Below are positions 1 to 64,000 of a DNA stretch of 64,000 nucleotides, piece after piece (the first letter of the stretch is position 1; each line of letters begins with the position of its first letter). This stretch comes from Candidatus Sumerlaeota bacterium. Its GTDB lineage: Bacteria; Sumerlaeota; Sumerlaeia; Sumerlaeales; Sumerlaeaceae. The DNA lies in assembly GCA_026398535.1 (NCBI GenBank), contig JAPLSQ010000031.1, positions 4,165 through 68,164 on the forward strand, in the 5' to 3' direction. The position numbers and the translations under genes were made by a program. The notes under the pieces are model-generated. The model did not search any database and was not told where the DNA came from. It worked only from the letters and a program-made list of their open reading frames with translations.

Positions 1-172
1 AACCGGCGATAAGGCTTGACTGGTTCTGCATGTATCCGAAGACGATGTGGCTGCGATCAGGCCGGCCGGACACGGCGGCGGTGAGCAACGATGCGCCAGC
101 AACCATGAACAGCGCCATGCCGAAAATCAACGCGATATGATCCGCGAGTTTGGCCAATGCATGAGTTCTCAT
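1..172 (-). CDS. Partial CDS (N-terminus only; continues off the window) of a hypothetical membrane protein; MRTHALAKLADHIALIFGMALFMVAGASLLTAAVSG...
   Basis: ATG (reverse complement) at 170-172. The open frame runs to the window edge and includes a hydrophobic TM-like stretch. Not in the ORF track because it is truncated. Confidence 0.3.
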   Translation of the reverse strand, partial: MRTHALAKLADHIALIFGMALFMVAGASLLTAAVSGRPDRSHIVFGYMQNQSSLIAG

Positions 173-297
173 TTTAAAATTATATCCCATTCAACCCCGC
201 AAGGGGGTGAACGCAACGCATAATGATTGGAAATACTTGCCAAACAGGCCTTCGCCATCCAATCTTCCCTCAATCTCAGACAGAGAGAAAAGGACAT

Positions 298-1530
298 ATG
301 AAAATACTCATCGCCAATCCGGGCAGCACATCCCTGAAGTTCAAATTGTATGAGTTCCCGCAGGAGACGATCATCGCGACGGGCAAGATCGAGCGGATGA
401 GCGAGGAGCAAAGCCCATACGCCATCAAAACAGGCGGCCAGAACATCAGCGGTTCGGCATCGTTGGCGGATTATGCCGCAGGCGCGCGATGGCTTTTGTC
501 AGTTCTGATGGGCGAGGCAGGCCTGCTCAGTCCGCATCCGCTTGAATCGCTCCATGATCTTTCGGCTGTGGCTTTCAAGGCGGTGCATGGCGGACGCTTC
601 AACACGCAACGAGGAGCCGTGGAACTGACGGACGAGGTGATTGCGGAAATGGAGCGGATGCTTCCAGTGGCCCGGTTGCACAACAGCGCCTATCTGCAGG
701 CTATCCACGCATTTGCCGCCGCGGCCCCTGATATTCCGCGATGGGCGCTCTTCGAGCCGGCTTTCCATGCGACAATCAGCGGGGAAAAAACCACCTATGG
801 GCTGCCCATCGAATGGCGCGAAAAGCATGGTGTCCGCCGATACGGCTTCCACGGGGCATCGCACCGCTACATCGCCGAAAACGCGCCCAAAATCATGGGA
901 TGGAGCCCGCGGAAGACGGCGACCGAGGGCATCGTGAATTGTCATCTGGGCGGGTCGTCGTCGCTCTGCGCCATACGCGACATGAAATCCGTGGACACGA
1001 CGATGGGTTTCTCAACGCAAACCGGCGGAATTCCCCACAGCGCGAGATGCGAAAATGTTGACGCGTGGGCCGTGCTCTTTATGCAGGAAACACTCGGATT
1101 ATCCACGACCGAGATGATGGAACTGTTATGCTCAAAAGCGGGCTTGAAGGGCATATCCGGTCTGTCCGGCGACATGCGCGATCTGTGGGAAGGCAGGGAT
1201 AAGGGGCACAAAAGAGCCTTGCTGGCGCTGGATGTCTGGGCTTACCAGGTGCGCCGCGACATCGCATGGATGACGGCCGCCCTCGATGGCATGGGGGCGC
1301 TCGTCTTCACGGGCGGCATCGGGGAAAACGGCGTCAGGGATCGGGCGCTGATTTGCTCGGGGCTTGGTTTCCTTGGCGTCAAGCTTGATCCCGCCAAAAA
1401 TGAGGCTGTGCGGGGAACAGCCGGCAAGATCAGCGCGCCGGACTCCAAGACCGAAGTCTGGGTCATCCCGACAAACGAGGAGCTCATCGTAGGCAGGGCA
1501 ACCGCACTGGCCCTGCAGGCAAAACAATAA
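298..1530 (+). CDS. ackA: Acetate/propionate kinase (ASKHA superfamily)
   Basis: MKILIANPGSTSLKF N-terminus; motifs LHNSA, FEPAFH, HGVRRYGFHGASH, CHLGGSSS, VFTGGIGEN and IPTNEEL match acetate kinase signatures. The start was chosen at MKIL (298), inside the longer track ORF 223..1530. Confidence 0.85.
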   Translation: MKILIANPGSTSLKFKLYEFPQETIIATGKIERMSEEQSPYAIKTGGQNISGSASLADYAAGARWLLSVLMGEAGLLSPHPLESLHDLSAVAFKAVHGGRFNTQRGAVELTDEVIAEMERMLPVARLHNSAYLQAIHAFAAAAPDIPRWALFEPAFHATISGEKTTYGLPIEWREKHGVRRYGFHGASHRYIAENAPKIMGWSPRKTATEGIVNCHLGGSSSLCAIRDMKSVDTTMGFSTQTGGIPHSARCENVDAWAVLFMQETLGLSTTEMMELLCSKAGLKGISGLSGDMRDLWEGRDKGHKRALLALDVWAYQVRRDIAWMTAALDGMGALVFTGGIGENGVRDRALICSGLGFLGVKLDPAKNEAVRGTAGKISAPDSKTEVWVIPTNEELIVGRATALALQAKQ

Positions 1531-1642
1531 TAGAAGCGGGACGCGGCGGAAAACTGTCTTGCAACATCCAGGCGGGGCGTGCATATTGCCCTTGCGTGGT
1601 TCACCACAGAGACACAGAGAACTGCGTGGCGGGAACTGATCC

Positions 1643-2602
1643 TTATAAAAGGTGACAGGCGGCAAAGTGGCCGTTGCCCAGCTCGCGCAAGGTGGGGTGC
1701 TCGCGACAGCATACGTCCATGACATGCGCGCATCGTGTGGAGAAAGGGCATCCCGGCGGGGGATTGGCGGGGCTCGGCATGTCCCCCTTTAACGATACAT
1801 TACCTGTTTTTCGCTCGGCGCTCATGGAGGGAACACTGGCGAGAAGGGCGCGGGTGTAAGGATGAGCGGTTCGCTCAAAGATGGCCTCGCCGCCGCCGAT
1901 CTCCATCATTCTGCCCAGGTACATGACCGCCACCATGTCGCTGATCCGCTCGACGACCGCCAAGTTGTGTGAGATGAACAGGTATGTGAGACCGAACTGA
2001 TGCTGAAGGTCCTGAAGGAGCTTCAACACCTGAGCCTGAATGGAGACATCAAGGGCGGACATAGGCTCGTCGCAAATCAAAAGATCGGGTTTCAGCGATA
2101 ACGCCCGCGCGATGCAGACCCGCTGAAGTTGTCCGCCGCTCAACTCCCCCGGATAGGCGTTGAACGCGTCCGGCGGCACGCCGACCGTGGCCAGCAATTC
2201 CCGGACTTTATTCTCCCACTCGCTCTTCTTTCCAATCCGGTGAATGCGGTAAGGTTCGGTGACAGCCCAGCCAATCGAGCGTTGCGGATTGAGCGCTGAG
2301 TACGGGTCCTGGGGAATGAGTTGCATTCTGCGGCGCAATGACCGCATACCGCGCGCTCCCAATCCGGTGATGTCCATGCCCTCGAAGAAAATGCGGCCGC
2401 TGGTCGGCTCGGCAAGGCGAAGGATCATTCGGCCGACGGTTGTTTTGCCGCTCCCGCTTTCACCGACGAGCCCAAGGGTTGCGCCCCTTCGCATCCCGAA
2501 GGATATGCCGTCCACGGCCCGGACGATTGTGCCTCTGAAATGGAAATATTTCCGCAATGCCTCAACCCTGAGCAAATCACCATTGGCGGGTGTGCTGTTC
2601 AT
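1643..2602 (-). CDS. ABC transporter ATP-binding protein, OppF/DppF-like
   Basis: Walker A GESGSGKTT; signature LSGGQLQRVCIARAL; Walker B LLICDEP; C-terminal oligopeptide-type extension (CPFSTRC). Overlaps the upstream ATPase by 4 bp (ATGA). Confidence 0.9.
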   Translation of the reverse strand: MNSTPANGDLLRVEALRKYFHFRGTIVRAVDGISFGMRRGATLGLVGESGSGKTTVGRMILRLAEPTSGRIFFEGMDITGLGARGMRSLRRRMQLIPQDPYSALNPQRSIGWAVTEPYRIHRIGKKSEWENKVRELLATVGVPPDAFNAYPGELSGGQLQRVCIARALSLKPDLLICDEPMSALDVSIQAQVLKLLQDLQHQFGLTYLFISHNLAVVERISDMVAVMYLGRMMEIGGGEAIFERTAHPYTRALLASVPSMSAERKTGNVSLKGDMPSPANPPPGCPFSTRCAHVMDVCCREHPTLRELGNGHFAACHLL

Positions 2603-3621
2603 GGCGTCGCGGGCATCCCCTTATGCAACCAGCAGGCGCTGGCGTGATCAGCGGTGCACTGAAATATGGGCGGCGTTTCCCGCGCGCAGATTTCCATCAG
2701 GCTGGAACAGCGCGGATGAAAGGCGCAGCCTGAGGGCAATTGAAGCGGATCGGGCGGGGAGCCGGGGATCGGGTCGAGCGGTTCCATTCGGCGCCCCAAC
2801 CGCGGGGAGGATTGTAACAATTTTCGCGAGTACGGATGAGCAGGCTCGCGCATGAAAACGCTGACCGGCGCGCTTTCCACGATTCGTCCCGCATACATCA
2901 CGATGATGCGTTCGCATACCTCGGCGACCACGCCAAGATCGTGCGATACAAGAAAAACGGCCGTCCCCCTCTCCCTGCGCAGACGGGCGATCAGACGCAG
3001 CACCTGCATCTGCACGGTGACATCCAACGCTGTCGTGGGCTCATCGGCGATCAGCAATTTGGGGTTGCAGGCCAGCGCCATGGCGATCATCACCCGCTGG
3101 CGCATGCCGCCGCTGAATTGGAATGGATATTCCCAAAACCTTTTCCCGGGATCTGGAATTCCAACCAGCTCCAGCAATTCAAGGGCGCGTGTGTCGGCGG
3201 CGCGCGCCGTCATCAGGCCATGCCAGCGTAGTGGTTCAGCCACCTGCTCGCCAATCCTAATCGTCGGATTCAGCGAACTCATCGGGTCCTGAAAGATCAT
3301 GCCGATTTCACGCCCGCGGATGCCGCGCAGCGCTGTTTGGTCCATCGCGGCAAGGTTCCGCCCCTCAAGAAGCGCCTCACCTGTCACGGTGCATCCCTGC
3401 GCAGGCAAGAGTCCCATGACCGCGAGCGCGCTGACGCTCTTGCCGCTGCCGCTCTCGCCGACAAGACCCAGGCTCCCGCCCTTGCGCAGACTGTAGGAGA
3501 TGCCATCAACCGCCTTCAGAATCCGCCGCCGCGGTTCGCGCATTTGAAAATGAACCGCCAGATTCCGCACTTCCAGCAGATGCCCTTTGCCGACGGACTG
3601 TTGTGTAAAGGTCATGCTCAA
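2599..3621 (-). CDS. ABC transporter ATP-binding protein, OppD/DppD-like
   Basis: GESGSGKSV Walker A; FSGGMRQRVMIAMAL signature; LLIADEPTTALD Walker B. Confidence 0.9.
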   Translation of the reverse strand: MSMTFTQQSVGKGHLLEVRNLAVHFQMREPRRRILKAVDGISYSLRKGGSLGLVGESGSGKSVSALAVMGLLPAQGCTVTGEALLEGRNLAAMDQTALRGIRGREIGMIFQDPMSSLNPTIRIGEQVAEPLRWHGLMTARAADTRALELLELVGIPDPGKRFWEYPFQFSGGMRQRVMIAMALACNPKLLIADEPTTALDVTVQMQVLRLIARLRRERGTAVFLVSHDLGVVAEVCERIIVMYAGRIVESAPVSVFMREPAHPYSRKLLQSSPRLGRRMEPLDPIPGSPPDPLQLPSGCAFHPRCSSLMEICARETPPIFQCTADHASACWLHKGMPATP

Positions 3622-4466
3622 TCCCCCTTCCTGTTCATGCTCAGCGCGTCCTGAAGTCCGTCGCCGAGGAAGGTGAAAGCCATGAGCGTGATGGTAAAAA
3701 GGACGGAGGGAAAGACAAGGAGGTGAGGATACGAGCGCATCGCGGCGGCGCCATCAGCAATGATAGTGCCGAAGGAGGGAATCGGCGGTTGCACGCCCAT
3801 ACCGAGTATGCTCAATCCCGACTCGACCATCATCCCGCCGGGGATCGAAAATGTGATGGTGACGATCAACGGCCCCAGCGTGTTCGGCAGGATATATTTT
3901 GTGATGATATGGAAACCGCTGGCTCCAAGCGACCGCGCCAGCTCGACATATTCCAGCCCTTTGACCGAGATCACCTGCCCGCGCATCAGCCGAGCCATCC
4001 CCACCCACGAGGTGGCGCCAACCGCCAGGAACATCGTCGGAAAACCGCGTCCAAGGCCCGATACAAGGATGATGCTGAACAGAAAGGAAGGAAAGGCGAA
4101 CACGACATCGGTGAAACGCATGATGATGAAATCCGTTCTGCCGCCGGCATAACCCGCCCAGGCTCCGAGAAATCCGCCAATCAGCAGACTCAGGAATGTG
4201 CCTCCCAGCGAAATGATGAGCGCGTTGCGAAGACTGTAGATCAGACGGCTGAAAAGGTCGCGCCCCAAATCGTCGGTTCCCATCCAGTACTTGAGACTCG
4301 GCGGCTGGTAGGAAGATTCAGGCCCCAGATGAGCCTCATTGTATGCGTAAGGCGTGATATAAGGCGCCAGCGCCGACACCGCAACCAATGCCGCCACGAA
4401 AACCCCGCAGACAAGCGCCAGACGGTTGCGGCTGAGACGCGTCAACACCTGCCGCCAGTAGCCCAT
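3618..4466 (-). CDS. ABC transporter permease, OppC/DppC-like
   Basis: Multi-TM protein with the ABC permease EAA-like region (ARSLGASGFHIITKYILPN); sits between an OppB-like gene and the ATPases. Confidence 0.85.
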   Translation of the reverse strand: MGYWRQVLTRLSRNRLALVCGVFVAALVAVSALAPYITPYAYNEAHLGPESSYQPPSLKYWMGTDDLGRDLFSRLIYSLRNALIISLGGTFLSLLIGGFLGAWAGYAGGRTDFIIMRFTDVVFAFPSFLFSIILVSGLGRGFPTMFLAVGATSWVGMARLMRGQVISVKGLEYVELARSLGASGFHIITKYILPNTLGPLIVTITFSIPGGMMVESGLSILGMGVQPPIPSFGTIIADGAAAMRSYPHLLVFPSVLFTITLMAFTFLGDGLQDALSMNRKGD

Positions 4467-4468
4467 GA

Positions 4469-5482
4469 TCAGCCCCCCTCATTCCGCAGACGCGGATCAA
4501 TGATCCGGTATGAAATGTCCACGAGAAGGTTCATGATGCTGATTGTTGCGGCCAGAAACATTAGCGAGGCGATCATTAAGGGGTAATCGCGATCCGTGGC
4601 GGCCGTGGCGAAATAACGGCCCAGCCCCGGTACACGGTAGATCGTCTCGATCCAAACCGTGCCGACAAGCATCGTCCCCACCTGCGGGCCCATCACGGTG
4701 ATCAATGGGATAAGGGAGTTGCGAAGGGCGTGATTGCCGATGACCGCCATCGGCGATCCCCCCTTGGCCCAGGCCGTTCGAATATAGCTCTCGTTCATGG
4801 TGGTGATCATGCTTGTGCGCATGTAACGCACGATGATCGCGATAGGCGCTATCGCCAGAGCCAGCACCGGCATGATAAAATTCCGTCCATGCCCCCAGCC
4901 GCTGGTGGGCAGCCATCCCAAATACACTGAAAGCAGAAGCTGCAATCCAAGGGCGATCACGTAAGGCGGAATACATTGACCCCCCATTGCCAGCGTTACG
5001 CATGTCCGATCCATCCATGTGTTTCGTCGAAGCGCCGCCAAAATGCCCAGCGGCGCTCCTATCAAAAATGCCACCGCCACGGAGAGCAGAGCCAGTGAGA
5101 AGGACACGGGAAATCCCTCCCGAATCATCGTTTCGATCGTCCGGTTCGGATACCTGAATGATGGGCCAAAGTTGAACGTGACGGTGTCTTTGATGAAACG
5201 GACGTATTGCACGTTCACCGGTTTGTTGCTTCCAAAGCGGTCTTCCCATTGCCCCATGATCTGCTGCTGGGTGACCTGATCGCCGGCGATGAATCCCTGA
5301 AGCCGTGTGACATCAAGAAAATTGCCCGGAGCCGCGTGAATCAGCCAGAAGGTGATGTAGCAGACAACCATCAGCACAAGGACCACGCCAATCAGCCGTC
5401 GGATGATATAACCGGTCATCGTGTTGCCGAAAGACTGAATCATTCGCCCTATCGCCCGGGCGTATTGGCGTATGCCCATCAT
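4469..5482 (-). CDS. ABC transporter permease, OppB/DppB-like
   Basis: IIRRLIGVVLVLMVV N-terminal TM and AWAKGGSPMAVIGNHALRN permease motif. The start at 5482 overlaps the binding-protein stop (ATGA); an alternative start is 5419 (MTGYIIRRL). Confidence 0.8.
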   Translation of the reverse strand: MMGIRQYARAIGRMIQSFGNTMTGYIIRRLIGVVLVLMVVCYITFWLIHAAPGNFLDVTRLQGFIAGDQVTQQQIMGQWEDRFGSNKPVNVQYVRFIKDTVTFNFGPSFRYPNRTIETMIREGFPVSFSLALLSVAVAFLIGAPLGILAALRRNTWMDRTCVTLAMGGQCIPPYVIALGLQLLLSVYLGWLPTSGWGHGRNFIMPVLALAIAPIAIIVRYMRTSMITTMNESYIRTAWAKGGSPMAVIGNHALRNSLIPLITVMGPQVGTMLVGTVWIETIYRVPGLGRYFATAATDRDYPLMIASLMFLAATISIMNLLVDISYRIIDPRLRNEGG

Positions 5483-7326
5483 CCATCGTCCTTCTTGCCG
5501 TTTTCGATGTTGATCCAGCGGTAGTACATGATCGTGGAGTTCAGATAGGGATTAAGAACAACACCATGGACTTTGGGCTGGATGAGCCACCAGCCCATCT
5601 GATAGGTGTATTGAATTGTCCATGCTTCCTCGTCAATTTTGAGCATGGCCTCGTTCAGCATATCATTCTGGCGCGATGCGTCCTTCTCAGTCGCGATCTC
5701 TTTGGCTCTGTCCAACAGCCAGCGGCATGTGGGACCGACTTTTTCCGTCCGGTAAAGATCGATTTTCGCGCCCAACTCCTCCAGGCGTTTGCGTTTCTCC
5801 TCCTGCTTGCTTTCCTCGAGCATGCTGATGACATCAGAATTCTCCGTGCAGGTTTGCCAGAACTCCATCCGCTCCTTCGGGGGCATGTCCCAGAAGGGCA
5901 GATAGACGCTTGTGAACTGGCGGATAGCCTCCAATTGGCTGTCCCAAATGTAAAACACGGCCCCGTATGTGTATCCGAGATAGCCCGGCGGCTGAATCGC
6001 CGCGTTTCTGGCCGACCATACGCCCGGTTCCATGTTTTCAAGGTTCACTTTAATGCCCAGGTTATGCTCCCATTCCTCCTTCAGGCCGGCCAGGATGGTG
6101 ATCAGCGGCGGCCCCTGGGTGGGAACCATGATGTTGACGACGGGACACTTCCCGCCGGTGGCGGCTTCAGCTTCCGCGAGGAGCCGGCGCGCCTCCACTG
6201 CATTGAATGCAAGACCGCGTTCCTTGACGTGTGACAGGACAGGCGGGACGAAATCGGTCAGCGGGACATAGATTCCCTTGGCAACGGTGTTGACGATTTT
6301 GGGGAGGTCGGCGCCCATCGTCAGCGCGCGCCGGAACCGCGCGTCCGACATAATCGGGTGTTGCGTCTTGACAGGCATAAGGAAGTGCACCGTGCTTGTG
6401 GGCGAGGTGACAAGCGCGCCACTGAGCCTGGTGTTGCGGAAACAGTATCGGATGTCCGGAATTGCTCCGGCTGGTGTAATGTCCACCTCGTTGTTTTCAA
6501 AAGCGGTCACGCCGCCGGCCGCATTGAGCAAGAGAATGATGCGGTCAAGGTTGCCACGTTCACCGCTCCAGCAGGGATTGGGCTTCAGACTCATCGAACT
6601 GTTGAAAAGCCACTTCTCGACGATATAGGGGCCGTTGCAGACAAAGTTGCCGGGTTGCGTCCAATCCTTCCCCTGCTTCTCGCAGGACTCGACGACTTTT
6701 TTCGGAACGGGAAGGCAGACGGGGTGCAACAGGGAATCAGGGAAATCCGGCGTTGGCGATTTCAGCGTGACGCGCAATGTCCAGGAATCAGGCGCTTCAA
6801 TGCCTATCTGTTCGGGCGGAATGTTGCGGCCCATGCCGAATTCCTGGAAGTTGCGGATGAAACGCAGACCGGAATTATACCACCATGTGCCGCCGGCTAT
6901 CCTCGGATTGCCGACCCGTATCCACGCATACCGGAAGTCTTCCGCCGTGACAAGATCGCCATTCGACCACCGGCGGTCTTTGCGCAGATGGAATGTGTAA
7001 GTGAGCAAGTCCTCTGAAACATCCCATCGCTCCGCTGCCGCGGGCGCAACCCGGAGGTCGCGCGTGAACTCGACCAGTCCCTCGAATAACGCCTGCTGGG
7101 TGATGAACGTGCCGGTGAAATAGCGCGGGTCTATCGTTGTGACTGTATTGCCGTCAACCCGCAGGACTTTCTCGCCGGGTTTGACCACGTCGAACTCGGC
7201 CCCCTTCTGGCGTGTCGCCGCATAGACGGACCAGACCAGAATAAAGAGCGTGACGAGGCCAATCCCGTAGAAAGCCAGAAGATCCGATTTGAAGAACCGT
7301 CTGACCATGTAGGCAAGGTCACCCAT
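5479..7326 (-). CDS. ABC transporter substrate-binding protein, family 5 (Opp/Dpp-type; probable oligosaccharide- or oligopeptide-binding)
   Basis: 615 aa with an N-terminal membrane anchor/signal (LLAFYGIGLVTLFILVWSVYAA). Size and composition are typical of family-5 binding proteins; it is the first gene of the permease/ATPase set. Confidence 0.8.
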   Translation of the reverse strand: MGDLAYMVRRFFKSDLLAFYGIGLVTLFILVWSVYAATRQKGAEFDVVKPGEKVLRVDGNTVTTIDPRYFTGTFITQQALFEGLVEFTRDLRVAPAAAERWDVSEDLLTYTFHLRKDRRWSNGDLVTAEDFRYAWIRVGNPRIAGGTWWYNSGLRFIRNFQEFGMGRNIPPEQIGIEAPDSWTLRVTLKSPTPDFPDSLLHPVCLPVPKKVVESCEKQGKDWTQPGNFVCNGPYIVEKWLFNSSMSLKPNPCWSGERGNLDRIILLLNAAGGVTAFENNEVDITPAGAIPDIRYCFRNTRLSGALVTSPTSTVHFLMPVKTQHPIMSDARFRRALTMGADLPKIVNTVAKGIYVPLTDFVPPVLSHVKERGLAFNAVEARRLLAEAEAATGGKCPVVNIMVPTQGPPLITILAGLKEEWEHNLGIKVNLENMEPGVWSARNAAIQPPGYLGYTYGAVFYIWDSQLEAIRQFTSVYLPFWDMPPKERMEFWQTCTENSDVISMLEESKQEEKRKRLEELGAKIDLYRTEKVGPTCRWLLDRAKEIATEKDASRQNDMLNEAMLKIDEEAWTIQYTYQMGWWLIQPKVHGVVLNPYLNSTIMYYRWINIENGKKDDG

Positions 7327-7474
7327 CAGGCGTCCACCATGTTGCGCACACGGTCAGTCTCATGAATGGGCCAGCCCCATTCCAGCGCGCCAACCATGCG
7401 GATCGCTTCTATAAGGCCTGCCCTGTTCGCGCGTGTTAACTTCATATCGTTCAGCCTCAGACTGTCCCGCGGGG

Positions 7475-8461
7475 TCAGTCGTTTTTCGCCTCTTCAATCA
7501 TTGCCGCCAGGTTCTCCACGGGAACATCGGGCAGGATCGCCTCGTGGCTGGGCGAGACAACGTAGCCTGGCCCCAGGTGTTTCTTGTTGTGTCTTACGGC
7601 TTCGCGAACCTCCCGTGGCGTTCCTTTGCGCAGCAGATAATGCACGTCAACTCCGCCGACAAAAAGCAGCTTCCCGCGAAACTCACGGCCAAGCTCCTCC
7701 ACGTTCATGCCCGCGGCCGAAACCTGAACCGGATGCAGCGCCTCGATTCCCATGTCGATCAGATCAGGAATCAGTTTGCGAACCGAACCGCAGGTGTGCA
7801 GCCACACATGGATCCCGTAGGAGTGCGCCTGCTCGATCAGGCGCATCATGCCCGGCTTGATGAATTTCAGGAAAAGCTCGCGGCTGAAAAGGATGCCGTT
7901 TTGCGTGCCCAGATCGTTCCCAAAGAAAAAGAAATCAATGAGGCCGCCGGCTTCCTTGAAAACCTTATCATTGACGGCATAGTGGAAATCCACAAGGCGC
8001 TCGGTAACCGCTTCCACCAGCGCCGGCTCATCGAGCATCTTGATCAGGTAATCCTCGCCGCCCAGAAGGTTCCAGCAATCATGAAAAAAAGGCGACCAAC
8101 TCCCCCCATAGACCGCGGAATCTTTCGCCGCGAGACAGCTTTGCCGTGTCGCGCCAACATCCGCGTGTTTCGGATCAGGCCACGAAAAAGTTTCCACTTC
8201 ATGCATTGTCTCGAGTTTCACCAGGCCGGTTCTTTCAAAATCAAAAACCCATCTTTCATTGGGCGCGCGCCAGTGATAACTGTCAGCATAACGGAAATCA
8301 TCGCCCACCACGCGAAGAAGACTTTCGCGGTCAGCGGCTCCGTAATAGTCTTGAAGATTTGCAAGAACTTCCGGTTGGGGATGCCCCAGCCACAAAGGCG
8401 TCCGGTCCGGCTGCTTGTGCGCCAGAGCTGTCAATACTCGCTGCTTGGAGTTCATCAACAT
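7475..8461 (-). CDS. Uroporphyrinogen decarboxylase (URO-D) family protein (MtaA/CmuA-like methyltransferase fold); function unknown
   Basis: 328 aa with URO-D-like features (…TPLWLGHPQPE…, HTCGSVRKLIPDLIDMGIEALHPVQ). Cytoplasmic. Confidence 0.7.
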   Translation of the reverse strand: MLMNSKQRVLTALAHKQPDRTPLWLGHPQPEVLANLQDYYGAADRESLLRVVGDDFRYADSYHWRAPNERWVFDFERTGLVKLETMHEVETFSWPDPKHADVGATRQSCLAAKDSAVYGGSWSPFFHDCWNLLGGEDYLIKMLDEPALVEAVTERLVDFHYAVNDKVFKEAGGLIDFFFFGNDLGTQNGILFSRELFLKFIKPGMMRLIEQAHSYGIHVWLHTCGSVRKLIPDLIDMGIEALHPVQVSAAGMNVEELGREFRGKLLFVGGVDVHYLLRKGTPREVREAVRHNKKHLGPGYVVSPSHEAILPDVPVENLAAMIEEAKND

Positions 8462-8541
8462 CTTTCTTCATCTGAGTGCTATTATGATGTATATGTGTTT
8501 ATCGGACCCGCCTGATATTAAGCCGAATTGCCAGAATCCCA

Positions 8542-11217
8542 TCAATGCGCCGTCTCCTGAATAATGTTCTCCGCTTTACGGACTGCAACCTTATAATCCC
8601 GCTGGATGAAGGCTTGCATGGCGGATTGATAATCGTTTTGGAGTCCGCCTGTTTTGAGACTCTTTCCCTTGTCGCGCGCCCATTCCTGCAACCGGGCATA
8701 GGCATACGCCAGCCGGTAGCGCGCGGTCCGCGCCGCTTTGATCCGCGCCAGCGTTGCGCCGTCATCTTGACGCCGAAGTTCCGCCCGCGCATAGTCCAGT
8801 GAGTCCAATTCCATCGGAATTCCTGCAGTCAGTTGACTGGCCGTGTATGCCTTCGTCACCCCTTGGCGATTCGGGGCGCCCATGATGGTCAGCGTGTAGT
8901 TGCCCGATTCCAATCCCTTCAACCGCAGGGAAAAGGCGCGTCGACCCTCCGTCGGATTGAAGACGATCAGAGGGCGGTCAGCGCCGGTGATCGCCTCTTC
9001 GCAATGATCCAGCGTGCTGGTGTTCAGTGCCATGATCGAGCGGTCGCTGGCCGCCGCGAGCGCCTCATACATCCACCAGTTCCAGATCGAGTTGCCCGCC
9101 ATGTAGAGCGCCGTCCCCTCCTTGCCCGTCGAACCGCCCATCGACTCCAACTGGTACAAAGGTTCCACCGGGAAATATTGCCCCACATCGCGGCGCAAAT
9201 CCGGATTCAGGGCGCGAACTGCCGGGCCATAAGTGGCTGGATAAAAGTGAAACGAGTTGATCCGGTTCAGGTTGGAGAGTTTGAGCAGGAGCGGATTCAA
9301 CGGATTTGACACATCGCGGTCCAACAGCCATGCGATGCACAGGTGCGCCTCGGTGGTTTCCCATGGAGTCGCGCACGCGGCCCCGACATAGGCATAGAAA
9401 AGACCGGCGTGGCCCAACTCGCGGTTGACCGCATCCGTCCTGTCCTCGTGCCAGAAAGTCATGCGAAGCAGGGTGTTAAGGAAGTCGCGCGAGACGCGCA
9501 ACCATTGCGGATTGCCTTCCAGCTCGTAAAGGTTATATGCGGCAACGGCGCCATAAGCGTTGCCTGTCAGATCCGAGGGCGGCATATCCATCGGATCGCT
9601 GTAACTGCGCGTATAATACTTGTTCGATTCGCTGTAGCGCATCTTGTGCAGAAACGTGTCCAGAGAGACCCGCGCTTCATCCAGAAATTGGCGGTTGCCG
9701 CTCATCCCATAGGATCGGGCCATGACGAAGCTGTAGGAGCCGACAGTCCATGGCTCGCGGACAGCGCCCAATCCTGGGTTTTCATAATAAGGAAGAGGCT
9801 GGCGGCTGAGCGGATTAAAATAGGTGGAAAAGACATAGCCAACATTGCGGGCATACCCGATCAATCCTTCGTTGGCCATCAGCATGCGACCAGCAACGGC
9901 CGGGTTAAAATCCTCGTCCGCCAGAGTCTCGTTGATCTGGAGCATCTCCTGGTAGAAGACAAGGGACTGCCATGAGATTTCCATGGGATTGACGGGGGGA
10001 GACTGCGGGAGAAAACTGCGGATCATCCGTGAGGGGGGATCGTAGAAACGCGGCACGGCATCCTTCTTAATCCGGGCAAACTCCAGCGTGCCGGTTGTCG
10101 GGTGAAGACGTGCATAGAGCATCCAAGGCGCGAGATGGTGATTGACCGTGGAGAAATTCCACGCCGAGGGCAGAACCGCGGGATCGCTCTTCATCAGGTC
10201 GGGATGAGCAATCATCTCGTCCCGGTGCTTCACCAGTTCCAGCGGTTCGTCCTTCCATGGCTTTTTCACAACAGCGCAAGTCACATTCTTGAGCATGAGG
10301 TCATGAATCGTTCTCCCCGCAAATCGCTCCCAAGTGACTTCGCCGCCTTCCAGTGTGTCCTTGGGGAATTCCGCGTTGGCGGGGTGAAGGGGCGCGCACA
10401 CCCGGATCATCTTGTCCAATGCCTCGAATTTCGCTGGTTTGCCTTCGCGGCGCGCGCTGTACAGGTAATATTCGATGATCATCGGACCGGATGTGATCTT
10501 GTTGCCCGACAGCTTTCGGGGGTGCATCCCCAGCCCGGTCTGGCCATTCCGCGTCTGTGATTTGATCTGGATGTTTATGAAGCGATGCACGCCCCAGGGT
10601 GAAAACCAAGTCATCGGCGTCATGTTGAAAAAAACAACCGCCTCCCGGTTGTTGTCCCACAGGTAGGCGGCGGGGAACCCGAAGCAGAATGCCACATTGT
10701 ACGCGTCGCCCGTTTGGCTGACCGGCCCCTGGTCCACGGTCAGGGTGGCCGTTGTCTGATTCATCCACAGGGCCACGGTAGGTTGCGGATTATCGATCTT
10801 CAGGTCAGACGGAAGGCGGCATGTGATCGCGAACTTGATCAAGGGGCTGCCGGCCTCGAGCTCAACCCGCGCATCCCAAGGGTAATCGGGATTCTGGCGG
10901 GTTCCTTTGAGCAGGATGGCTTTCCGGGAAGGGCTGTTCTCCACGATTTCGCATGAGCTTGGCTGAAGGTTGAAACAGGAGCCCTCGACGATGGGACGGC
11001 GCGCGTCGAACAGGGCGTCCCAGCGGGAGCCATTGCGGACGTATGTCGTGATTTCCCACACACCGTTCGGATTCCTGTCGAAGGCGACACGCTGGATTTC
11101 ATTGGAGATTTCAACATGGCCGTCCCTGCTTTGCATGGCAGGCGCGCCATGAACCTGGGGCGGCAACAGAAAAAGCGCGGCACACAAGACCGCTACAGGT
11201 GATGGGAGTCGCCTCAT
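8542..11217 (-). CDS. Large secreted protein of unknown function, paralog family member P1 (~890 aa); candidate glycan-active enzyme
   Basis: Start taken at MRRLPSPVAVLCAALFLLPPQVHGAPA (signal peptide), inside the longer track ORF 8542..11316. Clear paralog of 11352..14219 and 48327..51048: shared blocks PQPTVALWMNQ, GFPAAYLW, SAWNFSTVN, ISWQSLVFYQ, DFNPAVAGRMLM, VGSY..M.R.YEM, GNAYGAVAA, LRVSRDFLNTLLRMT.W.ED.TDAV, LDSLDYAR.ELR. Confidence 0.8.
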   Translation of the reverse strand: MRRLPSPVAVLCAALFLLPPQVHGAPAMQSRDGHVEISNEIQRVAFDRNPNGVWEITTYVRNGSRWDALFDARRPIVEGSCFNLQPSSCEIVENSPSRKAILLKGTRQNPDYPWDARVELEAGSPLIKFAITCRLPSDLKIDNPQPTVALWMNQTTATLTVDQGPVSQTGDAYNVAFCFGFPAAYLWDNNREAVVFFNMTPMTWFSPWGVHRFINIQIKSQTRNGQTGLGMHPRKLSGNKITSGPMIIEYYLYSARREGKPAKFEALDKMIRVCAPLHPANAEFPKDTLEGGEVTWERFAGRTIHDLMLKNVTCAVVKKPWKDEPLELVKHRDEMIAHPDLMKSDPAVLPSAWNFSTVNHHLAPWMLYARLHPTTGTLEFARIKKDAVPRFYDPPSRMIRSFLPQSPPVNPMEISWQSLVFYQEMLQINETLADEDFNPAVAGRMLMANEGLIGYARNVGYVFSTYFNPLSRQPLPYYENPGLGAVREPWTVGSYSFVMARSYGMSGNRQFLDEARVSLDTFLHKMRYSESNKYYTRSYSDPMDMPPSDLTGNAYGAVAAYNLYELEGNPQWLRVSRDFLNTLLRMTFWHEDRTDAVNRELGHAGLFYAYVGAACATPWETTEAHLCIAWLLDRDVSNPLNPLLLKLSNLNRINSFHFYPATYGPAVRALNPDLRRDVGQYFPVEPLYQLESMGGSTGKEGTALYMAGNSIWNWWMYEALAAASDRSIMALNTSTLDHCEEAITGADRPLIVFNPTEGRRAFSLRLKGLESGNYTLTIMGAPNRQGVTKAYTASQLTAGIPMELDSLDYARAELRRQDDGATLARIKAARTARYRLAYAYARLQEWARDKGKSLKTGGLQNDYQSAMQAFIQRDYKVAVRKAENIIQETAH

Positions 11218-11351
11218 GTTTGAGATGGGAAGCTTCTTCAATAACGATGGCCGGAAAGAGCGGATGCGGCAGACAGGACGGATGACACATCCAAGAGGAC
11301 GAAGGATTGGTTTCAAGGGCGTGCCTTCTTTGCCATGTCCCGTGCCATTCG

Positions 11352-14219
11352 TCAGTCGTATAACTCCCAGCCGTTGATCCGGGACGGGAATTCATACCCG
11401 AGCTGAACAAGAATATAGACCGCGCTATCATTGGCCGCGGAGTAGTTGCCGTTGTCGTAGGCTTGCATGGCCGACTGGAAAACGGTCTTAAGATTCGCGA
11501 GAGGGTCCGTTCCCTGGTCGCGCGCCCGTTCCTGGAGCAGGCTGTATGCCAGGGAAAGGTTGTTTCTGGTGTTGCGTATCTCGCCAATCTGCGCGAGCAT
11601 GGCATTCGCGTTTTCATGGCGCAGTTCCACGCGCGCATAATCCAGCGAATCGAGCGCAAGCGCCACGCCGCTCGTGAGCTGGGCGGATGAATAGACCACC
11701 GGCGCGCCCGAATTGCCCGCCGAATCGGCGCATATCATGGTGTAATTTCCTTCAGCAAGGCCCAGAATCCTGAAGTTGAAGCTGAGCCGCCCGGTTGTCG
11801 GATTGAATACGATAAACCGGCGCTTCGCCGAGGATAATGTCTCCTGGTAATCATCCAGAACATCGAGGTTCAGCGCCATGATGGATCGGTTGTCGGCCTG
11901 CGCAAGCGCTTCATACATCCAGTAATTCCACATCGCGTTGCCGGCCATGTAGAAAGCTGTGCCGTTGCTTCCCGTCGAGCCGCCCGGAAACTCCAGCATG
12001 TAAAACTCCTCGATCGGGCAGTACTGGCCGAGGTCGCGGCGAAGGGAAGGATTCAGCGCACGCACGGTGGGCGTGTAGGCGGCCGGATAGAAATAGAACG
12101 AGTTGATCCGGTTCAGATTCGACAGCTTCAGAAGCAGCGGAGTCAGAGGATTGGCGGTGTCGTTTTTCAGCATCCAGGCCATGCATAAGTTGGCTTCCGA
12201 AGTTTCCCATGGCGTTGGACAGGCCGCGCCGCCGAAGGGATAGAAAAGCCCGGTGTTGCGCAACTCACGGCTCACGGCGTCCGTGTTGTCTTCAAACCAG
12301 ATCGTCATCCGCAACAGAGTGTTGAGAAAATCGCGGGACACCCTCAGCATGCGCGGATCGCCGGATCGCTGGTAGAGTTTGAATGCCGCCACGGCGCCAT
12401 ATCCGTTGCCTATCAGTTCCATGACGGGCATGTCCATCGGCTCGGTAAAAGTCCTTGTAAAATAGGAATTGGATTCGGTGTAGGTCATCGTGGTCAGAAA
12501 TGTGTCGAGCGCCTTGGCCGCCTCCGCGCGCAACCGTTCATTGCGGGTCATTTCATAGGCTCGCATGAGGACATAGGCATAGGAACCGACTGACCATGGT
12601 TCGCGGATGGCGCCCAGACCCGGATTTTCCGCAAAGTCCATCGGCTGTTTGCTGCCGGGATAAAAATATGTCGAGAAGACATAATTGACGTTTGCGGCAT
12701 ATTGCATCAAACCGGACAAACCCATCAGCATGCGTCCGGTGATGGCGGGATTGAAGTCAGCGGGCGCCAGCGCCTCGTAAACCTCCAGCAATTTCTGGTA
12801 AAACACAAGGCTTTGCCAGCTAATCTCCGCCGTGAAAACATGAACCGGCTGGCGGGTGCCGCTGCACACCATCCTGGCCACGGAATCATAGAAGCGGGGA
12901 AGACCCTGCTTTTTTACCATTGCGAATACATGCGCGCTCGTGTTGGGATTCAGGCGCTCATACAGCATCCATGGTGTCAGGTGCAGGTTGACTGTGGAGA
13001 AGTTCCATGCGCTCTCGGCCTGAGACTGGCTGGCCACCGCCCTGTCCGGATGGACAATCATGCGATTGCCGATCGTGATCAGGTAAAGCGGCATATCATC
13101 CCATGCAACGCTCAGGTCGCCATAAGTAGTGTTCCTGATCTGGAAATCGGACACGGCCTGCTGGGTGAATGATTTCCATGAGACTTCGCCCCCCGCCAGT
13201 GTGTTGGACGGAAACACCGAGTCGGCCCGACAAAGAGGCGCGAACACCTGCATCATCCGGTCCAGAGCCTCGAACTTTGTGGGTTTGGCGTCGCGGCGGC
13301 TCGCATATAAATAAAAGGTGACAAGCATCTCGCCGGCGCGAAGCTTGTTTCCGGAAAGATGCCGCGGGAACATGCCCAAGCCTGTCTGCCCCGCCTGCGG
13401 CTGGATTTTGATCTGCACGTCCTGGAAGCGGCCGACGCCCTGCCGCGACATCCAGGTCATCGGAGTCATGTCAAAAAACACCGAAGCCTCCCTGCCCTGA
13501 TGCCACAGATAGGCGGCTGGAAAACCATAGACAAACGGGGTGTTGTAGACATCCCCCGTCGGACTCAGCGGACCCTGGTCCAGAGTCAGATCGGCGGAGG
13601 GCTGATTCATCCACAAGGCGACGGTGGGTTGTGGCGCGGTCAGCGTAATATCCGACTGAAAATGCGAGGCGATCTGAAAAAAGGCGAGCGGGGAATCGGC
13701 GCGCATTTCCATGCCGATGTCCCATACGTTGGGCGGTGAAGCGCTGACGCCATGAAACTGGACAAGTTTGCGGATTGAGCTGTTCTCAAGGATGCCATAT
13801 GATGTCGGTTCAAGATTGAAAATGGCGCCCTCGATCAGGGGACGGCGCCCGTCGAGGAACAGTTCCCACGAGCTGCCGTTCCACACATGGACGCTCGGGC
13901 GAAACTTGCCGTCGGTGTCCTTGGCAAATGATATTTTCTGAATGCCGTTGGACATTTCCAGCAGACTGTCCGTGGCCACAAGCGCCAGGCTGCCGGTTGA
14001 AGGTGCGCTTGTCACAACCATCAGTTCCTCTCTCCCAGTGGTATTGCCCGCGCCATCGCCGGCAGTATTGACAACCCTCTCCGCCGCGTTCCTGGCAGCC
14101 CGCGGCGTGTCATCACCTGCGGGCGTCGCTTTCGGCTCGCCAGTGGCCTTCGCGCTGAGCAATGCCAGCAAACATATTTGGGCCAGCGCGCGAAGAAGAC
14201 ACTTTTTCTTTATCGGCAT
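11352..14219 (-). CDS. Large secreted protein of unknown function, paralog family member P2 (955 aa); tandem duplicate of P1
   Basis: Signal peptide MPIKKKCLLRALAQICLLALLSAKATG; collinear similarity to P1 along its whole length; separated from P1 by 134 bp. Confidence 0.8.
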   Translation of the reverse strand: MPIKKKCLLRALAQICLLALLSAKATGEPKATPAGDDTPRAARNAAERVVNTAGDGAGNTTGREELMVVTSAPSTGSLALVATDSLLEMSNGIQKISFAKDTDGKFRPSVHVWNGSSWELFLDGRRPLIEGAIFNLEPTSYGILENSSIRKLVQFHGVSASPPNVWDIGMEMRADSPLAFFQIASHFQSDITLTAPQPTVALWMNQPSADLTLDQGPLSPTGDVYNTPFVYGFPAAYLWHQGREASVFFDMTPMTWMSRQGVGRFQDVQIKIQPQAGQTGLGMFPRHLSGNKLRAGEMLVTFYLYASRRDAKPTKFEALDRMMQVFAPLCRADSVFPSNTLAGGEVSWKSFTQQAVSDFQIRNTTYGDLSVAWDDMPLYLITIGNRMIVHPDRAVASQSQAESAWNFSTVNLHLTPWMLYERLNPNTSAHVFAMVKKQGLPRFYDSVARMVCSGTRQPVHVFTAEISWQSLVFYQKLLEVYEALAPADFNPAITGRMLMGLSGLMQYAANVNYVFSTYFYPGSKQPMDFAENPGLGAIREPWSVGSYAYVLMRAYEMTRNERLRAEAAKALDTFLTTMTYTESNSYFTRTFTEPMDMPVMELIGNGYGAVAAFKLYQRSGDPRMLRVSRDFLNTLLRMTIWFEDNTDAVSRELRNTGLFYPFGGAACPTPWETSEANLCMAWMLKNDTANPLTPLLLKLSNLNRINSFYFYPAAYTPTVRALNPSLRRDLGQYCPIEEFYMLEFPGGSTGSNGTAFYMAGNAMWNYWMYEALAQADNRSIMALNLDVLDDYQETLSSAKRRFIVFNPTTGRLSFNFRILGLAEGNYTMICADSAGNSGAPVVYSSAQLTSGVALALDSLDYARVELRHENANAMLAQIGEIRNTRNNLSLAYSLLQERARDQGTDPLANLKTVFQSAMQAYDNGNYSAANDSAVYILVQLGYEFPSRINGWELYD

Positions 14220-14234
14220 CTGTTGCTTTCCGCC

Positions 14235-15734
14235 TTAATTTGCATAACTCAATCGTCTTTGGTTCTCGATATATGACGGGACATCGTTCCAGGCAACCGC
14301 GTTCTGAGGGGCATAGTGTTTGACGCTCGACGACATGCGGATGGCTTGGCGCGCGTCGGCCAGCGAACTCATCATGCCAAACGCGCGCGCCTGAACCGCA
14401 AAATTGCCGAGGATTGCGGCTTCGACTGGTCCCGCAAAAACAGGCACACCGCAGGCGTCCGCCGTAAACTGGCACAGCAACTGGTTTTGCGCACCGCCGC
14501 CGAAAATGTGGATGCTGGACGTTGTTCGTCCCAGCGCCTTGTCCATTTCACGCAATGTCCGGCTGTACTTGGCGGCCATGCTCTCCAACGAGCACCTTGC
14601 CAGCGCGCCTTGGGTTTCCGGAACAGTCAGCCCTGTTTCCCGGCAGATTTCCTGAATCGTCTGGATCATGTTAGCCGGCGCGTACAACCGGGGATCATCC
14701 ACGCTGATAAGCGACGCCAATGCCTCGGCTTCGGCCGCTTGTTTTATCAGCTCATCGTAATGAATATCCATTCCGTCCTTTTTCCAAATCCGTCGGCATT
14801 CCTGAAGCAGCCAAAGCCCAATAAAAGTCTTATGGAAACAAATCCTGCCATTCGCGCCGCCTTCGTTGGAAAATCCGAGAGCGAAACTGTTCTCGTCAAT
14901 CAGCGGCTTGTCGAGCTCGGTTCCCATGATGGACCAAGTGCCGCAGGAAATGTAGGCCCACGGTTCAGACTCGTTTTCCACCGGCGCGGAAGCGATGGCC
15001 GAGGCCGTGTCATGGGTTGCCGGAGTAATGACCAGCGTCCCGGCGTCCAGACCAGTTTGTTCCGCAATCTCAGGGAGAATGGGGCCAAGCACTGTGCCGC
15101 AGGGCGTAATATCCCTGAAAATGCGCCGGGGAAATCCCATGCGGTATATAATCTCCTCCTGCCATGTTCCCGTCAGTGGATCGAGAAGCTGTGTTGTCGT
15201 TGCGTTTGTATGCTCACAGGACATGCGGCCAGTCAGCAGGCAGTTGAACAGATCGCCCATTAGAAGAAGGGAACCGGCGCAATCGAGCAGGGGCGACTTT
15301 GAGTGCGCGAGGGCGAGAAGCTGGTAAAGCGTGTTGAAACGATTGAAACCAATTCCCGTCAGCCTGTAGATTTCCTTTTCGGGAAGAATGCCAAAGGCGA
15401 TCTCAGGCATGCCCTCTGTGCGCCGGTCCCTGTAGTGCGCCGGATTGGCCAGAAGTGTTCCATCGCTGGCAAGAAGCCCGAAATCCACCCCCCATGTGTC
15501 AATGCCAATCCCCGCCGCGTGGGGGCCGTGCCGTTTCACAAATTTCGCGATGCCGGTCAGCATCTCCTCATAAATGCAGGCGGCATCCCACTGGTGAACG
15601 CCTTGCATGGTGAGATGTCTGGTTGGGAAACGGTGGATTTCTTCAAACTCAAATCGGTTGGCCGACAGCAATCCGGCAATAGCCCGGCCGTTGCTGGCGC
15701 CAAGGTCAAAAGCCAGGAATCGATGGCTTGTCAT
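14235..15734 (-). CDS. rhaB: Rhamnulokinase (FGGY-family kinase)
   Basis: Start at MTSHRFLAFDLGASNGR (15734), inside the longer track ORF 14235..15962. Motifs GIDTWGVDFGLL, NATTTQL, ATHDTASA, SCGTWSIMG, NEGGANGR, GLWLLQ, IFGGGAQNQLLCQFTADACGVPVFAGPVEAAILGN match RhaB. Confidence 0.85.
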   Translation of the reverse strand: MTSHRFLAFDLGASNGRAIAGLLSANRFEFEEIHRFPTRHLTMQGVHQWDAACIYEEMLTGIAKFVKRHGPHAAGIGIDTWGVDFGLLASDGTLLANPAHYRDRRTEGMPEIAFGILPEKEIYRLTGIGFNRFNTLYQLLALAHSKSPLLDCAGSLLLMGDLFNCLLTGRMSCEHTNATTTQLLDPLTGTWQEEIIYRMGFPRRIFRDITPCGTVLGPILPEIAEQTGLDAGTLVITPATHDTASAIASAPVENESEPWAYISCGTWSIMGTELDKPLIDENSFALGFSNEGGANGRICFHKTFIGLWLLQECRRIWKKDGMDIHYDELIKQAAEAEALASLISVDDPRLYAPANMIQTIQEICRETGLTVPETQGALARCSLESMAAKYSRTLREMDKALGRTTSSIHIFGGGAQNQLLCQFTADACGVPVFAGPVEAAILGNFAVQARAFGMMSSLADARQAIRMSSSVKHYAPQNAVAWNDVPSYIENQRRLSYAN

Positions 15735-15988
15735 GAATCGTCTGCCTCCTGCATCATCGGAATTCAGCCATTCTCTTTGATAACACTGAAGTTCATGATC
15801 GGTTTCTTGAGTGCTGAAAAAACCATATAATTTCATGAATGCGTATATACTATATATACAATTGGCCGCGTCAAGGAAAGAATGCATAAAAATGAATTCG
15901 GGGGAATCGGATTTGGCGATTTCACAAAACAATTTGAAAAAACGATCGAATGTTATTGACAATCGTGCGATGGAGCCTGTCGTATTGT

Positions 15989-16010
15989 AATGTCATGAGA
16001 TAATGACAAT
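15989..16010. promoter_or_regulatory. Inverted repeat aaTGTCAT-gagata-ATGACAat in the divergent rhaB / regulator promoter region; candidate operator
   Basis: Perfect 6-bp arms (15991-15996 and 16003-16008) with a 6-nt spacer, in the AT-rich 350-bp intergenic region between divergent genes. TGACAAT also occurs at 15956-15962. Confidence 0.35.
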
Positions 16011-16085
16011 CAGCCAGGCATGAGCTTGATGGCGATGTTAAACCTCTCGCAATCATGATCTTATGATACGATTCTCTGGACAAAG

Positions 16086-17261
16086 ATGGCAATACAGTAT
16101 ATAGATCAGAAGGCTAATGACAATATGAACAATTCAACAGACAGCATGGTCAAAGAACAGTTCGACACCATTGTTCTGGATCCCGCATCCAGCGAACCGC
16201 TTTATGTTCAGTTGGAGAAGGCGATCATGGACAGAATCCAAGTGTGCCAGTGGATGCCCGGTTTTCGCCTTCCAACGTATCGCAAACTCGCCGAGATGAC
16301 GGGCGTCAGCCTGATCACCGTTCAGCAGGCGGTGAACAACCTGGTGAATCGGAATCTGCTTTACCGGCGGCAGGGCCAGGGCACGTTCGTCGCCACACAG
16401 GAGACGAAGTCCGCCTCAAACCGCATCGCTCTTTTTCTGCCCAACCTGCGCGAACCGTTTTTCTCTGTCCTGGCGCAGATCATCCAAACAGAGATGATCA
16501 ACGATGGATACGCCGTCTCCATTTTTGCCATGGACGATGGCGTTTCCCAGATCGCGCGGGCTGTCGAGCTTATGCGCGATCATGATGTTGATGGCATCAT
16601 CACCACCACCGCAAGCAACGAGGAGACGTTTTCCCAAGTTCTGCGGGCGCGCTCATGGAACATACCGGTCATCATTGTTGACGGGCACATTCCGGGCGAA
16701 GAGATCAGTTACGTCGAGTGCGACAACCACGAGGGAATGACCCTGATCATAGACCATCTTGTCAGCCATGGACACCGGCGCATCGGTTTTGCCTCAGGCC
16801 CATGCTATACTTATGGACTTAAAGCGCGCATGGAGGCTTTCAGTGAGATCATGAGCAAGCGGGGAATCGGCTTCAATCCGTCCTGCCTCCAGATCAGCCA
16901 CCTTGACCGCGACGAAGGCGGCTGGGATGCGGCGCACAAATTGCTGCTTCTTCGCGATCCGCCGACGGCCATCGCCTGCTCCACCGACATGGTCGCGGCG
17001 GGAGTTCTTCGCGCCGCCAGAGCTCTGGGCATAAAGGTGCCCGACCAGCTTTCTGTTGTGGGATTCGATGACCTCTACCTGGCCGCTCATCTTGAGGTTC
17101 CTCTGACCACCATCAGACAACCCGTGGAAAAAATCGGGAAAATCGCCAAAAAAATGATCCTCGAAAGGATCCGCAAAACCTCCAAGTCCGTCATGGAATT
17201 TCACACTCTCCCGCCAAAACTGGTCATGCGCTCGAGTACAGGCCCCGTGTGTGAACCATGA
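16086..17261 (+). CDS. AraR-like chimeric transcriptional regulator (GntR-type winged HTH + LacI/GalR-type periplasmic-binding-protein-like sugar-binding domain)
   Basis: N-terminus LPTYRKLAEMTGVSLITVQQAVNNLVNRNLLYRRQGQGTFVA is a GntR-family HTH. The remainder is PBP1/LacI-like (ALFLPNLREPFF, IITTTASNEE, VPDQLSVVGFDD). Divergent from the rhaB operon. Confidence 0.8.
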   Translation: MAIQYIDQKANDNMNNSTDSMVKEQFDTIVLDPASSEPLYVQLEKAIMDRIQVCQWMPGFRLPTYRKLAEMTGVSLITVQQAVNNLVNRNLLYRRQGQGTFVATQETKSASNRIALFLPNLREPFFSVLAQIIQTEMINDGYAVSIFAMDDGVSQIARAVELMRDHDVDGIITTTASNEETFSQVLRARSWNIPVIIVDGHIPGEEISYVECDNHEGMTLIIDHLVSHGHRRIGFASGPCYTYGLKARMEAFSEIMSKRGIGFNPSCLQISHLDRDEGGWDAAHKLLLLRDPPTAIACSTDMVAAGVLRAARALGIKVPDQLSVVGFDDLYLAAHLEVPLTTIRQPVEKIGKIAKKMILERIRKTSKSVMEFHTLPPKLVMRSSTGPVCEP

Positions 17262-17449
17262 AATATTCATGGTTCATCCAAAGACCATTGCCACCCGCAT
17301 AAAACAATTGTATATGCTCAATATAAAATTTTTGCTTTTATGTCGATTTTCCTTTGACATCCATTTCCGTTTCATTGCTTCTTGCCTTGATCATACAAAA
17401 ATTCATCATTGTATATGATGACAATACATGGAAAGGATGGTATGAAAAG

Positions 17450-19048
17450 ATGAAGGTTTTTCGGTATGTGCTGGCAGCTTTTCTTGTGCAGATGGTTTCA
17501 TCCTTGGCGCTTGCCGCCAATTTGCTGGTCCCCGGCAGTTACGCGACGATTCAGGGAGCAGTGGATGCCGCCGCGAACACCGGCGACGAGGTTCATGTGA
17601 CTGTTGCCGCAACGTATGACGAGTATGTGATAGTAAGCGGCAGCAAGGATTTGAAAATCGTGGGCGATGTCGCCGGGGTGATCGTCGCCTCCATCGGCCT
17701 CAATGATTCCGCGCAACTCACACTCGACAACATCACCGTCACGAACAAGACGGCCAGGAACAACGGTGATGGCGTGAATCAAAGGTCCACCGGACTGCTC
17801 ACGCTCACGAATTCCGCGGTTTCCGGCTGCAATCTCCGCGGGCTTGTGCATGAAAGCGGCGGCAACATCATCATGACGAATTCGTCGCTGACCGGCAACT
17901 CTTTTGACGGATACGACCGCACGGGCAGCAGCGGTGGCGGTCTGACGGCATCGGGTGGTTGTGTCATCGCGAACAACAACCGCGCCGGACTCATGTTTGA
18001 GGGCGGCGACACAATGACAGCCAATATTTCCGATACGGAAATCAGAGGCAACAACATCGGCATTTATGTGGCGGGCTCCACGAATTTGTCAATCGCGATC
18101 AACTCCTCCCTGTTGCTCAATAATAAACAGGATCAGATGCTCTTGGCCAAACAGGTTCAACTGACCATGGATAATGTGACGCTGCAACACACCTCGTCGC
18201 CCAGTTTCGCGGGCGGAATTCGATTTGACAGCGGCGCCGGAACCGCCACTTCCAGCAGTGTCGTGGCCTCCAACTGCCAGTTCCTGTGCCCCTACAATAA
18301 AAACTGCTTCTGGGTGTTCCACCCGGTCAGCATCAATGCTGTCAATTGCGTCTTCAGCGGGTTTTCTTGCGCCTTTGAAGTGAACGAGCAGGTGGCCGTT
18401 GATTTGACGAGTTGCACGGTCGCCAACACGTTCAATGTGCCGGTCTCGATTAACGGCTACGATGGCGATCCGGTCAGGACGTTTACCGCCAACCGCTGCC
18501 GGCTCACCGGCGGTTCCGCGCCGTTTAATTTGCTCAACGCGGTGGCCACCGAGGCCCGGCTGACGAATTGTGTGTTTGAGGGAGGCGACGTCCAGGTTTG
18601 GTCGCAGGGCGATCAATCGATGTTCGATGCGCGCAACTGCACCTTCGCGGGCGACGTCATCACCACAGCGGCGATGTTCATCCGGCGCGACAACACACTG
18701 AGCCTGCTGGCCAACTGCATCATAGACAATACTTACAATGGTGTGAGCGGCGACACGGGCGTGACGCTGAACAATCACAACAACATGGTGCGGGCGCTCA
18801 ACCAGAACTTCGTCGGCATCACGCCGGGCGGTTCAACAATCCTGGATACCAATCCGCAGTTCGTGCAGGCCAGCAGCGGACCCGGAACCGGCAACTTCCA
18901 CCTGAAGCCCATTTCACCCGCCATCGGCGCGGGCGACAACACACTGGGCGTCACCGTTGACTATGACAACATTCCCCGCGGCGCAACCAATGACATGGGC
19001 GCCTATAAGGGCCCGGTGTCTGACGTGCGCGATTGGGTTATCTATTAA
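17450..19048 (+). CDS. Secreted right-handed parallel beta-helix (pectin-lyase-fold) repeat protein
   Basis: Start at MKVFRYVLAAFLVQMVSSLALAA (signal peptide), inside the longer track ORF 17354..19048. Body is full of Asn/Thr/Gly-rich beta-helix rungs (LTLDNITVTNKTARNNG, IIMTNSSLTGNSF, VIANNNRAGLMFEGG). Confidence 0.75.
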   Translation: MKVFRYVLAAFLVQMVSSLALAANLLVPGSYATIQGAVDAAANTGDEVHVTVAATYDEYVIVSGSKDLKIVGDVAGVIVASIGLNDSAQLTLDNITVTNKTARNNGDGVNQRSTGLLTLTNSAVSGCNLRGLVHESGGNIIMTNSSLTGNSFDGYDRTGSSGGGLTASGGCVIANNNRAGLMFEGGDTMTANISDTEIRGNNIGIYVAGSTNLSIAINSSLLLNNKQDQMLLAKQVQLTMDNVTLQHTSSPSFAGGIRFDSGAGTATSSSVVASNCQFLCPYNKNCFWVFHPVSINAVNCVFSGFSCAFEVNEQVAVDLTSCTVANTFNVPVSINGYDGDPVRTFTANRCRLTGGSAPFNLLNAVATEARLTNCVFEGGDVQVWSQGDQSMFDARNCTFAGDVITTAAMFIRRDNTLSLLANCIIDNTYNGVSGDTGVTLNNHNNMVRALNQNFVGITPGGSTILDTNPQFVQASSGPGTGNFHLKPISPAIGAGDNTLGVTVDYDNIPRGATNDMGAYKGPVSDVRDWVIY

Positions 19049-19209
19049 TATCGCCCCCGGCATATAAAGCTTGAGGACATGGATCAATAGCCTCATGTGG
19101 CGGCAAAGGTTGCTTGTTCAGACGTCAGCCCATCGGCCTCGCGCGCGAATGAGCAGCCTGCCCCGCATGAGGAATCTGTATGGAATATATGGCAAAAGGA
19201 GAAGATGCC

Positions 19210-19803
19210 ATGCGCAACAATTTATCCCTATCGGCAACAAGGCGGGGATTCACCCTGATCGAGTTGCTGATTGTCGTGGCAATTATCGCCATTCTGGCGG
19301 CCATTGCCGTGCCCAATTTCCTGGAGGCACAGACACGCTCCAAAGTCAGCAGGGTCAAAAGCGACATGCGGGCGCTGGCCGTGGCTTTGGAGTCATACTA
19401 CAGCGACTACAATTGCTACCTCATCGATGCCAACCATTACGTCAACTACTACCCGACCGTGACGCCGATGGATTGGACTCATATCAGGGTTTACAGGCCT
19501 CTTTCCACGCCGGTCGCATACATCACATCAATCCCCATCGACACTTATTTTAATCCGAAATGGGATCTCAATCGCCACTACTTTAATTATCACAACTGGG
19601 ACAAATGGGAACGGGAAAACCTGAGCGATCCGCGCATGCAGGGGGGATCATGGTACAACGAGGGCATCAGGCAGGATTGGTGCATGTACAGCATGGGACC
19701 CAACATGGTGTGGGAGGGCGCGGATTGGTATCCGATCACCATGCAGTATGACCCAACCAACGGCACCGTCAGCTACGGCGATATCAGCCGCTGGGGGCCA
19801 TAG
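19210..19803 (+). CDS. Prepilin-type N-terminal cleavage/methylation domain protein (type-IV-pilin/pseudopilin-like)
   Basis: Start at MRNNLSLSATRRGFTLIELLIVVAIIAILAAIAVPNFLEAQ (class III leader + hydrophobic helix), preceded by the SD-like AAAGGAGAAG. Inside the longer track ORF 19180..19803. Confidence 0.8.
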   Translation: MRNNLSLSATRRGFTLIELLIVVAIIAILAAIAVPNFLEAQTRSKVSRVKSDMRALAVALESYYSDYNCYLIDANHYVNYYPTVTPMDWTHIRVYRPLSTPVAYITSIPIDTYFNPKWDLNRHYFNYHNWDKWERENLSDPRMQGGSWYNEGIRQDWCMYSMGPNMVWEGADWYPITMQYDPTNGTVSYGDISRWGP

Positions 19804-19886
19804 TCGGAAATCATTCACTTTCCAGCCTGTGAAATTGTTGTCAAGCGCCAGCGCCTTGTTATGGACGCATTACACAAATCGTACAC

Positions 19887-21017
19887 ATGAAAAACACACT
19901 TGATCAGCTTGCCGTCTGGCTGAAGCGTTTTGAGCGCGAATATGCCGCTCAATCCGCCGCGGCTGCTGCTGGGAGTTCGTCCCCTTTGGCCGGCAAACTT
20001 CACATCAATATCGAGCGGTCCCTCTGGAGCAAACTGCTTGGCGAACCGCTTGGTCAATATTACGCGCCCCGGCCAGATCCTGCGCGCCAGATTTGCTTCC
20101 AACTGCGCATTCAACTTTTTTGCGGCGAACATTTTCCGCTCTGCGCCGCCCCGCTGCAACGCTTCGTCTTTCCGGATTTCGGATTGACGCTCCTGCCCAG
20201 TCTGTTCGGCGCGCGCCTCATCTATCGCGAAGAGATCGAACCGGCGTGGGAGAACAAAGCGCTCATCGGCGATGATGGGAAACTGCCGGCTTGCCTGCCC
20301 GACTTTGAGCATTCAGGGCTCATGCCGAACGCGCTGGACTGCTTTCGGCGCATGCGCGAACTGCTGGGCGCGGAGTGGCAGATCGGTTTTCCCGATTGGT
20401 GCCGCGGACCACTCGGAACGACCGCCTATTTGCGGGGCGATGAAAACATGCTCACCGACCTGTTGACTGATCCCGGATTTGCCCGGCGCGTTATGGAGTA
20501 CGCTTTGCGGGCGCGTTTTGACTGGCTCAATAAACGCGCGCGTTTTCTGGGTCAGAATTCCCCCGGACCGGCCGTTCTTTTCAACGACGATGTTTCCGCG
20601 GGCAACCTCTCACCCCAAACCTATCGCAAACAGGTGTTCCCGCACGAAAAGCAGTGTCATGAATTTCACGAGGGCAGGATTGGCTATCACAGTTGCGGCA
20701 ACCTTACACCGTTCCTCAAGGATATCAGGTCGCTCGGTCCGCTTGAGTTTTTCCATGTATCCCCCTGGACCGATCTGGATGAAGCCGTCAAAGTCTTTCA
20801 TCCGGACACACGCTTGTTTGTGGCGCTCCATCCCATGCGCGACGTGCTCGGCGCTACAGGCGGGGAAACGCGCAAGCGTTTGCGAACAATCAGGGAGCGA
20901 TGCTCGGGCGGCCCTTTCACTGTGCTGATGACGGAATTGATGAGTTGCGGCGCCCCTGCCGAGGATCTGGCAGCCATCCAGCGCGCCGTGGAGATCGCGG
21001 CGGAAGTCTTGTGTTGA
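19887..21017 (+). CDS. URO-D family-like protein (second copy); function unknown
   Basis: 376 aa; GYHSCGNLTPFLKDIRSLGPLEFFHVSPW resembles the URO-D/MtaA C-terminal region. Assignment weaker than for 7475..8461. Confidence 0.5.
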   Translation: MKNTLDQLAVWLKRFEREYAAQSAAAAAGSSSPLAGKLHINIERSLWSKLLGEPLGQYYAPRPDPARQICFQLRIQLFCGEHFPLCAAPLQRFVFPDFGLTLLPSLFGARLIYREEIEPAWENKALIGDDGKLPACLPDFEHSGLMPNALDCFRRMRELLGAEWQIGFPDWCRGPLGTTAYLRGDENMLTDLLTDPGFARRVMEYALRARFDWLNKRARFLGQNSPGPAVLFNDDVSAGNLSPQTYRKQVFPHEKQCHEFHEGRIGYHSCGNLTPFLKDIRSLGPLEFFHVSPWTDLDEAVKVFHPDTRLFVALHPMRDVLGATGGETRKRLRTIRERCSGGPFTVLMTELMSCGAPAEDLAAIQRAVEIAAEVLC

Positions 21018-21078
21018 ACGATAATATGGGCCCGGCTCAATCTCACGAACAAAACATCCATCATGAAGGAGAAGGTTA

Positions 21079-24000
21079 ATGCAAATGAAGAACCCGGCAG
21101 ATGAGCTTCAAAAAATCACCCTGAGCGGTGATGACTGGTTTATCCATGATGATCCCAACGGCGAAGGGATTGCTTCGGGCCTATGCGAGGCCGAATTATC
21201 CGGCTCCGGCTGGATTCGCGCCACAGTACCCGGCAATATTCAGGCCGATCTGGAGTCTGCCCATCTTCTTAAACCAACCTGGTACGGGGAAGGCGATCCG
21301 CTTTTGTGGGATGTGGCGCGCAAGGATTGGTGGTACCGCAAAGATTTCACTGTTCCCGAATCCTTCCAGGATAAGCGCGCCGTGATCATCTTCGATGGCG
21401 CCGACTTTGAATGCGAGGTTTGGTTGAATGGCGACCGTCTTGGTTCTCACGCGGGCATGTTCCGGCGCTTCTGGTATGACATTACCGGAGCGATCCGGCC
21501 GGGGCAGAAGAACCGGTTGGCGGTCCGTATTGCGAGGATGCCGGAGGAGCTTCTGCCGTTCCTGAAAAACTCCGATGGCAAAATGAGCGGCGCTGAAACA
21601 GAGTTCTTCTTTGTCTATGCGAACAACAAGATACGCCGGGTGCTCAAGGACCTGAAAAGTCCCGCCAACTGCAGTTACGACTGGGGAACGAATATCTACA
21701 CCCTGGGCATCTGGAAGGATGTCCGCATCGAAGCGTCGCGGACAGCGCGCATTGAATGGGCTCATGTGCAGACGGAACTGAAGGATGATTATTCCAAAGC
21801 GATCGTTCATGCGATGTTGGATGTTGACAGTCTTTCCGGGGTGAAAACCGAGGTTGCCTTTACCGTCAAGGGGCCTGACGGACAGACCGTGACAGCGATC
21901 ACCAACTCCGCATTGAAAAATGGGAGAAACACTGTCACGGCGCGGATCGAACTGCCCAATCCTTCACTGTGGTGGCCTGCCGGATATGGCGGGCAGCCGC
22001 TGTACGAGCTCGAGTCAACGCTCAAAGACACAGGCAGCGGCGTCGTCCTCGACACGAAGACCGTGCGCTTTGGCGTGCGTGAAATTCGATGGGAGCAGGT
22101 TGAGGGCGCGCCGCCCGATTTCCTTAACCCCTATCGGCTTGTGCTTAATGGAAAGACCATCCGCACAATGGGCTCAAACCTGGTTTCACCGGATCTCCTT
22201 TTTGGCCGCAACGCGAAGCGCGGGCCATGGTTCATTCATGTCGCAAAGTTCTCCGGCATGAACACGCTTCGTTTGCATGGCGGCGGTGTCGTTCTCCCGG
22301 AAAATATGTATGATCTGGCTGACGAGCTTGGCGTGATGATCTCGCACGAGTTTCCCGTCGCCAACTGTGTTCAGGAATCCGATCCCGTCTTTCTGGAAAA
22401 CCTGGAGGCAACCTGCCGGAATATCATCAGGCAGGTGCGCAACCATCCATGCATCATCGAATATTCGGGCGGGAACGAGTTGAACTGGAAAGCGACGGAT
22501 GACTATGCCGCGCTCCACGTCATGGAAAGGGTGACCGCCGGGGAAGACAACCGGTTGTTCCGCGCCACCTGCCCCATGCAAGGCTCCCGGCATTCGCCAT
22601 GGCATTATGACCGCAAGATCACTTACACGCATTATGACAACGAGAACCTGAACGACAATTTTGAGCAGAACCGCCTGATGCGCTATGGCGAGTTTGGCAC
22701 TCAGTCGCCGGCAAACATCGAAGTCTGGCATCGCGACATTCCGCCAGCTTCCCAGTGGCCCATCGACGGGGTGGATGACCCGGTCCTGATCCGCAAAAAC
22801 GTGGTGCAGGCCGTCTTCAGCGATGAATTCTGGCTGACGCGGGAGATTGTGGAGGATTTGTTCGGTTTGTCAAACAGCCTTGAGATGCTCATCAAGGCCG
22901 GGCAGTTCATCGGCGCCGAGGGATTGCGTTACACAATGGATGCTATGCGCCGCCGCGGCGCCCGGCTCGGCGGATTCACCAACTGGGATTACAACGAGCC
23001 ATGGCCAAACGGGGCGGGCAGTTACATCGTCGATTATGACGGCCGAACCCTGATGAATTTCGACTTTTTCAAACAAGCGCTCGCGCCCGTCTGCCTCAAC
23101 ATCAAGCAGACGGAAATCCTGTATGATCCTGATGAGGGGCTGACAGTGGAGTTCTGGCTGGTCAGCGACGCCCCGCAACCTGTGCAAGACCTTCGTTGGC
23201 GATGGCTTGCTCGCGACCGCCGCGGCGATGTGTTTGCCAGGGAACAGGGCGATTTCGCGATCAAACCGCTCGAAACAATCAACCTCGGCAAAGTGACGCT
23301 GAAACCGCCCGCCAAGACCGCTTTCGGCCCCCTGTTCCTGGAACTCCAAATCGTGGATTCGAACGGCCAAATACTCGCGGAGCGCATGCACATCTTCGGG
23401 CGATCAGGAGTTCACGGCGCCCTTTCCGGATTATTAAAAAATCATGCGCCTGACAGGGATGACGATGAGCCCGGCTCATTGAACAATCTCGATAATCCCG
23501 CCAATCCGCTCAATTTGGCTTATGCCGGCAACGGCGCTGTCATCACCGCGTCTTCTGGCGCCGAGTGTGCGGACTTCGATCCTCTGGAGGGACTGATTGA
23601 CGGCAAATATGGGCCGACCCGGATATGGAATGGAACACAACCAAAGTCATGGTTCCAGATCGATCTGGGCAAAGTGGCCGTGGTGGGCCGCTTCAAACTG
23701 GGGCGCGACCGGCACGGCCACCTCAAGGACAGAACTCTTGACTATTTGAAAATTGAAACATCGCTGGACGGACAGAACTGGCAAACGGCCTTTGAGGCGC
23801 ACCGGCTTGCGGCGCTGGCAGGGGACTGTCAGCCCCCAAGCCACGAAGGCGCGTGGCTGCCGATCGTCAAACAGCTTGCAGAATACCTGGATTACAGGCC
23901 GACATGGACGATGGAGGTTTTCACGCAACCGCTGCGCGCGCGTCATGTCAGAACGACCATTGCCCCCAAACCAGGCAGGACGAAATATGCCGCCCTTGAT

Positions 24001-24849
24001 GAATTTGAGGTTTACCCGCCGGATGATACTATTGCGGGAAGTTTTCCGCGGTTCATCTTTACCGATGCCAATGAGCTCGCCCGCCCTGTCAAGCGCGCCA
24101 CACTGAATGTGACGGCAAAATCCGCGCGTCTCGAAGGCGATCAGGAAATACTGGAACTGGCGGTTGAGAACCGGGGGACAATGACCACGCTTTTCTGCGA
24201 ACCGCATCCTATGCTCAATTACCGGACTGACCTGCTCATTGAGAATAAAAATGTCTGCATTCCGCCCAGCGAGCTTCGAACCATCACGATCCGCGGTCCG
24301 CGAAATCCCGCGCAGGGATTGACGCTCGCGCAAACCGGTTGGCGTCTTGCCTCATGGAACGCCGACGATGTCATCATTGCTCCCAGCGATGATGTCTTAC
24401 TTGCCTTTGGGCGTCAGGACGCGATGACGCGGGAATTTATGGGTTATGACAAATCATCAACTCCTGCGTTAAATGTTGAAACCACCGTTACCGGTTCACG
24501 ACCTGATGCTTTCGAAATCCCATATCTGCTTGATCAGTTGGGAGTTCTCCGCATCGAATTCCCTGTCCCGGACAGGTGGGCGGGGCGTGCCGCGCGTCTG
24601 CGCATCCACACAGCGGACCGCTCGCGCATGCCAGTAAATGTCAGGGTCTCCATCAATGGACAAACGTTTATGAAGGAATTGCCCGGCGGTCTTGGAATTC
24701 AGGATCAGAATCCCGCCCATCTGGCCTATCCCGCAACCATGGAAATCGCGTTTCCGGCAGGCGTGCTCCATACCGGTCCCAACACAATGGAGATACGAGT
24801 GAGCGGGGGCTGGATGTCTTGGGATGCGCTGGACATGGTCGCCTTGTAA
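21079..24849 (+). CDS. Glycoside hydrolase family 2 (beta-mannosidase-like) giant enzyme with a C-terminal F5/8 type C (discoidin) domain; no signal peptide
   Basis: GH2 N-terminal architecture (WIRATVPGNIQADL…WWYRKDFTVP…AVIIFDGADFECEVWLNGDRLGSHAGMFRRFWYDIT) and TIM-barrel region (MNTLRLHGGGV, EFPVANC, YSGGNE). Discoidin-like block ITASSGAECADFDPLEGLIDGKYGPTRIWNGTQPKSWFQIDLGK. 1256 aa. Confidence 0.8.
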   Translation: MQMKNPADELQKITLSGDDWFIHDDPNGEGIASGLCEAELSGSGWIRATVPGNIQADLESAHLLKPTWYGEGDPLLWDVARKDWWYRKDFTVPESFQDKRAVIIFDGADFECEVWLNGDRLGSHAGMFRRFWYDITGAIRPGQKNRLAVRIARMPEELLPFLKNSDGKMSGAETEFFFVYANNKIRRVLKDLKSPANCSYDWGTNIYTLGIWKDVRIEASRTARIEWAHVQTELKDDYSKAIVHAMLDVDSLSGVKTEVAFTVKGPDGQTVTAITNSALKNGRNTVTARIELPNPSLWWPAGYGGQPLYELESTLKDTGSGVVLDTKTVRFGVREIRWEQVEGAPPDFLNPYRLVLNGKTIRTMGSNLVSPDLLFGRNAKRGPWFIHVAKFSGMNTLRLHGGGVVLPENMYDLADELGVMISHEFPVANCVQESDPVFLENLEATCRNIIRQVRNHPCIIEYSGGNELNWKATDDYAALHVMERVTAGEDNRLFRATCPMQGSRHSPWHYDRKITYTHYDNENLNDNFEQNRLMRYGEFGTQSPANIEVWHRDIPPASQWPIDGVDDPVLIRKNVVQAVFSDEFWLTREIVEDLFGLSNSLEMLIKAGQFIGAEGLRYTMDAMRRRGARLGGFTNWDYNEPWPNGAGSYIVDYDGRTLMNFDFFKQALAPVCLNIKQTEILYDPDEGLTVEFWLVSDAPQPVQDLRWRWLARDRRGDVFAREQGDFAIKPLETINLGKVTLKPPAKTAFGPLFLELQIVDSNGQILAERMHIFGRSGVHGALSGLLKNHAPDRDDDEPGSLNNLDNPANPLNLAYAGNGAVITASSGAECADFDPLEGLIDGKYGPTRIWNGTQPKSWFQIDLGKVAVVGRFKLGRDRHGHLKDRTLDYLKIETSLDGQNWQTAFEAHRLAALAGDCQPPSHEGAWLPIVKQLAEYLDYRPTWTMEVFTQPLRARHVRTTIAPKPGRTKYAALDEFEVYPPDDTIAGSFPRFIFTDANELARPVKRATLNVTAKSARLEGDQEILELAVENRGTMTTLFCEPHPMLNYRTDLLIENKNVCIPPSELRTITIRGPRNPAQGLTLAQTGWRLASWNADDVIIAPSDDVLLAFGRQDAMTREFMGYDKSSTPALNVETTVTGSRPDAFEIPYLLDQLGVLRIEFPVPDRWAGRAARLRIHTADRSRMPVNVRVSINGQTFMKELPGGLGIQDQNPAHLAYPATMEIAFPAGVLHTGPNTMEIRVSGGWMSWDALDMVAL

Positions 24850-24885
24850 CTCAAATTGCGCAAATCTGCAAAGAAGTTCGCCCGA

Positions 24886-26043
24886 TTACGGTAAAATAAG
24901 CGCCTGTGATGCGACGCTGTCAGCGTGGCTCAATGCGCTGCGGCAGGCCGCGGTGCTGGATCGAATGATGAGTTCGGGCGCAAGACTGCGGGTTTCCCTC
25001 TCGGCGGTTCCAGTTCCATGAAGCCTTGCCAGCAACAGATCGACCGCTGTTTGCCCGATGTCGTTGACGGGCTGTCTGACAGTTGTGAGAGGAATTTCGA
25101 GGTGGGAGGACAGTTCGAGATCATCAAAGCCGACGACGGACAGTTCGCCGGGGCATTCCACGTCCAGTTTTCTTGCGGCGCGCATCACTCCCACCGCCGC
25201 CAGATCGTTTGAGCAGACAATCGCCGTGGGCGGCTCGCGGAGCGACAGCAATGTGTAACCGGCGTTCTCGCCGCCGTCGTCGTCCGGCAGGTGGCTGACC
25301 TGAAGCAAAGGCGGCGAAAAGTCTAATCCCCGTTCCGCAAGCAGTTCCTGGAACGCCTGCATTCTTTCGCGGACGCCTTGGGTGAGAATCTGGCAGCATG
25401 CGAAACCGATGCGTTTGTGACCGAGACTCGTCAGATGGTCCAGGACGAGTTCCATGCCCAGCCGGTTGTTGGTTTCCACATAATCAAAACCTTCATGGGA
25501 CGATTTGCCGTCGACAAAGACGATGGGTATCCGCCTTTTCAGAACCCCCGAGAATTGAAAACTGAAATGCTCGCTGATTGTGGGGCTTGTGATGATGCCA
25601 GCCACATTTTGCCGAAGCGCCAGATCAACGACATGATACGCCCTGGAAGGATCGGCTTCCAGTGAATACATGGTGATGGCGTAGCCTTGGCGGTTGGCAT
25701 GGGTCTGGATGACATGCGCCAATCCCGAAAAGAACTGATGCCGGACATCAGGAAGCAACAAACCGATGATTCGCTCCTTGTGCGATTGATGACCGTCCGG
25801 GACGAAAACGCCAATGCCACGTTTACGCGACAGTGTGCCTTCTTTGATCAGACTTCCCACCGACTGTTGAATGGTGATCATGCTGACTTTGGTCAGCTTG
25901 ACCAGTTCGTTGTAGGAAGGCAACTGGTGTCCGGGTTTCCACTCGCCCGATTCGATTTTCGCCCTGATCGCCTTCGTTATCTGCACATGGAGCGGTTCGT
26001 CCAAATGCCGATTGATCACAATATCCCAATCATTGATTGTCAT
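24886..26043 (-). CDS. AraR-like chimeric transcriptional regulator (GntR-type HTH + LacI/GalR-type sugar-binding domain), paralog of 16086..17261
   Basis: LPSYNELVKLTKVSMITIQQSVGSLIKEGTLSRKRGIGVFV HTH; PBP1 body (IIGLLLPDVRHQFF, VPDGELSVVGFDD). Divergent from the 26544 operon. Confidence 0.8.
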   Translation of the reverse strand: MTINDWDIVINRHLDEPLHVQITKAIRAKIESGEWKPGHQLPSYNELVKLTKVSMITIQQSVGSLIKEGTLSRKRGIGVFVPDGHQSHKERIIGLLLPDVRHQFFSGLAHVIQTHANRQGYAITMYSLEADPSRAYHVVDLALRQNVAGIITSPTISEHFSFQFSGVLKRRIPIVFVDGKSSHEGFDYVETNNRLGMELVLDHLTSLGHKRIGFACCQILTQGVRERMQAFQELLAERGLDFSPPLLQVSHLPDDDGGENAGYTLLSLREPPTAIVCSNDLAAVGVMRAARKLDVECPGELSVVGFDDLELSSHLEIPLTTVRQPVNDIGQTAVDLLLARLHGTGTAERETRSLAPELIIRSSTAACRSALSHADSVASQALILP

Positions 26044-26199
26044 GACTGCCTTAACCTGAACCTTAACCTGATATTGTCTATTGAAATCCGTGCGGGCTAT
26101 CTTGGAATCGCATTATATTAAATGTTTATGGCGACCGCACTATTTAATACATATATACGCAATTATTTCTTGAATTCATGGGGGGAGGCCGCATGCTGG

Positions 26200-26227
26200 C
26201 ATGACTGTGCCGTCCATGATTGTCATG
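26200..26227. promoter_or_regulatory. Inverted repeat CATGAC-N16-GTCATG in the 500-bp divergent intergenic region; shares the TGTCAT half-site with the 15.99 kb repeat
   Basis: CATGAC at 26200-26205, GTCATG at 26222-26227. The TGTCAT hexamer is the same as the arm of the palindrome upstream of the paralogous regulator. Confidence 0.3.
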
Positions 26228-26543
26228 TTCCTCGTTTCCCAAGGGAGCTTGGCATGTCATGCTTACATGAAAATTATATATTGGCATGCAAACACACGGT
26301 TTATCCCCGGGAATAATGTGTTTCAGCGTCGGGCAATGGCATTTTATTCTTGACTCAATCCCAATATCATCCGAGCACTACGCACATGAAGTTCATGATA
26401 GTGTTGGGTTTCACCAATGTTTCCATTGTTTATGTATAAACCTCAATTTTGATGATGCTTGATCGGCTCAATGAAAGCCGGTGGCTGTTGGTTGCGGGCT
26501 TTTATTGAGGTCGATGGGAGTCTTGCGATAAGGAGAATGAAAG

Positions 26544-27704
26544 ATGATGGATCGAGTGGGACGGATCAAGATGCCTGGAACTCTGCTCATGGGCATAGGC
26601 GCCGTTTCGGAACTGGCGAAATCGGTCGAGTCGCTTGGAGGACGGAGGGTTTTGGTTGTTGCCGATCCCGGAATCGTGCAGGCGGGCGTGGTGGACAAGG
26701 TCAATGCTGTTCTTGAAGCAAAACAGATTGCCGTGAGCGTCTATGACGGCGTCGAGTCTGATCCAAGACTGGAGATTGTGTCTGATTGTGCGGAAAGGGC
26801 TCGCCAGGCTGGTGCGGATGTTCTTATCGGCGTCGGCGGCGGCAGCTCCCTTGATATCGCGAAAGTGGCGGCCATCGTGGTCAGGCATGGCGGTCCCGTC
26901 CAAAGGTTTTTCGGGATTGGAAACACGCCCGGGCGCGGTCTTCCAACCATTGTGTTGCCCACAACCGCTGGAACAGGTAGCGAGGTAACGCCAATCGCGG
27001 TCCTTTCCGATGAAGCTGAAAAGCTGAAGAAAGGTATTGTGAGCGACGACCTGTATCCCGACATCTCAATTGTAGATCCCGGCCTCATGGTCAGCGCTCC
27101 GCCTTCAGTAACCGCATACACCGGCATGGACACTCTGACCCACGCGATTGAGGCATACACCAGCCGTTATTCGCTTCCCTTTGTGGACACGCTGGCCCTT
27201 GAGGCAATCCGGCTTGTTGGCCGTCACCTGCGGCGGGCCGTGTCCAATGGCTCCGACCTCGAAGCCCGTTCCGGCATGGCGCTTGCCAGCACTTATGGGG
27301 GAATGTGTCTGGGTCCCGTGAACACGGCCGCCGTTCATGCGCTGGCGTATCCGCTCGGTGGCACATACCATGTCGCTCACGGCCAGGCAAATGCCTTGTT
27401 GCTGCCATATGTGATGGAGTTCAATTTCCCGAGCGACATGTGCAAGTTTGCGGAGGTGGCGAAAGCGCTTGGGGAAAAAATAGAGGGGCTTTCCCTGCGC
27501 GATGCCGCGCTGGCATCCGTGAAAGCGGTCAGGGAATTATCGATTGATATTAATCTGCCGCAAAAGATGCGGGAATTCAGCATCCCTGAGGACGCCATCC
27601 CCGAGATGGCGGAAGCGGCGATGAAGGTCACGCGGCTGCTCAATAACAATCCCCGCACGGTCAGGATCGACGATGTGCGGCGAATCTATGAGCAGGCGCA
27701 CTAA
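26544..27704 (+). CDS. Iron-containing (group III) alcohol dehydrogenase; lactaldehyde reductase / 1,2-propanediol oxidoreductase-like
   Basis: GGGSSLDIAKVAA, TTAGTGSEVTPIAVL, GMDTLTHAIEAYTS, LLPYVMEFN match Fe-ADH (FucO-like) signatures. SD AGGAGA lies 7 nt upstream. Confidence 0.85.
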   Translation: MMDRVGRIKMPGTLLMGIGAVSELAKSVESLGGRRVLVVADPGIVQAGVVDKVNAVLEAKQIAVSVYDGVESDPRLEIVSDCAERARQAGADVLIGVGGGSSLDIAKVAAIVVRHGGPVQRFFGIGNTPGRGLPTIVLPTTAGTGSEVTPIAVLSDEAEKLKKGIVSDDLYPDISIVDPGLMVSAPPSVTAYTGMDTLTHAIEAYTSRYSLPFVDTLALEAIRLVGRHLRRAVSNGSDLEARSGMALASTYGGMCLGPVNTAAVHALAYPLGGTYHVAHGQANALLLPYVMEFNFPSDMCKFAEVAKALGEKIEGLSLRDAALASVKAVRELSIDINLPQKMREFSIPEDAIPEMAEAAMKVTRLLNNNPRTVRIDDVRRIYEQAH

Positions 27705-29042
27705 ATGCCTGTCCGAGCGCGATATGCCCCGGGAAATTCCTGCCAGGAGAATTCTTTGAAGCGGGAACATCAACTTCCCATGATCGCGAAAGCGAGGCGC
27801 GTTTTTTCTGACAACAGCTTGGATGATCCAAACGACCGTCTGCTGGAATTGCTCAGGGCGTCGCATCTCCAAGAGGTGAATCTTGACGGGAAGACAATCG
27901 CGGTCCCTGTCGGTAGCCGGGGGATTACGGGCCTTTGCGGTTTGTTGCGCGTCTTGATTGATTTCCTGAAAAGCAGGGGAGCGGGCCCTTATATTGTTCC
28001 CGCGATGGGAAGCCATGGCGGCGCCACCGCCGAAGGGCAGTTGAAGGTGCTGTCGTCACTTGGCGTCACAGAGCACAATCTTGGGATTCCAATCAAAGCC
28101 ACAATGGAAACCGTCAGTCTTGGCAGGGTTCGCGGACGTGAATTCGTGTGGCCGGTCTATCTGGACAAGCATGCGGCTGAAGCTGATGGGATCATCCTGA
28201 TGAATCGTGTCAAGGCCCATACGGATTTCAGCGGATCGTATGAAAGCGGGCTTGCCAAGCTGCTGGCGGTTGGGCTTGGCAATGAAGACGCCGCGCGAAG
28301 CGCCCACTCACGCGGGACGGCGGGTTTGCGTGACGCCATCCCCGCACTGGCGGAATTCTTGCTCCAGACGAAACCGATTTTGGCCGGTGTTGCGATTGTC
28401 GAGAATGCCCTTCACAAGATCGCCGCCTTGGAAGTTCTGCCTTCTTCGATGATTCTGCCGCGCGAACCCGGACTGCTTGAAATCTCCAAACAATGGATGG
28501 GCGCCCTTCCCGTGACGGAACTTGACGGACTGGTGATCAGCCGGATGGGCAAGGAGATCAGCGGGACAGGCATCGACACAAATGTCATTGGAAGGCGTTC
28601 GATTCGCGGAGAAGCCGATCCAGCCTGTCCCAACATTGACCTTATTGGCGTCTGCGATCTTACGCCGGCATCCGAAGGCAACGCTTTGGGAATTGGGCTT
28701 GCGGACTTGACCACCTCCCGCGTTGCGGCTCAATATAACCCGGCGGTCACAGCAAGGAATGTGCTGTCAACGACATTCATCGAGCGCGGCAAACTGCCGC
28801 TCGTTCTGCCCACGGACCGCAACCTTGTGGAAGCGATGGTCGATTTGATCGAACGAAAAGGCGCGAAACGCCCCCGGATCATGTTCATCCGCGACACGAT
28901 GACCCTGTCGGAATTCTATATGACGGAGTCGCTTGTGAACAAGGTCATAGCGGGGCAGGACATCACCATCCTTGAAAAGTTAAAACCAATACCATTCGGA
29001 CCCGGAGATTGTCTGGCGTTGGAATGGCACGAGAACGATTGA
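27705..29042 (+). CDS. LarA-like protein (lactate racemase / DUF2088 family; nickel-pincer-nucleotide-dependent racemase/epimerase superfamily)
   Basis: Blocks VPAMGSHGGAT and DKHAAEADGIILMNRVKAHTDFSGSYESGLAK align by eye with LarA (ATGFHR and KVAAEADLLISEGFIESHFFAGFSGGRK regions). The ATG overlaps the ADH stop (TAAATG). Alternative start at 27780 (MIAKARR). Confidence 0.55.
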   Translation: MPVRARYAPGNSCQENSLKREHQLPMIAKARRVFSDNSLDDPNDRLLELLRASHLQEVNLDGKTIAVPVGSRGITGLCGLLRVLIDFLKSRGAGPYIVPAMGSHGGATAEGQLKVLSSLGVTEHNLGIPIKATMETVSLGRVRGREFVWPVYLDKHAAEADGIILMNRVKAHTDFSGSYESGLAKLLAVGLGNEDAARSAHSRGTAGLRDAIPALAEFLLQTKPILAGVAIVENALHKIAALEVLPSSMILPREPGLLEISKQWMGALPVTELDGLVISRMGKEISGTGIDTNVIGRRSIRGEADPACPNIDLIGVCDLTPASEGNALGIGLADLTTSRVAAQYNPAVTARNVLSTTFIERGKLPLVLPTDRNLVEAMVDLIERKGAKRPRIMFIRDTMTLSEFYMTESLVNKVIAGQDITILEKLKPIPFGPGDCLALEWHEND

Positions 29043-29062
29043 ACGGAAAGGAGTCTGGTCAT

Positions 29063-30541
29063 ATGACAACGACAATAGGAAACACAAGTTCTGAGGTTCA
29101 CCCGATTTACATCAACGGCGAGTGGGTGGAATCATCCGGCGGAAGGACCTTTGAACAGCGCAATCCGGCGTGTTTGTCCGAGATAACCGGATGCTTTCAG
29201 GCATCCACGGCGGATGATACGCGAAGGGCGATCGATGCCGCGGAGCAGGCCTTTCCCAAATGGCGCGACACGCCGCCCCTGGCAAGAGCTGAAATCCTGA
29301 AGAAAGTTTTGGCGAAGATGATTGAGCGCAGGGAGGAGATTGCCCGCGTGCTCACGCTCGAGAACGGCAAGCTGCTCAGCGAGTCGCTGGGCGAAATCAA
29401 CTCCGCGATCAGGGAAATGGAGTTCCAGATTGCCGAAGGCGTGCGCTCGCTTGGCGAAGTCATGCCGGTCAGCATGCCGGGAGTGTTGGCGTATCATACC
29501 CGCCAGCCTCTGGGTGTTGTGGGAATCATCACGCCATGGAATTTTCCGTTCAATGTTCCGACGCGCAAGTGTGCTCCAGCCTTGATGGCCGGCAACACCT
29601 GCGTCTTTAAGCCGGCAAGTTTAACGCCGCAGACCGGCCTGCGCTTCACGGAGTTGTTCACCGGGGCCGGATTGCCGCCGGGCGTGCTGAATTTTGTCAC
29701 AGGCGGTCCAAGGGATGTGGGTGACACAATTGTCACCGATCCGCGGATCAAGGCGATCTCGCTGACAGGCTCGACGGATGTCGGCATTCAGATCAATGAG
29801 AAGGCGTCTTCCAGGCTTGCCCGAACGCAACTGGAGCTGGGAGGAAAAAACCCTGTTGTTGTTTTGAAGGATGCCAATCTTGATGACGCGGTCAACGCAA
29901 CGGTCACGGCGGCGTATGCGTGCGCCGGGCAGTGGTGCACATCGACGAGCCGCGCCATTGTGGCCCGTGAGATCGCCGGGGAATTCATCCAGCGCGTGAT
30001 TCAGAAAGCCGGCGCCCTGCGGGTGGGAAACGGTCTCGATGCGGAGACGGGGATGGGGCCTGTTTGCGGCACGGCACAAATGAGGAGCATCCTGGCTTAT
30101 ATCGAAAAGGGTCTGCAGGAGGGCGCCAAGCTTCTTCTCGGTGGAAAGCAAATGACAGATGGAGCCTGCGCCGACGGATGTTTCATCGAACCGACGGTGT
30201 TCGGAGCGGTCACGCCGGAGATGACGATCGCGCAGGAAGAAATATTCGGCCCCGTCTTGTCCGTCATCGAGTTTGGGAGCCTTGACGAGGCCATCGAAAT
30301 AGCCAACGGCGTCAAATACGGTCTGGCCTCTTCAGTGTTTACGAACAACCTGAAGAGCGCATTGACGTTTCTTGAGCGCACGGAGGTTGGGCTGACGCAT
30401 GTCAACATGGTGACCGCCTACAAGGAGCCCCAGCTCACCTTTGGCGGCATCAAGCAATCAGGCCATGGCATCCCCGAAGCGGGAAAAACGGGGATCGAAT
30501 TCTTCACAGAGCACAAGGTCGCCTACGTCAAATACTCGTGA
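29063..30541 (+). CDS. NAD(P)+ aldehyde dehydrogenase (lactaldehyde dehydrogenase-like)
   Basis: Start at MTTTIGN with SD AAAGGAG, inside the longer track ORF 29009..30541. ALDH signatures ELGGKNP (catalytic Glu region), GQWCTSTSR (catalytic Cys), ITPWNFP and EEIFGPV. Confidence 0.9.
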   Translation: MTTTIGNTSSEVHPIYINGEWVESSGGRTFEQRNPACLSEITGCFQASTADDTRRAIDAAEQAFPKWRDTPPLARAEILKKVLAKMIERREEIARVLTLENGKLLSESLGEINSAIREMEFQIAEGVRSLGEVMPVSMPGVLAYHTRQPLGVVGIITPWNFPFNVPTRKCAPALMAGNTCVFKPASLTPQTGLRFTELFTGAGLPPGVLNFVTGGPRDVGDTIVTDPRIKAISLTGSTDVGIQINEKASSRLARTQLELGGKNPVVVLKDANLDDAVNATVTAAYACAGQWCTSTSRAIVAREIAGEFIQRVIQKAGALRVGNGLDAETGMGPVCGTAQMRSILAYIEKGLQEGAKLLLGGKQMTDGACADGCFIEPTVFGAVTPEMTIAQEEIFGPVLSVIEFGSLDEAIEIANGVKYGLASSVFTNNLKSALTFLERTEVGLTHVNMVTAYKEPQLTFGGIKQSGHGIPEAGKTGIEFFTEHKVAYVKYS

Positions 30542-30624
30542 CGCAAATGAAACCGCATGATGCGCCTTTCCCAACCTGGCGCCAAACATGTGCTCATTCA
30601 AGACATTGAGGCAGGAGATATTAT

Positions 30625-33600
30625 ATGAATTACATGCTTTTCACCCTCACCCTGCTGATGTTGGCGGCGTGTGCGTTGCATGCCCAGCCAGCCTTGGGCG
30701 TCGGCGTTACTCTCGTCGAGTCGAAGGATAAAAAGTTCCTTGTTCGAACGGGCGGATTTGAATTCTCCTATGATGGAAGCAAGGATGACCACATCACGGC
30801 AAGGAATCCAAAGCCGGGGGGGGGCTGGATTGAGGTCATCGGCGCTCCGGGCGAGAATCTCTATCCCCTCGAGCATTCCATTGTCAGATCGGTGGAAACA
30901 ACAGAAACCGCGGCTGATATTCTGGTGCGGATTGATTCCGCCCGCGAGTGGGCTGATTTCAAAACAACCGTGCGATTTCCAAAGAATGTTCCTGGTCTGG
31001 TCAATTGGAAGGTTGAACTGTCCGCCAAGTCGAAGGGCTTTCTTCCCACGACTGATTTCGACGTTCTGTTTGGTGATTATCCCGTTCAGTTCAAGGATCT
31101 CGGCCGGCACAATCCCGCGCAGGTCCCGCTTGTGTACTTTTATGAGGGCAAGCTCGATGCCACATGCCTGTTCTATGAAGATTATACCGCGCTTAACCAG
31201 TATTACATCATGACGGACACCCGCCCCGCCGGTGCCGTGGGCGCCAACTTGCCGATAAAAACGCGTCACACAGGAAAACCATCCGAACAGACACGGGCTG
31301 GCTTTGGTTATAAAAGACCGTCCTCCGATCACATATTGCCGCCGCAATCACAGTGCACAATCACCGATTCCTATTGTTTCCTGAAATCGTCCGAACCGGC
31401 GGACGAGTCGGCAATGTGCGGCCAATTTCTTGAATGCCTTGCGGACATTTATCCCTACATGCTCAAGCCTGCCACTGTCTATACCGACTGGCCGACGATA
31501 GCCGGTTATCAGATCAGGGATCTCCAATCACCCGAATGCTGGACGCGCGAGTTCAACGGGCGCAGGCACCTTCTTCCCTATGTCAACCACAAGGACAGTG
31601 GGGCGAATGATCTGAGAACCGAGCTTCAGAATCTCGCCCCCCTGGTCACCTTCAACCGATCATTTGCCAATGAAATTTCGCGGAAATTTGAAGAGCAACT
31701 GGTCGGGAACATCAAGGATTTCCATGTTCCGCAGACCCGCATGATTGAAAACATGATCACCAAGCCTGGCGACAAAAGCGTTCAGGACAGCTTTTACCCG
31801 GCGATCAACGCCATCATGTTTGGAAAGGTGATTCTCAGGGGCGTCGATGATCCGCAATTGAAGAGAATGCTTCTGGAATTCGCCGATGTGACCATGAAAA
31901 CAGGGAGAAAGCTGAATTACACGTTCGCCTGGCAGGTTGATTGGCTATCAGGCGAGATCGTCAACGAGTCATTCTGGCAATACGATGTCGGCGGCGCATT
32001 GGCTTATTTTTTCCTGCAGTGCCACCAGATATCAGGCGACAAGAAATATCTTGATGAAGCAAAGGTCGCCGTCGAGAGCATCAAAGGGCATGGCCTCGCT
32101 CTTCCGCACGAATTGGACTGCACGGCTGCTGCTGCCGCCGCATGCGCCTGGCTTTATAATATAACGGGCGACAAACATTACTTGGATCTTGGCGCAATTG
32201 CCGTCGCCAATGTCATGCGGCGGGGGTGGTTCTGGCAGAGCGAGTATGGCTATGCGAAATACTATCGGATGTTCTTTGGGCTGTCGTTCTCTAAAGAAGG
32301 TCCACAGATCGCGCCCCTCGAGCTCCTCGGATGCTGGGATATGCTGTCGGAGTATTACCGGCGGCTTTCCGGCGTTCTTCCAGCGGAATACCATGTCCTG
32401 TTGCCGGAGTTTCACAAATGGGTCCTGACGGACATGCGTTATGTTTATCCTCCATTGGTGCCTGAGGACGCGGTTGCGCCCGGGCCGGCAGGCTGGCCGG
32501 TCAATCCCAGGCTGTACGTGGCGCTTGAGGATATGAATGATGGGCATACCCGTCTCGGCACGGTGGGGCAGGGGATATACATGTCGCGCGCGGCTATTGA
32601 ATTTGCGGCCTCGGCTTACAGGCGTTTTGAGAACGGCCCCATTCTGTTCTGCGAATATCCAATCATGTCGGCTTCCTATGACAGCCAGTTGGACATGTTG
32701 CGTTTCACAGTCGGAGGGCTGAACAATTATCGATGCAAGGTCAGGGTGCTGTATCCGCAAAAACTGAACGACGATGTCAGGCCATTCCTTGCCACGAACG
32801 CGTTGCCGGCGATGCTGTTGGAGGGATCGTCCCATGAGGGACAGACGCTCTGTTTCGAAGCGCCTGGCGGCGCCGAGGTTGTCGCGGGTCCCGGCCGGCT
32901 TCTCCGCCTGCAAGCTTTGATCAGCAATCTGAAACTGCTGGCTCAATCCGCCGCCGCGGACGCAACGATCAAGAAAGAACTCTTTGATTCTGAGGACTTG
33001 CTGAGCAGGACCATGACCCTGACAAGCGATCCCAGAAAAGAATTTCATGAGTGGCTTGCGGCCTTCGACAAGCTCTCCATCCGTTTGCGGGAGATGGATG
33101 GCAGAGAGAGTGTCACGGAATGTCTCAGCGCGATGCGCGATCTGGCCGCGGAGGAAAGCCAGCGGTTGTTGGGAATCCGCTTTGACCTGAAGATAAACAA
33201 GACGGAATGGGCTGAGGGAGAGCCTGTGAAAGCTGTCGCGGCATTGGATGTCAGCCCCGGTGTTCAGCTTGAGAAGGCAGATATCTCACTCAAGACGCCG
33301 GTCAGGTTCCGGGTGACACGAGACGGGAATTCATTCCAAGTCTTCTTTCCTGATGACTACCCATTCAACAAGCCGGCGCAAATCGAAGCGCGTATGTCCT
33401 GCGAGTACATGGGCGCTCCGGTTGTCCTTAGACGCACATGCGACGTTAAGCGTGTGGCGGCGTTCACATTCCTCATCGCCAGCACATCGGGCGATTTTGC
33501 GACCCAGGGTAAGAACTATGACATTCAGGTGAAAGTGACAAACAACGCTTCTGTGCGGCGGGACGCGGAACTGAAGCTCAAGTTGCCGAAGGATTGGACA

Positions 33601-34221
33601 TCGTCCTGCGGTCTTTCTCGGCTTGTTCTTAATGCCGGTGAGGCAAGGGATGTCACACTGTCGCTGACGCCCGGAGCTGCCGTGCCCGACGGCAAGTGCG
33701 AGATCGAGCTTGTGCTGATAGCTGGGGGTGCGCCGGTGGCATCGCGATGCTGCGTGGTTGAGGCAGTTGCCGTCCATGGTGCATTTCGCGACGACGGACG
33801 GGACGCCTCGCTCTGGAAGGAATCCCGCTATGGGCCGCCAGTCCCTGTTGAGTCAAAAGACGGCAGGCTCGTGTTCGGCCCCAGGGACGGCGGCTTTGGT
33901 GTGCGCGAGCGTGAAGTCTGCATCGATCTTGATCATTACCCAATCCTGAGCATAAAGATGGATGCGGCAAGCGCTCTTTGGGCGATATTCCTCGACGATG
34001 GCAGGCACTTCCCGGAACTCGGGCTTCGTGTTCAACAGGAGACGTGGCAGACAGGCGTTTTTCATTATGATCTCAGGAAATCCACTGGTTGGAAAGGCAT
34101 CAATAAATTCAATCTGCGTTTCGTGACCAGCATATGGGGAAAAGACCGGACCTGCATACTGGATTGGATCACCATCGACAAAGATGCTGTAACAACAGAA
34201 CCAGTCGTCAGTGACAAATAA
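30625..34221 (+). CDS. Large secreted protein (1198 aa) of unknown function
   Basis: Signal peptide MNYMLFTLTLLMLAACALHAQPA; no recognisable catalytic motif by eye; 83 bp downstream of the aldehyde dehydrogenase on the same strand. Confidence 0.75.
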   Translation: MNYMLFTLTLLMLAACALHAQPALGVGVTLVESKDKKFLVRTGGFEFSYDGSKDDHITARNPKPGGGWIEVIGAPGENLYPLEHSIVRSVETTETAADILVRIDSAREWADFKTTVRFPKNVPGLVNWKVELSAKSKGFLPTTDFDVLFGDYPVQFKDLGRHNPAQVPLVYFYEGKLDATCLFYEDYTALNQYYIMTDTRPAGAVGANLPIKTRHTGKPSEQTRAGFGYKRPSSDHILPPQSQCTITDSYCFLKSSEPADESAMCGQFLECLADIYPYMLKPATVYTDWPTIAGYQIRDLQSPECWTREFNGRRHLLPYVNHKDSGANDLRTELQNLAPLVTFNRSFANEISRKFEEQLVGNIKDFHVPQTRMIENMITKPGDKSVQDSFYPAINAIMFGKVILRGVDDPQLKRMLLEFADVTMKTGRKLNYTFAWQVDWLSGEIVNESFWQYDVGGALAYFFLQCHQISGDKKYLDEAKVAVESIKGHGLALPHELDCTAAAAAACAWLYNITGDKHYLDLGAIAVANVMRRGWFWQSEYGYAKYYRMFFGLSFSKEGPQIAPLELLGCWDMLSEYYRRLSGVLPAEYHVLLPEFHKWVLTDMRYVYPPLVPEDAVAPGPAGWPVNPRLYVALEDMNDGHTRLGTVGQGIYMSRAAIEFAASAYRRFENGPILFCEYPIMSASYDSQLDMLRFTVGGLNNYRCKVRVLYPQKLNDDVRPFLATNALPAMLLEGSSHEGQTLCFEAPGGAEVVAGPGRLLRLQALISNLKLLAQSAAADATIKKELFDSEDLLSRTMTLTSDPRKEFHEWLAAFDKLSIRLREMDGRESVTECLSAMRDLAAEESQRLLGIRFDLKINKTEWAEGEPVKAVAALDVSPGVQLEKADISLKTPVRFRVTRDGNSFQVFFPDDYPFNKPAQIEARMSCEYMGAPVVLRRTCDVKRVAAFTFLIASTSGDFATQGKNYDIQVKVTNNASVRRDAELKLKLPKDWTSSCGLSRLVLNAGEARDVTLSLTPGAAVPDGKCEIELVLIAGGAPVASRCCVVEAVAVHGAFRDDGRDASLWKESRYGPPVPVESKDGRLVFGPRDGGFGVREREVCIDLDHYPILSIKMDAASALWAIFLDDGRHFPELGLRVQQETWQTGVFHYDLRKSTGWKGINKFNLRFVTSIWGKDRTCILDWITIDKDAVTTEPVVSDK

Positions 34222-34309
34222 CAATTCCACCCCGGCCGCGCGCATCATACCGGGGAAAGGCCGCTATTGATTGCGGGTTTGCGGGTAATTTGCGCATATG
34301 GCTTTTAAA

Positions 34310-34393
34310 TGCCGGGACGGGGATTTGAACCCCGACGGGATTGCTCCCGCCAGCCCCTCAAGCTGGTGCGTCTGCCAATTCCGCCATCCCGGC
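34310..34393 (-). tRNA. tRNA-Leu (anticodon GAG)
   Basis: Reverse complement folds as a cloverleaf: acceptor GCCGGGA/TCCCGGC + discriminator A, anticodon stem CCAGC/GCTGG with loop TTGAGGG (GAG), long variable arm, T-loop GGTTCAAATCC. CCA is not encoded. Confidence 0.85.
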
Positions 34394-34469
34394 ACAACTG
34401 CGGGGCCGCTTTGTTTTGGCCATTCGGCTTATACCTTGACCCGCAACAATTATTTCATGCGATCCGGGG

Positions 34470-35915
<1,446 letters not shown>

Positions 35916-35963
35916 TCATAGAGTTAAGCAAGGAGCTTATCGAACCTTAAGAATGCGAGACCT

Positions 35964-38405
35964 GTGCCATGGAGAGTCTTGAGAATGGGCGCGAAGAAGC
36001 AGGACGACACATCTGATTTTTTCAGCGATCTGTTGCCGGCGGAGAATGATTCAACTTGTTCCCTGCCAACCGGGCATCGCTACGCGCTCTATGCCTGTGT
36101 GGCCGTCAATGAACCGGTCGTCTCTCTCTACACGTATGGCGTTTCGAAGGCGCTCGCGCCCCAGCTCAAGGCCGGTTCCCTTGTGGAAGCGCGCTTTGGC
36201 GGCCACAAGACCAAAGGATGTGTCGTCGCGCTTGAGGTCTCGCCTTCAGCGGGAATCAATCCCGCCGCCATCCGCCCGATTGGCCGCATCCTTTCGCCGG
36301 ATTATGCGCTTCCGCGGGACCTTATTGATCTGGGATGCTGGCTGAGTGATTATTACATGGCGCCTGTCGGGGAAACACTGGGATGCGTGTCGTTCATCGG
36401 GTTCAATGATGTTCGCGAAAAAAGCCTCACCTCGCTGCGCCTCGCGCCCGACTGGCAGGAGCGCGCCGCGAAGCTTGACACATCCGCGCGCGCCCAGGAG
36501 CAAAGTGAATCGTCATCGGATAACGCGGAAAGTCCGCCGCCCGGCAAACCAAAGCGCCCAAGACAATTGACCGCAAGGCAGCGCGCCGTCATTGACGTCT
36601 TCATCGCCAGCGGCGCGCGTCATCTGTCCGCCACGCAGATAAAACAGGGAACGGGCGCCGGCGCCGCGGTGATCAATAAATTGCGCGCGCTTGGCCTGCT
36701 CGAAACCGCGCGCGTTGAACGATTCCGGGACGATGAGTATGGCGCCCCCGCTTCGCCCGACACACCCATCCCCCTGAATCCGGATCAGCAAAACGCTCTC
36801 AACCGCATCGCTGACGCCATGCGCACGGGCCGCCATAGCGCATTTTTGCTTCATGGTGTGACAAGCAGCGGCAAGACCGAGGTTTACCTTCAGGCCATTG
36901 CAAGCGCCCTTGCCGCAGGCGGGCAGGCTGTGGTGCTTGTGCCCGAAATTACGCTCACACCCCAGATGGTCGCGCGTTTTCGAAGCCGTTTTGGGGATGC
37001 CGCCGGCGTTTATCATTCGAAAATGTCGCTCGGTCAGAAATACGACTTGTGGCGGCGCATTCGCGGCGGCAGTTGCCGCATCCTTATTGGCGCGCGAAGC
37101 GCGGTGTTCGCGCCGTTTAACGATCTGCGCATCATCGTCATCGATGAGGAACAGGAGACGAGTTACAAGCAGGACAGCTCGCCGCGATACGATGCACGCA
37201 GGGTGGCGGAGGAGCGCGCCCGCCGCGCCAACACCGTGCTTGTGCTTGGCAGCGCCACGCCCTCGATTGATTCCTATCACGCGGCTAAAACCGGGCGGTA
37301 TGAAATGCTCTCCCTGCCGGCGCGAATCGATCACCGGCCCCTGCCCGAGGTTGTGATCATCGACATGGCGCGCAAGGCGCGCGAAAACCACGACCCGGGC
37401 ATGTTCAGCATGGCTCTGCGCGAGGCCATTGGCGGGCGGCTTGAGCGGGGAGAACAAAGCCTGCTCTTCCTTAACCGGCGGGGGTTCTTCAATATCCTTG
37501 TGTGCCTGGCCTGCAACACCGTCGCCAGATGCCGCCATTGCGACATTGGGCTTACACATCACCAAAAGCCGCGCAACATGCTTGTCTGCCATCTCTGCGG
37601 CATGGAGTACCCGCTGCCCGGTCAATGCCCCGATTGCGGCAGCCCCGATCTGGCATTGAAGGGAATCGGCACGCAACGCGTGGAGGACGCCATCAGACAG
37701 GACTTTCCGGAGGCGCGGGTCATGCGCATCGACTTCGACACGACGCGCAGCCGCACGGCCCTGCTGGCGGCATGGCGGCGAATCGAAGGCGGCGAAGCTG
37801 ACATCCTTGTCGGCACGCAGATGATCGCAAAGGGATTGCATCTCGAAGGCGTGACGCTTGTCGGCGTGCCGCTGGCCGACGTCTCGCTCTACCAGCCGGA
37901 TTTCCGCGCCGCCGAGCGCGCCTTCTCACTGCTTACGCAGGTTGCCGGGCGCGCCGGACGGGGTGAAAGGCCCGGACTGGTCATCATTCAAAGCTATGTG
38001 CCGCACCATTACGCCATCCAGTTCGCGCGCAACCACGATTATGAGGGGTTCTACGAAAAGGAAATCGTCATCCGCCGCATTTTACGTTTTCCGCCGCATT
38101 ATGACCTCATCTCACTGCTCCTTTCCGGGCAGGAGCCCGGGCTGACCGCCAATCTTGCGAAGGAATTCGCGCGCATATTGCGCAACGCGGCCTATCTTCA
38201 TCGTGACAATGTGACCGTCCTCGGGGCCGCTCCGGCCCCGATAGCGCGCATCAAGGATACGTATCGATGGCGTCTTCTCATGCGCGGAAAAAGCCGCGAT
38301 CTCATGAAATCCATCCTGAAACAGGCCATGAAAAATTTCAATGAGACGCCCGGAAAGTCAAAAATCCATCTCAACATTGACGTCGATCCGCAGAATTTGA
38401 TGTGA
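35964..38405 (+). CDS. priA: Primosomal protein N' / replication restart helicase PriA
   Basis: Walker A GVTSSGKTEVY, DEEQETSYKQ (DExH), Cys4 zinc fingers CLACNTVARCRHC…CHLCG…CPDCGS. Start may be 35985 (MGAKKQ). Confidence 0.9.
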   Translation: MPWRVLRMGAKKQDDTSDFFSDLLPAENDSTCSLPTGHRYALYACVAVNEPVVSLYTYGVSKALAPQLKAGSLVEARFGGHKTKGCVVALEVSPSAGINPAAIRPIGRILSPDYALPRDLIDLGCWLSDYYMAPVGETLGCVSFIGFNDVREKSLTSLRLAPDWQERAAKLDTSARAQEQSESSSDNAESPPPGKPKRPRQLTARQRAVIDVFIASGARHLSATQIKQGTGAGAAVINKLRALGLLETARVERFRDDEYGAPASPDTPIPLNPDQQNALNRIADAMRTGRHSAFLLHGVTSSGKTEVYLQAIASALAAGGQAVVLVPEITLTPQMVARFRSRFGDAAGVYHSKMSLGQKYDLWRRIRGGSCRILIGARSAVFAPFNDLRIIVIDEEQETSYKQDSSPRYDARRVAEERARRANTVLVLGSATPSIDSYHAAKTGRYEMLSLPARIDHRPLPEVVIIDMARKARENHDPGMFSMALREAIGGRLERGEQSLLFLNRRGFFNILVCLACNTVARCRHCDIGLTHHQKPRNMLVCHLCGMEYPLPGQCPDCGSPDLALKGIGTQRVEDAIRQDFPEARVMRIDFDTTRSRTALLAAWRRIEGGEADILVGTQMIAKGLHLEGVTLVGVPLADVSLYQPDFRAAERAFSLLTQVAGRAGRGERPGLVIIQSYVPHHYAIQFARNHDYEGFYEKEIVIRRILRFPPHYDLISLLLSGQEPGLTANLAKEFARILRNAAYLHRDNVTVLGAAPAPIARIKDTYRWRLLMRGKSRDLMKSILKQAMKNFNETPGKSKIHLNIDVDPQNLM

Positions 38406-38475
38406 CAGCCGACCACCGGCAGAGAACGGGAAAACATTTGCATCCGCCCCCGCCCGCGTTATTGTCGTCATCAGC

Positions 38476-39111
38476 TTGAGATTGACGGAATTTGAAGGCA
38501 GCCTGGAAGCATTCCTCTTTGAAATCTTACGATCCCCCGAAGGGGATCATCATGTGTCATTGTTTGATTGGAGAGACGAATTGGACTCGCGAGAGATGAA
38601 GGCATGGCTTTTCAAGCGCAGTGTCGCCGAGGCAAAGGGATTTGGCATGCGAATCGCCGAGGAACACTGCAATCCTAACACACCTTGGGGCGCGTACATT
38701 CGCATCACTGAGGAATCGCTGAACGCTTTCTATGGGGCCTATTGGCAGAACATCGTTGTGCCCTATCCGAACCAGTTGGACGACGGCAGCGCGCAACGGC
38801 TTGATCCCAAAATTCTGATCGTCGCTCCAGGCGTGCGTCTTTCGTTGCAATACCATCATTTGCGCCATGAGCACTGGCGCGTTCTTGATGGTCCGGTGAT
38901 GGTTGTCATTGGCGACGATCAACAATCGTTGAACGAAATCGTTGCCCAGCCGGGCGATGTCATCCGTCTGCCTTGCGGCAAGTGGCACCGGCTCGTGGGC
39001 ATGGATCACTGGGGCCGGGTGGCGGAAATCTGGGAACACACCGATCCAGAGCATCCGTCAGAGGAGCGCGACATCGTCCGTGTCGAGGACGACTTCGGAC
39101 GCGAGCGGTAA
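38476..39111 (+). CDS. Cupin-domain protein resembling the C-terminal cupin of type II phosphomannose isomerase
   Basis: Cupin metal-binding motif SLQYHHLRHEHWRVLDGPVMVVIGD … GDVIRLPCGKWHRL. Confidence 0.55.
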   Translation: MRLTEFEGSLEAFLFEILRSPEGDHHVSLFDWRDELDSREMKAWLFKRSVAEAKGFGMRIAEEHCNPNTPWGAYIRITEESLNAFYGAYWQNIVVPYPNQLDDGSAQRLDPKILIVAPGVRLSLQYHHLRHEHWRVLDGPVMVVIGDDQQSLNEIVAQPGDVIRLPCGKWHRLVGMDHWGRVAEIWEHTDPEHPSEERDIVRVEDDFGRER

Positions 39112-39299
39112 GCCCGATCTGTGGCAACAGAAAGTCAGCAAACCTTTTGTTAAGGGTGCATTTCTGGCCATTGCGGGTATTACATCGGCAGATAGTTCAA
39201 AGGAGGTTATCCACAGTGGAAGCCCGCATTCCCATGTAACAATGGGCGGGTGTTCGGAATTCTCTTGGCAACATAGTCTTTCCCGCCAATAAAGAACGC

Positions 39300-40838
39300 A
39301 TGCTTGCCAAAGTCTTCAGCCATGAGGTTTATGGTGTTGACGCGTTTACTGTCGAGGTGGAAGTCGATGTCACCAAGGGCAAGGACGTGTTCAATATAGT
39401 CGGCTTGCCGGACGCGTCGGTCAAGGAAAGCAAAGAGCGCGTCAAGGCGGCGCTGATCAATTCGAACTTCTATTGTCCTCGTGAGCAAATCACAATTAAC
39501 CTGGCTCCCGCCGATATGCGCAAGAAAGGGCCATCGCTTGATCTGCCGATGGCGCTTGGTCTGCTTGGCGCGCTGGGCAAAATCAACCCCGAGCGGCTTC
39601 GTCAGTTCAGTATTGTGGGCGAGTTGTCGCTGGATGGGGCGATCCGGCCTGTGGCGGGAGCGCTTCCGATTGCCTTGGGCGCGCGCGACAAAGGATTTAG
39701 CGGGATCATCGTCCCCGCGGAAAATGCCGCTGAAGCGGCTGTCGTCGAAGGAATTGATGTCTTCCCGGTTTCCACGCTCATGGATGCTGTTTCGTTTTTG
39801 AATAGCCAGATGGAAATCGCCCCGCACCGCGCGAATCTGAGAGAAATCTTCGTCTGCAATTCCAAGTGCTTCCTCGATTTCGCGGATGTGAAGGGCCAGG
39901 AGAATGCCAAGCGGGCGCTGGAGATTGCCGCCGCGGGCGGACACAATGTTCTTCTTGTCGGGCCGCCTGGCAGCGGGAAAACCATGCTCGCCAAGCGGCT
40001 GCCATCCATTCTCCCGGAGCTTTCATTGGAGGAGAGCGTCGAGACAACCAAGCTTCATTCGATTGCGGGTCTGCTGAACGGCAAGCAGTCGCTGATCGCC
40101 ACACGGCCATTTCGATCTCCGCATCACACGATCTCGAATATCGCCCTCATAGGCGGCGGCACAATTCCCAAGCCCGGAGAGGTTTCACTTGCTCATAACG
40201 GCGTCCTGTTCCTCGACGAAATGCCGGAGTTCGATCGGCAGGTTCTGGAAGTGCTGCGCCAGCCGCTTGAAGACGGGTATGTGAATATTTCCCGCACGGC
40301 GATGAGTCTTACATTTCCGGCCCGTTTCATTCTGTGTGGCTCATGCAATCCGTGTTACTGTGGATATTTAACTGACACAACAAGGGAGTGCCGCTGCACT
40401 CCGCAGCAGATTCAGAAATACCGGAATCGTCTCAGCGGTCCTTTGCTTGACCGCATCGATTTGCATATTGAAGTGCCGGCCGTGCCCATCCGCGAACTGG
40501 CGCGGCATAGCCACGCTGCCGAACCAAGCAGCGCAATCCGCGAACGGGTGAACGCCGCGCGCCAGCGTCAGCGCGAGCGATACGCGGATATCTCCGGTGT
40601 TCATAGCAATGCGCATCTCTCAAGCCGGGAAATGAAGAAGTTCTGCCGGTTGACGGAAGCCGCCCAAACGACACTCGAAAGCGCCATGTACATGCTCGGA
40701 TTGTCGGCGCGCGCCTATGATCGGATCATCAAAGTCGCCCGGACCATTGCCGATATGACAGGACAAGACCAGATCGACACCGACCAAGTGGCCGAAGCGA
40801 TTGGCTACCGGTCCATGGACAGAAATGTGTGGAAATAA
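39300..40838 (+). CDS. comM: YifB/ComM-family Mg-chelatase-like AAA+ ATPase
   Basis: N-terminal Lon-protease-like domain (VFNIVGLPDASVKESKERVKAAL), Walker A GPPGSGKTM, C-terminal Mg-chelatase subunit ChlI region. Confidence 0.9.
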   Translation: MLAKVFSHEVYGVDAFTVEVEVDVTKGKDVFNIVGLPDASVKESKERVKAALINSNFYCPREQITINLAPADMRKKGPSLDLPMALGLLGALGKINPERLRQFSIVGELSLDGAIRPVAGALPIALGARDKGFSGIIVPAENAAEAAVVEGIDVFPVSTLMDAVSFLNSQMEIAPHRANLREIFVCNSKCFLDFADVKGQENAKRALEIAAAGGHNVLLVGPPGSGKTMLAKRLPSILPELSLEESVETTKLHSIAGLLNGKQSLIATRPFRSPHHTISNIALIGGGTIPKPGEVSLAHNGVLFLDEMPEFDRQVLEVLRQPLEDGYVNISRTAMSLTFPARFILCGSCNPCYCGYLTDTTRECRCTPQQIQKYRNRLSGPLLDRIDLHIEVPAVPIRELARHSHAAEPSSAIRERVNAARQRQRERYADISGVHSNAHLSSREMKKFCRLTEAAQTTLESAMYMLGLSARAYDRIIKVARTIADMTGQDQIDTDQVAEAIGYRSMDRNVWK

Positions 40839-40857
40839 GATCGACCGCGCCAGGAAA

Positions 40858-42951
40858 TCAGCGGTTCTCGATCATTATCACAGCAGAACGGGCGGGAATC
40901 AGGAACCGGCCGTCGCACGGAGCGGCAACATGATTTTCCGGTGTTGCCCGTTGAAAGCGTTTGGCGCTGTTTGTTCGCGCACGACCCTCAAGAATCTTGG
41001 CGCTGTTATTCGCGATCAAAATGGCAAGCTTCCCGTTTTTCAGATTTCTGAGTACGCTGTAAAGCGGGTGGGGGGTGTCATCCACTGTCACTGATGCCCC
41101 GATTGTGCTTTGGAATTTCCCGTCCCAAAGATAATCGCTGAATTTCCGTCTTAGCGCATCCACCTTCGTGCCATATTCCACCGACAGGGGCATTTCATCA
41201 AGATGACCCTGAAAATTTCTCGGTTCATAACAGATGGCGTAGCGATAGAGAAGGCATAAATTAATTGTTTCGCGGTCATCATAACCATAGACCCAATTGA
41301 CCATGGGCAGAGCGGGGGAGAGGTAGCGGGTCACGGGGATGTGGCTGTCGAGGGTCCTGTGATAAGCGATGTTGTAATGGCGGTATTGCAGGTCATAAGG
41401 CCCTTCACCGGCAAGCACGGGCACAGCGGAGTATTGTTTGAGAAGACTGACGAGTTTTTTTTCAAAGACGGCATCGCCCGCAAAGTTGTAAGCGGGCATG
41501 CGATGTCCGTGTGATGTGTCAAAACAATAGAACGCGTTTCGGCCATGCCACATGGATTCGTCGAGCAGGATGCCATCAGGTTCCAGGAGCAGGCTTTTTT
41601 CGATTTGATCGAGCGCGATGTCCTGCCATTGGGGGCAGTTCATGCACATCCACGCATAAGGGCGTGTGTTGATCCCCGAAAGATGGGCGGGCGTATGGTA
41701 TTGCCAGCCTTCGTGTCCGTGGATATTCCCGAAGATGTCCTTGCTGGCATACTTGTGAAGCTCCATTTTATACCATTCGGTCCCGACATCCACACATGTG
41801 TATTTTTCATAAAGGATGACTTTCACGCCCATCCGTTGGATCTTTTCGATGGAGCGCTTGAGTTCTTTCCATGTTCCCAAACGGGGATCCGTCTCATGAA
41901 TCGGGAGCCTCCCGTCCTGCCCGTATAATGTCCATCCGACGATATGCAATACCCCGACGTTGTGGATTTTGCATTCGTGTCCGAAATCAACGAGTTGTTT
42001 ATAAGGCACACTGAGCGAGTCGCCCCATGAGTTCATCTGGATCATCTGCCACGAGTGCACATCTGCAGCCCAGGCCGGCGCCAGCGGCTGTTTCATCCAA
42101 GTCTTGCGCCATCGATTATAAATATCCGCGCCAGCCTGCCAGGTTCCCTTATACGGTTTAAGAATGATTGGGCTTGTTTCGCGGCATTCGCCCGGCTGAA
42201 TAAACGGATGATGCGCCGCCTTGAACTCGATGTGCGCGTCTTGGCTGCCCAGGCTGTCGTTGGGCGGAACATGGGGCGGCGTCGTGTACCCGGGTTTCAA
42301 CTCGAGGACAAACTCGGCGCGTGCCTGTGCGCTGGTATCATGGCATCCCGCATAAAGACCCTGCTCCTTGCTCTGTATGAGCATGAATGGGCTTTCGGGC
42401 GTTGCAACAATCTGAATTGGATATTCGGTTCCCCAATAACCGCGTTCATTTTCAAATTTTGGATAGATCTGTTTCGTGTAAAGATTGCAGTATCCCATGT
42501 GCGCTCGCGACAGAACTTCTCCTGGCGTCGGATTGCGCAGATCGCCAATCATGGGATAAAAAACCGACTCAACCGGATAGCGGGAGCAGTTGTTGATTTT
42601 AATTTCAAATTTAAGTCCGCCATTGGTCAGTGTCACCGTGGCCGTGATTTTGATGTCCAGCGCGCCCGTGTGCTGGCTGACAACATGATCCCAGTAGAAA
42701 GAGATTCGTTGGGGATTGTCCTCCTGGCTGATGAGTGGGGCATTTTGCCTCACGCCAGCGATCCTGTGCATAAGGCGTTCTGGAAGAGGCGCAATCATCA
42801 AAAATGACTGGGCCAGATGCGCGCGCCCTTGAATCTGCCAAGTTGTTTTATGATCTGTGAACTGCACGAGCGCGCCGTTTGTGGCATCGAAGACGGCACA
42901 CATTGCCTTGTTTTCGAGTCGGATAAGATTGCATGAATTGTTTTTTATCAT
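40858..42951 (-). CDS. Hypothetical cytoplasmic protein (~697 aa), possibly a glycoside-hydrolase-like TIM-barrel protein; function unknown
   Basis: Start placed at MIKNNSCNLIRLENK (42951), inside the longer track ORF 40858..43170 and overlapping the stop of the upstream gene (ATGA). The His/Arg-rich N-terminal extension in the track ORF looks non-genuine. Last gene of the long minus-strand glycan operon. Confidence 0.65.
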   Translation of the reverse strand: MIKNNSCNLIRLENKAMCAVFDATNGALVQFTDHKTTWQIQGRAHLAQSFLMIAPLPERLMHRIAGVRQNAPLISQEDNPQRISFYWDHVVSQHTGALDIKITATVTLTNGGLKFEIKINNCSRYPVESVFYPMIGDLRNPTPGEVLSRAHMGYCNLYTKQIYPKFENERGYWGTEYPIQIVATPESPFMLIQSKEQGLYAGCHDTSAQARAEFVLELKPGYTTPPHVPPNDSLGSQDAHIEFKAAHHPFIQPGECRETSPIILKPYKGTWQAGADIYNRWRKTWMKQPLAPAWAADVHSWQMIQMNSWGDSLSVPYKQLVDFGHECKIHNVGVLHIVGWTLYGQDGRLPIHETDPRLGTWKELKRSIEKIQRMGVKVILYEKYTCVDVGTEWYKMELHKYASKDIFGNIHGHEGWQYHTPAHLSGINTRPYAWMCMNCPQWQDIALDQIEKSLLLEPDGILLDESMWHGRNAFYCFDTSHGHRMPAYNFAGDAVFEKKLVSLLKQYSAVPVLAGEGPYDLQYRHYNIAYHRTLDSHIPVTRYLSPALPMVNWVYGYDDRETINLCLLYRYAICYEPRNFQGHLDEMPLSVEYGTKVDALRRKFSDYLWDGKFQSTIGASVTVDDTPHPLYSVLRNLKNGKLAILIANNSAKILEGRARTNSAKRFQRATPENHVAAPCDGRFLIPARSAVIMIENR

Positions 42952-45077
42952 GATGATGCTTTCTTGAGATGTATTAAGCAGGATTTGTGGGATGACAGGG
43001 AGATGACGGCTTGTTGATCTGATGCCGCTATTCGGCCCGGAATGAGCATATTGTGGGCGCTCAATTTGTATCCCGGATCCCCCCATGCCAGATTTCCCTT
43101 GGCACAGTTTTGTGAATTGCCGGTGATGCCGGTTTCGAGATTGCCAAGGAGGATGGTCATTTCGCCGCAAGCATCGCCCCAGGCAAGAAAGCAGACCGGC
43201 TTGAGCCAGTCGAGGTTATCCCAATTGATGCGGGCGGCGCCCCAAGAGAGATGATGCAGCGCCTTGACAATCGCAACGTATGTTTGGGGGCTCTGTATCG
43301 ATTGCGTTGTCAGGTTCAATTCACGGAGGGTTCCCCATTCCGGAGTTTCCCAGATCCAACAGGGATGGAGTTTATGCTTGGCGAAAACCGGACCATCAAG
43401 GCATGTGATAAGGCTCTCCCAATGCGGGGAAGAGCGCAGGATTCGCCGGCGCTGATTAATGACAAGACCGCGCGCGCCGGCAGCTACCGACAATTTTGGC
43501 GATAGGAACGCGCATGAGGGCAAAGTCTCAGTCACAATGCTCTCTTCCAAATCGACATTGAGTTCGCGCCGCAACAATTCCGGCATTTGCGCGGCCAATC
43601 CGGTGAAAATGAAAGGCAACCCTTCTTTGATTCGCGTGCTGATCCATTGGATCACATCAGCAGACAGATTGGCAGGCGCGGGAAAGATGTAAGCATCGGC
43701 TTGTGTCATTGGCGCCCATTCACTGCGTGTAATGGAAAGGACAGGCAGACCATATTTCATGATCATTGCGCACCAGTCATCCATTTCCTCACCCTGGCTG
43801 TATGGGGTCGGGTGATCGAGTAAGTGCTCAAGCCCGGCGCGGTGATAAATCAGGCAAGGGCCTGATGGCGTGGGATTGCGCGACAGGTCCGCCGAACAAG
43901 CGTCGAGCATGCCGACCAGCCATGTCACAGTTTGTTCCGGCAAAAGCTCCTTTCGGCGGTTCATCCATGAAATATAACATCCGGCAGAGCGGCAGGGATC
44001 GCCTTCCGGCTTCAATACCGCGGCATGGCTGTAAGCCCATATTTCCCATGCCACCTTGCTTGGATATTGATGAATGCTGTCCCATGGCTCCCACGCGTCA
44101 AATGTCTCGACAAGGAACATGTGACGGGTGCGGGTTTCCGCCAGCATGGCGAGATTGACCAACACATTCGCGAGCTGGAATGTGAAGCCGCTGGACTGTT
44201 GCGGCCAATAATCCTGCCATGCCGAGCCCCATGTTTGCGTGATCCAGAGATCAAAATGGCCTTCACGCGCCAGTTGCTCAAGATCGAAGCCGTGCGACCG
44301 CCATTCTTCAACGGGCGATATTCCGGAGTTGTAACCGATTACAATAAAGCGGGGATTGTTGGACTTGATGCGGGCAAACAGGCTGGAAAAGGCGCTGGTC
44401 CAATCACGGCGGGCTGCCGGCTCCATGTAACGGGCGCGGCTGTTGCCCCGCACATAAGCAGGGCTGAAGATGGCGTCGCGCAACACGATGGCATCCAACC
44501 CAATCGCGGCAGCCAGATCACATAATTTATCGGCAAAATAGACAGCGAGGGTTGGATGCGGCTCGCGGCAGGCTGCCTCGTCGGAGCTCGTGATAACCGT
44601 GGCGCCAAAGTAGAAAAGATCAAAACGTGGATCAAACACTTCACGATGATCACGGAACCATTGGCTTGTGATGTAATATCGCGCTGTTTCCTTGATTTCC
44701 TCAGTGCGCCCGCTGAATCCCTCGCATGGATCCATGGTCATGGATTCAACGCCAATCATCATGAGTGCGACGTTGAAATTCTGGATACCATGGCGATCAG
44801 CTTCATGCTTTAATGCCGTAATCAGTTCAGCCAAACGGCGGTAGGACCAAGTCTCATAGACAGGCGGCATACACGTGGGGATGACATCGTCGAGGTTGCC
44901 ATTCCAGCACAGAACAATGTCAAGCAACCAGCCTGCACATAGTGAAAGTCCATGGCGCGCGGTGGGATTTCTTTTCCACAATGGCTCAATGCGGTTGAAA
45001 AGTTCAGCCGCCTTCTCTTGGGGCTGTCCACCCTGAAACCAGCAGAGATCAATCTCCAACCAGCATTCTTTGTTCAT
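42948..45077 (-). CDS. Hypothetical cytoplasmic protein (709 aa); function unknown
   Basis: Long ORF with protein-like composition and no signal peptide, between the GH2 and 40858..42951 genes, 4-bp-overlap coupled to the latter. Confidence 0.65.
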   Translation of the reverse strand: MNKECWLEIDLCWFQGGQPQEKAAELFNRIEPLWKRNPTARHGLSLCAGWLLDIVLCWNGNLDDVIPTCMPPVYETWSYRRLAELITALKHEADRHGIQNFNVALMMIGVESMTMDPCEGFSGRTEEIKETARYYITSQWFRDHREVFDPRFDLFYFGATVITSSDEAACREPHPTLAVYFADKLCDLAAAIGLDAIVLRDAIFSPAYVRGNSRARYMEPAARRDWTSAFSSLFARIKSNNPRFIVIGYNSGISPVEEWRSHGFDLEQLAREGHFDLWITQTWGSAWQDYWPQQSSGFTFQLANVLVNLAMLAETRTRHMFLVETFDAWEPWDSIHQYPSKVAWEIWAYSHAAVLKPEGDPCRSAGCYISWMNRRKELLPEQTVTWLVGMLDACSADLSRNPTPSGPCLIYHRAGLEHLLDHPTPYSQGEEMDDWCAMIMKYGLPVLSITRSEWAPMTQADAYIFPAPANLSADVIQWISTRIKEGLPFIFTGLAAQMPELLRRELNVDLEESIVTETLPSCAFLSPKLSVAAGARGLVINQRRRILRSSPHWESLITCLDGPVFAKHKLHPCWIWETPEWGTLRELNLTTQSIQSPQTYVAIVKALHHLSWGAARINWDNLDWLKPVCFLAWGDACGEMTILLGNLETGITGNSQNCAKGNLAWGDPGYKLSAHNMLIPGRIAASDQQAVISLSSHKSCLIHLKKASS

Positions 45078-45115
45078 GGTTTGGATATCCTGTTAATCCG
45101 TATCAATATCGGGTG

Positions 45116-48100
45116 TCACGCGTTCCACGCCTCGGTGACCAATCCGTCAGGCTCGTTCACGCGAACTGATTTCGATTCGCCGGGTTCGAGCCAGAAGTAA
45201 TTGTCGTCGGGCAGGAAGGTGTCGAGGTGGCCATAGCGCAGTATGGCGGCCGCAACCGCGGGTAATGTGCCCGTGTTGGTCACCCGTGCCTGCATTTCGT
45301 GAACCTCAAGACGGAGCGTTGTTCTGGGCAGTATAAACAGACTGCCCTTCTCCGCCTCATAATTGACGAAGTAGAAGGTGCGGCTGGTCAAGGTGCTTTC
45401 TTTGATCACTTCGATGACGATAAACAACGGTGTGGCGCCGGTCTGTTGCGGTGTCAGCGAAAATTCGCCGAGTTGGCGCACCCGGTTAATCGCGCCCTTG
45501 CCGGAATACTCTTCAGCCTTGATGTGCCGGAGTTGGCCATCATAGGCGCGCACGTTAACACTCCAATGCGTCCCCTTAAGGCTGTCCGCATCGTCAAGCA
45601 GATATACAGGAAGTTTGAGCGCCTTGCCATTGTTATTCACGCTGTCGAACAACACGCAGGCATGCAGCGGGGCAAAGGCGTCCTGGAAAAAATAATGGCT
45701 TATCTTGGGGGCGCCGTACCAGTCGGCGCATGACCATGAGACGGCGGGCCAGTTGTCATTCATTTTGTAATACAGCGCGCCGGTACACTGCGGCCACCGT
45801 GTGCGGGCGCGTTCAATAGTATGACGTACCCCAACGGCTTGGGCCAGTTGCGAGCCAAGCACCACGTCCTTTATCGACGAGTTATTTGTGAAACAGCCCG
45901 AGTATTGCAGCAGGCGCGCCATATCCTCCATCCGGTTGAATACTGGGGTGTGATAGGCAAAGCTGCCGTGGGGCGGGGCAGGCCAGAGATCCTTTTCCTT
46001 GTCCGGAAGATAACGCATCACGGATTCATAAACGGGGCACGATGCCAATCCGAATTCGCCATAGAAAGGCGCCATCATCTTAAGATTATGGTCAAGGTGC
46101 TGTTTCTGCCACCAGCAATTATAGTTGTGTTCGCTGCCTCCCCAGGGCTCGCCACGATGGAACGGGCGTGTGCCGTCCAATTCGATGCTGTAGCGCCCCA
46201 TCATGTCGATGGCCTCCCCAAAGGGCTTGTCGGATTCATTGCCGCCTGTATAGATGACGAGGGAAGGATGATTGCGCAGGCGCAGCATGTTCAGTCGAAC
46301 GGTTTCCTCAAGCATTTCATAAGGCTGAAAATTGTGGCTGTTCCATGCCGTGGGCCATTCCTGCATGACCATGATCCCCTTGCGGTCGCACAAGTCATAA
46401 AAATCGTCGGTTTCCGGCATGCCCGCCCCCCATGCGCGGATTATCTGCACGTGCTGGCTGTCTGCGATGCTGAGGAAACGGTCGTAGCGGTCATGTGAGA
46501 AATCCATGTAAGAATCCATGGTGCACCAGCCGTTGCCTTTGACAAACATTGGTCGCCCGTTGATCACGAATGTCCAATTGTAGCGTCCGGGATTCGGACC
46601 GCCGGGGGAAGGCGCCATTTCAATTGTGCGTATGCCAAATGTGGTCTGCTTGAAATCGGCCGTCCCACTCCCATCGGGTAGAAATGAAAGAGACAGGCGG
46701 TAAAGGTTGGGTTCCCCGATATCATTCGGCCACCATAATTGTGGATTCGGGATGGTGAATCGCAGGCGCAGAGTTTTCGATTCCTCGACGCTCTTGACGT
46801 GAAAATAGAAATGATGCGCCCCGCCCTGAAAATTGTCAGGCTCCACGATTCCCACAAGTCTGCCTGACCAGTTTTTCGATGTTCCGGTCAGGTTGACCTT
46901 AAGATCCATCACGCCGCTCTCGGCGTTCCTGACGGCTATGAAGGGGTGCATGATGCGTATAGTTGGCGATGTTTCCACACGCACGTCACGCCATATGCCC
47001 AACGCCGGGATGTTGGAATAATGCCAGCCGTACACATTGTTGAACACCACGGTGCGCATCCAACCGACATTCAAACCTGTAAAGAAATGGTTTGGCCAGC
47101 CATGGCTGATTTCATGGGGTGCCGGATCGATGCGCACAATGAGCGTGTTTTCTTCCTTGAGAACACGGCTGACGTCATATTCAGGTCCGCCAAACATTCC
47201 TTCATGGCCGCCTAATTCATATCCGTTGAGCCAGACAGTGCACCGGATGGCAACGCCATCGAAGACAAGTTTCCAGCTCCCTGCGCTATTGGGGAGACGC
47301 CTGAATGTTTTTTTGAACCACCAGGTTTTAAAGCTTTTCATGCGGGCCGCCACATCCTGCGCGCCAATCGTGTGGTCAGGAAGCAGGCCCGCGCGTCTCA
47401 GCGCCCCGTGGACGCTTCCGGGCACGATTGCTGGAATGGCATCACGCCAGTCGCTGATGAGACGCGGGCATGGGTCTCCATCCTCGGCCATTTCCCATTC
47501 ACCAGCCAGCGACAGTGATGCGGGTGCGCAGGCTTTTTCTCCAGTTCCGCCAAGCAGCTTCACATTGACAGGGCGCGAAGCCATGGGGGGCGGCCCAGCC
47601 TTGTAACTCGCGATGTCAATCTCGTCCAGCGAGCCTGCCGGTTTCAGCAGGAGCAGCATGGGATTATGGGAAGCCGATAAGTCAGCACAGTCTTCATCTT
47701 CATCAGGCTGGTCAAACACCCATAATCCCAGAGTCTGCTTGTCGGTTTTCCATTGCAGGGAAGAAGATTGTGTGATGGTGCGGAGTCCGCCGGATATTTT
47801 CACGTGGCTGATCCATCCGTCACAATCATAGGCTGGCATCATGGCGTGTTCCATGGCGACTGCAAGCGGGCCGGGCACGCGCGGCATATCATTTGATGCG
47901 GGTTTCACCTCCTGGCTGCAAACCATGCGCCCGTCCACGAGGAGCTTCACTGTTCCGCCATCGTAGCGCATGGCCAGATCGTGCCACTGGTCATCAGTGA
48001 TATCGACAGGGGACTTTATTTCAAACGGATCATGCCATGATAAATGAGCGCTGAAGCAGCCGCTGCCCAAGTCGGAGTAGATTTCCCAGTGCGCAGAAGA

Positions 48101-48352
48101 TTCCCGGGGTTCGCAGGAGACAAGGATGTTGCGATACCCCTTGCTTCCAAGCTTTGCCCTGCATTCGACGGTCAATGGGGTCTGGCTATAGGCGTCGCGG
48201 CCATCCGCCACAGCGGCATATTTGCCGGCATTGAGCGCGCACCGGCTTTTCTCCGCCTTCTGCTGCTTCGCACCCTTTGTTTTCATTGAACGACCCATGA
48301 TTGATCCTTTCTTTGCCATTGGAATCTTAGTCCGATTGTCTTGAGATTTCAT
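45116..48352 (-). CDS. Glycoside hydrolase family 2 (beta-mannosidase-like) with an N-terminal concanavalin-A/LamG-like domain; no signal peptide
   Basis: LamG-like block DDQWHDLAMRYDGGTVKLLVDGRMV; GH2 N-terminal architecture (IPAIVPGSVHGAL…WWFKKTF…WKLVFDGVAIRCTVWLNGYELGGHEGMFGGPEYDVS); TIM-barrel region (IRAWGAG, MQEWPTAWN, YTGGNE). Alternative start at 48319 (MAKKGS), 8 bp after the P3 stop. Confidence 0.8.
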   Translation of the reverse strand: MKSQDNRTKIPMAKKGSIMGRSMKTKGAKQQKAEKSRCALNAGKYAAVADGRDAYSQTPLTVECRAKLGSKGYRNILVSCEPRESSAHWEIYSDLGSGCFSAHLSWHDPFEIKSPVDITDDQWHDLAMRYDGGTVKLLVDGRMVCSQEVKPASNDMPRVPGPLAVAMEHAMMPAYDCDGWISHVKISGGLRTITQSSSLQWKTDKQTLGLWVFDQPDEDEDCADLSASHNPMLLLLKPAGSLDEIDIASYKAGPPPMASRPVNVKLLGGTGEKACAPASLSLAGEWEMAEDGDPCPRLISDWRDAIPAIVPGSVHGALRRAGLLPDHTIGAQDVAARMKSFKTWWFKKTFRRLPNSAGSWKLVFDGVAIRCTVWLNGYELGGHEGMFGGPEYDVSRVLKEENTLIVRIDPAPHEISHGWPNHFFTGLNVGWMRTVVFNNVYGWHYSNIPALGIWRDVRVETSPTIRIMHPFIAVRNAESGVMDLKVNLTGTSKNWSGRLVGIVEPDNFQGGAHHFYFHVKSVEESKTLRLRFTIPNPQLWWPNDIGEPNLYRLSLSFLPDGSGTADFKQTTFGIRTIEMAPSPGGPNPGRYNWTFVINGRPMFVKGNGWCTMDSYMDFSHDRYDRFLSIADSQHVQIIRAWGAGMPETDDFYDLCDRKGIMVMQEWPTAWNSHNFQPYEMLEETVRLNMLRLRNHPSLVIYTGGNESDKPFGEAIDMMGRYSIELDGTRPFHRGEPWGGSEHNYNCWWQKQHLDHNLKMMAPFYGEFGLASCPVYESVMRYLPDKEKDLWPAPPHGSFAYHTPVFNRMEDMARLLQYSGCFTNNSSIKDVVLGSQLAQAVGVRHTIERARTRWPQCTGALYYKMNDNWPAVSWSCADWYGAPKISHYFFQDAFAPLHACVLFDSVNNNGKALKLPVYLLDDADSLKGTHWSVNVRAYDGQLRHIKAEEYSGKGAINRVRQLGEFSLTPQQTGATPLFIVIEVIKESTLTSRTFYFVNYEAEKGSLFILPRTTLRLEVHEMQARVTNTGTLPAVAAAILRYGHLDTFLPDDNYFWLEPGESKSVRVNEPDGLVTEAWNA

Positions 48353-51048
48353 TGATGATGCCCTGTGCTTTTAATGCGGCGGCAGCATAATCCGAATCTT
48401 GGTAGAGAGCCATGGACTCCTTGAAATGGCGCTTGAGATCATCGAGACGCGGATCACTTGCATGATCGCGCTGCCGTTCACACCACAATTTATAGGCCAC
48501 ACTCAGTTTGTTTTGAGCCGCGCGCATCTTCCGAATGCGGTCCTTGATTGACTGTGCATCGGTGTGGCCAATTTTAATACGCTGGTATTCGCAGGGTCCC
48601 AGTGTCAGCCTTATGCCGGCTTCCATTTGACGCCGGTCCATGGTGCGCGCTGAAGCCTGCCCGTCCGCCCCCATGATGGTGACATCATATTTCCCTTCGA
48701 TCAGTTTCTTGAATAATATGTCCGCTGTCTTTGGATTTGCCGTGGGATTAAATGCGTAAAAATTGCGTTCCGCTGATGAAGCCGCCTCTTGGAAACCTTC
48801 GAGCAGATCGAGGTTTAACACCATGATGTCGGGATCATTGCATTCGGCCATGGCTTCGAACAGGAGGTAATTCCACAGCGATATCTGCGACATGTAAATG
48901 GCGCGTCCCATGCCGCCATGATCGCCTCCACGCTCAGGCATGCAGAAATTTTCAATCGATATATAATCAGCAGGATTGTCGACAAGTTCCTTGCTCGTGA
49001 TGGTTTCCCCATGAAAAACGGGCGGAAAAAACCAGAAGCTGTTCAACCGCATTGTGTTGAACAGGCGCATGAGGAGTTGAATGGGCGCGCGCGGATTGTC
49101 TCCCCTGAGCATGACCGTCATGGGCAGGTATGCCTCAATCGTTTCCCATGGAGCGGCGCCAAGATAACTGACATATGCCTGGAAGAGTCCCGCATTTTTC
49201 AGTATTTTGTCCTTCGGATCCGTCTCAAGCGCGCTTTCATACCAGAATGTCGCGCGCAGAAGGCTGTTGAGGAAATCGCGTGAATAATGCAGAAACTTCC
49301 CGTCACCGGTCAGCTCGTATATTTTCTGTCCCGCAGCAATCCCGTAACTGTTTCCGAATATCTCGGTGATCGGGAAATCAACCGGATCGGTGTAAGTGAT
49401 TTCATAGTGCGTATTTTTCACGGAGTAAGTCATGTTGCCGGATAGCAAGGTATCCAGCGACCTTTTGGCTTCTTCCAGGAATGTAGTGTCGCCCGTCATT
49501 TCGTAGGCCTTTGCCATCAGCCATGCATAAGAGCCGTTCTGCCACGGCTCATAGACGATGCCCAGCTCTTTGACATCCTGCTGGATGACGTTCTGTTTTG
49601 AATATGGATCGAACCACTGGGAAAAAACGTAATTTACATTGTGCGCCAGCTCGATTTCAGCGGGAATGGCCATAAGAAAGTGGCCGGCCACGGCAGGATT
49701 AAAATCTTCGGGGGCGAGGATGTCGTGGAGTTTGAGCGTCTCGATGGCGAATGTGTAATGTTGCCAAGGCATTTCAAACTCGCCTATCTTGTTAAACTGC
49801 CTGATGCCATAACGTATCATCCGTGCTTTGGGATCATAGAACAGGGGATACCCGGTTGCTTTGCGGCGCAGGAATTCCCGCTGCGCGGGATCGCTATCAA
49901 GGCGTTCGATGGCAGCCCATGGCGCCACATAGTTGTTGCAGGTGGAGAAGTCGTATAAATCAGTTGCTCTCTTGCGGAACAGGGCGGGGTAGGCGCCTGA
50001 TTTGAGAGCATAATCGGGGCTGATGCGAATGACACTCACCGGCGTGGTCAAACCATCATCCCAAGGCGGCGCCACTTCGACATCATCCCATACAGCGCCA
50101 GGATTGCCCCCTGTATCCTTGACCATGAGATTGCTGATCATCTTTTTCGCGAAGTATGTCCAATTGGTCGGCCCACCCTTGTGATTGACGGGCAAGGACG
50201 AGTGAGCAGGATGGCAACCGCCAAATACATCAACCATCCGGTCGAGAGCCTGAAGACGAGTGGGTTTTTCAGGCCGACTGGCCGCATACAAATAATACTC
50301 CGCCATGACACGATCACCGGAGGGAACCGGGTTGCTTGTAATTTCCAAGGCCCACAGTCCGAGTCCCGACCTGCCATCACGTTGCGCTGACTGCACGCGA
50401 TATGCCCGGTTGAAGCGGTTCTTGCCCATCCAGGTAAGTTGTGACATCTGCGCGAAGAAAGCTGCCTCTTTGCCATCGATCCAGATATACGCGGCGGGGA
50501 AACCGTTGGCCCATCCATTCACGTCGGCTCCGGTGTAAATATTGCCCGGTCCTTGGTTGACGGCCGCATCCACAGACGGCCTGTTCATCCACAACACAGC
50601 AGATGGCTGGGGAGTATTTATGGATAAAGGCGAGGTCAAATGGCATGTGACTGTAACATGAATGAGCGGATTGCCGCTCATTGCTTCAACAAGCGCATCC
50701 CATTTGTACCCCAAGCGTTCATGCTGCCCGTAGAGCATAACCGCTACACGTGTCGTGTTGTTTTCAACAACTGTGTGCGATCGGGGATACAGGTCGAAAT
50801 TCGGTCCGCTGAGCAGAGGCCCGCCACCGTCAAACAAGGGTTCCCATCGATCATGGTTGCGGATGAATGTGTATAGTCCGAGCCCTTGGGTTGTTGAATC
50901 TGCCGCGATCCCGGTTTGCGCAAGGGAATGACTCGTGCAGGATTGCAGGAAGACGACCTTGTGAAGCTCGTTGGCTATTTCAATGCATTCTGCTGATACC
51001 TTGAGCCAGGGCTTCGCCTGCGGGTGAACATGTTGCATCATGATCATA
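48327..51048 (-). CDS. Large protein of unknown function, paralog family member P3 (~905 aa), apparently cytoplasmic (no signal peptide)
   Basis: Start placed at MIMMQHVHPQAKPWLKVSAECIEIANELHKVVF, which aligns with the mature N-termini of P1/P2 and lies 68 bp after the upstream permease stop. The extra 115 aa in the track ORF (48327..51392) overlap the permease gene and look spurious. Shares the PQPSAVLWMN, GFPAAYIW, DFNPAVAGHFLM, GNSYGIAAG and SRDFLNSLLRATFWYE blocks. Confidence 0.75.
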
Positions 51049-51115
51049 ACCGTCCAGAAACATAATGTCAGCAATGGATGCCGATGATACACGGTAAGCG
51101 CTGTGTGACAGATTC

Positions 51116-52000
51116 TCAAATTCCCGACAACCCCGACAGTTTGATGCCTTCGACGTAATATCGCTGGTTGAAGAGAAAAATGACGATGATCGGGATGAGC
51201 ATCATGACAGACCCGGCCATGAGCAGCGGCCAATCGGTGCCATGCATGCCCTGGAATGTGGAAAGACCGACCATTACGGTGCGCATCTGTTCGCTGTTTG
51301 TGATGATCAGCGGCCAGAGAAAATCCTTCCACACACCAAGGAAGACAAACGTGGTGAGCGTGGCGAGCGCGGCCTTTGACAGGGGCAGGCAAATGCGATA
51401 ATAAATTTTGAACAGCGATGCGCCGTCGATTTTTGCGGCTTCCTCAAGCTCCACCGGTAATCCCATGAAAAATTGACGAAGCATGAATGTGCCATATGCT
51501 GAGAACATGCCCGGCACAATCAGGGCGAAATAGGAATCGACGCCGATGACCTTGCCGAAATACTGGTTGCAGATGTAGATCTCGGCGTCACTTATCCTGC
51601 CAAGCCAACTGATCAGTATGAAGACAGGGATCATCGTGACAGCGCCCGGAATCATCATCGTGGCGAGATAACCGAAAAACAGTTTGTCCCGGAGTGGGAA
51701 GTTCAGACGGGCGAATGAGTATGCCGCAAGCGAGCTTGTGATGATCTGTCCCGCCGTCACAAAGGCAACAATCAGGACGGTGTTCAACACAAACCGCCCG
51801 AATGGCAGCGCTTTCCATGCGGAAATATAGTTCGACCAAACGATGGGCGAGGGGATGAGCTGTTCAAAGAAGCCGGACTGGGCAAACACCTTGGACGCAT
51901 GCGTCAATGATGTTGCCAGCATCCACAGAAAAGGCAGTGTCATTGCGATGCCAACAACGGCAAGTATGACATACGTTGCGGTGTGACCAATGATTTTCAT
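51116..52000 (-). CDS. Carbohydrate ABC transporter permease (MalG/family-1 inner-membrane component)
   Basis: Start at MKIIGHTATYVILAVVGIAMTLPFLWMLATSL, inside the longer track ORF 51116..52147; EAA-like loop AAKIDGASLFKIYYRICLP. Confidence 0.8.
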   Translation of the reverse strand: MKIIGHTATYVILAVVGIAMTLPFLWMLATSLTHASKVFAQSGFFEQLIPSPIVWSNYISAWKALPFGRFVLNTVLIVAFVTAGQIITSSLAAYSFARLNFPLRDKLFFGYLATMMIPGAVTMIPVFILISWLGRISDAEIYICNQYFGKVIGVDSYFALIVPGMFSAYGTFMLRQFFMGLPVELEEAAKIDGASLFKIYYRICLPLSKAALATLTTFVFLGVWKDFLWPLIITNSEQMRTVMVGLSTFQGMHGTDWPLLMAGSVMMLIPIIVIFLFNQRYYVEGIKLSGLSGI

Positions 52001-52068
52001 GAGAATTCGGTAATGAATTCTTCTGTGAAGGGGGGGCTGTTTGGTCTGATCAAGCATTGTTCGTAAGC

Positions 52069-53028
52069 TCAGTAATAATGTACCCTGCGTCCTCCGAACT
52101 TCCAATTGAGCAGCGTCGCCGCGAAGACAAAGATGAAGAGTATCCATGCCAGCGCCGAAGCGTAGCCCATGTAATATTGCTCAAAGGCCTTTTGGTAGAT
52201 GTAGTAGGCGATGGTGGTGCTTGAACCGGCCGGGCCGCCGCGCGTGAGAACATAAAGGGAATCGAAACCGCCCTGGAATGCGCCAATCAGGCTCATTGTG
52301 ACGATGAAGAATGTTGTTGAGGAGAGCATGGGCCAGGTGATGTTGCGGAACTTCTGCCAGTTGGAAGCGCCGTCGATGTCAGCAGCTTCGTAAAGATGCG
52401 GGGGAATGCCCTGAAGTCCCGCAAGGTAAAGCAGCATATTGTAGCCGCCAATAGAGGTCCAGAATCCCATGAAAATAAGGGCGGGCTTGACCCACAGCGG
52501 TGAGCCAAGCCAGTTGGGGCCATTGATGCCAACCACGGAGAGAAGCTGGTTGAGGAGGCCAAAATCAGGATTCAGCAGCCAGCGCCACAACTGGTACATC
52601 GCGACCCCGGCTGCGATTGTGGGAATGAAATACAGCGCCCGGAAAAAGTTGATGCCCCGCAGCTTGGTGTTCATCACAAGGGCAAGTGCCAGAGATCCGA
52701 ACATGCTGAGAGGGATGCCAATCATGAAAAAGAAGGTGTTCCACAAGTATTGCCAGAACCGGGGATCGTTCGCGTGCAGGTGATTCCAGAAACATAGCCA
52801 GTCCGTGAGCCCGGTCATATTGTCTGTCCGGAGTTTCAGGCCAATGATGGAGGTGAAATTCCTCAGGCCGATAAATTCCGAGTTTTGCGAGTTGAAAATA
52901 TCCCAGTTGGTGAAACTCAGCAGCAGTGAAGCCGCGACAGGAAGCAGTGTGAAAGCAAGAAAGCCAGCCAGGTTGGGCATGATGAATAGATAACCGCATA
53001 ACGCCTCTTTGGTCTTGCGCGAGAACAT
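52069..53028 (-). CDS. Carbohydrate ABC transporter permease (MalF-like)
   Basis: Multi-TM; EAADIDGASNWQKFRNITWP permease motif. Confidence 0.85.
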   Translation of the reverse strand: MFSRKTKEALCGYLFIMPNLAGFLAFTLLPVAASLLLSFTNWDIFNSQNSEFIGLRNFTSIIGLKLRTDNMTGLTDWLCFWNHLHANDPRFWQYLWNTFFFMIGIPLSMFGSLALALVMNTKLRGINFFRALYFIPTIAAGVAMYQLWRWLLNPDFGLLNQLLSVVGINGPNWLGSPLWVKPALIFMGFWTSIGGYNMLLYLAGLQGIPPHLYEAADIDGASNWQKFRNITWPMLSSTTFFIVTMSLIGAFQGGFDSLYVLTRGGPAGSSTTIAYYIYQKAFEQYYMGYASALAWILFIFVFAATLLNWKFGGRRVHYY

Positions 53029-53036
53029 GGGCCTGT

Positions 53037-54320
53037 CTATGGTTCCTCCGAGAGAAGCTGGTTGATATTGTCAGTCATGTTGTCACACGCCTGCTCGGCG
53101 GTCTGTGTGTTCACGTAGACGAATTCAAGCTCGCGTCCGATGATGTCCATCATCTCGGCAATGCGCGGGTGTTTCGGAAACGCGTAACCATAAGGCAGGG
53201 CATCGATGAATGCATGATCATTCTTTGGTGGTTGTGTGGGATCCAGAAAGACGGCTGACTCGGTGAGCGATTTGAGCGCCGGCATGAAAACACCCCGGCG
53301 CGTGAACGCCGTCATGCCTTTTTCACCGGCAAGATACTTTGCCAATTCCCATGCTTGTTTTGGATGGCGGGTTTCACGCGGTATGCAGAAACCGAGTCCG
53401 ACGATGAGTGATGCCCGTTGTTTGCCCTTTGGCAAGGGCGCAACGTCCCACTGGAAATTCTTTATCTGGCGGAAGCGGGGCAGCACATAGCGCCCTGTCG
53501 GGATCATTGCCAGTTTGCCGTTAAGAAACATCTGTTCGGGATCCATGCCGCTCAACAGACTGGCAACTTGTGAACTGGGTGAGACGTGGTATTTGTTGGT
53601 CAAGTCGGTGTAGAAACGCAGTGCCTCTTTGGCTTCGGGAGTGTTCAACAGGCAGCGTTTCCCGTCAGTGGTGAGCATGTCACCGCCATTCTGCCATACC
53701 ATCTCCATCCAGTCGCGGACACAATATCCGAACTGGGTATAACGGCCCTGCGCATCCTGTTTGGTGAGCTTCTGCGCCGCATTGAGCAGAGCCTGCCAAT
53801 CCCATGACTCGTCAGGATATGACACGCCCGCCTTATCGAACAGATCCTGATTGTAATAGAGCACGAATGTGCCGGAATCAGCGGGCAAGCCATAAAGCCT
53901 GCCTTCCCACCGGAAGGCGTCAATAATAACAGGATAAAAGTTGGTGATCGCGAACTCGTGATCTTCCGCTACGTACGGATCGAGGTCAAGGAGGGCGTTG
54001 CGCGCGGCGAAACCCGCAAAGCGTTCCGGCTGCATGTAAAACACATCGGGCGGAGTGCCCGCCGCGATCATTGAAAGAATCTTGCCGTAATAGTCCGAAC
54101 CGCCGGCTGTGAAAATATACTCAATCTTAATGTTGCTGCGCGTGCGTTCGAACTCGGCCAAGATGTCCTTGGTGATTTGTATCTCCTCGGGCACGAGGCC
54201 CCAGGTGACATAACGCAGAATGACCCGATCGTCCGAGGGGCGTGTTATTCTGATGCAGCTTGGCAACAGGCACAAGAGCGCCGCCACAGCGGCGCAAGAT
54301 ATGGCCTTGGGCAAGATCAC
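53037..54320 (-). CDS. Carbohydrate ABC transporter substrate-binding lipoprotein (family 1)
   Basis: Lipoprotein signal AVAALLCLLPSC; family-1 binding-protein composition. Confidence 0.8.
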   Translation of the reverse strand: MILPKAISCAAVAALLCLLPSCIRITRPSDDRVILRYVTWGLVPEEIQITKDILAEFERTRSNIKIEYIFTAGGSDYYGKILSMIAAGTPPDVFYMQPERFAGFAARNALLDLDPYVAEDHEFAITNFYPVIIDAFRWEGRLYGLPADSGTFVLYYNQDLFDKAGVSYPDESWDWQALLNAAQKLTKQDAQGRYTQFGYCVRDWMEMVWQNGGDMLTTDGKRCLLNTPEAKEALRFYTDLTNKYHVSPSSQVASLLSGMDPEQMFLNGKLAMIPTGRYVLPRFRQIKNFQWDVAPLPKGKQRASLIVGLGFCIPRETRHPKQAWELAKYLAGEKGMTAFTRRGVFMPALKSLTESAVFLDPTQPPKNDHAFIDALPYGYAFPKHPRIAEMMDIIGRELEFVYVNTQTAEQACDNMTDNINQLLSEEP

Positions 54321-55117
54321 CAGATTGTGTAACCGCCATCGATGACGATATCCGTGCCAGTCATGAAACTTGAGGCATCGGACGAAAGATAGAGCGCCAG
54401 ACCGTCGAGGTCCTGTGGAACGCCGATGCGCTCCAAGGGTGTGTCGCGGCGGATGCCGTCCACCAGTTCCGGCATTTCAAAGATGCCCCGGGTCATTTCT
54501 GTTGCCATGTAACCAGGGCTGATGCAGTTCACTCTGACATTGTGCCGCGCCCAGAACGCGGCAAGCGCGCGCGTCAACTGCCTGACGCCAGCCTTTGCGG
54601 CACAATAGGCTGGAATGGCTGTCTGCCTGGTCTCGGGCACATACTCGGGCGGGAAGCGATTCACGATGCCCGCCGACATTGATGCCATGTTGATGATGCT
54701 GCCCCTCTTGCGGGCAATCATGTGCCTTGCCTGGGCCATGCAACAATAATAGACCCCGCTGAGATCAATGCCGATGACTCTTCTCCATATCTGCTCAGGT
54801 GTCGTGTCATCGGGCGCGCCATCGGAAACACCTGCCGCGTTGACGGCAATATCCAGTCCTCCCATGTCTTCGTGGATCGCGCTGATAACCGCGGCAACAT
54901 TCACATGATCGGAGACGTCGATCTGAAACGCGCTCGCATGCCCTCCAGATTTCACAATATCTTCGGCTGTGCGTGCGGCGCCATCAATGTTAATATCAGC
55001 AATGGCTACTTTTGCGCCTGCCCCTGCAAGTGTCCGCGCAATCTGGCGGCTCAAGCCCGATGCTCCGCCCGTTACTACGGCGATGCGGCCTGACAAATTG
55101 AATATATCGAAGCTCAT
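54317..55117 (-). CDS. Short-chain dehydrogenase/reductase (SDR) family oxidoreductase
   Basis: TGGASGLSRQIA Rossmann motif and the SDR catalytic region (…YCAAKAG…); stop overlaps the downstream binding-protein start. Confidence 0.85.
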   Translation of the reverse strand: MSFDIFNLSGRIAVVTGGASGLSRQIARTLAGAGAKVAIADINIDGAARTAEDIVKSGGHASAFQIDVSDHVNVAAVISAIHEDMGGLDIAVNAAGVSDGAPDDTTPEQIWRRVIGIDLSGVYYCCMAQARHMIARKRGSIINMASMSAGIVNRFPPEYVPETRQTAIPAYCAAKAGVRQLTRALAAFWARHNVRVNCISPGYMATEMTRGIFEMPELVDGIRRDTPLERIGVPQDLDGLALYLSSDASSFMTGTDIVIDGGYTIW

Positions 55118-55148
55118 TTAATTGCTCCCATGAAAAAACGGACCAGAA

Positions 55149-55988
55149 TCATGCCTTGAGCCCTGTCATTGTTATTCCCTCGACAAAATATCGCTGAGAA
55201 AAGAAAAAGACAACGATCAGCGGAATGATCACGATGGCCGACGCCGCCATCATCAGCTCCCATTGAACGCCCCGAACACCGATTGTCTTGGATAAAAAGC
55301 AGAAAAGCGCAAGGGGCAGTGTGTATAGTTGTTGATCGTGAACGAACAGGAGAGGCGTCCACAAATCATTCCATGATCCCATGAATGTGAAGACGATGAC
55401 AGTGAGAATTGCCGGCTTGGACAATGCCACAAACACGCGGAAGATGATGGCCCATTCGGAAGCCCCGTCGATCCTGGCCGAATCCACATAATCCTGGGGG
55501 ATTGAGGCAAAAAACTGCCGCAGAAGGAAGATCGCGAACACATTGACGCCAAGCCACGCAGGCACAAACATCGGGTAAAGCGTGTTGATCCATCCGAAGG
55601 ACACATACATCCTGAAGACAGGTATCACAGTCACCTGCGCCGGCAGCATCATCGTGGAAAGCAGCAGTATGAAAAACGCCTCTTTGCCTTTTGCCCGCAA
55701 TCTTGCGAAAGCATAGGCAGCCATCGCGGAGGAGAGGAATGTGCCCGTAATTGCCAGGATCACAACAACAAGCGAGTTGCGCAGATACAGGGCGAAATCA
55801 AATGAGGTCAGCGCCTCCACATAGTTGCTCCACATGGGTTTCTGGGGAAGCCAGACTGGCGGCTCCCGATAAACTTCCGTGAAGGTTTTCAATGAGGTGA
55901 GAATCATCCAAGCCAGCGGAATCAGCATGAGCAACGCCCCTGAGGAAAGGCATGCGTGCGCTACTACGGATCGGAAGTGTTGTTTCAT
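55149..55988 (-). CDS. Carbohydrate ABC transporter permease (MalG-like), second set
   Basis: Start at MKQHFRSVVAHACLSSGALLMLIPLAWMILTSL, overlapping the upstream permease stop; inside the longer track ORF 55149..56069; SARIDGASEWAIIFRVFV motif. Confidence 0.8.
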   Translation of the reverse strand: MKQHFRSVVAHACLSSGALLMLIPLAWMILTSLKTFTEVYREPPVWLPQKPMWSNYVEALTSFDFALYLRNSLVVVILAITGTFLSSAMAAYAFARLRAKGKEAFFILLLSTMMLPAQVTVIPVFRMYVSFGWINTLYPMFVPAWLGVNVFAIFLLRQFFASIPQDYVDSARIDGASEWAIIFRVFVALSKPAILTVIVFTFMGSWNDLWTPLLFVHDQQLYTLPLALFCFLSKTIGVRGVQWELMMAASAIVIIPLIVVFFFSQRYFVEGITMTGLKA

Positions 55989-56797
55989 GCTTTGTCCTGG
56001 AATACCCATAAGTGTTTCAGCGAGAAGTTGAGCAGGGTCAGGACAAGAATCAGGAAGAAGAGAAACCACGCCATCGCCGATGCGAGACCCATGTGAAAGT
56101 ATGTGAAGGCGGTGTCGTAAAGATTAAGCACATAAAAGAGCGTGGCGCGCGCGGGTCCTCCCACGACGCCAGGCCCCGCCAATCCGGTAAAGCGGCGGAA
56201 TGCTCCCGCCCCGTCAATCTCCGCAGATTCGTAAAGCGCCCGAGGGATGCCCTGAAGGCCGGCGAGGAAGATAAGCATTGTTCCCCCGAAACTCCATGCG
56301 GCCATGATAACAAGCGCCGGCAGAGCCCAAGTGGTTGAATTCAGCCATGCCGGTCCTTCAATGCCCGCCGCAGCCAGCATGCGGTTCAGGATGCCATATT
56401 TGGGATTAAATATCCAGATCCAGATGATTGCGGACGCTGTCGCTGGCAGGATTGCTGGCAAAAAATATACCGTGCGGTAAAATCCGATGGCGCGCACGCG
56501 CAGGTCAAGCAGGAGCGCCGCCAGCAAGGCGCTGCAAAGGTTCAAAGGCACATACATCAGCGCATAAAGAAGTGTGACCTTTAGCGATATCCAGAAGGTT
56601 GGCTCGAATTGAAACAGAAACAGATAGTTCCGCAACCCGATGAATTGTGGCGGGCTGACAGCATCATATTTAGTGAATGATAAATACAGGCTGGCCAGCA
56701 TGGGGCCGGCAGTCAGTATCAGAAATCCAGCCAGGGCCGGGGTCACAAGCGTCCAGAACCACAGTGTTTCGTGCCGCATGGTGGGCGAACGCATCAA
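55985..56797 (-). CDS. Carbohydrate ABC transporter permease (MalF-like), second set
   Basis: Multi-TM; SAEIDGAGAFRRFTG permease motif. Confidence 0.85.
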   Translation of the reverse strand: MMRSPTMRHETLWFWTLVTPALAGFLILTAGPMLASLYLSFTKYDAVSPPQFIGLRNYLFLFQFEPTFWISLKVTLLYALMYVPLNLCSALLAALLLDLRVRAIGFYRTVYFLPAILPATASAIIWIWIFNPKYGILNRMLAAAGIEGPAWLNSTTWALPALVIMAAWSFGGTMLIFLAGLQGIPRALYESAEIDGAGAFRRFTGLAGPGVVGGPARATLFYVLNLYDTAFTYFHMGLASAMAWFLFFLILVLTLLNFSLKHLWVFQDKA

Positions 56798-58200
56798 TTC
56801 TGTTTAATATCCTTTCCGAGTGTGGGGATGAATGTGTTTACGGCCTCCGAGGCGCGGCGGGCAGTCATGGCGGGCGTCTGTTTGTCCAGCAGCATTAGAT
56901 CAATCTCAGGCTGGATAACCTTGAGCATGATCTCCACGAAATCCGGCTGGCGGGGCAGTGTGCGTCCGAGTTCCAACGCTTCGTAAACAATCTCGGTGTG
57001 CTGCGGATCCTGTGGCCTTTCGCCAGGCTTCCCGGCAAGCACTGTCTCTTTGGCGATTGATTTGCGCACCGGCAGATAACCTTGTTGCGCATGGCGCCGG
57101 ATGCTTTCCTTCGACACGAGGAATTTAAGAAATTCCCATGCCTCATCCTTGTGCGGGGATGTTTTTGCGATTCCCATAGCGTCGATCGCGTACTCGCCTC
57201 CCTGCGCCTTGGGGCCGCGCGGCAGCACCTGGATGTCCCAGTGAAGACCCTCGATTTTCCTGTAGACAACCCATAACGCGGCATGTCCGCCATAATCCAT
57301 GGCGACGATTCCGCTGGCGAACTCCGGCGGAATCGGGCCGTATCCGGGCGGCGGGGAAACCTTGTAACGATATATCTTGTCGCGGTAGAACGTCAGCCCT
57401 TTGACAGCTTCAGGTGTGTCCAGCGTGCAGCGTGCAAGGTCGGGCGTGAAAAATGTTCCGCCGGCCTGCTCGACGAAGATGCCCCATTCGCCCCACCATC
57501 CCCCTGCGATGTTGCTGCCCCATTGCGTGACTTTTCCAGATGCATCCTTCAGTGTCAGGGTTTTCGCGGCTTTGATGTAATCATCCCATGTCCACTGCCT
57601 TGTGGGATAGGGCAACCCGGCCTTGTCGAACAGATTCTTGTTATAGTAGAGAAGATCGACCGTGAAATATCGCGGCATGTAATAGTATCGCCCCTGGTGT
57701 CTGCATCCCTCGATAAGTTGCGGGTAAAAATCAGCCAGTTCCATTTCCGCCGAATCGCTCTCGACATATGAAGTGATATCCGCAAGCGAGGATAGCATGT
57801 ATGGGGCGAAGACATCGCTGCACCAGAAGACGTCCGGCGCCTGGCCTGCCGCCGAGAGAGTTTTGAGTTTTGTATGGTACTGCCCTCCCGCCACCCACAT
57901 GATATCCACGCGGATGGCGGGATGAGCCTGCTCGAATATCCGCACGAGTTCCTCGAGCATTGGCTTGTTCACGGCGTCGTTTGAAAGCATCCACGTGAGA
58001 GTTGTCTTGTGGTTGTCGTTGTGAGCGCCGTGTGAAAGCGCAAATGCCGCGATAGCGGATATCGCGATGATCACGATACCGCATGTCTGAAGCAGCGGCC
58101 TTGTAAATTTCACTTTCAGTCTGCGGGGGCGGTTTCTTGAGATAATGATATTCCGGTCGAAATGAATGCGGAAATTCACTTTCGGCCAGCCATGTAACAT
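56794..58200 (-). CDS. Carbohydrate ABC transporter substrate-binding protein (family 1), second set
   Basis: N-terminal hydrophobic signal (TCGIVIIAISAIAAFALS), probably using an internal start; family-1 binding-protein composition; first gene of the long minus-strand operon. Confidence 0.75.
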   Translation of the reverse strand: MLHGWPKVNFRIHFDRNIIISRNRPRRLKVKFTRPLLQTCGIVIIAISAIAAFALSHGAHNDNHKTTLTWMLSNDAVNKPMLEELVRIFEQAHPAIRVDIMWVAGGQYHTKLKTLSAAGQAPDVFWCSDVFAPYMLSSLADITSYVESDSAEMELADFYPQLIEGCRHQGRYYYMPRYFTVDLLYYNKNLFDKAGLPYPTRQWTWDDYIKAAKTLTLKDASGKVTQWGSNIAGGWWGEWGIFVEQAGGTFFTPDLARCTLDTPEAVKGLTFYRDKIYRYKVSPPPGYGPIPPEFASGIVAMDYGGHAALWVVYRKIEGLHWDIQVLPRGPKAQGGEYAIDAMGIAKTSPHKDEAWEFLKFLVSKESIRRHAQQGYLPVRKSIAKETVLAGKPGERPQDPQHTEIVYEALELGRTLPRQPDFVEIMLKVIQPEIDLMLLDKQTPAMTARRASEAVNTFIPTLGKDIKQN

Positions 58201-58294
58201 AAAACCATGTTTATATGATCATGAATCGTCAAGAACAAAAATCATGTTTGGGCATATTTTATTCAGGAGCGCGCATCGTCTTCGTTCATACTGT

Positions 58295-58314
58295 CAATAT
58301 GATTGTCGATATTG
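58295..58314. promoter_or_regulatory. Palindrome CAATAT-N8-ATATTG in the divergent promoter region between the ABC operon and the sugar-dehydrogenase operon
   Basis: Perfect 6-bp inverted arms read directly from the sequence (58295-58300 and 58309-58314) in an AT-rich 306-bp intergenic region. Confidence 0.3.
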
Positions 58315-58506
58315 GCTTTATTGCGTTAATCCATGTTTTTGAACTGAAATAATGACTAATAAGCATATCTTTATTGTTTTTTCTCTTGACACCGGATTTC
58401 TCTTCCTGCAATAAAGGCGCCAAGAATCAATTATAAAATCCGATTTTGCCATGCCGTTTTTAGTCAAAAGGATGGTGGCATCACGGAATTCAGAGGTCAT
58501 GAATCT

Positions 58507-59532
58507 ATGAGTCAATTGCGGTTTTGCCTGATTGGCACGGGAAGGGCTGGTCTGGTGCATGCTTGGAATCTCGGGGCAAGAATCAAACGGGGTGAACTTG
58601 TCGCGTTATGCGATGCAAATCCGGAGGCGCTGACTAATGCGGCGAGGGAGTTGAACGTCACCCGGCTCTATAACGATTATCGCCAAGCGGTGCGCGATCC
58701 TGAAGTGGATGCGGTCATCATTGTGACGCCGACCTTCCTGCACTGCGAGATTGCCAGTGAAGCCGCCCGTAACAACAAGCATATTTTTCTCGAAAAGCCG
58801 ATGGCGATCACTGTCAAGGAATGCCGGACGATCATGGATGCCGTCAATCAAAACGGCGTCAAGTTGCAGATCGGCTTCATGAGACGATTTGACGAGGGAT
58901 TTCTTCAGGCGAAGGAAAAGCTCGAGTCTGGCCAGCTGGGGAGTATCACCACGATCAAGTCCACGGGACGCGGTCCCGGTCTGCCTCCGTCTTGGAGCCA
59001 TGACATATCGAAAAGCAACGGTCTGCTTGCCGAGGTCAACAGCCACGATTTCGATTCTGTGCGCTGGCTCGTGGGCGCCGATCTTAAACGCGTTTATGCC
59101 GAAGCGGATAACTACAAATGCGCTGATCTGCAAAACCAATACCCTGATTTCTACGACAATGTGCTTGTGAATCTGCGGTTCAAAAACGGGGTGATCGGCT
59201 CCATCGACGGCGCCTGCCCTTGCGGTTATGGCTATGACGCGCGCACCGAGATACTCTGCACAGGCGGTGTGATCATGATCGGCAGCATTGAAAACGACGG
59301 TGTCTCCACGGTGACAATTGATGGGGGCGTCATCAGGAACGCCCATCGCAGTTGGCGCAACCGTTTCAAGGATGCCTACCTTGCGGAACTGGAACATTTC
59401 ATCGATTGTGTGCTTAACGACCGGACCCCGAGAGTTACGGGACTGGATGGCCTTCAGGCCGTGAACGCTGTTGTGGCGGCCAACCAATCCATACGGCTTG
59501 GCCAACCAGTCGTTTTGCCTGATGTGCAGTAA
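58507..59532 (+). CDS. Gfo/Idh/MocA-family NAD(P)-dependent oxidoreductase
   Basis: N-terminal Rossmann LRFCLIGTGRAGLVHAWNL; EKPMA motif (FLEKPMAITVKE) typical of this family. Confidence 0.85.
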   Translation: MSQLRFCLIGTGRAGLVHAWNLGARIKRGELVALCDANPEALTNAARELNVTRLYNDYRQAVRDPEVDAVIIVTPTFLHCEIASEAARNNKHIFLEKPMAITVKECRTIMDAVNQNGVKLQIGFMRRFDEGFLQAKEKLESGQLGSITTIKSTGRGPGLPPSWSHDISKSNGLLAEVNSHDFDSVRWLVGADLKRVYAEADNYKCADLQNQYPDFYDNVLVNLRFKNGVIGSIDGACPCGYGYDARTEILCTGGVIMIGSIENDGVSTVTIDGGVIRNAHRSWRNRFKDAYLAELEHFIDCVLNDRTPRVTGLDGLQAVNAVVAANQSIRLGQPVVLPDVQ

Positions 59533-59545
59533 AGGAACAACGTTC

Positions 59546-60592
59546 ATGATAGCAGCAACCATATCAAGCGATTGCGATTTCCGGGTAGAGGATGTTTCCG
59601 TTCCCGGTATTGCCGACAACGAAATACTGCTCAAGGTGCGGGCCGCATCGATCTGCGGCACTGACACCAAGATCATCAACAATGGCCACGGGAAACTGGC
59701 TCCGGGCCGGAAGATTATCCTCGGCCATGAATTCGTTGGCGTCATCGAACAATGCGGACGCGACATTGATTGTTTCAAAGTCGGTCAAAGGGTGGGTGTC
59801 GCGCCAAACATCGGTTGTGGGCAGTGTGAAGAGTGCATACGGGGGCTCGCCAACATGTGCCCACACTATTCCGCTTTTGGCATCGACATGGATGGCGGTC
59901 ACACGGAATTCGTGCGTATTCCTTCTGCCGCGATCATGCAGGGCAATGTCGTGGAACTGCCTGAGCATGTCAGTTTCGAGGAGGCGGCTCTCGCGGAACC
60001 TTTCTCATGCGTGCTGAATGGCCAGCGCGGACTGCGCATCGAAGCCGGCGACACTGTGCTTGTCTGCGGCGCCGGCCCGATTGGCATCATGCACATCATG
60101 CTGGCCGGTGTTTCGGGCGCCGCCAACATCATTGCCGCGGATATCAATGACGCACGCCTTGAGATGGCCCGAATGGCAGGCGCCAACATCACATGTAATT
60201 CCATGAAAGGGAATCTGCGCGACGTTGTGATGTCCCATACCAAAAACCGCGGGGCCAACGCCATCATCACCGCCTGCCCGGTTCCGGAAGCGCAGGAGCA
60301 GTCGCTGGAGATGGCAGCGCCATATGGGCGCATCTGCTTCTTTGGCGGTCTGAAAAAGGACAGCCCATTCATCAGGATCAATTCGAATCTCATTCATTAC
60401 CGCAATCTTGTCATTACCGGGTCAACGGGCGGTTCGCCTCATGATTATCGCCGCGCGCTGGCGCTGATCGCATCGGGGAGAATTTCGCCCCGAGCCGTCA
60501 TTTCGCAAACCTATGATATCAGCCAAATCGCTGACGCATACAAGGCGGCGCAAAATCCGAGCAACCTGAAAATTGTTCTATGCAACAATTGA
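59546..60592 (+). CDS. Zinc-binding medium-chain alcohol/polyol dehydrogenase (sorbitol/threonine dehydrogenase-like)
   Basis: Start at MIAATISS with SD AAAGGA, inside the longer track ORF 59471..60592; catalytic zinc motif ASICGTD…GHEFVG; structural zinc cysteines CGQCEEC…C; Rossmann VCGAGPIG. Confidence 0.85.
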   Translation: MIAATISSDCDFRVEDVSVPGIADNEILLKVRAASICGTDTKIINNGHGKLAPGRKIILGHEFVGVIEQCGRDIDCFKVGQRVGVAPNIGCGQCEECIRGLANMCPHYSAFGIDMDGGHTEFVRIPSAAIMQGNVVELPEHVSFEEAALAEPFSCVLNGQRGLRIEAGDTVLVCGAGPIGIMHIMLAGVSGAANIIAADINDARLEMARMAGANITCNSMKGNLRDVVMSHTKNRGANAIITACPVPEAQEQSLEMAAPYGRICFFGGLKKDSPFIRINSNLIHYRNLVITGSTGGSPHDYRRALALIASGRISPRAVISQTYDISQIADAYKAAQNPSNLKIVLCNN

Positions 60593-60623
60593 ACGACAGG
60601 AAATCAAACAAAGGCCACATGCC

Positions 60624-62144
60624 ATGTCTGACATGTTTCTGATCGGAATAGACATAGGGACCCAGGGTACGAAAGGCGTTCTTTTTACGGCGGCGGGTGT
60701 GTGTCTGGCTTCGGCTTTCTGCCCGTCCAGACTGTTCAAACCGTCGCAGGGTGTTGTCGAGGAAGATCCCGAGCGGCAATTGGATTCTGTCTGCCAAGTC
60801 ATCAGGCAATGTCTTCGGAAGGCAAAAGTTGATCCCGCTCATGTGGCGGCGCTTTCCATCGATGGGCAGATGGCCGGGGTCATAGGTATGCGGCAGGATG
60901 GGATGAATGCCACGCCTTATGATTCGTGGCTCGACACACGATGTGCGCCCTATATAAAGAAAATGCAGGCCAGCGCGGGTGAGGAAATTCTTCTCAAGAC
61001 CGGCTGTTCCCCAAGCTTCAACCACGGTCCCAGGATTCTCTGGTGGATGAACGAACGCAAAACGATTTTTAGGGAGATCAAATCGTTTGTCATGCCGGGA
61101 GCCTATGCCGCGATGAGGCTGTGCGGTCTTGACGCCTCTTCGGCATACATTGACAAGACATATCTGCACTTCACCGGATTTGCCGACAATCGCAACAGCA
61201 CATGGGATGAGGCGTTATGCCGGTTATTTGGCCTGGATTCCAGAAAACTCCCGCGGATTGCCAACTCACATGATGTTGTGGGCGAGATTGTGCCTTCCAT
61301 GGCGCGCCGATGCGGCCTGAAAGCTCATACCCCCGTCGTGGCGGGATGTGGCGATACTGCCGCAAGTTTTCTCTCCTGTGGGGCGACGATGAAAGGCATA
61401 TGTGTCGATGTGGCAGGCACAGCCTCTGTGTTTTCCGCCACGACGGACGAGTTCCGATCAGACACCTTCCATCAGACCATGGCATGCGGTCAATCGGCAA
61501 CACCGGGGCTGTGGCATCCCTATGCATATATCAATGGCGGGGGGATGGATGTGGAGTGGTTCCGTGAAGTGCTTGGCGGCAAAGTCAGGCAGTCGAAGGA
61601 ACAAGGAATCGACTTTGACCATCTCAACAAGCTTGCCGCCAATCTCCCGGCGCATGAATCGATTCCGCTATTCATTCCCCATCTTGGCGGACGGGTTTGT
61701 CCTCCGCAACCTGATCTCCAAGGCGCTTTTGTGGGCCTGAACTGGAGCCACAAGACAGCGCATCTGTACAAGGCGATTCTTGAGTCCGTCGCGCTTGAAT
61801 ACAAAGTCTACAGAAACGCTCTGGATGCGATGTATCCCGGTTTTCGCCCAAGGGAAATTCGCGTTACTGGCGGCGGCAGTCAGAGCGCGTTGTGGAATCA
61901 GATCAAGGCCGATGTTCTTCAAATACCCACGGTACAAGTCACTCACACTGAAGGCGCTCCGCTTGGCTCAGCCATTCTCGCCGGTTTTGGCGTCGGGATT
62001 TTCAACAACTTGACACAAATCACCAAGTCTTGGATCAAGCTCGGTAAAAGCCATAAACCATCCGGGAATATGGCCGCTCATTACCGGCGGCGTTTTGATG
62101 TGTATGATCATCTTCTTCGACAATTAGACTCGCTTGAGTTATAA
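60624..62144 (+). CDS. FGGY-family carbohydrate kinase (xylulokinase/ribulokinase-like)
   Basis: Start at MSDMFLIGIDIGTQGTKGVLF, inside the longer track ORF 60573..62144; FGGY N- and C-terminal actin-like domains (GCGDTAASF, VTGGGSQSALWNQIKADV). Confidence 0.85.
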   Translation: MSDMFLIGIDIGTQGTKGVLFTAAGVCLASAFCPSRLFKPSQGVVEEDPERQLDSVCQVIRQCLRKAKVDPAHVAALSIDGQMAGVIGMRQDGMNATPYDSWLDTRCAPYIKKMQASAGEEILLKTGCSPSFNHGPRILWWMNERKTIFREIKSFVMPGAYAAMRLCGLDASSAYIDKTYLHFTGFADNRNSTWDEALCRLFGLDSRKLPRIANSHDVVGEIVPSMARRCGLKAHTPVVAGCGDTAASFLSCGATMKGICVDVAGTASVFSATTDEFRSDTFHQTMACGQSATPGLWHPYAYINGGGMDVEWFREVLGGKVRQSKEQGIDFDHLNKLAANLPAHESIPLFIPHLGGRVCPPQPDLQGAFVGLNWSHKTAHLYKAILESVALEYKVYRNALDAMYPGFRPREIRVTGGGSQSALWNQIKADVLQIPTVQVTHTEGAPLGSAILAGFGVGIFNNLTQITKSWIKLGKSHKPSGNMAAHYRRRFDVYDHLLRQLDSLEL

Positions 62145-62156
62145 CAGGGAGGTTCC

Positions 62157-63137
62157 ATGAGCACCAACATCCTCGAAACCAACGCCGGATCAAATATCTA
62201 TCCGCCAGCCAAGGCGCCCACGATTTACTTCATTGGTGTGACAACAGGAAAATCATCCATTATGAGGGTCTTTCCTGAATGGGCAGCCTATCTTGGCCTG
62301 AAGGATGCCGTCATCAAGGGCGTTGATTTCAAACCACATGACGAACCGGCGGGATACCGTGTGATCGTTGAGCATATCAAGGCTGACGAACTCTCACTCG
62401 GCGCGCTTGTCACAACCCACAAGATTGACCTTCTCAAGGCATGCCGTGATATGTTCGACGTTCTCGATCCGCATGCGCAACTCACGGGTGAGATCAGTTG
62501 CATCTCAAAACGTTTTGGAAAGCTTATTGGTCATGCGAAGGATCCCATCACCAGCGGGTTTGCGCTGGATGCTTTCCTGCCCTTGAACTATTGGGAAAAA
62601 ACGGGCGCCGACATGTTTGTCATTGGCGCCGGCGGCTCCACGACCGCTCTAACCTGCCATCTGATCGGGAAGGATATGAACGGCGGCGTGCCCGGAAAGA
62701 TCTATATCTCCAACCGCAGTCTGCCACGATTGCAGGAGCTTGAAAGTCTTCACAACAAAATTCCTCACAAGATCGAATTCGAGTATCACCACGCACCGAG
62801 ACCCGATCAGAACGATGCCATCATGGCCAGACTCAAACCATACTCGCTCGTCATCAACGCCACCGGGCTGGGCAAGGATGCGCCCGGTTCGCCGCTCACT
62901 GGCAACTCGCTGTTTCCGATGAACGGCATCGCGTGGGATTTCAATTATCGCGGCGACCTCGTTTTTATTGATCAGGCGCAAGCGCAACAGGCGTCGCGCA
63001 ATCTCACCATTAAGGATGGCTGGATATACTTCATCCATGGATGGACGCGCGTTGTGGCCGAAGTCTTCAACATCGATATTCCGGTCAAAGGCCCGCGCTT
63101 CAACGATTTGTCTGAAATAGCCAAAAATGGGAGATAG
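62157..63137 (+). CDS. Shikimate/quinate 5-dehydrogenase-family-like protein
   Basis: N-terminal substrate-binding-like region (IGVTTGKSSIMRVFPEWAAYLGL…GALVTTHK) followed by a Rossmann (FVIGAGGSTTA). Family assignment by eye only. Confidence 0.5.
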   Translation: MSTNILETNAGSNIYPPAKAPTIYFIGVTTGKSSIMRVFPEWAAYLGLKDAVIKGVDFKPHDEPAGYRVIVEHIKADELSLGALVTTHKIDLLKACRDMFDVLDPHAQLTGEISCISKRFGKLIGHAKDPITSGFALDAFLPLNYWEKTGADMFVIGAGGSTTALTCHLIGKDMNGGVPGKIYISNRSLPRLQELESLHNKIPHKIEFEYHHAPRPDQNDAIMARLKPYSLVINATGLGKDAPGSPLTGNSLFPMNGIAWDFNYRGDLVFIDQAQAQQASRNLTIKDGWIYFIHGWTRVVAEVFNIDIPVKGPRFNDLSEIAKNGR

Positions 63138-63155
63138 GGAAGGAGACAATCATAG

Positions 63156-63722
63156 ATGATGGAAAATCCCGCACTCTGCATGCCGTTCGGCGTGGATATC
63201 GACCTTATCAAAGGCGCGATGGGCGATCCCGACAGGGTGATCGTCCGCAAAGCTTCGAACATGATAGGCATGTATGCGGATGAAGCCGCACTGTCACGCT
63301 TGATCGAACATGGCGATCCTGTGCACTACGAAGTTTTTGAGAAAGCGATTCCCGATGTGGAGGGTCACCTGATCATATGTATCAGCAAACTTTATCCGGG
63401 AAAAGTGGGCGAAGAATACTACATGACCAAAGGGCATTACCATATGGTTGCCGGCACGGCCGAAATTTACCTGGGTGTCGCAGGTCAGGGATTCATGCTA
63501 ATGAAAACCTCAGACGGTAAGTGTGTTGCCGAACCCATCAGGCATGGGCGGATGGTCTATGTGCCCCCTTACTGGGCGCACCGTTCCATCAATACTGACG
63601 ATGTTCCTCTGGTTTCCTTCTGCGTCTATCCCGGCGGAGCCGGCCATAATTATGGCGACATTGAGAAGGAAGGCTTTCCGAAACGCATTTTCAATAAACA
63701 TGGAGTTCCTGTCACCCAGTGA
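63156..63722 (+). CDS. Cupin-type (archaeal-type) glucose-6-phosphate isomerase
   Basis: Near-collinear match to the Pyrococcus-type cupin PGI: PFGVDID, YPGKVGEEYYMTKGHYH, VYVPPYWAHRSIN, YPGGAGHNYGDIEKEGF. 188 aa; SD AGGAGA upstream. Confidence 0.85.
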   Translation: MMENPALCMPFGVDIDLIKGAMGDPDRVIVRKASNMIGMYADEAALSRLIEHGDPVHYEVFEKAIPDVEGHLIICISKLYPGKVGEEYYMTKGHYHMVAGTAEIYLGVAGQGFMLMKTSDGKCVAEPIRHGRMVYVPPYWAHRSINTDDVPLVSFCVYPGGAGHNYGDIEKEGFPKRIFNKHGVPVTQ

Positions 63723-63733
63723 TTGCAGCCGGC

Positions 63734-64000
63734 CATGAATAAGATACTCATCACACCCCGCTCGCTGACAAAGGCAGGTCATCCAGCGCTGAAACGGCTA
63801 AATGAGGCCGGATTCGGCCTTGTCTTTTGTTCACCGGGCCAGAGCCCGGGCGTTCAGGAACTAACGGGACTGATACCAGGTTGCGCGGGATGGCTTGCCG
63901 GGGTCGAGACTATTCCATCCGCTGTATTTGACGCGGCTGATTGTCTGAGAGTGATCAGCCGCAATGGCACGGGGATTGACAACATCGACCTCGCCGCTGC
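63734..64000 (+). CDS. D-isomer-specific 2-hydroxyacid dehydrogenase family protein (partial; continues off the window)
   Basis: MNKILITPRSLTK…VISRNGTGIDNIDLAA is typical of the N-terminal catalytic domain of PGDH-like 2-hydroxyacid dehydrogenases. Confidence 0.7.

Follow-up and report, generated by a model that had tools for sequence, protein, structure and literature searches.

An Opp-type transporter cassette encoded beside putative secreted glycan-cleaving enzymes in a Candidatus Sumerlaeota genome: a candidate oligosaccharide importer

In a 64,000-nt stretch of the genome of an uncultured Candidatus Sumerlaeota bacterium (the window, to whose positions all coordinates refer), a nine-gene block is best explained as one arm of a glycan utilization island, and the Opp-type cassette that it contains probably imports oligosaccharide fragments. 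The first-pass annotation had proposed an oligosaccharide rather than a peptide importer. Three observations favor this proposal: the binding protein has lost the Asp residue that anchors peptides, two of its nearest full-length relatives lie in glycan or amino-sugar loci, and sugar transporters stand beside the same enzyme genes elsewhere. Against it, every one of the closest solved relatives of the binding protein binds peptides.

Table 1. Coordinates of the block and of associated features in the window
Feature	Coordinates	Strand	Basis or remark
Rhamnulokinase-like FGGY kinase, 499 aa, first gene of the block	14235..15734	-	FGGY_N and FGGY_C
P2, secreted, 955 aa, unnamed family, putative glycan-cleaving enzyme	11352..14219	-	N terminus, homology to P1
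P1, paralog of P2, 891 aa from ATG 11217	8542..11217	-	ORF itself, 8542-11316
URO-D-fold protein, 328 aa, no signal peptide	7475..8461	-	PF01208, 78 bits
Junction of glycan-side genes and transporter cassette	7327..7474	.	148 nt, largest gap of the block
Family-5 solute-binding protein, 615 aa, N-terminal membrane anchor or signal sequence	5479..7326	-	SBP_bac_5, 203 bits
OppB-type permease	4469..5482	-	BPD_transp_1_N and BPD_transp_1; start overlaps binding-protein stop (ATGA)
OppC-type permease	3618..4466	-	OppC_N and BPD_transp_1; 2 nt from OppB
OppD-type ATPase	2599..3621	-	ABC_tran and oligo_HPY
OppF-type ATPase, last gene of the block	1643..2602	-	ABC_tran and oligo_HPY; ATGA overlap with OppD
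Divergent control region between kinase and regulator genes	15735..16085	.	Sigma-70-like sites and 13-mer
GntR-HTH/LacI-type sugar-binding hybrid regulator, divergent from the block	16086..17261	+	GntR and Peripla_BP_1/3/4
Divergent companions: secreted beta-helix protein, prepilin-like N_methyl protein, second URO-D-fold protein, GH2	17354..24849	+	Domains, N termini
P3, third P-family paralog, outside the block	48327..51392	-	Codirectional with two CUT1 sugar ABC systems

The block comprises nine head-to-tail ORFs on the minus strand, running from 15734 to 1643 in the order kinase, P2, P1, URO-D-like protein, family-5 binding protein, OppB, OppC, OppD, and OppF. ORF calls and domain searches reproduced both this layout and the gene families as first described, and the two reported ATGA overlaps, at 5479-5482 and 2599-2602, were recovered as well (the plus strand reads TCAT at both, which is ATGA on the coding strand). 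There is also a third stop/start overlap, TTGA at 3618-3621, where the TTG start of OppD overlaps the OppC stop; an alternative ATG start lies two codons downstream. From the kinase gene (rhaB) to oppF, the intergenic distances are 15, 134, 80, 148, -4, 2, -4, and -4 nt, with stop/start overlaps confined to the transporter genes. These genes form a complete PepT/Opp-type importer that is translationally coupled internally and codirectional with the enzyme genes. The earlier description of the importer as “hard-wired” into the operon was too strong: the overlaps couple the five transporter genes to one another, whereas their link to the glycan genes is the 148-nt gap. Separate promoters or terminators had been named as features that would split the block; on the coding strand, this gap contains no terminator-like or sigma-70-like site. 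It also has no Rfam match, its predicted folding is no stronger than that of shuffles (z = 0.30), and no terminator-like element was found in any gap of the block. We infer that the nine genes are cotranscribed.

Both its sequence and its fold place the binding protein in the OppA lineage, yet the peptide-anchoring Asp is missing. Its best PDB sequence matches are the OppA proteins of E. coli and Salmonella (E = 2e-47), over residues 53 to 433 only; the homology to E. coli OppA ends at residue 433, just ahead of the segment with the ligand-anchoring Asp. The motif W-x-[AGS]-D-Y, present in 17/17 OppA-like sequences of the alignment, is Y-L-G-Y-T in this protein, and the W/R positions flanking the lost Asp are also replaced. 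At the Asp position, its seven closest full-length relatives carry Phe or Ser, and they share with it a helical insertion of ~40 columns. W-x-x-D-Y is found in 103 of the 120 best homologues. Homologues are at most 37% identical to the protein, save one 76%-identical fragment, and at 615 aa it is ~70 aa longer than the homologue median of 544 aa. Its score against the OppA equivalog NF011684 (164 bits) is about one sixth of the cutoff of 947, and it falls far below the cutoff of every peptide, nickel, or opine equivalog. The nearest solved relatives are peptide binders throughout, both by sequence (OppA, MppA, and DppE) and by fold (Foldseek), so a peptide or glycopeptide ligand keeps some probability. 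No Thermotoga-type or Vibrio-type sugar binder was present in the top 50 Foldseek matches (TM 0.61 to 0.86, target normalized), and no Thermotoga sugar binder was present among the 60 best PDB sequence matches listed. Asp419 of S. enterica OppA binds the N-terminal amine of the peptide, but the OppA of Lactococcus makes no use of this residue when it binds peptides (PMC5736914); the loss of the Asp is therefore not proof of a sugar ligand.

P1 and P2, described at first as two secreted putative glycanases, are putative glycan-cleaving enzymes: the predicted architecture of P1 is glycosidase-like and the neighborhood is one of CAZymes, but neither protein matches a known family. No Pfam or NCBIfam family covers P1 or P2, and P2 also lacks a match among PDB sequences; the two are 54% identical over 868 aa, and P2 homologues are rare (only 45 clusters among 5.8 billion). 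The secretion of P2 is supported by its signal peptide-like N terminus, MPIKKKCLLRALAQICLLALLSAKA. That of P1 holds only with a start at ATG 11217, which gives MRRLPSPVAVLCAALFLLPPQVHG/AP; the deposited annotation is an 864-aa product that starts downstream of the signal peptide. An AlphaFold2 model of P1 (pLDDT 91.8, pTM 0.93) consists of a beta-sandwich (residues 27 to 256), an all-helical center of paired helices (346 to 717), a second beta-sandwich (721 to 816), and a C-terminal helical bundle. Foldseek searches of the PDB with this model gave weak, CAZyme-dominated matches with whole-chain TM-scores of 0.2 to 0.4. The best whole-chain match was 5no8 (TM 0.38, target normalized), while barrel-only targets reached 0.47 to 0.52. 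When PDB sequences were searched with a profile, the only matches were weak ones to GH76 and LanC, located in the helical region (E ~0.005 to 0.26). In overall domain order, P1 resembles several multidomain CAZymes built from a beta-sandwich and a helical barrel, all of them Foldseek matches (GH94 cellobiose phosphorylase, GH95 fucosidase, GH76 mannanase, and the polysaccharide lyase BACCELL_00875 [5no8], which we take to be the founding PL27 rhamnose-glucuronate lyase), but it differs from them in its weak TM-scores and E values and in the lack of a Pfam or NCBIfam family. P3 is 36% identical to each of P1 and P2 over ~860 to 930 aa (E between 0 and 6e-180). Its neighbors encode SBP_bac_1 proteins, permeases, an SDR, a LamG-GH2 protein, and DUF6259, an arrangement shared by a locus of another genome (L032).

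The URO-D-like protein is probably a cytoplasmic metal-dependent enzyme. Its PF01208 match is limited to model positions 139 to 344, and it scores 53 bits against the MtaA/CmuA model, far below the 235-bit cutoff. An H-T-C-G motif and a downstream His align with HICG and PGCG of the MtaA structure 4ay7 and are kept in most homologues. The protein is 70% identical to a URO-D gene product encoded after a P-family gene in locus L001, and URO-D-like and P-family genes are a conserved pair.

Other P-family loci also carry genes for glycan breakdown: GH43, two GH172 genes, and GH2 (L002); GH9 and GH95 (L005); GH2 and a GH67-like gene (L006); GH29 (L010); GH95, a sulfatase, a GH120-like gene, and a chondroitinase-B-like gene (L016); and GH2 (L031). 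Locus L003 carries peptidases S15 and S51 and a sulfatase. The transporter beside the P-family genes differs by genome, and in L001 and L032 it is unambiguously one for sugars. In L001, the order is P, URO-D, and an MFS_2/GPH symporter (the MFS_2 type is the glycoside-pentoside-hexuronide family). In L032, two P-family-related genes flank the P-family gene and are followed by a CUT1 ABC system, an SDR, and DUF6259. In L011, P is followed by a nonorthologous SBP_bac_5 gene, OppBCDF, and then a P3-like gene. An Opp-type neighbor was found in only two of the ~30 P-family loci read, namely, the window and L011.

We also read the surroundings of two of the nearest full-length relatives of the binding protein, and both are glycan or amino-sugar loci. 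The Nitriliruptor locus (L007) encodes a GntR/Peripla_BP hybrid regulator of the type found in the window, DegT, NagA-like and NagB-like enzymes, SIS, and an M20 peptidase; the other (L008) encodes a heparinase II/III-like lyase, DegT, MR_MLE, and GFO_IDH. The M20 peptidase of L007, together with peptidases S15 and S51 of L003, gives some room to a glycopeptide or amino-sugar conjugate. A mixed or nonclassical glycoconjugate (a glycopeptide, an amino-sugar- or uronate-containing oligomer, or a sugar-amino acid conjugate) is thus an alternative to a neutral rhamno-oligosaccharide, and it would be consistent with the descent of the binding protein from the OppA/MppA lineage, with the DegT aminotransferases and other enzymes of the relatives' loci, and with the sulfatases of L003 and L016. 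We consider it unlikely, since the block in the window has no peptidase, amidase, sulfatase, or amino-sugar gene and its catabolic gene is a rhamnulokinase-type ketose kinase.

Less probable still is a conventional importer of oligopeptides or murein peptides that lies downstream of carbohydrate genes by chance, has its own start in the 148-nt gap, and supplies nitrogen or amino acids. The peptide-binding matches described above and the deposited name (“peptide ABC transporter substrate-binding protein”) point in this direction, as does the position of the widest gap of the block exactly ahead of the binding-protein gene. However, that gap has no promoter-like or terminator-like site, the block has no peptidase, the score against the OppA equivalog is low, and the residue that would hold the peptide's alpha-amino group is replaced along with its neighbors. 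Moreover, the two relatives whose loci were read have glycan or amino-sugar genes around them, and sugar transporters hold the equivalent position beside P-family genes elsewhere. Import of oligosaccharide fragments remains the reading that we prefer.

The kinase encoded by the first gene of the block scored best against the rhamnulokinase model TIGR02627 (437 bits, below the 528-bit equivalog cutoff) and second best against fuculokinase (132 bits); it is listed as “rhamnulokinase family protein” or as “rhamnulokinase [Candidatus Sumerlaeota bacterium].” Its ATG (15734) is preceded, 7 nt upstream, by AGGAGG. No rhaA or rhaD was present among the annotated ORFs of at least 200 aa, a size limit that a mutarotase (~100 aa) would not reach. 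Calling the block a rhamnose operon was therefore an overstatement: the rhamnulokinase-like kinase stands, but with a subcutoff score and without rhaA or rhaD in that set, and the homologous loci contain fucosidases (GH29 and GH95), not rhamnosidases. “6-Deoxyhexose glycan” is the safer label. The control region ahead of the kinase has sigma-70-like minus-strand sites at 16123-16096, 16092-16063, and 15874-15847 and an exact 13-mer, ATCATGAACTTCA, at 15787-15799, with a second copy at 26387-26399, upstream of an Fe-ADH gene. On the divergent side, the regulator and the GH2 enzyme have orthologs in L031 (469 and 1835 bits), which lie directly before and directly after the closest P-family gene, respectively. 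The GH2 enzyme (1256 aa) has no signal peptide, which argues that oligomers, not monomers alone, reach the cytoplasm. Uptake of a monosaccharide (L-rhamnose or a related deoxyhexose released by exo-acting P1 and P2) would fit the rhamnulokinase-like first gene and the absence of a cytoplasmic glycosidase gene from the block itself, but it is the least probable of these alternatives, given this large GH2 enzyme and its synteny, the MFS_2 type of the transporter displaced in L001, and the oligomers that family-5 binding proteins with the extra domain typically bind.

If the cassette imports oligosaccharide fragments, the following route can be proposed. Secreted P1 and P2, probably helped by the secreted beta-helix protein and a 1198-aa protein encoded nearby, would cut a 6-deoxyhexose (rhamnose or fucose) polysaccharide into oligosaccharides outside the cytoplasmic membrane. 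Tethered to the membrane through a hydrophobic segment at its N terminus, the binding protein would capture one fragment and pass it to the OppB/OppC permease pair, with OppD and OppF supplying the energy. In the cytoplasm, the GH2 enzyme may dismantle the fragment and the URO-D-fold metal enzyme may modify it. The deoxyhexose released would be isomerized by an enzyme encoded elsewhere and then phosphorylated by the rhamnulokinase-like kinase, and the products of the nearby Fe-ADH and aldehyde dehydrogenase genes could handle the lactaldehyde formed downstream.

Classical rhamnose loci, such as E. coli rhaBAD with rhaT and Rhizobium rhaSTPQ, likewise have a rhamnulokinase-type FGGY kinase beside an uptake system. 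They differ from the window, where no isomerase or aldolase is found among the annotated ORFs of at least 200 aa, the transporter is of a different family, and the subcutoff kinase heads an operon with secreted enzymes. E. coli/Salmonella OppABCDF shares with the window the gene order A-B-C-D-F and the domain set, and no solved protein is closer to the window's binding protein than its OppA (target-normalized TM ~0.74 to 0.78). Unlike OppA, the window protein lacks an equivalent of Asp419 and of the conserved positions flanking it, has the C-terminal helical insertion, and, in place of a lipobox, carries a membrane anchor or Sec signal.

The first-pass annotation noted that peptide-type ABC systems have been recruited for sugar uptake, and the PepT family is indeed an accepted class of glycoside importers (reviewed in PMC13543919). 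As cited in that review, Opp/Dpp-type (PepT, TC 3.A.1.5) sugar importers occur in Thermotoga maritima and hyperthermophilic archaea (Nanavati et al. 2006); as presented there, these systems, like the window, combine a family-5 binding protein, two permeases, and two oligo_HPY-tailed ATPases, lie among glycan-degrading genes, and are annotated as peptide transporters. The window's binding protein is not closely related to those sugar binders. Because its branch lies inside the OppA/MppA lineage, a specificity for sugars would have been recruited independently: a known kind of importer reuse in a different branch of binding proteins. For the host candidate phylum, Sumerlaeota, we found no characterized glycoside ABC transporter in the literature. 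A Vibrio chitooligosaccharide-binding protein (PMC8449061) and the Sphingomonas pectin-binding SPH1118 (PMC9314435), as these sources describe them, are family-5 sugar binders; like the system proposed here, they supply ABC importers of Gram-negative bacteria with oligosaccharides. Their similarity to the window protein is local and weak (E ~1e-6, ~70 to 90 residues at the N-terminal signature).

The block proteins recur in two independent MAG assemblies, one of which includes MCX7018187 (binding protein), MCX7018189 (P1), MCX7018190 (P2), and MCX7018191 (kinase). Beyond OppF lies a convergent acetate kinase gene (223-1530).

As the first-pass annotation had it, nine consecutive genes occupy the minus strand from position 15734 to position 1643, running from an FGGY kinase through two large proteins (P2 and P1), a protein with the uroporphyrinogen decarboxylase (URO-D) fold, and a family-5 binding protein to OppB, OppC, OppD, and OppF. 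Both ATGA overlaps (5479-5482 and 2599-2602) were confirmed, and the sequence TTGA at 3618-3621 forms another stop/start overlap. Taken in order from kinase to OppF, the intergenic gaps measure 15, 134, 80, 148, -4, 2, -4, and -4 nt. The earlier picture of a block closed up by short gaps or overlaps therefore holds in part: all of the overlaps are inside the transporter cassette, so that coupling is limited to the transporter genes among themselves, and the widest gap (148 nt) is the junction of the enzyme and transporter genes. No terminator-like or promoter-like site was seen on the coding strand of that gap, its folding was no better than that of shuffled sequence, and it gave no match in Rfam; searches of the gaps of the block for terminators, structured RNAs, and riboswitches also found none. 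Terminators or promoters splitting the block had been named as evidence against a single unit; judged from the sequence, none appear between the enzyme and transporter genes, and the whole block may be cotranscribed. The same proteins were recovered in two independent metagenome-assembled genomes, one of them labeled Candidatus Sumerlaeota (MCX7018187, binding protein; MCX7018189, P1; MCX7018190, P2; MCX7018191, kinase).

Features of the window and their coordinates
Feature	Coordinates	Strand	Assignment or description
FGGY kinase	14235-15734	-	Best model rhamnulokinase TIGR02627 (Pfam/NCBIfam)
P2	11352-14219	-	Large protein, no family match (Pfam/NCBIfam)
P1	8542-11217	-	Large protein, no family match (Pfam/NCBIfam)
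URO-D-fold protein of the block	7475-8461	-	PF01208
Enzyme/transporter gap	7327-7474		
Binding protein	5479-7326	-	SBP_bac_5
OppB-type and OppC-type permeases, two ATPases with oligo_HPY tail		-	In block (Pfam/NCBIfam)
13-mer, first copy	15787-15799		
First regulator	16086-17261	+	GntR/LacI type
Prepilin-type protein	19180-19803	+	N-methylation motif
Second URO-D-fold paralog	19887-21017	+	
Second regulator	24886-26043	-	GntR/LacI type
13-mer, second copy	26387-26399		
LarA-like isomerase	27705-29042	+	Nickel-pincer cofactor, NCBIfam group 22
1,198-aa secreted protein	30625-34221	+	No Pfam match
tRNA-Leu(GAG)	34309-34394	-	
Region around P3	40858-58200		
P3	48327-51392	-	No Pfam match
Four-gene group	58507-63137	+	IolG-like dehydrogenase, Zn-ADH (IolM-like), FGGY kinase (xylulokinase-like), 326-aa protein

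By its domain content, the transporter is a member of the PepT (Opp-Dpp-Nik) family of ABC importers (TC 3.A.1.5), where we file it because all three architectural features are present: a binding protein (PF00496, 203 bits versus a cutoff of 32.4), two permeases (BPD_transp_1_N plus BPD_transp_1 in one, OppC_N plus BPD_transp_1 in the other), and two ATPases, each combining PF00005 with PF08352 (67 bits in one, 65 in the other). Among PDB sequences, the best matches to the binding protein were the OppA proteins of Escherichia coli and Salmonella (E = 2e-47), with MppA and DppE ranking next, and its predicted model (pLDDT 82.7) gave the same ranking by structure. The best solved relatives are thus true peptide binders by both sequence and model, which indicates that the binding protein descends from the OppA lineage. 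The model and Foldseek were dropped as a ligand discriminator, since they confirmed this ancestry only. The similarity to OppA ends at residue 433, and apart from one 76%-identical fragment, the closest homologues in 5.8 billion clusters were at most 37% identical.

On sequence criteria, the binding protein does not appear to be an OppA equivalog, because its score on the OppA model (NCBIfam NF011684) was 164 bits against a cutoff of 947 and because it lacks a peptide-binding aspartate; its scores for all other binding-protein equivalogs (peptide, nickel, glutathione, and opine) were likewise far under the cutoffs. In Gram-negative OppA proteins, the residue in question, Asp419 of Salmonella enterica OppA (in the motif W-x-x-D-Y), holds the peptide by its alpha-amino group (PMC5736914). 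An alignment of 25 sequences showed W-x-[AGS]-D-Y in 17 of 17 OppA-like sequences and Y-L-G-Y-T in its place in the window protein. The seven nearest full-length relatives (580 to 610 aa) have Phe or Ser where OppA has Asp and share with the window protein a helical insertion of ~40 columns; W-x-x-D-Y was found in 103 of the 120 best homologues. Because Lactococcus OppA binds peptides by another mode (PMC5736914), loss of the Asp is suggestive rather than decisive. The surroundings of two Asp-less relatives were both glycan or amino-sugar loci: that from Nitriliruptor (L007) has the same GntR/LacI-type hybrid regulator together with DegT, NagA-like, and NagB-like genes, and the other (L008) has a heparinase II/III-like lyase gene. 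Sugar-binding family-5 proteins of the Thermotoga, Vibrio, and Sphingomonas types gave local matches only (E ~1e-6) and were absent from the top 50 Foldseek matches to the model, and the binding protein is not filed with these characterized clades.

Loci elsewhere that hold relatives of P1 and P2 also bear on the cargo. In most of those annotated, P-family genes adjoin recognized carbohydrate-active enzymes (CAZymes): GH43, two GH172 genes, and GH2 in L002; GH9 and GH95 in L005; GH2 and a GH67-like gene in L006; GH29 in L010; GH95, a sulfatase, a GH120-like gene, and a chondroitinase-B-like gene in L016; and GH2 alone among the listed CAZymes in L031. The transporter beside them is interchangeable across genomes. 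The order in L001 is a P gene, a URO-D gene (70% identical to that of the window), and a symporter of the MFS_2 family, known as the glycoside-pentoside-hexuronide (GPH) type. The P gene of L032, which lies between two P-family-related genes, is upstream of a CUT1 ABC system, an SDR, and DUF6259, an arrangement that mirrors the window region at 40 to 58 kb. A complete Opp-type system in L011 is bracketed by a P gene and a P3-like gene. We ruled it out as an ortholog of the window's system, as the binding proteins share an N-terminal signature only; the two P/Opp associations are therefore independent rather than inherited. L031, with the closest P homologue, has a regulator, P, a large GH2, a 1,198-aa protein, and Fe-ADH, a compact version of the region at 16 to 34 kb lacking any transporter. 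The occupation of one slot by two clear sugar-transporter families and two independent Opp-type systems is the strongest argument for a carbohydrate cargo.

We therefore favor, with some reserve, a carbohydrate-containing oligomer produced by the neighboring enzymes as the ligand. The first-pass proposal of an oligosaccharide rather than a peptide importer is in this way partly supported. It is improbable that the transporter carries a glycoconjugate. We give a lower place to a genuine peptide importer, which would agree with the peptide-binding habit of the nearest solved relatives and against which stand the lost Asp, the glycan-locus relatives, and the interchangeable sugar transporters. 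Import of a monosaccharide is the least probable reading of all.

P1 and P2 (54% identical) are paralogs from a rare family, with 45 clusters among 5.8 billion and, by profile search, 303 representatives (E ≤ 0.001) among 1.84 billion proteins; its members come from Sumerlaeota, Verrucomicrobiota, Planctomycetota, Armatimonadota, Hydrogenedentota, and Lentisphaerota. P3, 36% identical to both, is on the same strand as two CUT1 sugar ABC systems. P2 has a Sec-type signal peptide, and P1 has a canonical one only with a start at ATG 11217 (891 aa); the earlier description of both as secreted is thus conditional on that start for P1. P1 and P2 had no match in Pfam, NCBIfam, or PDB sequences; P3 had none in Pfam; and ten distant family members were likewise without a match at the default threshold. 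The family profile reached GH76 and LanC-type helical barrels weakly among PDB sequences (E ~0.005 to 0.26, with GH76 at ~0.005). The P1 model (pLDDT 91.8, pTM 0.93) has two beta-sandwiches, one at the N terminus and one after an all-helical center built from helix pairs, and ends in a C-terminal helical bundle. Its Foldseek matches were weak, with whole-chain TM-scores of 0.2 to 0.4, and mostly to multidomain CAZymes (GH94, GH101, GH36, GH95, GH76, and the polysaccharide lyase 5no8). E620 and E685 (numbered from Met34 of P1), both within the helical region, are among the invariant residues of the widened family. The predicted fold and these glutamates are compatible with a putative glycosidase.

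The start codon of P1 is in conflict, in that the deposited annotation (864 aa) begins past the signal peptide and the longest ORF begins at TTG 11316 (8542-11316, minus strand). Around P3 lie an SDR, a LamG-GH2 protein, a 709-aa unknown protein, and DUF6259, an arrangement matched in L032. The ENA contigs that carry a P-family fragment (P0043, 56% identical to P2) and a kinase (P0316, 59% identical to that of the window) are both 10,729 bp long and may be one and the same, in which case linkage of kinase and P genes would be conserved.

The URO-D-fold protein of the block matched PF01208 at 78 bits over model positions 139 to 344 only and scored 53 bits against a cutoff of 235 on TIGR01463 (MtaA/CmuA). 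When aligned with MtaA, it retains H-x-C-G opposite the HICG motif and, further downstream, has a His where the PGCG motif has its Cys; in MtaA these positions serve as zinc ligands. Given these retained residues, the protein is probably a metal enzyme and not a porphyrin decarboxylase. No corrinoid-protein family was matched among the window proteins scanned. A metagenome scan returned one identical fragment, a single 31-residue match at 65% identity, and otherwise at most 44% identity over segments of >50 residues. Full-text searches found no literature linking URO-D-like proteins to polysaccharide loci and nothing relevant on uroporphyrinogen decarboxylase together with rhamnose and an ABC transporter. 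The second URO-D-fold paralog is 21% identical to the first and keeps H-S-C-G only, and distant homologues occur near CUT1 ABC or FGGY genes (L036 and L038).

Rhamnulokinase was by far the best model for the kinase, at 437 bits on TIGR02627 (cutoff, 528) and 394 bits on NF007925 (cutoff, 639), with fuculokinase as runner-up (132 bits), and homologues at 50 to 61% identity are called "rhamnulokinase" by their sources. By these scores the kinase is rhamnulokinase-like, under the equivalog cutoff. Rhamnose isomerase and rhamnulose-1-phosphate aldolase families had no match among the window ORFs of at least 200 aa (overlapping ORFs judged spurious excluded), leaving the kinase as the one rhamnose-pathway gene recognized in that set. 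Recurrent fucosidases, the rhamnulokinase-like kinase, and the lactaldehyde-type Fe-ADH and aldehyde dehydrogenase nearby point to a 6-deoxyhexose-rich glycan as the target and not to rhamnose specifically. The LarA-like isomerase (442 bits versus a cutoff of 400) is placed between the lactaldehyde-reductase-like Fe-ADH and the aldehyde dehydrogenase; in L031, the P-family and GH2 genes are followed by Fe-ADH and also by a partial match to the isomerase.

Going beyond gene order, domain content, and sequence features, we hypothesize that P1 and P2 would act together with further secreted products of the island to cleave the polysaccharide outside the cytoplasmic membrane, that the membrane-tethered binding protein would capture an oligosaccharide for import by OppBCDF, that GH2 (which has no signal peptide) and the URO-D-fold enzyme would process it in the cytoplasm, and that the kinase would pass the freed deoxyketose into glycolysis. 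A broader joint reading is tentative and doubtful as a whole: P1, P2, and P3 would found an undescribed secreted glycan-cleaving family whose products the adjoining transporter imports, an OppA-lineage protein would here have switched independently from peptides to sugars by losing its amino-terminal anchor, and the conserved URO-D-fold partner would represent a novel metal enzyme of the cytoplasm, for example an O-demethylase, acting on the imported sugar.

Import of glycosides by PepT (3.A.1.5) systems is established (PMC13543919), so the principle is not new. In contrast with the known systems, the window's binding protein is of OppA/MppA-like rather than Thermotoga- or Vibrio-like lineage, its small clade bears a recognizable loss-of-anchor signature, and the partner enzymes belong to a family undescribed in Pfam, NCBIfam, and PDB sequences. 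The literature yielded no glycoside ABC transporter characterized in the host phylum, and a Sumerlaeota genomics paper mentions none of rhamnose, oligopeptide transport, and glycoside hydrolases. Public records list P1 and P2 as hypothetical proteins and label the system a peptide transporter. If the carbohydrate reading is true, carbon-use predictions drawn from genomes are mistaken at this locus, and probably also at relatives without the same Asp, for Sumerlaeota as well as for related uncultured phyla, and the OppA lineage would have taken a second independent route to nonpeptide specificity. The lost Asp and inserted helices provide a simple sequence marker that can be tested and then used for reannotating relatives. 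The more valuable by-product is the rare, ~900-aa secreted family with its URO-D-fold partner, recurring beside fucosidases and sulfatases; both are candidates, on present sequence data, for new enzymes acting on deoxyhexose-rich polysaccharides.

Upstream of rhaB (the kinase gene), a custom scan for inverted-repeat operators gave several imperfect palindromes, and a repeat-finder search gave none. One exact 13-mer, ATCATGAACTTCA, has a copy ahead of the kinase gene (53 to 65 nt 5' of its start codon) and another in the interval separating Fe-ADH from the second GntR/LacI regulator; the second copy falls within the imperfect palindrome CATGAAGTTCATG. Correcting for the number of region pairs puts the estimated chance expectation at ~0.05, and the 13-mer is a possible shared operator, a lead rather than a result. 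Each regulator joins a GntR helix-turn-helix with a LacI-type periplasmic-binding-protein fold, and the same fusion type adjoins the binding-protein relative in L007 and the closest P homologue in L031. In L031, an ortholog of the 1,198-aa protein (1,293 bits) comes directly after the large GH2; this protein is a further uncharacterized member of the island. In L011, the family-5 binding protein and OppB permease form a single 1,141-aa reading frame (12531-15956) with no intervening stop codon, which is either a fusion or an unrecognized internal start. All members of the four-gene group have orthologs (399 to 701 bits) in L011, directly upstream of its P/Opp-type cluster. The prepilin-type gene stands amid glycan genes, and genes like it are found with P-family genes in L006, L023, L025, L029, and L031. 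The tRNA-Leu(GAG) marks the boundary between the glycan island and housekeeping genes (enolase and PriA).

Follow-up and report, generated by a model that had tools for sequence, protein, structure and literature searches.

The closest described family is group 22 of the LarA homologs (Desguin et al. 2020, Sci Rep 10:18123, PMC7583248), which corresponds to the NCBIfam family NF052515 and is listed under 'Unknown function' in Table S3 of that study. According to its Dataset S2, group 22 has Arg, His, His, Lys and His at LarA positions R75, H108, H174, K184 and H200, respectively, and the authors suggested that groups without K298 might catalyze another hydride-mediated reaction instead of an inversion (PMC7583248). 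Lactate racemases carry F, F and W (with E or Q) at LarA positions 175, 176, 358 and 359 (PMC11770544). The D-gluconate 2-epimerases GntE1 and GntE2 (LarAH groups 19 and 20) are LarA homologs for hydrophilic sugar acids; their genes are found beside SDR, sugar kinase and uronate genes. Two catabolic systems are also comparable. In E. coli, the Fe-ADH FucO and the ALDH AldA act on one aldehyde to give an alcohol or an acid, and to our knowledge their genes do not stand in one operon with a racemase. In the DtnK/PdxA2 pathway, D-threonate is reportedly degraded through a kinase and PdxA2, and this pathway reportedly contains no epimerase step.

We analyzed a stretch of 64,000 nucleotides from Candidatus Sumerlaeota bacterium (the window). 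A sequence-only reading had proposed the gene order Fe-ADH, LarA-like and ALDH, and the three ORFs were indeed found in this order on the plus strand, with two further features upstream:

24886..26043, minus strand: regulator with a GntR-type HTH and a LacI-like periplasmic-binding (sugar-binding) domain (Pfam GntR, Peripla_BP_1 and Peripla_BP_3)
26462..26515, plus strand: long hairpin in the 500-nt leader, approximately 30 nt upstream of the ADH start (RNA fold)
26544..27704, plus strand: Fe-ADH, iron-containing (group III) alcohol dehydrogenase, 386 aa (Pfam Fe-ADH and ADH_Fe_C)
27705..29042, plus strand: LarAH22, LarA homolog of group 22, a putative nickel-pincer-nucleotide (NPN)-dependent 2-hydroxy-acid racemase or epimerase, 445 aa at most (NCBIfam NF052515, AF2 model and Foldseek)
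29063..30541, plus strand: ALDH, NAD(P)-dependent aldehyde dehydrogenase, 492 aa (Pfam Aldedh, 544 bits, E 2e-163)

The GntR/LacI-like protein is, judging by its position, likely the regulator of the operon; its gene is transcribed divergently from it. The hairpin (-38.6 kcal/mol, z = -4.5 relative to shuffles) had no match in Rfam and could be a terminator or an attenuator. AGGAGA is located at 26531-26536, 7 nt before the ATG of ADH, and AAGGAG at 29048-29053, 9 nt before the ATG of ALDH, which starts 20 nt past the LarAH22 stop. The ADH stop had been described as overlapping the LarA-like start (TAAATG, 27702-27707). The ATG (27705-27707) begins on the base after TAA (27702-27704); the two codons abut with 0 shared bases and do not overlap. 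In addition, three candidate starts were found for LarAH22: ATG 27705, TTG 27756 and ATG 27780. The public gene call (P0001, 428 aa) begins at TTG 27756, with AGGAGA at 27745-27750, 5 nt upstream; the N-terminus of the family aligns to ATG 27780, and residues 1-18 of the long ORF showed pLDDT < 50 in the AF2 model. In favor of ATG 27705, ATGCCT occurs at the end of the ADH gene in two orthologous operons, where ADH and LarAH22 overlap by 11 nt. It is uncertain whether ATG 27705 is the start in use. Translational coupling of ADH and LarAH22 is possible. Residue numbers below are counted from ATG 27705.

LarAH22 belongs to the LarA (nickel-pincer cofactor) superfamily, as the sequence-only reading had supposed. 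It matched NF052515 ('nickel pincer cofactor-dependent isomerase, group 22') with 442.2 bits against a cut-off of 400, and the match spanned residues 25-414 and profile positions 2-389 of 392. The AF2 model had a pLDDT of 91.9, and all 19 Foldseek matches in the PDB at E < 1e-3 were LarA-family structures, with approximately 420-450 aligned columns; the top match was 9eia (E 4.5e-11). LarA of Lactiplantibacillus plantarum (5HUQ) shares the two-domain fold (Foldseek E 3e-7, TM ~0.5), whereas its identity to LarAH22 is only 13-15%. Sequence and profile searches with LarAH22 did not retrieve the PDB LarA, and the hhalign probability was only 26%. Pfam Lar_N (PF09861, DUF2088) stayed below its threshold (21.1 bits vs 23.3), with approximately the same score as DUF362 (21.7 vs 24), and Pfam LarA_C did not match; many close homologs have a precomputed PF09861 or PF04015 match. 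Approximately 5,800 proteins matched LarAH22 at E <= 0.001. LarAH22 is 41% identical to the listed group-22 member Rxyl_2987 and shares the group signature R, H, H, T, D, K, H, followed by D, T, V and I. It is a new member of a known family. No NCBIfam profile match to the GntE1 and GntE2 groups was obtained; these proteins share the polar specificity loop with LarAH22 but carry Glu-Val or Glu-Ser in it, have other helix signatures and belong to different groups.

We mapped the residues of LarAH22 onto LarA using Dataset S2 of Desguin et al. (PMC7583248). The key residues of LarAH22 are R72, H104, H172, T173, D174, K185, H201, D291, G296, R297, A350 and R351. The catalytic His residues of LarA (H108 and H174) are retained as H104 and H172, and the NPN-binding R75, K184 and H200 as R72, K185 and H201; these five residues were invariant across 87 homologs. 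The Lys and His residues that the sequence-only reading had suggested looking for were present. All three His assignments were supported by hhalign, which placed the cofactor Lys of LarA on E180 (misplaced) instead of K185. The invariant S181-G182-x-x-K185, G190 and H201 mirror S180-G181-G182-R183-K184, G189 and H200 of LarA; in both proteins, the cofactor-tethering Lys lies in S-G-x-x-K and the Ni-binding His follows 16 residues later. The substrate-carboxylate residues Y294, Q295 and K298 of LarA are replaced by D291, T292 and I295, and the same replacement occurs throughout group 22 (Dataset S2). The C-terminal domain contains the motif GKxxSGTGxDTNxxGR. An invariant G296-R297 pair, two residues after the position equivalent to K298, could take over carboxylate binding.

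LarAH22 might instead bind NPN and perform another hydride transfer, e.g., internal redox isomerization of a 2-hydroxy-aldehyde or -acid, or might use no NPN, like DUF362 proteins. The missing equivalents of K298, Q295 and Y294, for which Desguin et al. raised the former possibility (PMC7583248), the NCBI family name, which says only 'isomerase', and the equal DUF362 and Lar_N scores are consistent with this. However, both His residues needed for two-face chemistry and the NPN-binding Arg, Lys and His are invariant, Gly296-Arg297 could serve the carboxylate, and lar genes are co-located with the group-22 family; we consider this explanation very unlikely. In 10-14 of 86 loci, verified larE, larB and larC genes stand no more than 10 kb from the group-22 gene. 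In Alkalihalobacillus (L033), one strand carries genes for a DUF1537 kinase (D-threonate-kinase-like), the TRAP transporter DctPQM, PdxA-like, LarAH22, ALDH, Fe-ADH, LarE, LarB, LarC1 and LarC2. In agreement with the sequence-only reading, larB, larC and larE were not found in the window by a Pfam scan of every ORF of at least 200 aa that was judged a plausible gene. Likewise, tblastn of verified LarB, LarC1, LarC2 and LarE against all six frames of the window returned only noise. The three genes would lie elsewhere in the genome. The lost Y294/Q295/K298, the sub-threshold Lar_N score, the hhalign probability and the lack of lar genes in the window were counted against our best explanation.

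The sequence-only reading had linked the locus to 6-deoxyhexose catabolism. Spelled out, such a scheme would have fucose or rhamnose yield L-lactaldehyde, which ADH would reduce (as FucO does) or ALDH would oxidize (as AldA does) to L-lactate; LarAH22 would be a lactate racemase whose product goes to a D-lactate dehydrogenase. FucO and AldA do fall within the ADH and ALDH families, and the window is rich in glycoside hydrolases. However, the description of ADH as FucO-like held only at the family level (Pfam Fe-ADH): ADH scored 329 bits on the lactaldehyde reductase model TIGR02638 (cut-off 523) and 308 on NF007911 (cut-off 537). Its scores on choline dehydrogenase, lactaldehyde reductase and sulfoacetaldehyde reductase models were approximately equal and far under the cut-offs, and no NCBIfam equivalog model reached its cut-off. 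The nearest PDB entries to ADH were methanol dehydrogenase 8zrl and the 1,3-propanediol oxidoreductase DhaT 3bfj, with FucO only after these. Similarly, ALDH scored 360 on the AldA model NF007497 (cut-off 500); its best NCBIfam model was the alpha-ketoglutaric semialdehyde dehydrogenase GucD (526 bits vs a cut-off of 770).

The specificity residues of LarAH22 also differed from those of lactate racemases. T173-D174 at LarA positions 175 and 176 make the specificity loop hydrophilic, and positions 358 and 359 are V353 and L354; T, D and V thus stand where lactate racemases have F175, F176 and W358 (PMC11770544). LarAH22 passed no lactate racemase model, and its other NCBIfam matches were two malate racemase models far under their cut-offs. 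A few group-22 genes adjoin GlcD-like and Fe-S oxidases (L027 and L032) or a D-2-hydroxyacid dehydrogenase (L041), as lactate racemase genes often do. Fucose or rhamnose pathway genes were not seen adjoining the operon, and the group-22 neighbors in other genomes were sugar-acid genes, not lactate genes: TRAP transporters, DUF1537 kinase, PdxA-like, SDR and FGGY kinase. Judging by these neighbors, small sugar acids are better candidate substrates than lactate. We consider lactate an improbable substrate, and the lactaldehyde scheme of the sequence-only reading has, in our view, little chance of being correct.

We compared the trio with loci in other genomes. ADH, LarAH22 and ALDH genes occur in the same order on two metagenome contigs (L089 and L090), where identities to the window proteins were 61% for ADH, 51-54% for LarAH and 62-63% for ALDH. 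A rearranged trio is present in Bacillota, in Brevibacillus (L021) and Alkalihalobacillus (L033). Fe-ADH and ALDH are LarAH22 neighbors in three lineages. Because the gene order recurs in unrelated lineages, it is more than chance, and conservation of the trio supports a functional link between LarAH22 and the ADH and ALDH that flank it. Among the neighbors published for group 22, SDR, LarE, TRAP, FGGY kinase, IclR and ROK were also found here, whereas Fe-ADH, ALDH, PdxA-like and DUF1537 kinase are not in the published context table (PMC7583248). The window protein lies in a sub-clade of the group that has Ala350-Arg351 and is flanked by ADH and ALDH.

The commonest group-22 neighbors were PdxA-like (17 of 86 genome loci; 12 of 80 metagenome loci) and D-threonate-kinase-like genes (16 of 86 and 11 of 80), almost always on the strand of the group-22 gene. 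In L021, L033, L053 and L060, they share a cluster with ALDH and/or Fe-ADH. The neighboring kinase and PdxA-like proteins scored under the equivalog cut-offs. Their genes resemble the two of the DtnK/PdxA2 pathway (DUF1537 kinases) and cluster with ALDH and Fe-ADH in Bacillota. LarAH22 could accordingly epimerize four-carbon acid sugars at C2, turning D-erythronate into D-threonate or L-threonate into L-erythronate. Its product would pass to a DUF1537 kinase and a decarboxylating dehydrogenase of the PdxA2 type, leading to DHAP, and ADH and ALDH would convert tetritols or tetroses to tetronates. Within one series, erythronate and threonate can be interconverted only by a C2 epimerase. However, DUF1537, PdxA-like and DctP genes were not found in the window, and the tetronate-module loci and Bacillota trios have Asn350-Glu351 in place of the Ala350-Arg351 of the window clade, a charge reversal in the predicted substrate pocket. 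The window ALDH shares only 35% identity with the ALDHs of the Bacillota trio clusters. Therefore, given this identity and the different 350/351 pair, the tetronate context may not transfer to the window protein, and we regard this role as unlikely for it.

Arg351 was conserved in the window clade (the window, L089, L090, L004, L091 and further alignment rows), whereas other clades have Glu, Ala or other residues. Malate racemases bind the second carboxylate through a positive residue in this same helix (PMC11770544). The substrate of the window clade might thus be a 2-hydroxy acid that bears another negative group, such as malate, tartrate, 2-hydroxyglutarate or sulfolactate. ALDH would make this acid from an acidic semialdehyde, and Arg351 would bind the second anion; the top models of ALDH, alpha-ketoglutarate-semialdehyde and succinate-semialdehyde dehydrogenases, agree with this. 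However, the argument turns on one residue in a predicted pocket, the closest relative (P0002, 72% identity) has Met at position 351, and no sulfoquinovose, tartrate or glutarate genes adjoin the operon; we hold this version to be rather improbable.

Our preferred explanation, in which we have moderate confidence, is that the three genes form one catabolic operon with LarAH22 as the C2-inverting enzyme on a small polar 2-hydroxy acid made by ALDH. We infer the reaction, the order of the steps and the substrate class as follows. Fe-ADH would make an aldehyde by oxidizing a small polar alcohol, or run in reverse as an overflow route, and ALDH would convert the aldehyde to a 2-hydroxy carboxylic acid. 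LarAH22 would then invert C2 of this acid to fit a stereospecific downstream enzyme. As in the LarA mechanism, hydride would move from C2 to the NPN cofactor, which R72, K185 and H201 would hold, leaving a 2-oxo intermediate. With H104 and H172 taking turns as acid and base on either face, the hydride would be delivered back to the opposite side. Short hydrophilic 2-hydroxy acids are more likely substrates than lactate, whether C3-C4 aldonic acids such as glycerate or erythronate/threonate or acids that bear a second anionic group. A bolder version is that the window clade, defined by Thr173-Asp174, Ala350-Arg351 and the Fe-ADH and ALDH flanks, is an NPN-dependent epimerase or racemase whose substrate is new for the cofactor, such as a tetronate or an anion-substituted 2-hydroxy acid (tartrate or sulfolactate); we propose this only tentatively and lean against it.

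For the window, the outcome is modest, namely an ordinary catabolic operon with an enzyme of a known, uncharacterized family. If the bolder version is true, a compact route from alcohol through aldehyde and 2-hydroxy acid to its C2 epimer would be common to PVC-like bacteria, Betaproteobacteria and Bacillota. Among the LarA-homolog groups still listed with 'unknown function', group 22 is one of the larger ones, and its conserved neighbors narrow the candidate substrates to a short list of purchasable, testable compounds. PdxA-like and DUF1537 kinase genes occur in approximately one-sixth of the loci, and a single cluster also includes larE-larB-larC. If an activity on a tetronate or similar acid were shown, it would be a new reaction in nickel-pincer enzymology and would add an epimerase step to four-carbon acid-sugar catabolism.

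Three open reading frames (ORFs) lie on the same strand at 26544-30541, and the order iron-containing alcohol dehydrogenase (Fe-ADH), LarA-like gene and aldehyde dehydrogenase (ALDH), proposed by a sequence-only reading, was borne out. The three genes clearly belong to one operon, which is laid out with its upstream elements as follows.

24886-26043, minus strand: GntR-type regulator with a sugar-binding domain, divergent, upstream of the operon (Pfam)
26462-26515, plus strand: hairpin of about 19 bp, located 30 nt ahead of the ADH start within the 500-nt leader
26544-27704, plus strand: iron-containing alcohol dehydrogenase, 386 aa (Pfam Fe-ADH and ADH_Fe_C)
27705-29042, plus strand: LarA-like ORF, at most 445 aa (ORF scan)
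29063-30541, plus strand: aldehyde dehydrogenase, 492 aa (Pfam Aldedh, E 2e-163)

The leader hairpin was unusually stable (fold energy -38.6 kcal/mol, z = -4.5) and could serve as an attenuator or terminate a transcript arriving from upstream. The leader, hairpin included, had no match in Rfam, and promoter and terminator scans gave matches no more numerous than those in shuffled sequence. The divergent regulator has a paralog at 16086-17261 (plus strand); each combines a GntR-type helix-turn-helix with a LacI-like sugar-binding domain.

The ADH stop had been described as overlapping the LarA-like start; the TAA at 27702-27704 abuts the ATG at 27705 and no codons overlap, and translational coupling from the ADH to the LarA-like gene is possible. 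Three starts are possible for the LarA-like gene. The ATG at 27705 directly follows the ADH stop, where the window reads TAA then ATGCCT; in two orthologous trios (L089 and L090) the junction reads ATGCCTACTGA, and the first 11 nt of the LarA-like gene fall within the ADH gene. The TTG at 27756, which the public annotation uses (P0001, 428 aa), is preceded by AGGAGA with 5-nt spacing; AGGAGA also precedes the ADH start with 7-nt spacing. Since this hexamer occurs 20 times on the plus strand of the window, it is weak evidence for the TTG start. The third candidate, the ATG at 27780, coincides with the beginning of both the family profile and the alignment of homologs. Residues 1-18 of the long ORF had a pLDDT below 50 in the AlphaFold model.

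The assignment of the middle ORF to the LarA family was upheld. The protein matched NCBIfam NF052515 ('nickel pincer cofactor-dependent isomerase, group 22') over its full length at 442, above the cut-off of 400. Its AlphaFold model (pLDDT 91.9; 33 homologs in the alignment) gave 19 Foldseek matches in the PDB at E < 1e-3, all LarA-family, with full-length alignments at 12-16% identity; the structures matched were 9eia, 7s91, 9q3j, 8ezf, 2yjg, 4nar and 5huq. Pfam scores were sub-threshold (Lar_N, 21.1 vs 23.3; DUF362, 21.7 vs 24). PDB searches with phmmer (protein) and hmmsearch (33-sequence alignment) matched no LarA; their sole matches, TAL-effector repeats, were spurious. A large protein search from L. 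plantarum LarA returned homologs that all had at least 77% identity, with no bridge to group 22, and hhalign between the family and three LarA sequences reached a probability of only 26% and misplaced the Lys. Recognising the link to LarA took NCBIfam, the fold search and a published alignment. In that work, 354 LarA homologs were clustered into 25 groups (Desguin et al. 2020, PMC7583248); Group 22 of its Dataset S2 includes Rxyl_2987, Bcoa_1745, Cagg_0419 and BMD_3424, and its function is entered as 'Unknown function'. The sequences of these members share motifs with the window protein, which is added here to LarA homolog group 22, a family already described. The NPN (nickel-pincer nucleotide)-dependent aldo-keto reductases (Nat Chem 2026) have a fold unrelated to that of the LarA-like protein.

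The group-22 equivalents of LarA D72, R75, H108, H174, F175 and F176 are A, R, H, H, T and D, and those of K184, H200, Y294, Q295, V297 and K298 are K, H, D, T, V and I (PMC7583248 Dataset S2). Alignment to Rxyl_2987 (41% identity) placed V69, R72, H104, H172, T173 and D174, followed by K185, H201, D291, T292, V294 and I295, at these positions in the window protein (numbered from ATG 27705). Both catalytic His (H104 and H172) and the three predicted cofactor residues (R72, K185 and H201) are thus present (the sequence-only reading had named a conserved Lys and two His for checking), and all five were invariant among 87 homologs. Residues of the R75/K184/H200 type are said to bind the NPN cofactor in LarA (PMC11770544). 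Y294, Q295 and K298, which in LarA surround the substrate carboxylate, are replaced in the LarA-like protein, and an invariant Gly296-Arg297 follows directly. Groups without K298 might catalyse another hydride-mediated reaction (PMC7583248). The specificity positions, occupied by Phe, Phe and Trp in lactate racemases (PMC11770544), hold Thr, Asp and Val in the window protein.

The window was correctly read as devoid of larB, larC and larE: a Pfam scan of every plausible ORF of at least 200 aa (shorter nested opposite-strand ORFs left out) found none, and a six-frame tblastn of the entire window with verified Lar proteins as queries gave noise only. In other genomes, the link between lar genes and group 22 is strong. 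Neobacillus operons carry a group-22 gene followed by LarE (TIGR00268, 367 bits vs 150), and within 10 kb of the group-22 gene we found LarE at 14 of 86 loci, LarB at 10/86 and LarC at 12/86. The LarE count agrees with the published association of 30% for group 22 (PMC7583248).

The trio of ADH, LarAH22 (the group-22 gene) and ALDH is conserved. It occurs in the window order on two metagenome contigs (L089 and L090), with identities to the window proteins of 61% for Fe-ADH, 51-54% for LarAH22 and 62-63% for ALDH; one of these contigs was binned by NCBI as Candidatus Accumulibacter, and on one an IclR regulator comes next after the trio. The three families are also present in Bacillota, in an order that differs from the window. 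A Brevibacillus locus (L021) reads DUF1537 kinase, DctPQM, LarAH22, ALDH, Fe-ADH, PdxA-like and a glyoxylate/hydroxypyruvate-reductase-like gene. In an Alkalihalobacillus macyae MAG (L033; JAENYN010000004.1, 4372-16916), a single strand carries DUF1537 kinase, DctP, DctQ, DctM, PdxA-like, LarAH22, ALDH, Fe-ADH, LarE, LarB, LarC1 and LarC2. At a locus from Bdellovibrionales (L041), Fe-ADH and a D-2-hydroxyacid dehydrogenase accompany LarAH22. P0002, at 72% identity the closest relative, says little on context because it lies on a 1.9-kb contig with an upstream gene other than ADH. The planctomycete relatives P0011, P0007 and P0016 are stand-alone genes with uninformative neighbours. Among the matches listed from a metagenome scan for the window sub-clade, relatives had at most 46% identity and there was no new close trio.

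Neighbours of group-22 genes at 86 genome-derived loci (L004, L007-L091; within 5 kb) and at 80 metagenome loci among the matches listed (L092-L171; within 6 kb)
PdxA-like: 17/86 genome, 12/80 metagenome
D-threonate-kinase-like DUF1537: 16/86 genome, 11/80 metagenome
Mannonate-oxidoreductase-like SDR: 10/86 genome, 8/80 metagenome
Fe-ADH: 10/86 genome, 2/80 metagenome
TRAP transporter: 9/86 genome, 1/80 metagenome
FGGY kinase: 7/86 genome, 3/80 metagenome
ALDH: 6/86 genome, 1/80 metagenome
UxaA-like dehydratase: 4/86 genome, 1/80 metagenome
GlcD-like oxidase: 4/86 genome, 2/80 metagenome

The PdxA-like protein and the DUF1537 kinase were the commonest neighbours, at about 15-20% of loci (metagenome loci being those among the matches listed), and the counts therefore place group 22 in sugar-acid catabolism. 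To our knowledge, a C2 epimerase is the sole kind of enzyme able to interconvert D-threonate and D-erythronate. The two partner enzymes reportedly convert either acid to DHAP, as Zhang et al. are said to have found in 2016. The PdxA-like/DUF1537 kinase association is new relative to the published group-22 context table (PMC7583248 Table S1).

This tetronate context applies only in part to the window protein. At the positions equivalent to LarA P355/D356, loci with the tetronate module have Asn-Glu, whereas the window clade (the window, L089, L090 and the stand-alone planctomycete loci L004 and L091) has Ala-Arg; the closest relative (72% identity) has Ala-Met. In addition, identity between the window ALDH and its Bacillota counterparts is only 35%, and the 64-kb window contains no DUF1537, PdxA-like or DctP gene. 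For these reasons, the window clade may act on a different substrate, and its arginine hints that this substrate carries a second anionic group.

With about 330 bits for each of the choline dehydrogenase, lactaldehyde reductase, sulfoacetaldehyde reductase and ErcA models, the window ADH stayed far under their cut-offs; its nearest solved relatives were methanol dehydrogenase and 1,3-propanediol oxidoreductase, with FucO further away. The best model for the ALDH was alpha-ketoglutaric semialdehyde dehydrogenase (526 vs 770), and in the PDB betaine-aldehyde, sorbosone, glyceraldehyde and lactaldehyde dehydrogenases lay at similar distances from it. Sequence comparison does not support a specific lactaldehyde reading of either enzyme. 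With neither flanking enzyme favouring lactaldehyde, and Thr, Asp and Val at the specificity positions, the lactate-specific reading of the operon was left unsupported.

The 1198-aa ORF at 30625-34221 (plus strand) starts 83 nt past the ALDH stop and has a signal-peptide-like hydrophobic N-terminus (MNYMLFTLTLLMLAACALHAQ). It had no Pfam match and does not belong to the trio that other genomes share; its product may be an uncharacterised carbohydrate-active enzyme, transcribed together with the operon. The window carries many giant glycosidases, and further features are the following.

8542-11316, 11352-14219, 42948-45077 and 48327-51392, minus strand: large ORFs of 709-1021 aa without a Pfam family (Pfam scan)
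19180-19803: prepilin-type N-methylation-motif protein
19887-21017, plus strand: URO-D (uroporphyrinogen decarboxylase) family protein, between the N-methylation-motif protein and a 1256-aa GH2
34309-34394, minus strand: tRNA-Leu (anticodon GAG), between the 1198-aa ORF and the enolase gene

Their setting amid GH2 glycosidases, sugar ABC transporters and sugar kinases makes the four Pfam-less ORFs candidate novel polysaccharide-degrading proteins. One of them (42948-45077) overlaps the ORF at 40858-43170 on the same strand by 222 nt; the true start of the latter, a DUF6259 protein and the downstream member of the pair, is probably later than the longest-ORF start. The URO-D family protein is an odd companion for a glycosidase cluster; some members of this fold are methyltransferases. 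The two GntR/LacI-like regulators, the N-methylation-motif protein and the many giant glycosidases together hint at a member of the PVC superphylum (Verrucomicrobiota, Lentisphaerota or Planctomycetota). The tRNA-Leu was the sole RNA gene found in the window.

Taken with its residues and neighbours, the LarA-like protein is most likely an NPN-dependent C2 racemase/epimerase, whose substrate would be the small polar 2-hydroxy acid expected as the product of the adjacent ALDH. In order of preference, its candidate substrates are C3-C4 aldonic acids (glycerate, erythronate/threonate), a 2-hydroxy acid with a second anion, and lactate. The analysis also yields a compact list of candidate substrates that can be tested across group 22, together with a model cluster, the Alkalihalobacillus locus L033, which is the fullest association of group 22 with pathway and cofactor genes together and a good model system.

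Follow-up and report, generated by a model that had tools for sequence, protein, structure and literature searches.

The 17-kb run of minus-strand genes at positions 40858-58200 of the window, the 64,000-nucleotide stretch of Candidatus Sumerlaeota bacterium DNA analyzed here, is probably one half of a system for using heteroglycan oligosaccharides, the half that takes them up and breaks them apart. The cluster has the design of ordinary sugar uptake joined to sugar cutting, and three of the four large enzymes in the block belong to uncharacterized families. One of them, the 906-aa protein P3, recurs across several bacterial groups beside a sugar-breakdown operon that has no curated assignment. 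In the window this operon diverges from the block; it is part of the system and was missed by the preliminary description of this DNA. Minus-strand genes run without a break across the block, in an order delineated with Pfam:

56794..58200, minus strand, SBP1, CUT1-type extracellular solute-binding protein (SBP_bac_1, 6.5e-45)
55985..56797, minus strand, permease 1a, MalF-like, with a 96-nt in-frame deletion (BPD_transp_1 on the N-terminal half only)
55149..55988, minus strand, permease 1b, MalG-like (BPD_transp_1, 1.7e-15)
54317..55117, minus strand, SDR oxidoreductase between the transporter sets (adh_short_C2, 3.7e-60)
53037..54320, minus strand, SBP2, CUT1-type binding protein with a lipoprotein-like N-terminus (SBP_bac_1, 7.9e-46)
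52069..53028, minus strand, permease 2a (BPD_transp_1, 1.5e-12)
51116..52057, minus strand, permease 2b (BPD_transp_1, 6.8e-15)
48327..51047, minus strand, P3, 906 aa, putative enzyme for glycoside cleavage, family unclassified (predicted fold and distant relatives)
45116..48298, minus strand, LamG + GH2 protein, 1060 aa, beta-mannosidase-like, cytoplasmic (Laminin_G_3, Glyco_hydro_2_N2, Glyco_hydro_2, Glyco_hydro_2_C)
42948..45077, minus strand, 709-aa protein with a GH42/GH151-like fold (AF2 and Foldseek)
40858..42951, minus strand, 697-aa DUF6259 protein, putative GH-like TIM-barrel enzyme (PF19773, 1.2e-12)

We counted 11 genes, against 12 in the preliminary description, which had correctly placed the SDR between the two transporter modules. 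All four of the 4-nt start/stop overlaps that it had reported as ATGA-type are present, with ATGA at 55985-55988 (permeases 1a and 1b) and 42948-42951 (709-aa and 697-aa genes), GTGA at 54317-54320 (SDR and SBP2), and TTGA at 56794-56797. The remaining gaps measure 8, 11, 28, 31, 38, or at most 71 nt. The internal terminators that might have split the block did not appear, as no convincing intrinsic terminator was found in any of its intergenic gaps. The 71-nt gap, which precedes P3, folds less stably than shuffled sequence (z = +1.86). It holds two sigma-70-like matches, although region-wide such matches are about as common as chance predicts (15 against 14.5 expected). The cluster contains no regulator gene. 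We infer that genes of the block are co-transcribed. Of the "mega-operon" described earlier, the tight, terminator-free run stands, while the single unit stays putative; comparative loci show the block to be built from modules that assort separately in other organisms.

Both binding proteins have a hydrophobic N-terminus, which serves as an anchor in SBP1 and ends in LLPSC in SBP2; the two are 31% identical. In the NCBI annotation of this metagenome-assembled genome, SBP1 has a later start (439 aa). Permease 1a lacks 32-33 residues directly after the EAA loop, compared with permease 2a and its ortholog in the P3-containing locus L001. The deletion junction falls between positions 56186 and 56187 and takes out one hydrophobic helix, leaving five of the six in the intact form. 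Five conspecific assemblies from this population have the missing 96 nt (99.7-100% identity), and their intact gene encodes 296 aa. No MalK/MsmK-type ATPase is encoded in the block, and ABC ATPase motifs within the 64-kb window were confined to two Opp-type genes (1643-3621). Thus, of the two complete, ATPase-less ABC sets proposed earlier, both lack an ATPase within the window, but set 1 is not complete. We propose that the two membrane-anchored CUT1 binding proteins would catch oligosaccharides and the two permease pairs bring them in, with a shared ATPase of the MsmK/MalK type, encoded elsewhere, presumably supplying the energy.

None of the four large proteins, nor the SDR, has a hydrophobic segment at its N-terminus, whereas the binding proteins are anchored; therefore, cytoplasmic processing of imports fits. 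Together with the carbohydrate-related folds and domains, this agrees with the intracellular oligosaccharide-processing pathway suggested in the preliminary description. LamG-GH2, the 709-aa protein, the DUF6259 protein, and P3 would dismantle the oligosaccharide in the cytoplasm.

The closest solved structures to LamG-GH2 are beta-mannosidases (5n6u, 3.4e-60; 6bye, 1.2e-48), as its features had already suggested, and both catalytic glutamates are kept: GGNE(688) aligns with GNNE, and GE(748)FG with SEF/YG. It is predicted to act by retention, as a GH2 enzyme within the beta-mannosidase clade, with E688 as acid/base and E748 as nucleophile. Domain order and both glutamate motifs are shared with 5n6u, 6bye, and 2je8, but identity is low and LamG-GH2 carries an extra N-terminal LamG of ~240 residues. 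The P3 relative P0122 has a fused pair of LamG domains homologous to this one (2e-17). The same GH2 clade also matches exo-beta-glucosaminidase 2vzu, much more weakly (2e-16). A beta-mannoside substrate is suggested by this one enzyme, whose specificity is itself predicted.

The ~700-aa pair had been described as free of recognizable motifs. For the 709-aa family this holds: a search with 40 relatives gave no Pfam match, even with the threshold relaxed to E <= 1, and the 709-aa protein has no sequence match in the PDB. Its AF2 model (pLDDT 94.3) has a three-domain fold of TIM barrel, alpha/beta domain, and beta-sandwich. Foldseek matched it to 6tvk (GH151, 1.2e-17), GH42 beta-galactosidases (1e-16 to 1e-12), and the GH5 exo-mannosidase 7bob. 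The GH42/GH151 enzymes 4uni, 5dfa, and 6tvk share all three domains (Foldseek probability 1.0), including the alpha/beta "trimerisation-like" domain. A further likeness is the invariant glutamate ending barrel strand 7 (E324, strand 318-324). However, the structural matches reach a TM of only ~0.5 at ~10% identity, without even a weak Pfam match to GH42. Clan GH-A enzymes carry Asn-Glu at the strand-4 position, whereas the 709-aa protein has an invariant Arg-Asp (R200-D201, ending strand 196-200). The protein may thus be a GH42/GH151-like TIM-barrel enzyme, with E324 as candidate nucleophile.

The 697-aa protein, in contrast to its neighbor, does match a Pfam model, DUF6259 (PF19773; 48 bits, cut-off 28.7). 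Among its relatives, 37 of 45 weakly match DUF5696, and weak matches to GHL6, Alpha-amylase, and GH30C also occur; a profile search of the PDB gave only sub-threshold GH13 matches. No mention of DUF6259 or DUF5696 was found in the literature searched. It could act as a TIM-barrel enzyme in oligosaccharide disassembly. The fold of the 709-aa protein and the weak GHL6 and alpha-amylase signals in DUF6259 relatives speak against the concern, raised earlier, that the pair is unrelated to carbohydrates.

P3 has no sequence match in Pfam, NCBIfam, or the PDB at curated thresholds; faint matches include GH76, GH88, GH127, and C5-epimerase. In its AF2 model (pLDDT 93.6), a beta-sandwich at the N-terminus leads into an (alpha/alpha)6 six-hairpin barrel, which is followed by another beta-sandwich and, at the C-terminus, a helical bundle. 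The best PDB fold matches are PL27, GH95, GH94, and GH76, with whole-chain TM <= 0.38. The six-hairpin enzymes PL27 (5no8), GH95 (2ead), and GH94 (3rrs) share the beta-sandwich followed by the barrel, and the barrel superposes on GH76 and cellobiose 2-epimerase (TM ~0.55-0.6). Unlike these enzymes, P3 has the additional C-terminal beta-sandwich and three-helix bundle. We found 348 relatives among 1.84e9 cluster representatives, some fused to LamG, F5/8-type-C, HpiC1-like, or dockerin domains. Two further P3 paralogs lie within the window, giving three in total; these two had been overlooked. W601, E634, R666, and E698 (905-residue query numbering) are invariant in the family. P3 may be an inverting glycosidase acting through E634 and E698, with R666 binding substrate.

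Comparison of P3 loci bears on whether the block is one system. It is possible, though we doubt it, that the run is a mosaic of at least two abutting, independent utilization units, being neither one pathway nor one transcript. SBP1, its permeases, and the SDR would serve one substrate with DUF6259 and P3, and SBP2 with its permeases would serve a beta-mannoside or galactoside with GH2 and the 709-aa enzyme. In agreement with this, an SBP1-permease-permease set with an SDR and/or DUF6259 lies beside P3 in L001, L034, and L036, none of which has GH2 or the 709-aa gene. (SDR orthologs adjoin P3 in L001, L034, and L035; DUF6259 orthologs in L001 and L036.) Conversely, L043 encodes GH2, P3 (1042 bits to the window P3), a 709-aa homolog (62% identical), and LamG-GH2, followed by the catabolic genes in the order GFO, Zn-dependent dehydrogenase, FGGY kinase, 326-aa protein, cupin, and 2-hydroxyacid dehydrogenase, while DUF6259, SDR, and transporters are absent from the 16 kb examined. 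Other 709-aa homologs, in Cohnella, Chthonomonadales, and a second Sumerlaeota locus, are partnered by GH35, GH42, GH116, and DUF5054, and the largest gap of the block, with its promoter-like matches, directly precedes P3. However, those matches are no more frequent than chance, no gap exceeds 71 nt, no terminator separates the genes, and overlaps cross the supposed unit borders (DUF6259/709-aa and SDR/SBP2). P3 is also common to both sets of loci. We therefore favor a single utilization system, whose second half lies across the intergenic region:

58201..58506, no strand, intergenic (promoter) region from which SBP1 and the catabolic operon diverge, 306 nt, AT-rich
58507..59532, plus strand, GFO/IDH/MocA oxidoreductase, inositol-dehydrogenase-like (Pfam)
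59546..60592, plus strand, Zn-dependent alcohol/polyol dehydrogenase (ADH_N and ADH_zinc_N)
60573..62144 (open reading frame), plus strand, FGGY-family sugar kinase (FGGY_N, FGGY_C), true start probably near 60621 as judged from the sequence
62157..63137, plus strand, 326-aa distant shikimate-dehydrogenase-fold oxidoreductase (weak NCBIfam and PDB matches)
63156..63722, plus strand, cupin of the PF06560 (cupin-type phosphoglucose isomerase) family (5.6e-29)
63735..64000, plus strand, N-terminus of a D-2-hydroxyacid dehydrogenase, cut by the window end (by-eye alignment)

The intergenic region contains the near-palindromic AAAAYCATGTTT in two exact copies (58201, 58238) and one degenerate copy (58327), with no conservation in other loci. 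The GFO oxidoreductase is nearest in the PDB to inositol dehydrogenases (3ezy, 1.1e-49; 4mkx, 1e-48) and scores 290.7 bits on TIGR04380 iolG (cut-off 355). The Zn-dependent dehydrogenase scores about equally on threonine 3-dehydrogenase (209 bits) and IolM scyllo-inosose 3-dehydrogenase (202-205 bits), and the kinase scores on XylB (262 bits) and gntK_FGGY (205 bits), all below cut-off. The 326-aa protein has no Pfam match and resembles shikimate dehydrogenase (NCBIfam, 7e-12; PDB 1nvt, 1.7e-4) and 5-ketofructose reductase (7cok, 9.4e-4). No NCBIfam equivalog matched the cupin. The final translation aligns by eye with the 2-Hacid_dh protein encoded 3' of the cupin gene in L008 and L026, an order repeated in L033 and L043. 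As no catabolic gene in the window reaches an NCBIfam equivalog threshold, the route has no curated pathway assignment.

At least three genes of this module occur in ~10 of the 47 other P3 loci, L043 among them; these loci are labeled as Verrucomicrobiae, a "Nitrospiraceae" bin, Clostridia, Selenomonadaceae, and unbinned metagenomes. The module is missing within 10 kb from ~37. Other loci with a homolog beside P3 number 7 for GFO, 8 for Zn-dependent dehydrogenase, 8 for FGGY kinase, 7 for the 326-aa protein, and 6 for cupin. Beyond these genes, related loci encode a KDPG aldolase that passes the NCBIfam cut-off and a D-psicose 3-epimerase that passes its equivalog cut-off, and they carry lactonase-like genes. 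The SDR and the divergent operon would convert an unusual released monosaccharide; the enzymes' nearest relatives suggest a rare hexose, ketohexose, or cyclitol. Redox epimerization, phosphorylation, and isomerization, presumably in that order, would bring it into central metabolism, and in related loci the route may end at a KDPG-type aldolase.

We consider it unlikely that P3 is no hydrolase but instead attacks uronate-containing oligosaccharides as a lyase or an enzyme of epimerase type, with its product 4-deoxy-hexosulose-uronate reduced by the SDR (KduD/DehR-like), phosphorylated, and split by KDPG aldolase. The best whole-chain Foldseek match of P3 is a polysaccharide lyase (BACCELL_00875, 5no8; 1.1e-7), which we take to represent the PL27 L-Rha-alpha-1,4-GlcA lyase family, and its TM is only 0.30-0.38; the hydrolase chemistry of P3 stays putative because of this match. 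Among 47 P3 relatives, 16 weakly match the glucuronyl C5-epimerase C-terminal domain and 6 match GH88, but Pfam and NCBIfam matches all fall below threshold. The invariant R666 could pair with a carboxylate, although the Tyr/His pair typical of uronate lyases and epimerases is not among the invariant columns. PRK06114 and gluconate 5-dehydrogenase/KduD-type models are nearest to the SDR in NCBIfam (all below cut-off). Also in favor of the lyase reading, L008, L009, L026, and L033 include KDPG aldolase in their module, while none of the annotated loci showed a sugar-acid dehydratase. An SDR and a PfkB kinase flank P3 in L034 and L035, but no PfkB kinase lies in or beside the cluster in the window. 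The cupin is of the phosphoglucose isomerase type, without a KduI model among its Pfam matches.

It is highly improbable that the three uncharacterized large proteins lack carbohydrate activity altogether and serve instead as, for instance, scaffolds or enzymes in some unrelated pathway: they have no sequence-level match to a characterized family and their catalytic residues are predicted, but the GH42/GH151-like and six-hairpin folds are of high confidence, relatives of P3 and the 709-aa family are fused to carbohydrate-binding modules (LamG, F5/8-type-C, NPCBM, dockerin), and glycoside hydrolases, sugar ABC transporters, and sugar-catabolic genes adjoin them across unrelated organisms.

For the catabolic half, a comparable system is the oxidative myo-inositol route of Thermotoga maritima (Rodionova et al. 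2013, as cited in PMC3750489), reportedly IolG-IolM-IolN-IolO. The inositol-dehydrogenase-like GFO protein and the IolM score of the Zn-dependent dehydrogenase recall this route, as do AP_endonuc_2 genes in related loci (117-120 bits on IolO) and the KDPG aldolase that ends those loci. However, all scores here are below equivalog cut-offs, no IolN-type match was found, and the AP_endonuc_2 genes match D-psicose 3-epimerase far better, passing the cut-off. Nor is the T. maritima pathway known to include an equivalent of the FGGY kinase, the shikimate-dehydrogenase-fold protein, the cupin, or the 2-hydroxyacid dehydrogenase.

In overall design the cluster resembles CUT1 transporter-linked loci. 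Oligosaccharide utilization loci of this Gram-positive, ABC-linked type pair cytoplasmic exo-glycosidases with a shared MsmK-type ATPase. The cluster differs from them in the SDR that splits its two transporter sets, the lack of a local regulator, the three of four enzymes from families without a characterized member, and a catabolic module that matches no curated pathway model. Like them, it combines SBP_bac_1 binding proteins with paired BPD_transp_1 permeases and encodes no ATPase of its own; glycosidases without signal peptides follow downstream, and an operon for monosaccharide catabolism lies next to it.

The minus-strand cluster runs continuously from 58200 to 40858. The preliminary description had counted twelve genes in this run; the ORF listing gives eleven.

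Genes of the cluster, from the ORF listing and translation
56794-58200, minus strand, binding protein of transporter set 1 (SBP1)
55985-56797, minus strand, permease 1a of set 1
55149-55988, minus strand, permease 1b of set 1
54317-55117, minus strand, SDR
53037-54320, minus strand, binding protein of transporter set 2 (SBP2)
52069-53028, minus strand, permease 2a of set 2
51116-52057, minus strand, permease 2b of set 2
48327-51047, minus strand, P3 (906-aa protein)
45116-48298, minus strand, LamG-GH2
42948-45077, minus strand, 709-aa protein
40858-42951, minus strand, 697-aa protein

Start and stop codons overlap by 4 nt at four junctions. All four had been described as ATGA-type; ATGA is found at two of them, and GTGA and TTGA at one each. 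The remaining gaps measure 8, 11, 28, 31, 38, and 71 nt, and a consensus scan of the cluster's intergenic gaps revealed no convincing terminator. The 71-nt gap before P3 folded worse than shuffled sequence (z = +1.86). Two sigma-70-like matches fall within this gap, while region-wide such matches occurred about as often as chance predicts (15 found, 14.5 expected). As the genes are co-directional, are separated by gaps of at most 71 nt, overlap at four junctions, and have no apparent terminator between them, co-transcription of all 11 is a plausible prediction. The window was 100% identical to a Logan contig over 17 kb and 99.8% identical to an NCBI MAG (GCA_037138735.1).

Both transporter sets are CUT1-type, each consisting of one SBP_bac_1 protein and two BPD_transp_1 permeases by Pfam. 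The sets are paralogous, with 31% identity between binding proteins and 35% between first permeases. Hydrophobic N-termini are present on SBP1 and SBP2, and the EAA-loop region is kept in the permease alignment. No MalK/MsmK-type ATPase was found in the cluster, and the sole ABC ATPase motifs in the 64-kb window belong to two Opp/Dpp-type genes (1643-3621, minus strand; Walker A and LSGGQ motifs) downstream of two tandem P3 paralogs. The ORFs at 3618-7326 (minus strand) resemble the remainder of an Opp-type ABC system. Together, 1643-7326 possibly encodes a peptide-transporter-family importer for oligosaccharides.

Both transporter modules had been described as complete. This holds for set 2, which is intact, but not for set 1, where permease 1a is short of one transmembrane helix. 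The gene is 96 nt shorter than in five other assemblies from the same population, the result of an in-frame deletion with its junction at 56186|56187. Flanking sequence on both sides of the gap is 99.7-100% identical to these five conspecific assemblies. The missing residues (AITMPMLSPVIFFNLVMSVIGAMKVFDQAFVF, 32 aa) comprise the transmembrane helix that follows the EAA loop, such that permease 1a has five hydrophobic helices here compared with six in the intact form. Loss of this helix would probably leave set 1 defective in the window sequence, unless the assembly is wrong at this junction. The deletion could reflect strain variation, decay of the gene, or an error of assembly. An exact-sequence look-up of the shortened permease 1a returned no match, consistent with the intact form in the other assemblies examined.

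For LamG-GH2 (1060 aa), we sought the GH2 set of sugar-binding N domain, Ig-like domain, and TIM barrel, and found it complete, with every domain above its gathering score (Glyco_hydro_2_N2, 3.1e-21; Glyco_hydro_2, 6.6e-10; Glyco_hydro_2_C, 2.4e-10). The nearest solved structures are the beta-mannosidases 5n6u (3.4e-60) and 6bye (1.2e-48). Its acid/base motif, GGNE(688), lies opposite GNNE of 6bye, and its nucleophile motif, GE(748)FG, lies opposite SEYG of 6bye and SEFG of 5n6u. Beta-mannosidases (1e-47 to 1e-60) ranked ahead of a glucosaminidase (2e-16), with galactosidases weaker still. Through this ranking of homologs alone, hydrolysis of beta-D-mannosides is a candidate activity. A beta-mannoside-like intracellular pathway had been proposed for the cluster; intracellular oligosaccharide processing is retained, while the term "beta-mannoside" derives solely from the GH2. 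About 1.7 kb past the cluster end, on the opposite strand (38476-39111, plus), is a cupin with a mannose-6-phosphate-isomerase C-terminal-type domain (PF01050, 2.7e-10), which could matter should mannose be released. As none of the four large enzymes (LamG-GH2, the 709-aa protein, the 697-aa protein, and P3) has an N-terminal hydrophobic segment, all four should be cytoplasmic.

For the 709-aa protein and its relatives (about 40), no Pfam model matched at E <= 1, PF02449 and the GH42 trimerisation domain included. The protein also had no NCBIfam match and no PDB sequence match, whether with a single sequence or a profile. With no such Pfam or PDB sequence match, GH42 membership is not supported at the sequence level. 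Its AlphaFold model (pLDDT 94.3, from a 71-sequence alignment) contains the GH42 three-domain fold by Foldseek. The top PDB match was the GH151 alpha-L-fucosidase 6tvk (1.2e-17), with further matches to many GH42 beta-galactosidases (1e-16 to 1e-12) and a GH5 exo-mannosidase, at TM about 0.5 and about 10% identity. Because the fold matches GH151 and GH42 at low identity with no match by sequence, the protein as modelled is GH42-like, has three domains, and belongs to a family not yet classified.

We looked in this protein for the clan GH-A pair, the Glu of an Asn-Glu after strand 4 and a Glu after strand 7. Invariant E324 ends strand 318-324, which we count as barrel strand 7. Strand 196-200, by the same count strand 4, ends in invariant R200-D201 rather than Asn-Glu. 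By this count, the clan GH-A acid/base motif appears not to be conserved. Elsewhere, the family is accompanied by GH35, GH42, GH116, and DUF5054 genes. A paralog with 52% identity occurs in another cluster (L006 / L007, same MAG, contig JBAXHV010000018.1), which also contains two DUF5054 proteins, two unannotated proteins of ~840 aa, CUT1 permeases, an SBP, and a GntR/PBP regulator.

The 697-aa protein had been described as lacking recognisable motifs. This no longer stands, as it matches DUF6259 (PF19773) at 48 bits against a gathering score of 28.7, as do all 45 aligned relatives. Relatives also weakly match DUF5696, GHL6, Alpha-amylase, and GH30C. The Alpha-amylase and GHL6 models were each matched by only 4 of 45 relatives, at 0.012 and 4e-4, and the best PDB matches of the family profile were to GH13 at a sub-threshold 0.015. 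Membership among GH13 or GHL6-type glycosidases was not supported, as no model or solved structure matched significantly. Invariant D464, E516, and D559 appear to resemble GH13 regions II-IV. Profile-profile comparison of DUF6259 with the 709-aa family revealed no relationship (probability 0.3%). Nothing on DUF6259 or DUF5696 was found in the literature searched.

Single-sequence searches with P3 matched nothing in Pfam, NCBIfam, or the PDB. A profile search recovered only 348 relatives among 1.84 billion cluster representatives, some of them fused to LamG, F5/8-type-C, HpiC1-like, or dockerin domains. Its AF2 model (pLDDT 93.6) comprises an N-terminal beta-sandwich, an (alpha/alpha)6 barrel of twelve long helices (residues 366-730), a second beta-sandwich, and a helical bundle. 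Whole-chain Foldseek matches to PL27, GH95, GH94, GH101, and GH36 had TM <= 0.38, and the barrel alone matched GH76 and cellobiose 2-epimerase at TM 0.55-0.60. Faint sequence matches of the family to GH76, GH88, GH127, and the C5-epimerase C-terminal domain were all below Pfam gathering scores. Against the PDB, the P3 profile matched GH76 at 0.0019, over 85 residues only. Based on these faint matches, P3 as modelled is a member of the six-hairpin superfamily. Assignment to GH76, GH88, GH127, GH94, GH95, or PL27 was not supported, given the sub-threshold Pfam matches and the low whole-chain TM.

Four residues show no variation among 47 diverse P3 relatives: W601, E634, R666, and E698. We favour P3 as a putative inverting six-hairpin glycosidase. 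A serious competing reading is that P3 acts on uronates by lyase- or epimerase-type chemistry: a lyase tops its fold matches, C5-epimerase matches recur among its relatives, and P3-related loci that contain no dehydratase either pair an SDR with a PfkB kinase or carry a KDPG aldolase.

The window holds two further copies of P3, arranged in tandem beside a second carbohydrate locus (14235-26043).

Tandem P3 paralogs and the second carbohydrate locus
8542-11316, minus strand, first tandem P3 paralog, 586 bits against P3, no Pfam match
11352-14219, minus strand, second tandem P3 paralog, 568 bits against P3, no Pfam match
14235-15962, minus strand, FGGY kinase
16086-17261, plus strand, GntR + Peripla_BP_3 hybrid regulator
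17354-19048, beta-helix protein
19887-21017, URO-D-like protein
21079-24849, 1256-aa GH2 with F5/8-type-C and CBM-like domains
24886-26043, minus strand, second GntR/PBP regulator

Over its full length, the first paralog (8542-11316) shows 37% identity with P3, and its N-terminus (…AVLCAALFLLPPQVHGAP…) is signal-peptide-like. The P3 family would thus have exported and cytoplasmic forms in one genome. A 1198-aa ORF (30625-34221, plus strand) with no Pfam match lies between the carbohydrate loci and enolase/PriA genes. All-against-all comparison also yielded an ORF cluster from 25 loci (median 275 aa), which we infer to be antisense shadow ORFs of P3 and dismissed as a gene family.

Upstream of SBP1, a divergent operon runs from 58507 to beyond 64000. 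The nearest solved structures to its GFO/IDH/MocA oxidoreductase are inositol dehydrogenases (1.1e-49). It further encodes a Zn-ADH, an FGGY kinase, a 326-aa shikimate-dehydrogenase-fold protein, and a PF06560 cupin, followed by one truncated gene:

63735-64000, plus strand, N-terminus of a D-2-hydroxyacid dehydrogenase whose gene runs past the window end

The same dehydrogenase gene is 3' of the cupin in four comparative loci (L008, L026, L033, and L043), and in L008 and L033 a KDPG aldolase then follows. Enzymes of inositol, polyol, and ketohexose metabolism are the nearest characterised relatives of these catabolic genes, though none reaches a curated cut-off. Thermotoga-type inositol catabolism was rejected as a partial match, with IolG at 290.7 against an equivalog cut-off of 355, IolM at 202-205 against 450, and no IolN or IolO match within the window. 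The Luteolibacter L-glucose/L-galactose pathway, which depends on a separate KDG kinase in addition to altronate dehydratase and tagaturonate reductase (PMC12632266), was likewise rejected, as none of the window's catabolic genes match these functions. Nothing on the combination of FGGY kinase, shikimate dehydrogenase, cupin, and MocA was found in the literature searched.

Between SBP1 and the GFO gene (within 58201-58338), the near-palindromic AAAAYCATGTTT occurs exactly at 58201 and 58238 and in degenerate form at 58327. Its window-wide count was reached in 5 of 100 shuffles, not enriched beyond chance, and it was absent from 11 related loci. For these reasons we do not propose it as an operator.

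We compared 47 P3 loci of other organisms, scored with the window's proteins. At least three catabolic-module genes were present in about ten of them. These are labelled Verrucomicrobiae, Clostridia, Selenomonadaceae, and, for one bin, Nitrospiraceae; the others are unbinned metagenomic contigs. One locus (L043) has the order GH2, P3, 709-aa homolog, and LamG-GH2, followed by the whole catabolic module. In three others (L001, L034, and L036), an SBP1-type transporter and an SDR and/or DUF6259 protein accompany one to three P3 paralogs. In L001, P3 carries two fused LamG domains that share homology (2e-17) with the LamG domain in the window's GH2, and the same accessory domain therefore moves between both enzymes. 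Other genes of related loci encode a KDPG aldolase (above its cut-off), hydrolases of the PTE or metallo-beta-lactamase type, and a fucose-isomerase-like protein. AP_endonuc_2 homologs adjoin P3 in 6 of the 47 loci, and those beside P3 homologs in L028 (1067-1957) and L036 (21344-22213) scored 389-398 bits with the D-psicose 3-epimerase equivalog (cut-off 300). These neighbours hint at ketohexose metabolism around the P3 family.

Carbohydrate import and cleavage is well supported as the general role of the cluster, and the best-supported reading is an ABC-import-coupled system for cytoplasmic oligosaccharide disassembly. The functional unit is best read as reaching past 40858-58200 into the divergent catabolic operon and as comprising two or more modules that recur independently of one another. 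A more ambitious proposal, which we consider doubtful, joins these parts: P3 would found a new six-hairpin CAZy family that releases a rare sugar, the catabolic module would be an undescribed route for that sugar, and the 709-aa and DUF6259 proteins would be two further new GH families acting on the same glycan. The sugar would be a ketohexose-, cyclitol-, or other unusual hexose-type residue from an environmental heteroglycan. P3 would have secreted, CBM-bearing as well as cytoplasmic forms, and the route would proceed through the GFO, Zn-ADH, FGGY, shikimate-dehydrogenase-fold, cupin, and 2-hydroxyacid dehydrogenase proteins (with an aldolase).

Turnover of complex glycans in the environment is attributed to Sumerlaeota, Armatimonadota, Verrucomicrobiota, Planctomycetota, and Hydrogenedentes, and many enzymes of Sumerlaeota and neighbouring uncultivated groups lack annotation. 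Here, one tight cluster brings together three uncharacterised, apparently carbohydrate-active families and gives each a context of transporter, beta-mannosidase-like partner, shared LamG module, and conserved downstream catabolic operon. Characterisation of P3 and the catabolic operon could reveal an enzyme family and a route of sugar catabolism that are both new. Annotation would improve for a few hundred metagenomic P3 homologs and for many more 709-aa and DUF6259 proteins. Should the enzymes have common specificities, this would be just another oligosaccharide utilisation cluster. Its kind will not surprise a specialist; it offers concrete targets for enzyme-family discovery and possibly a new sugar pathway. 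The design is that of a standard CUT1-type utilisation locus. In contrast to such a locus, three of the four enzymes here belong to families without a characterised member, two of these families have no Pfam model, the small P3 family is expanded to three copies in the window, and the linked catabolic module fits no curated pathway.
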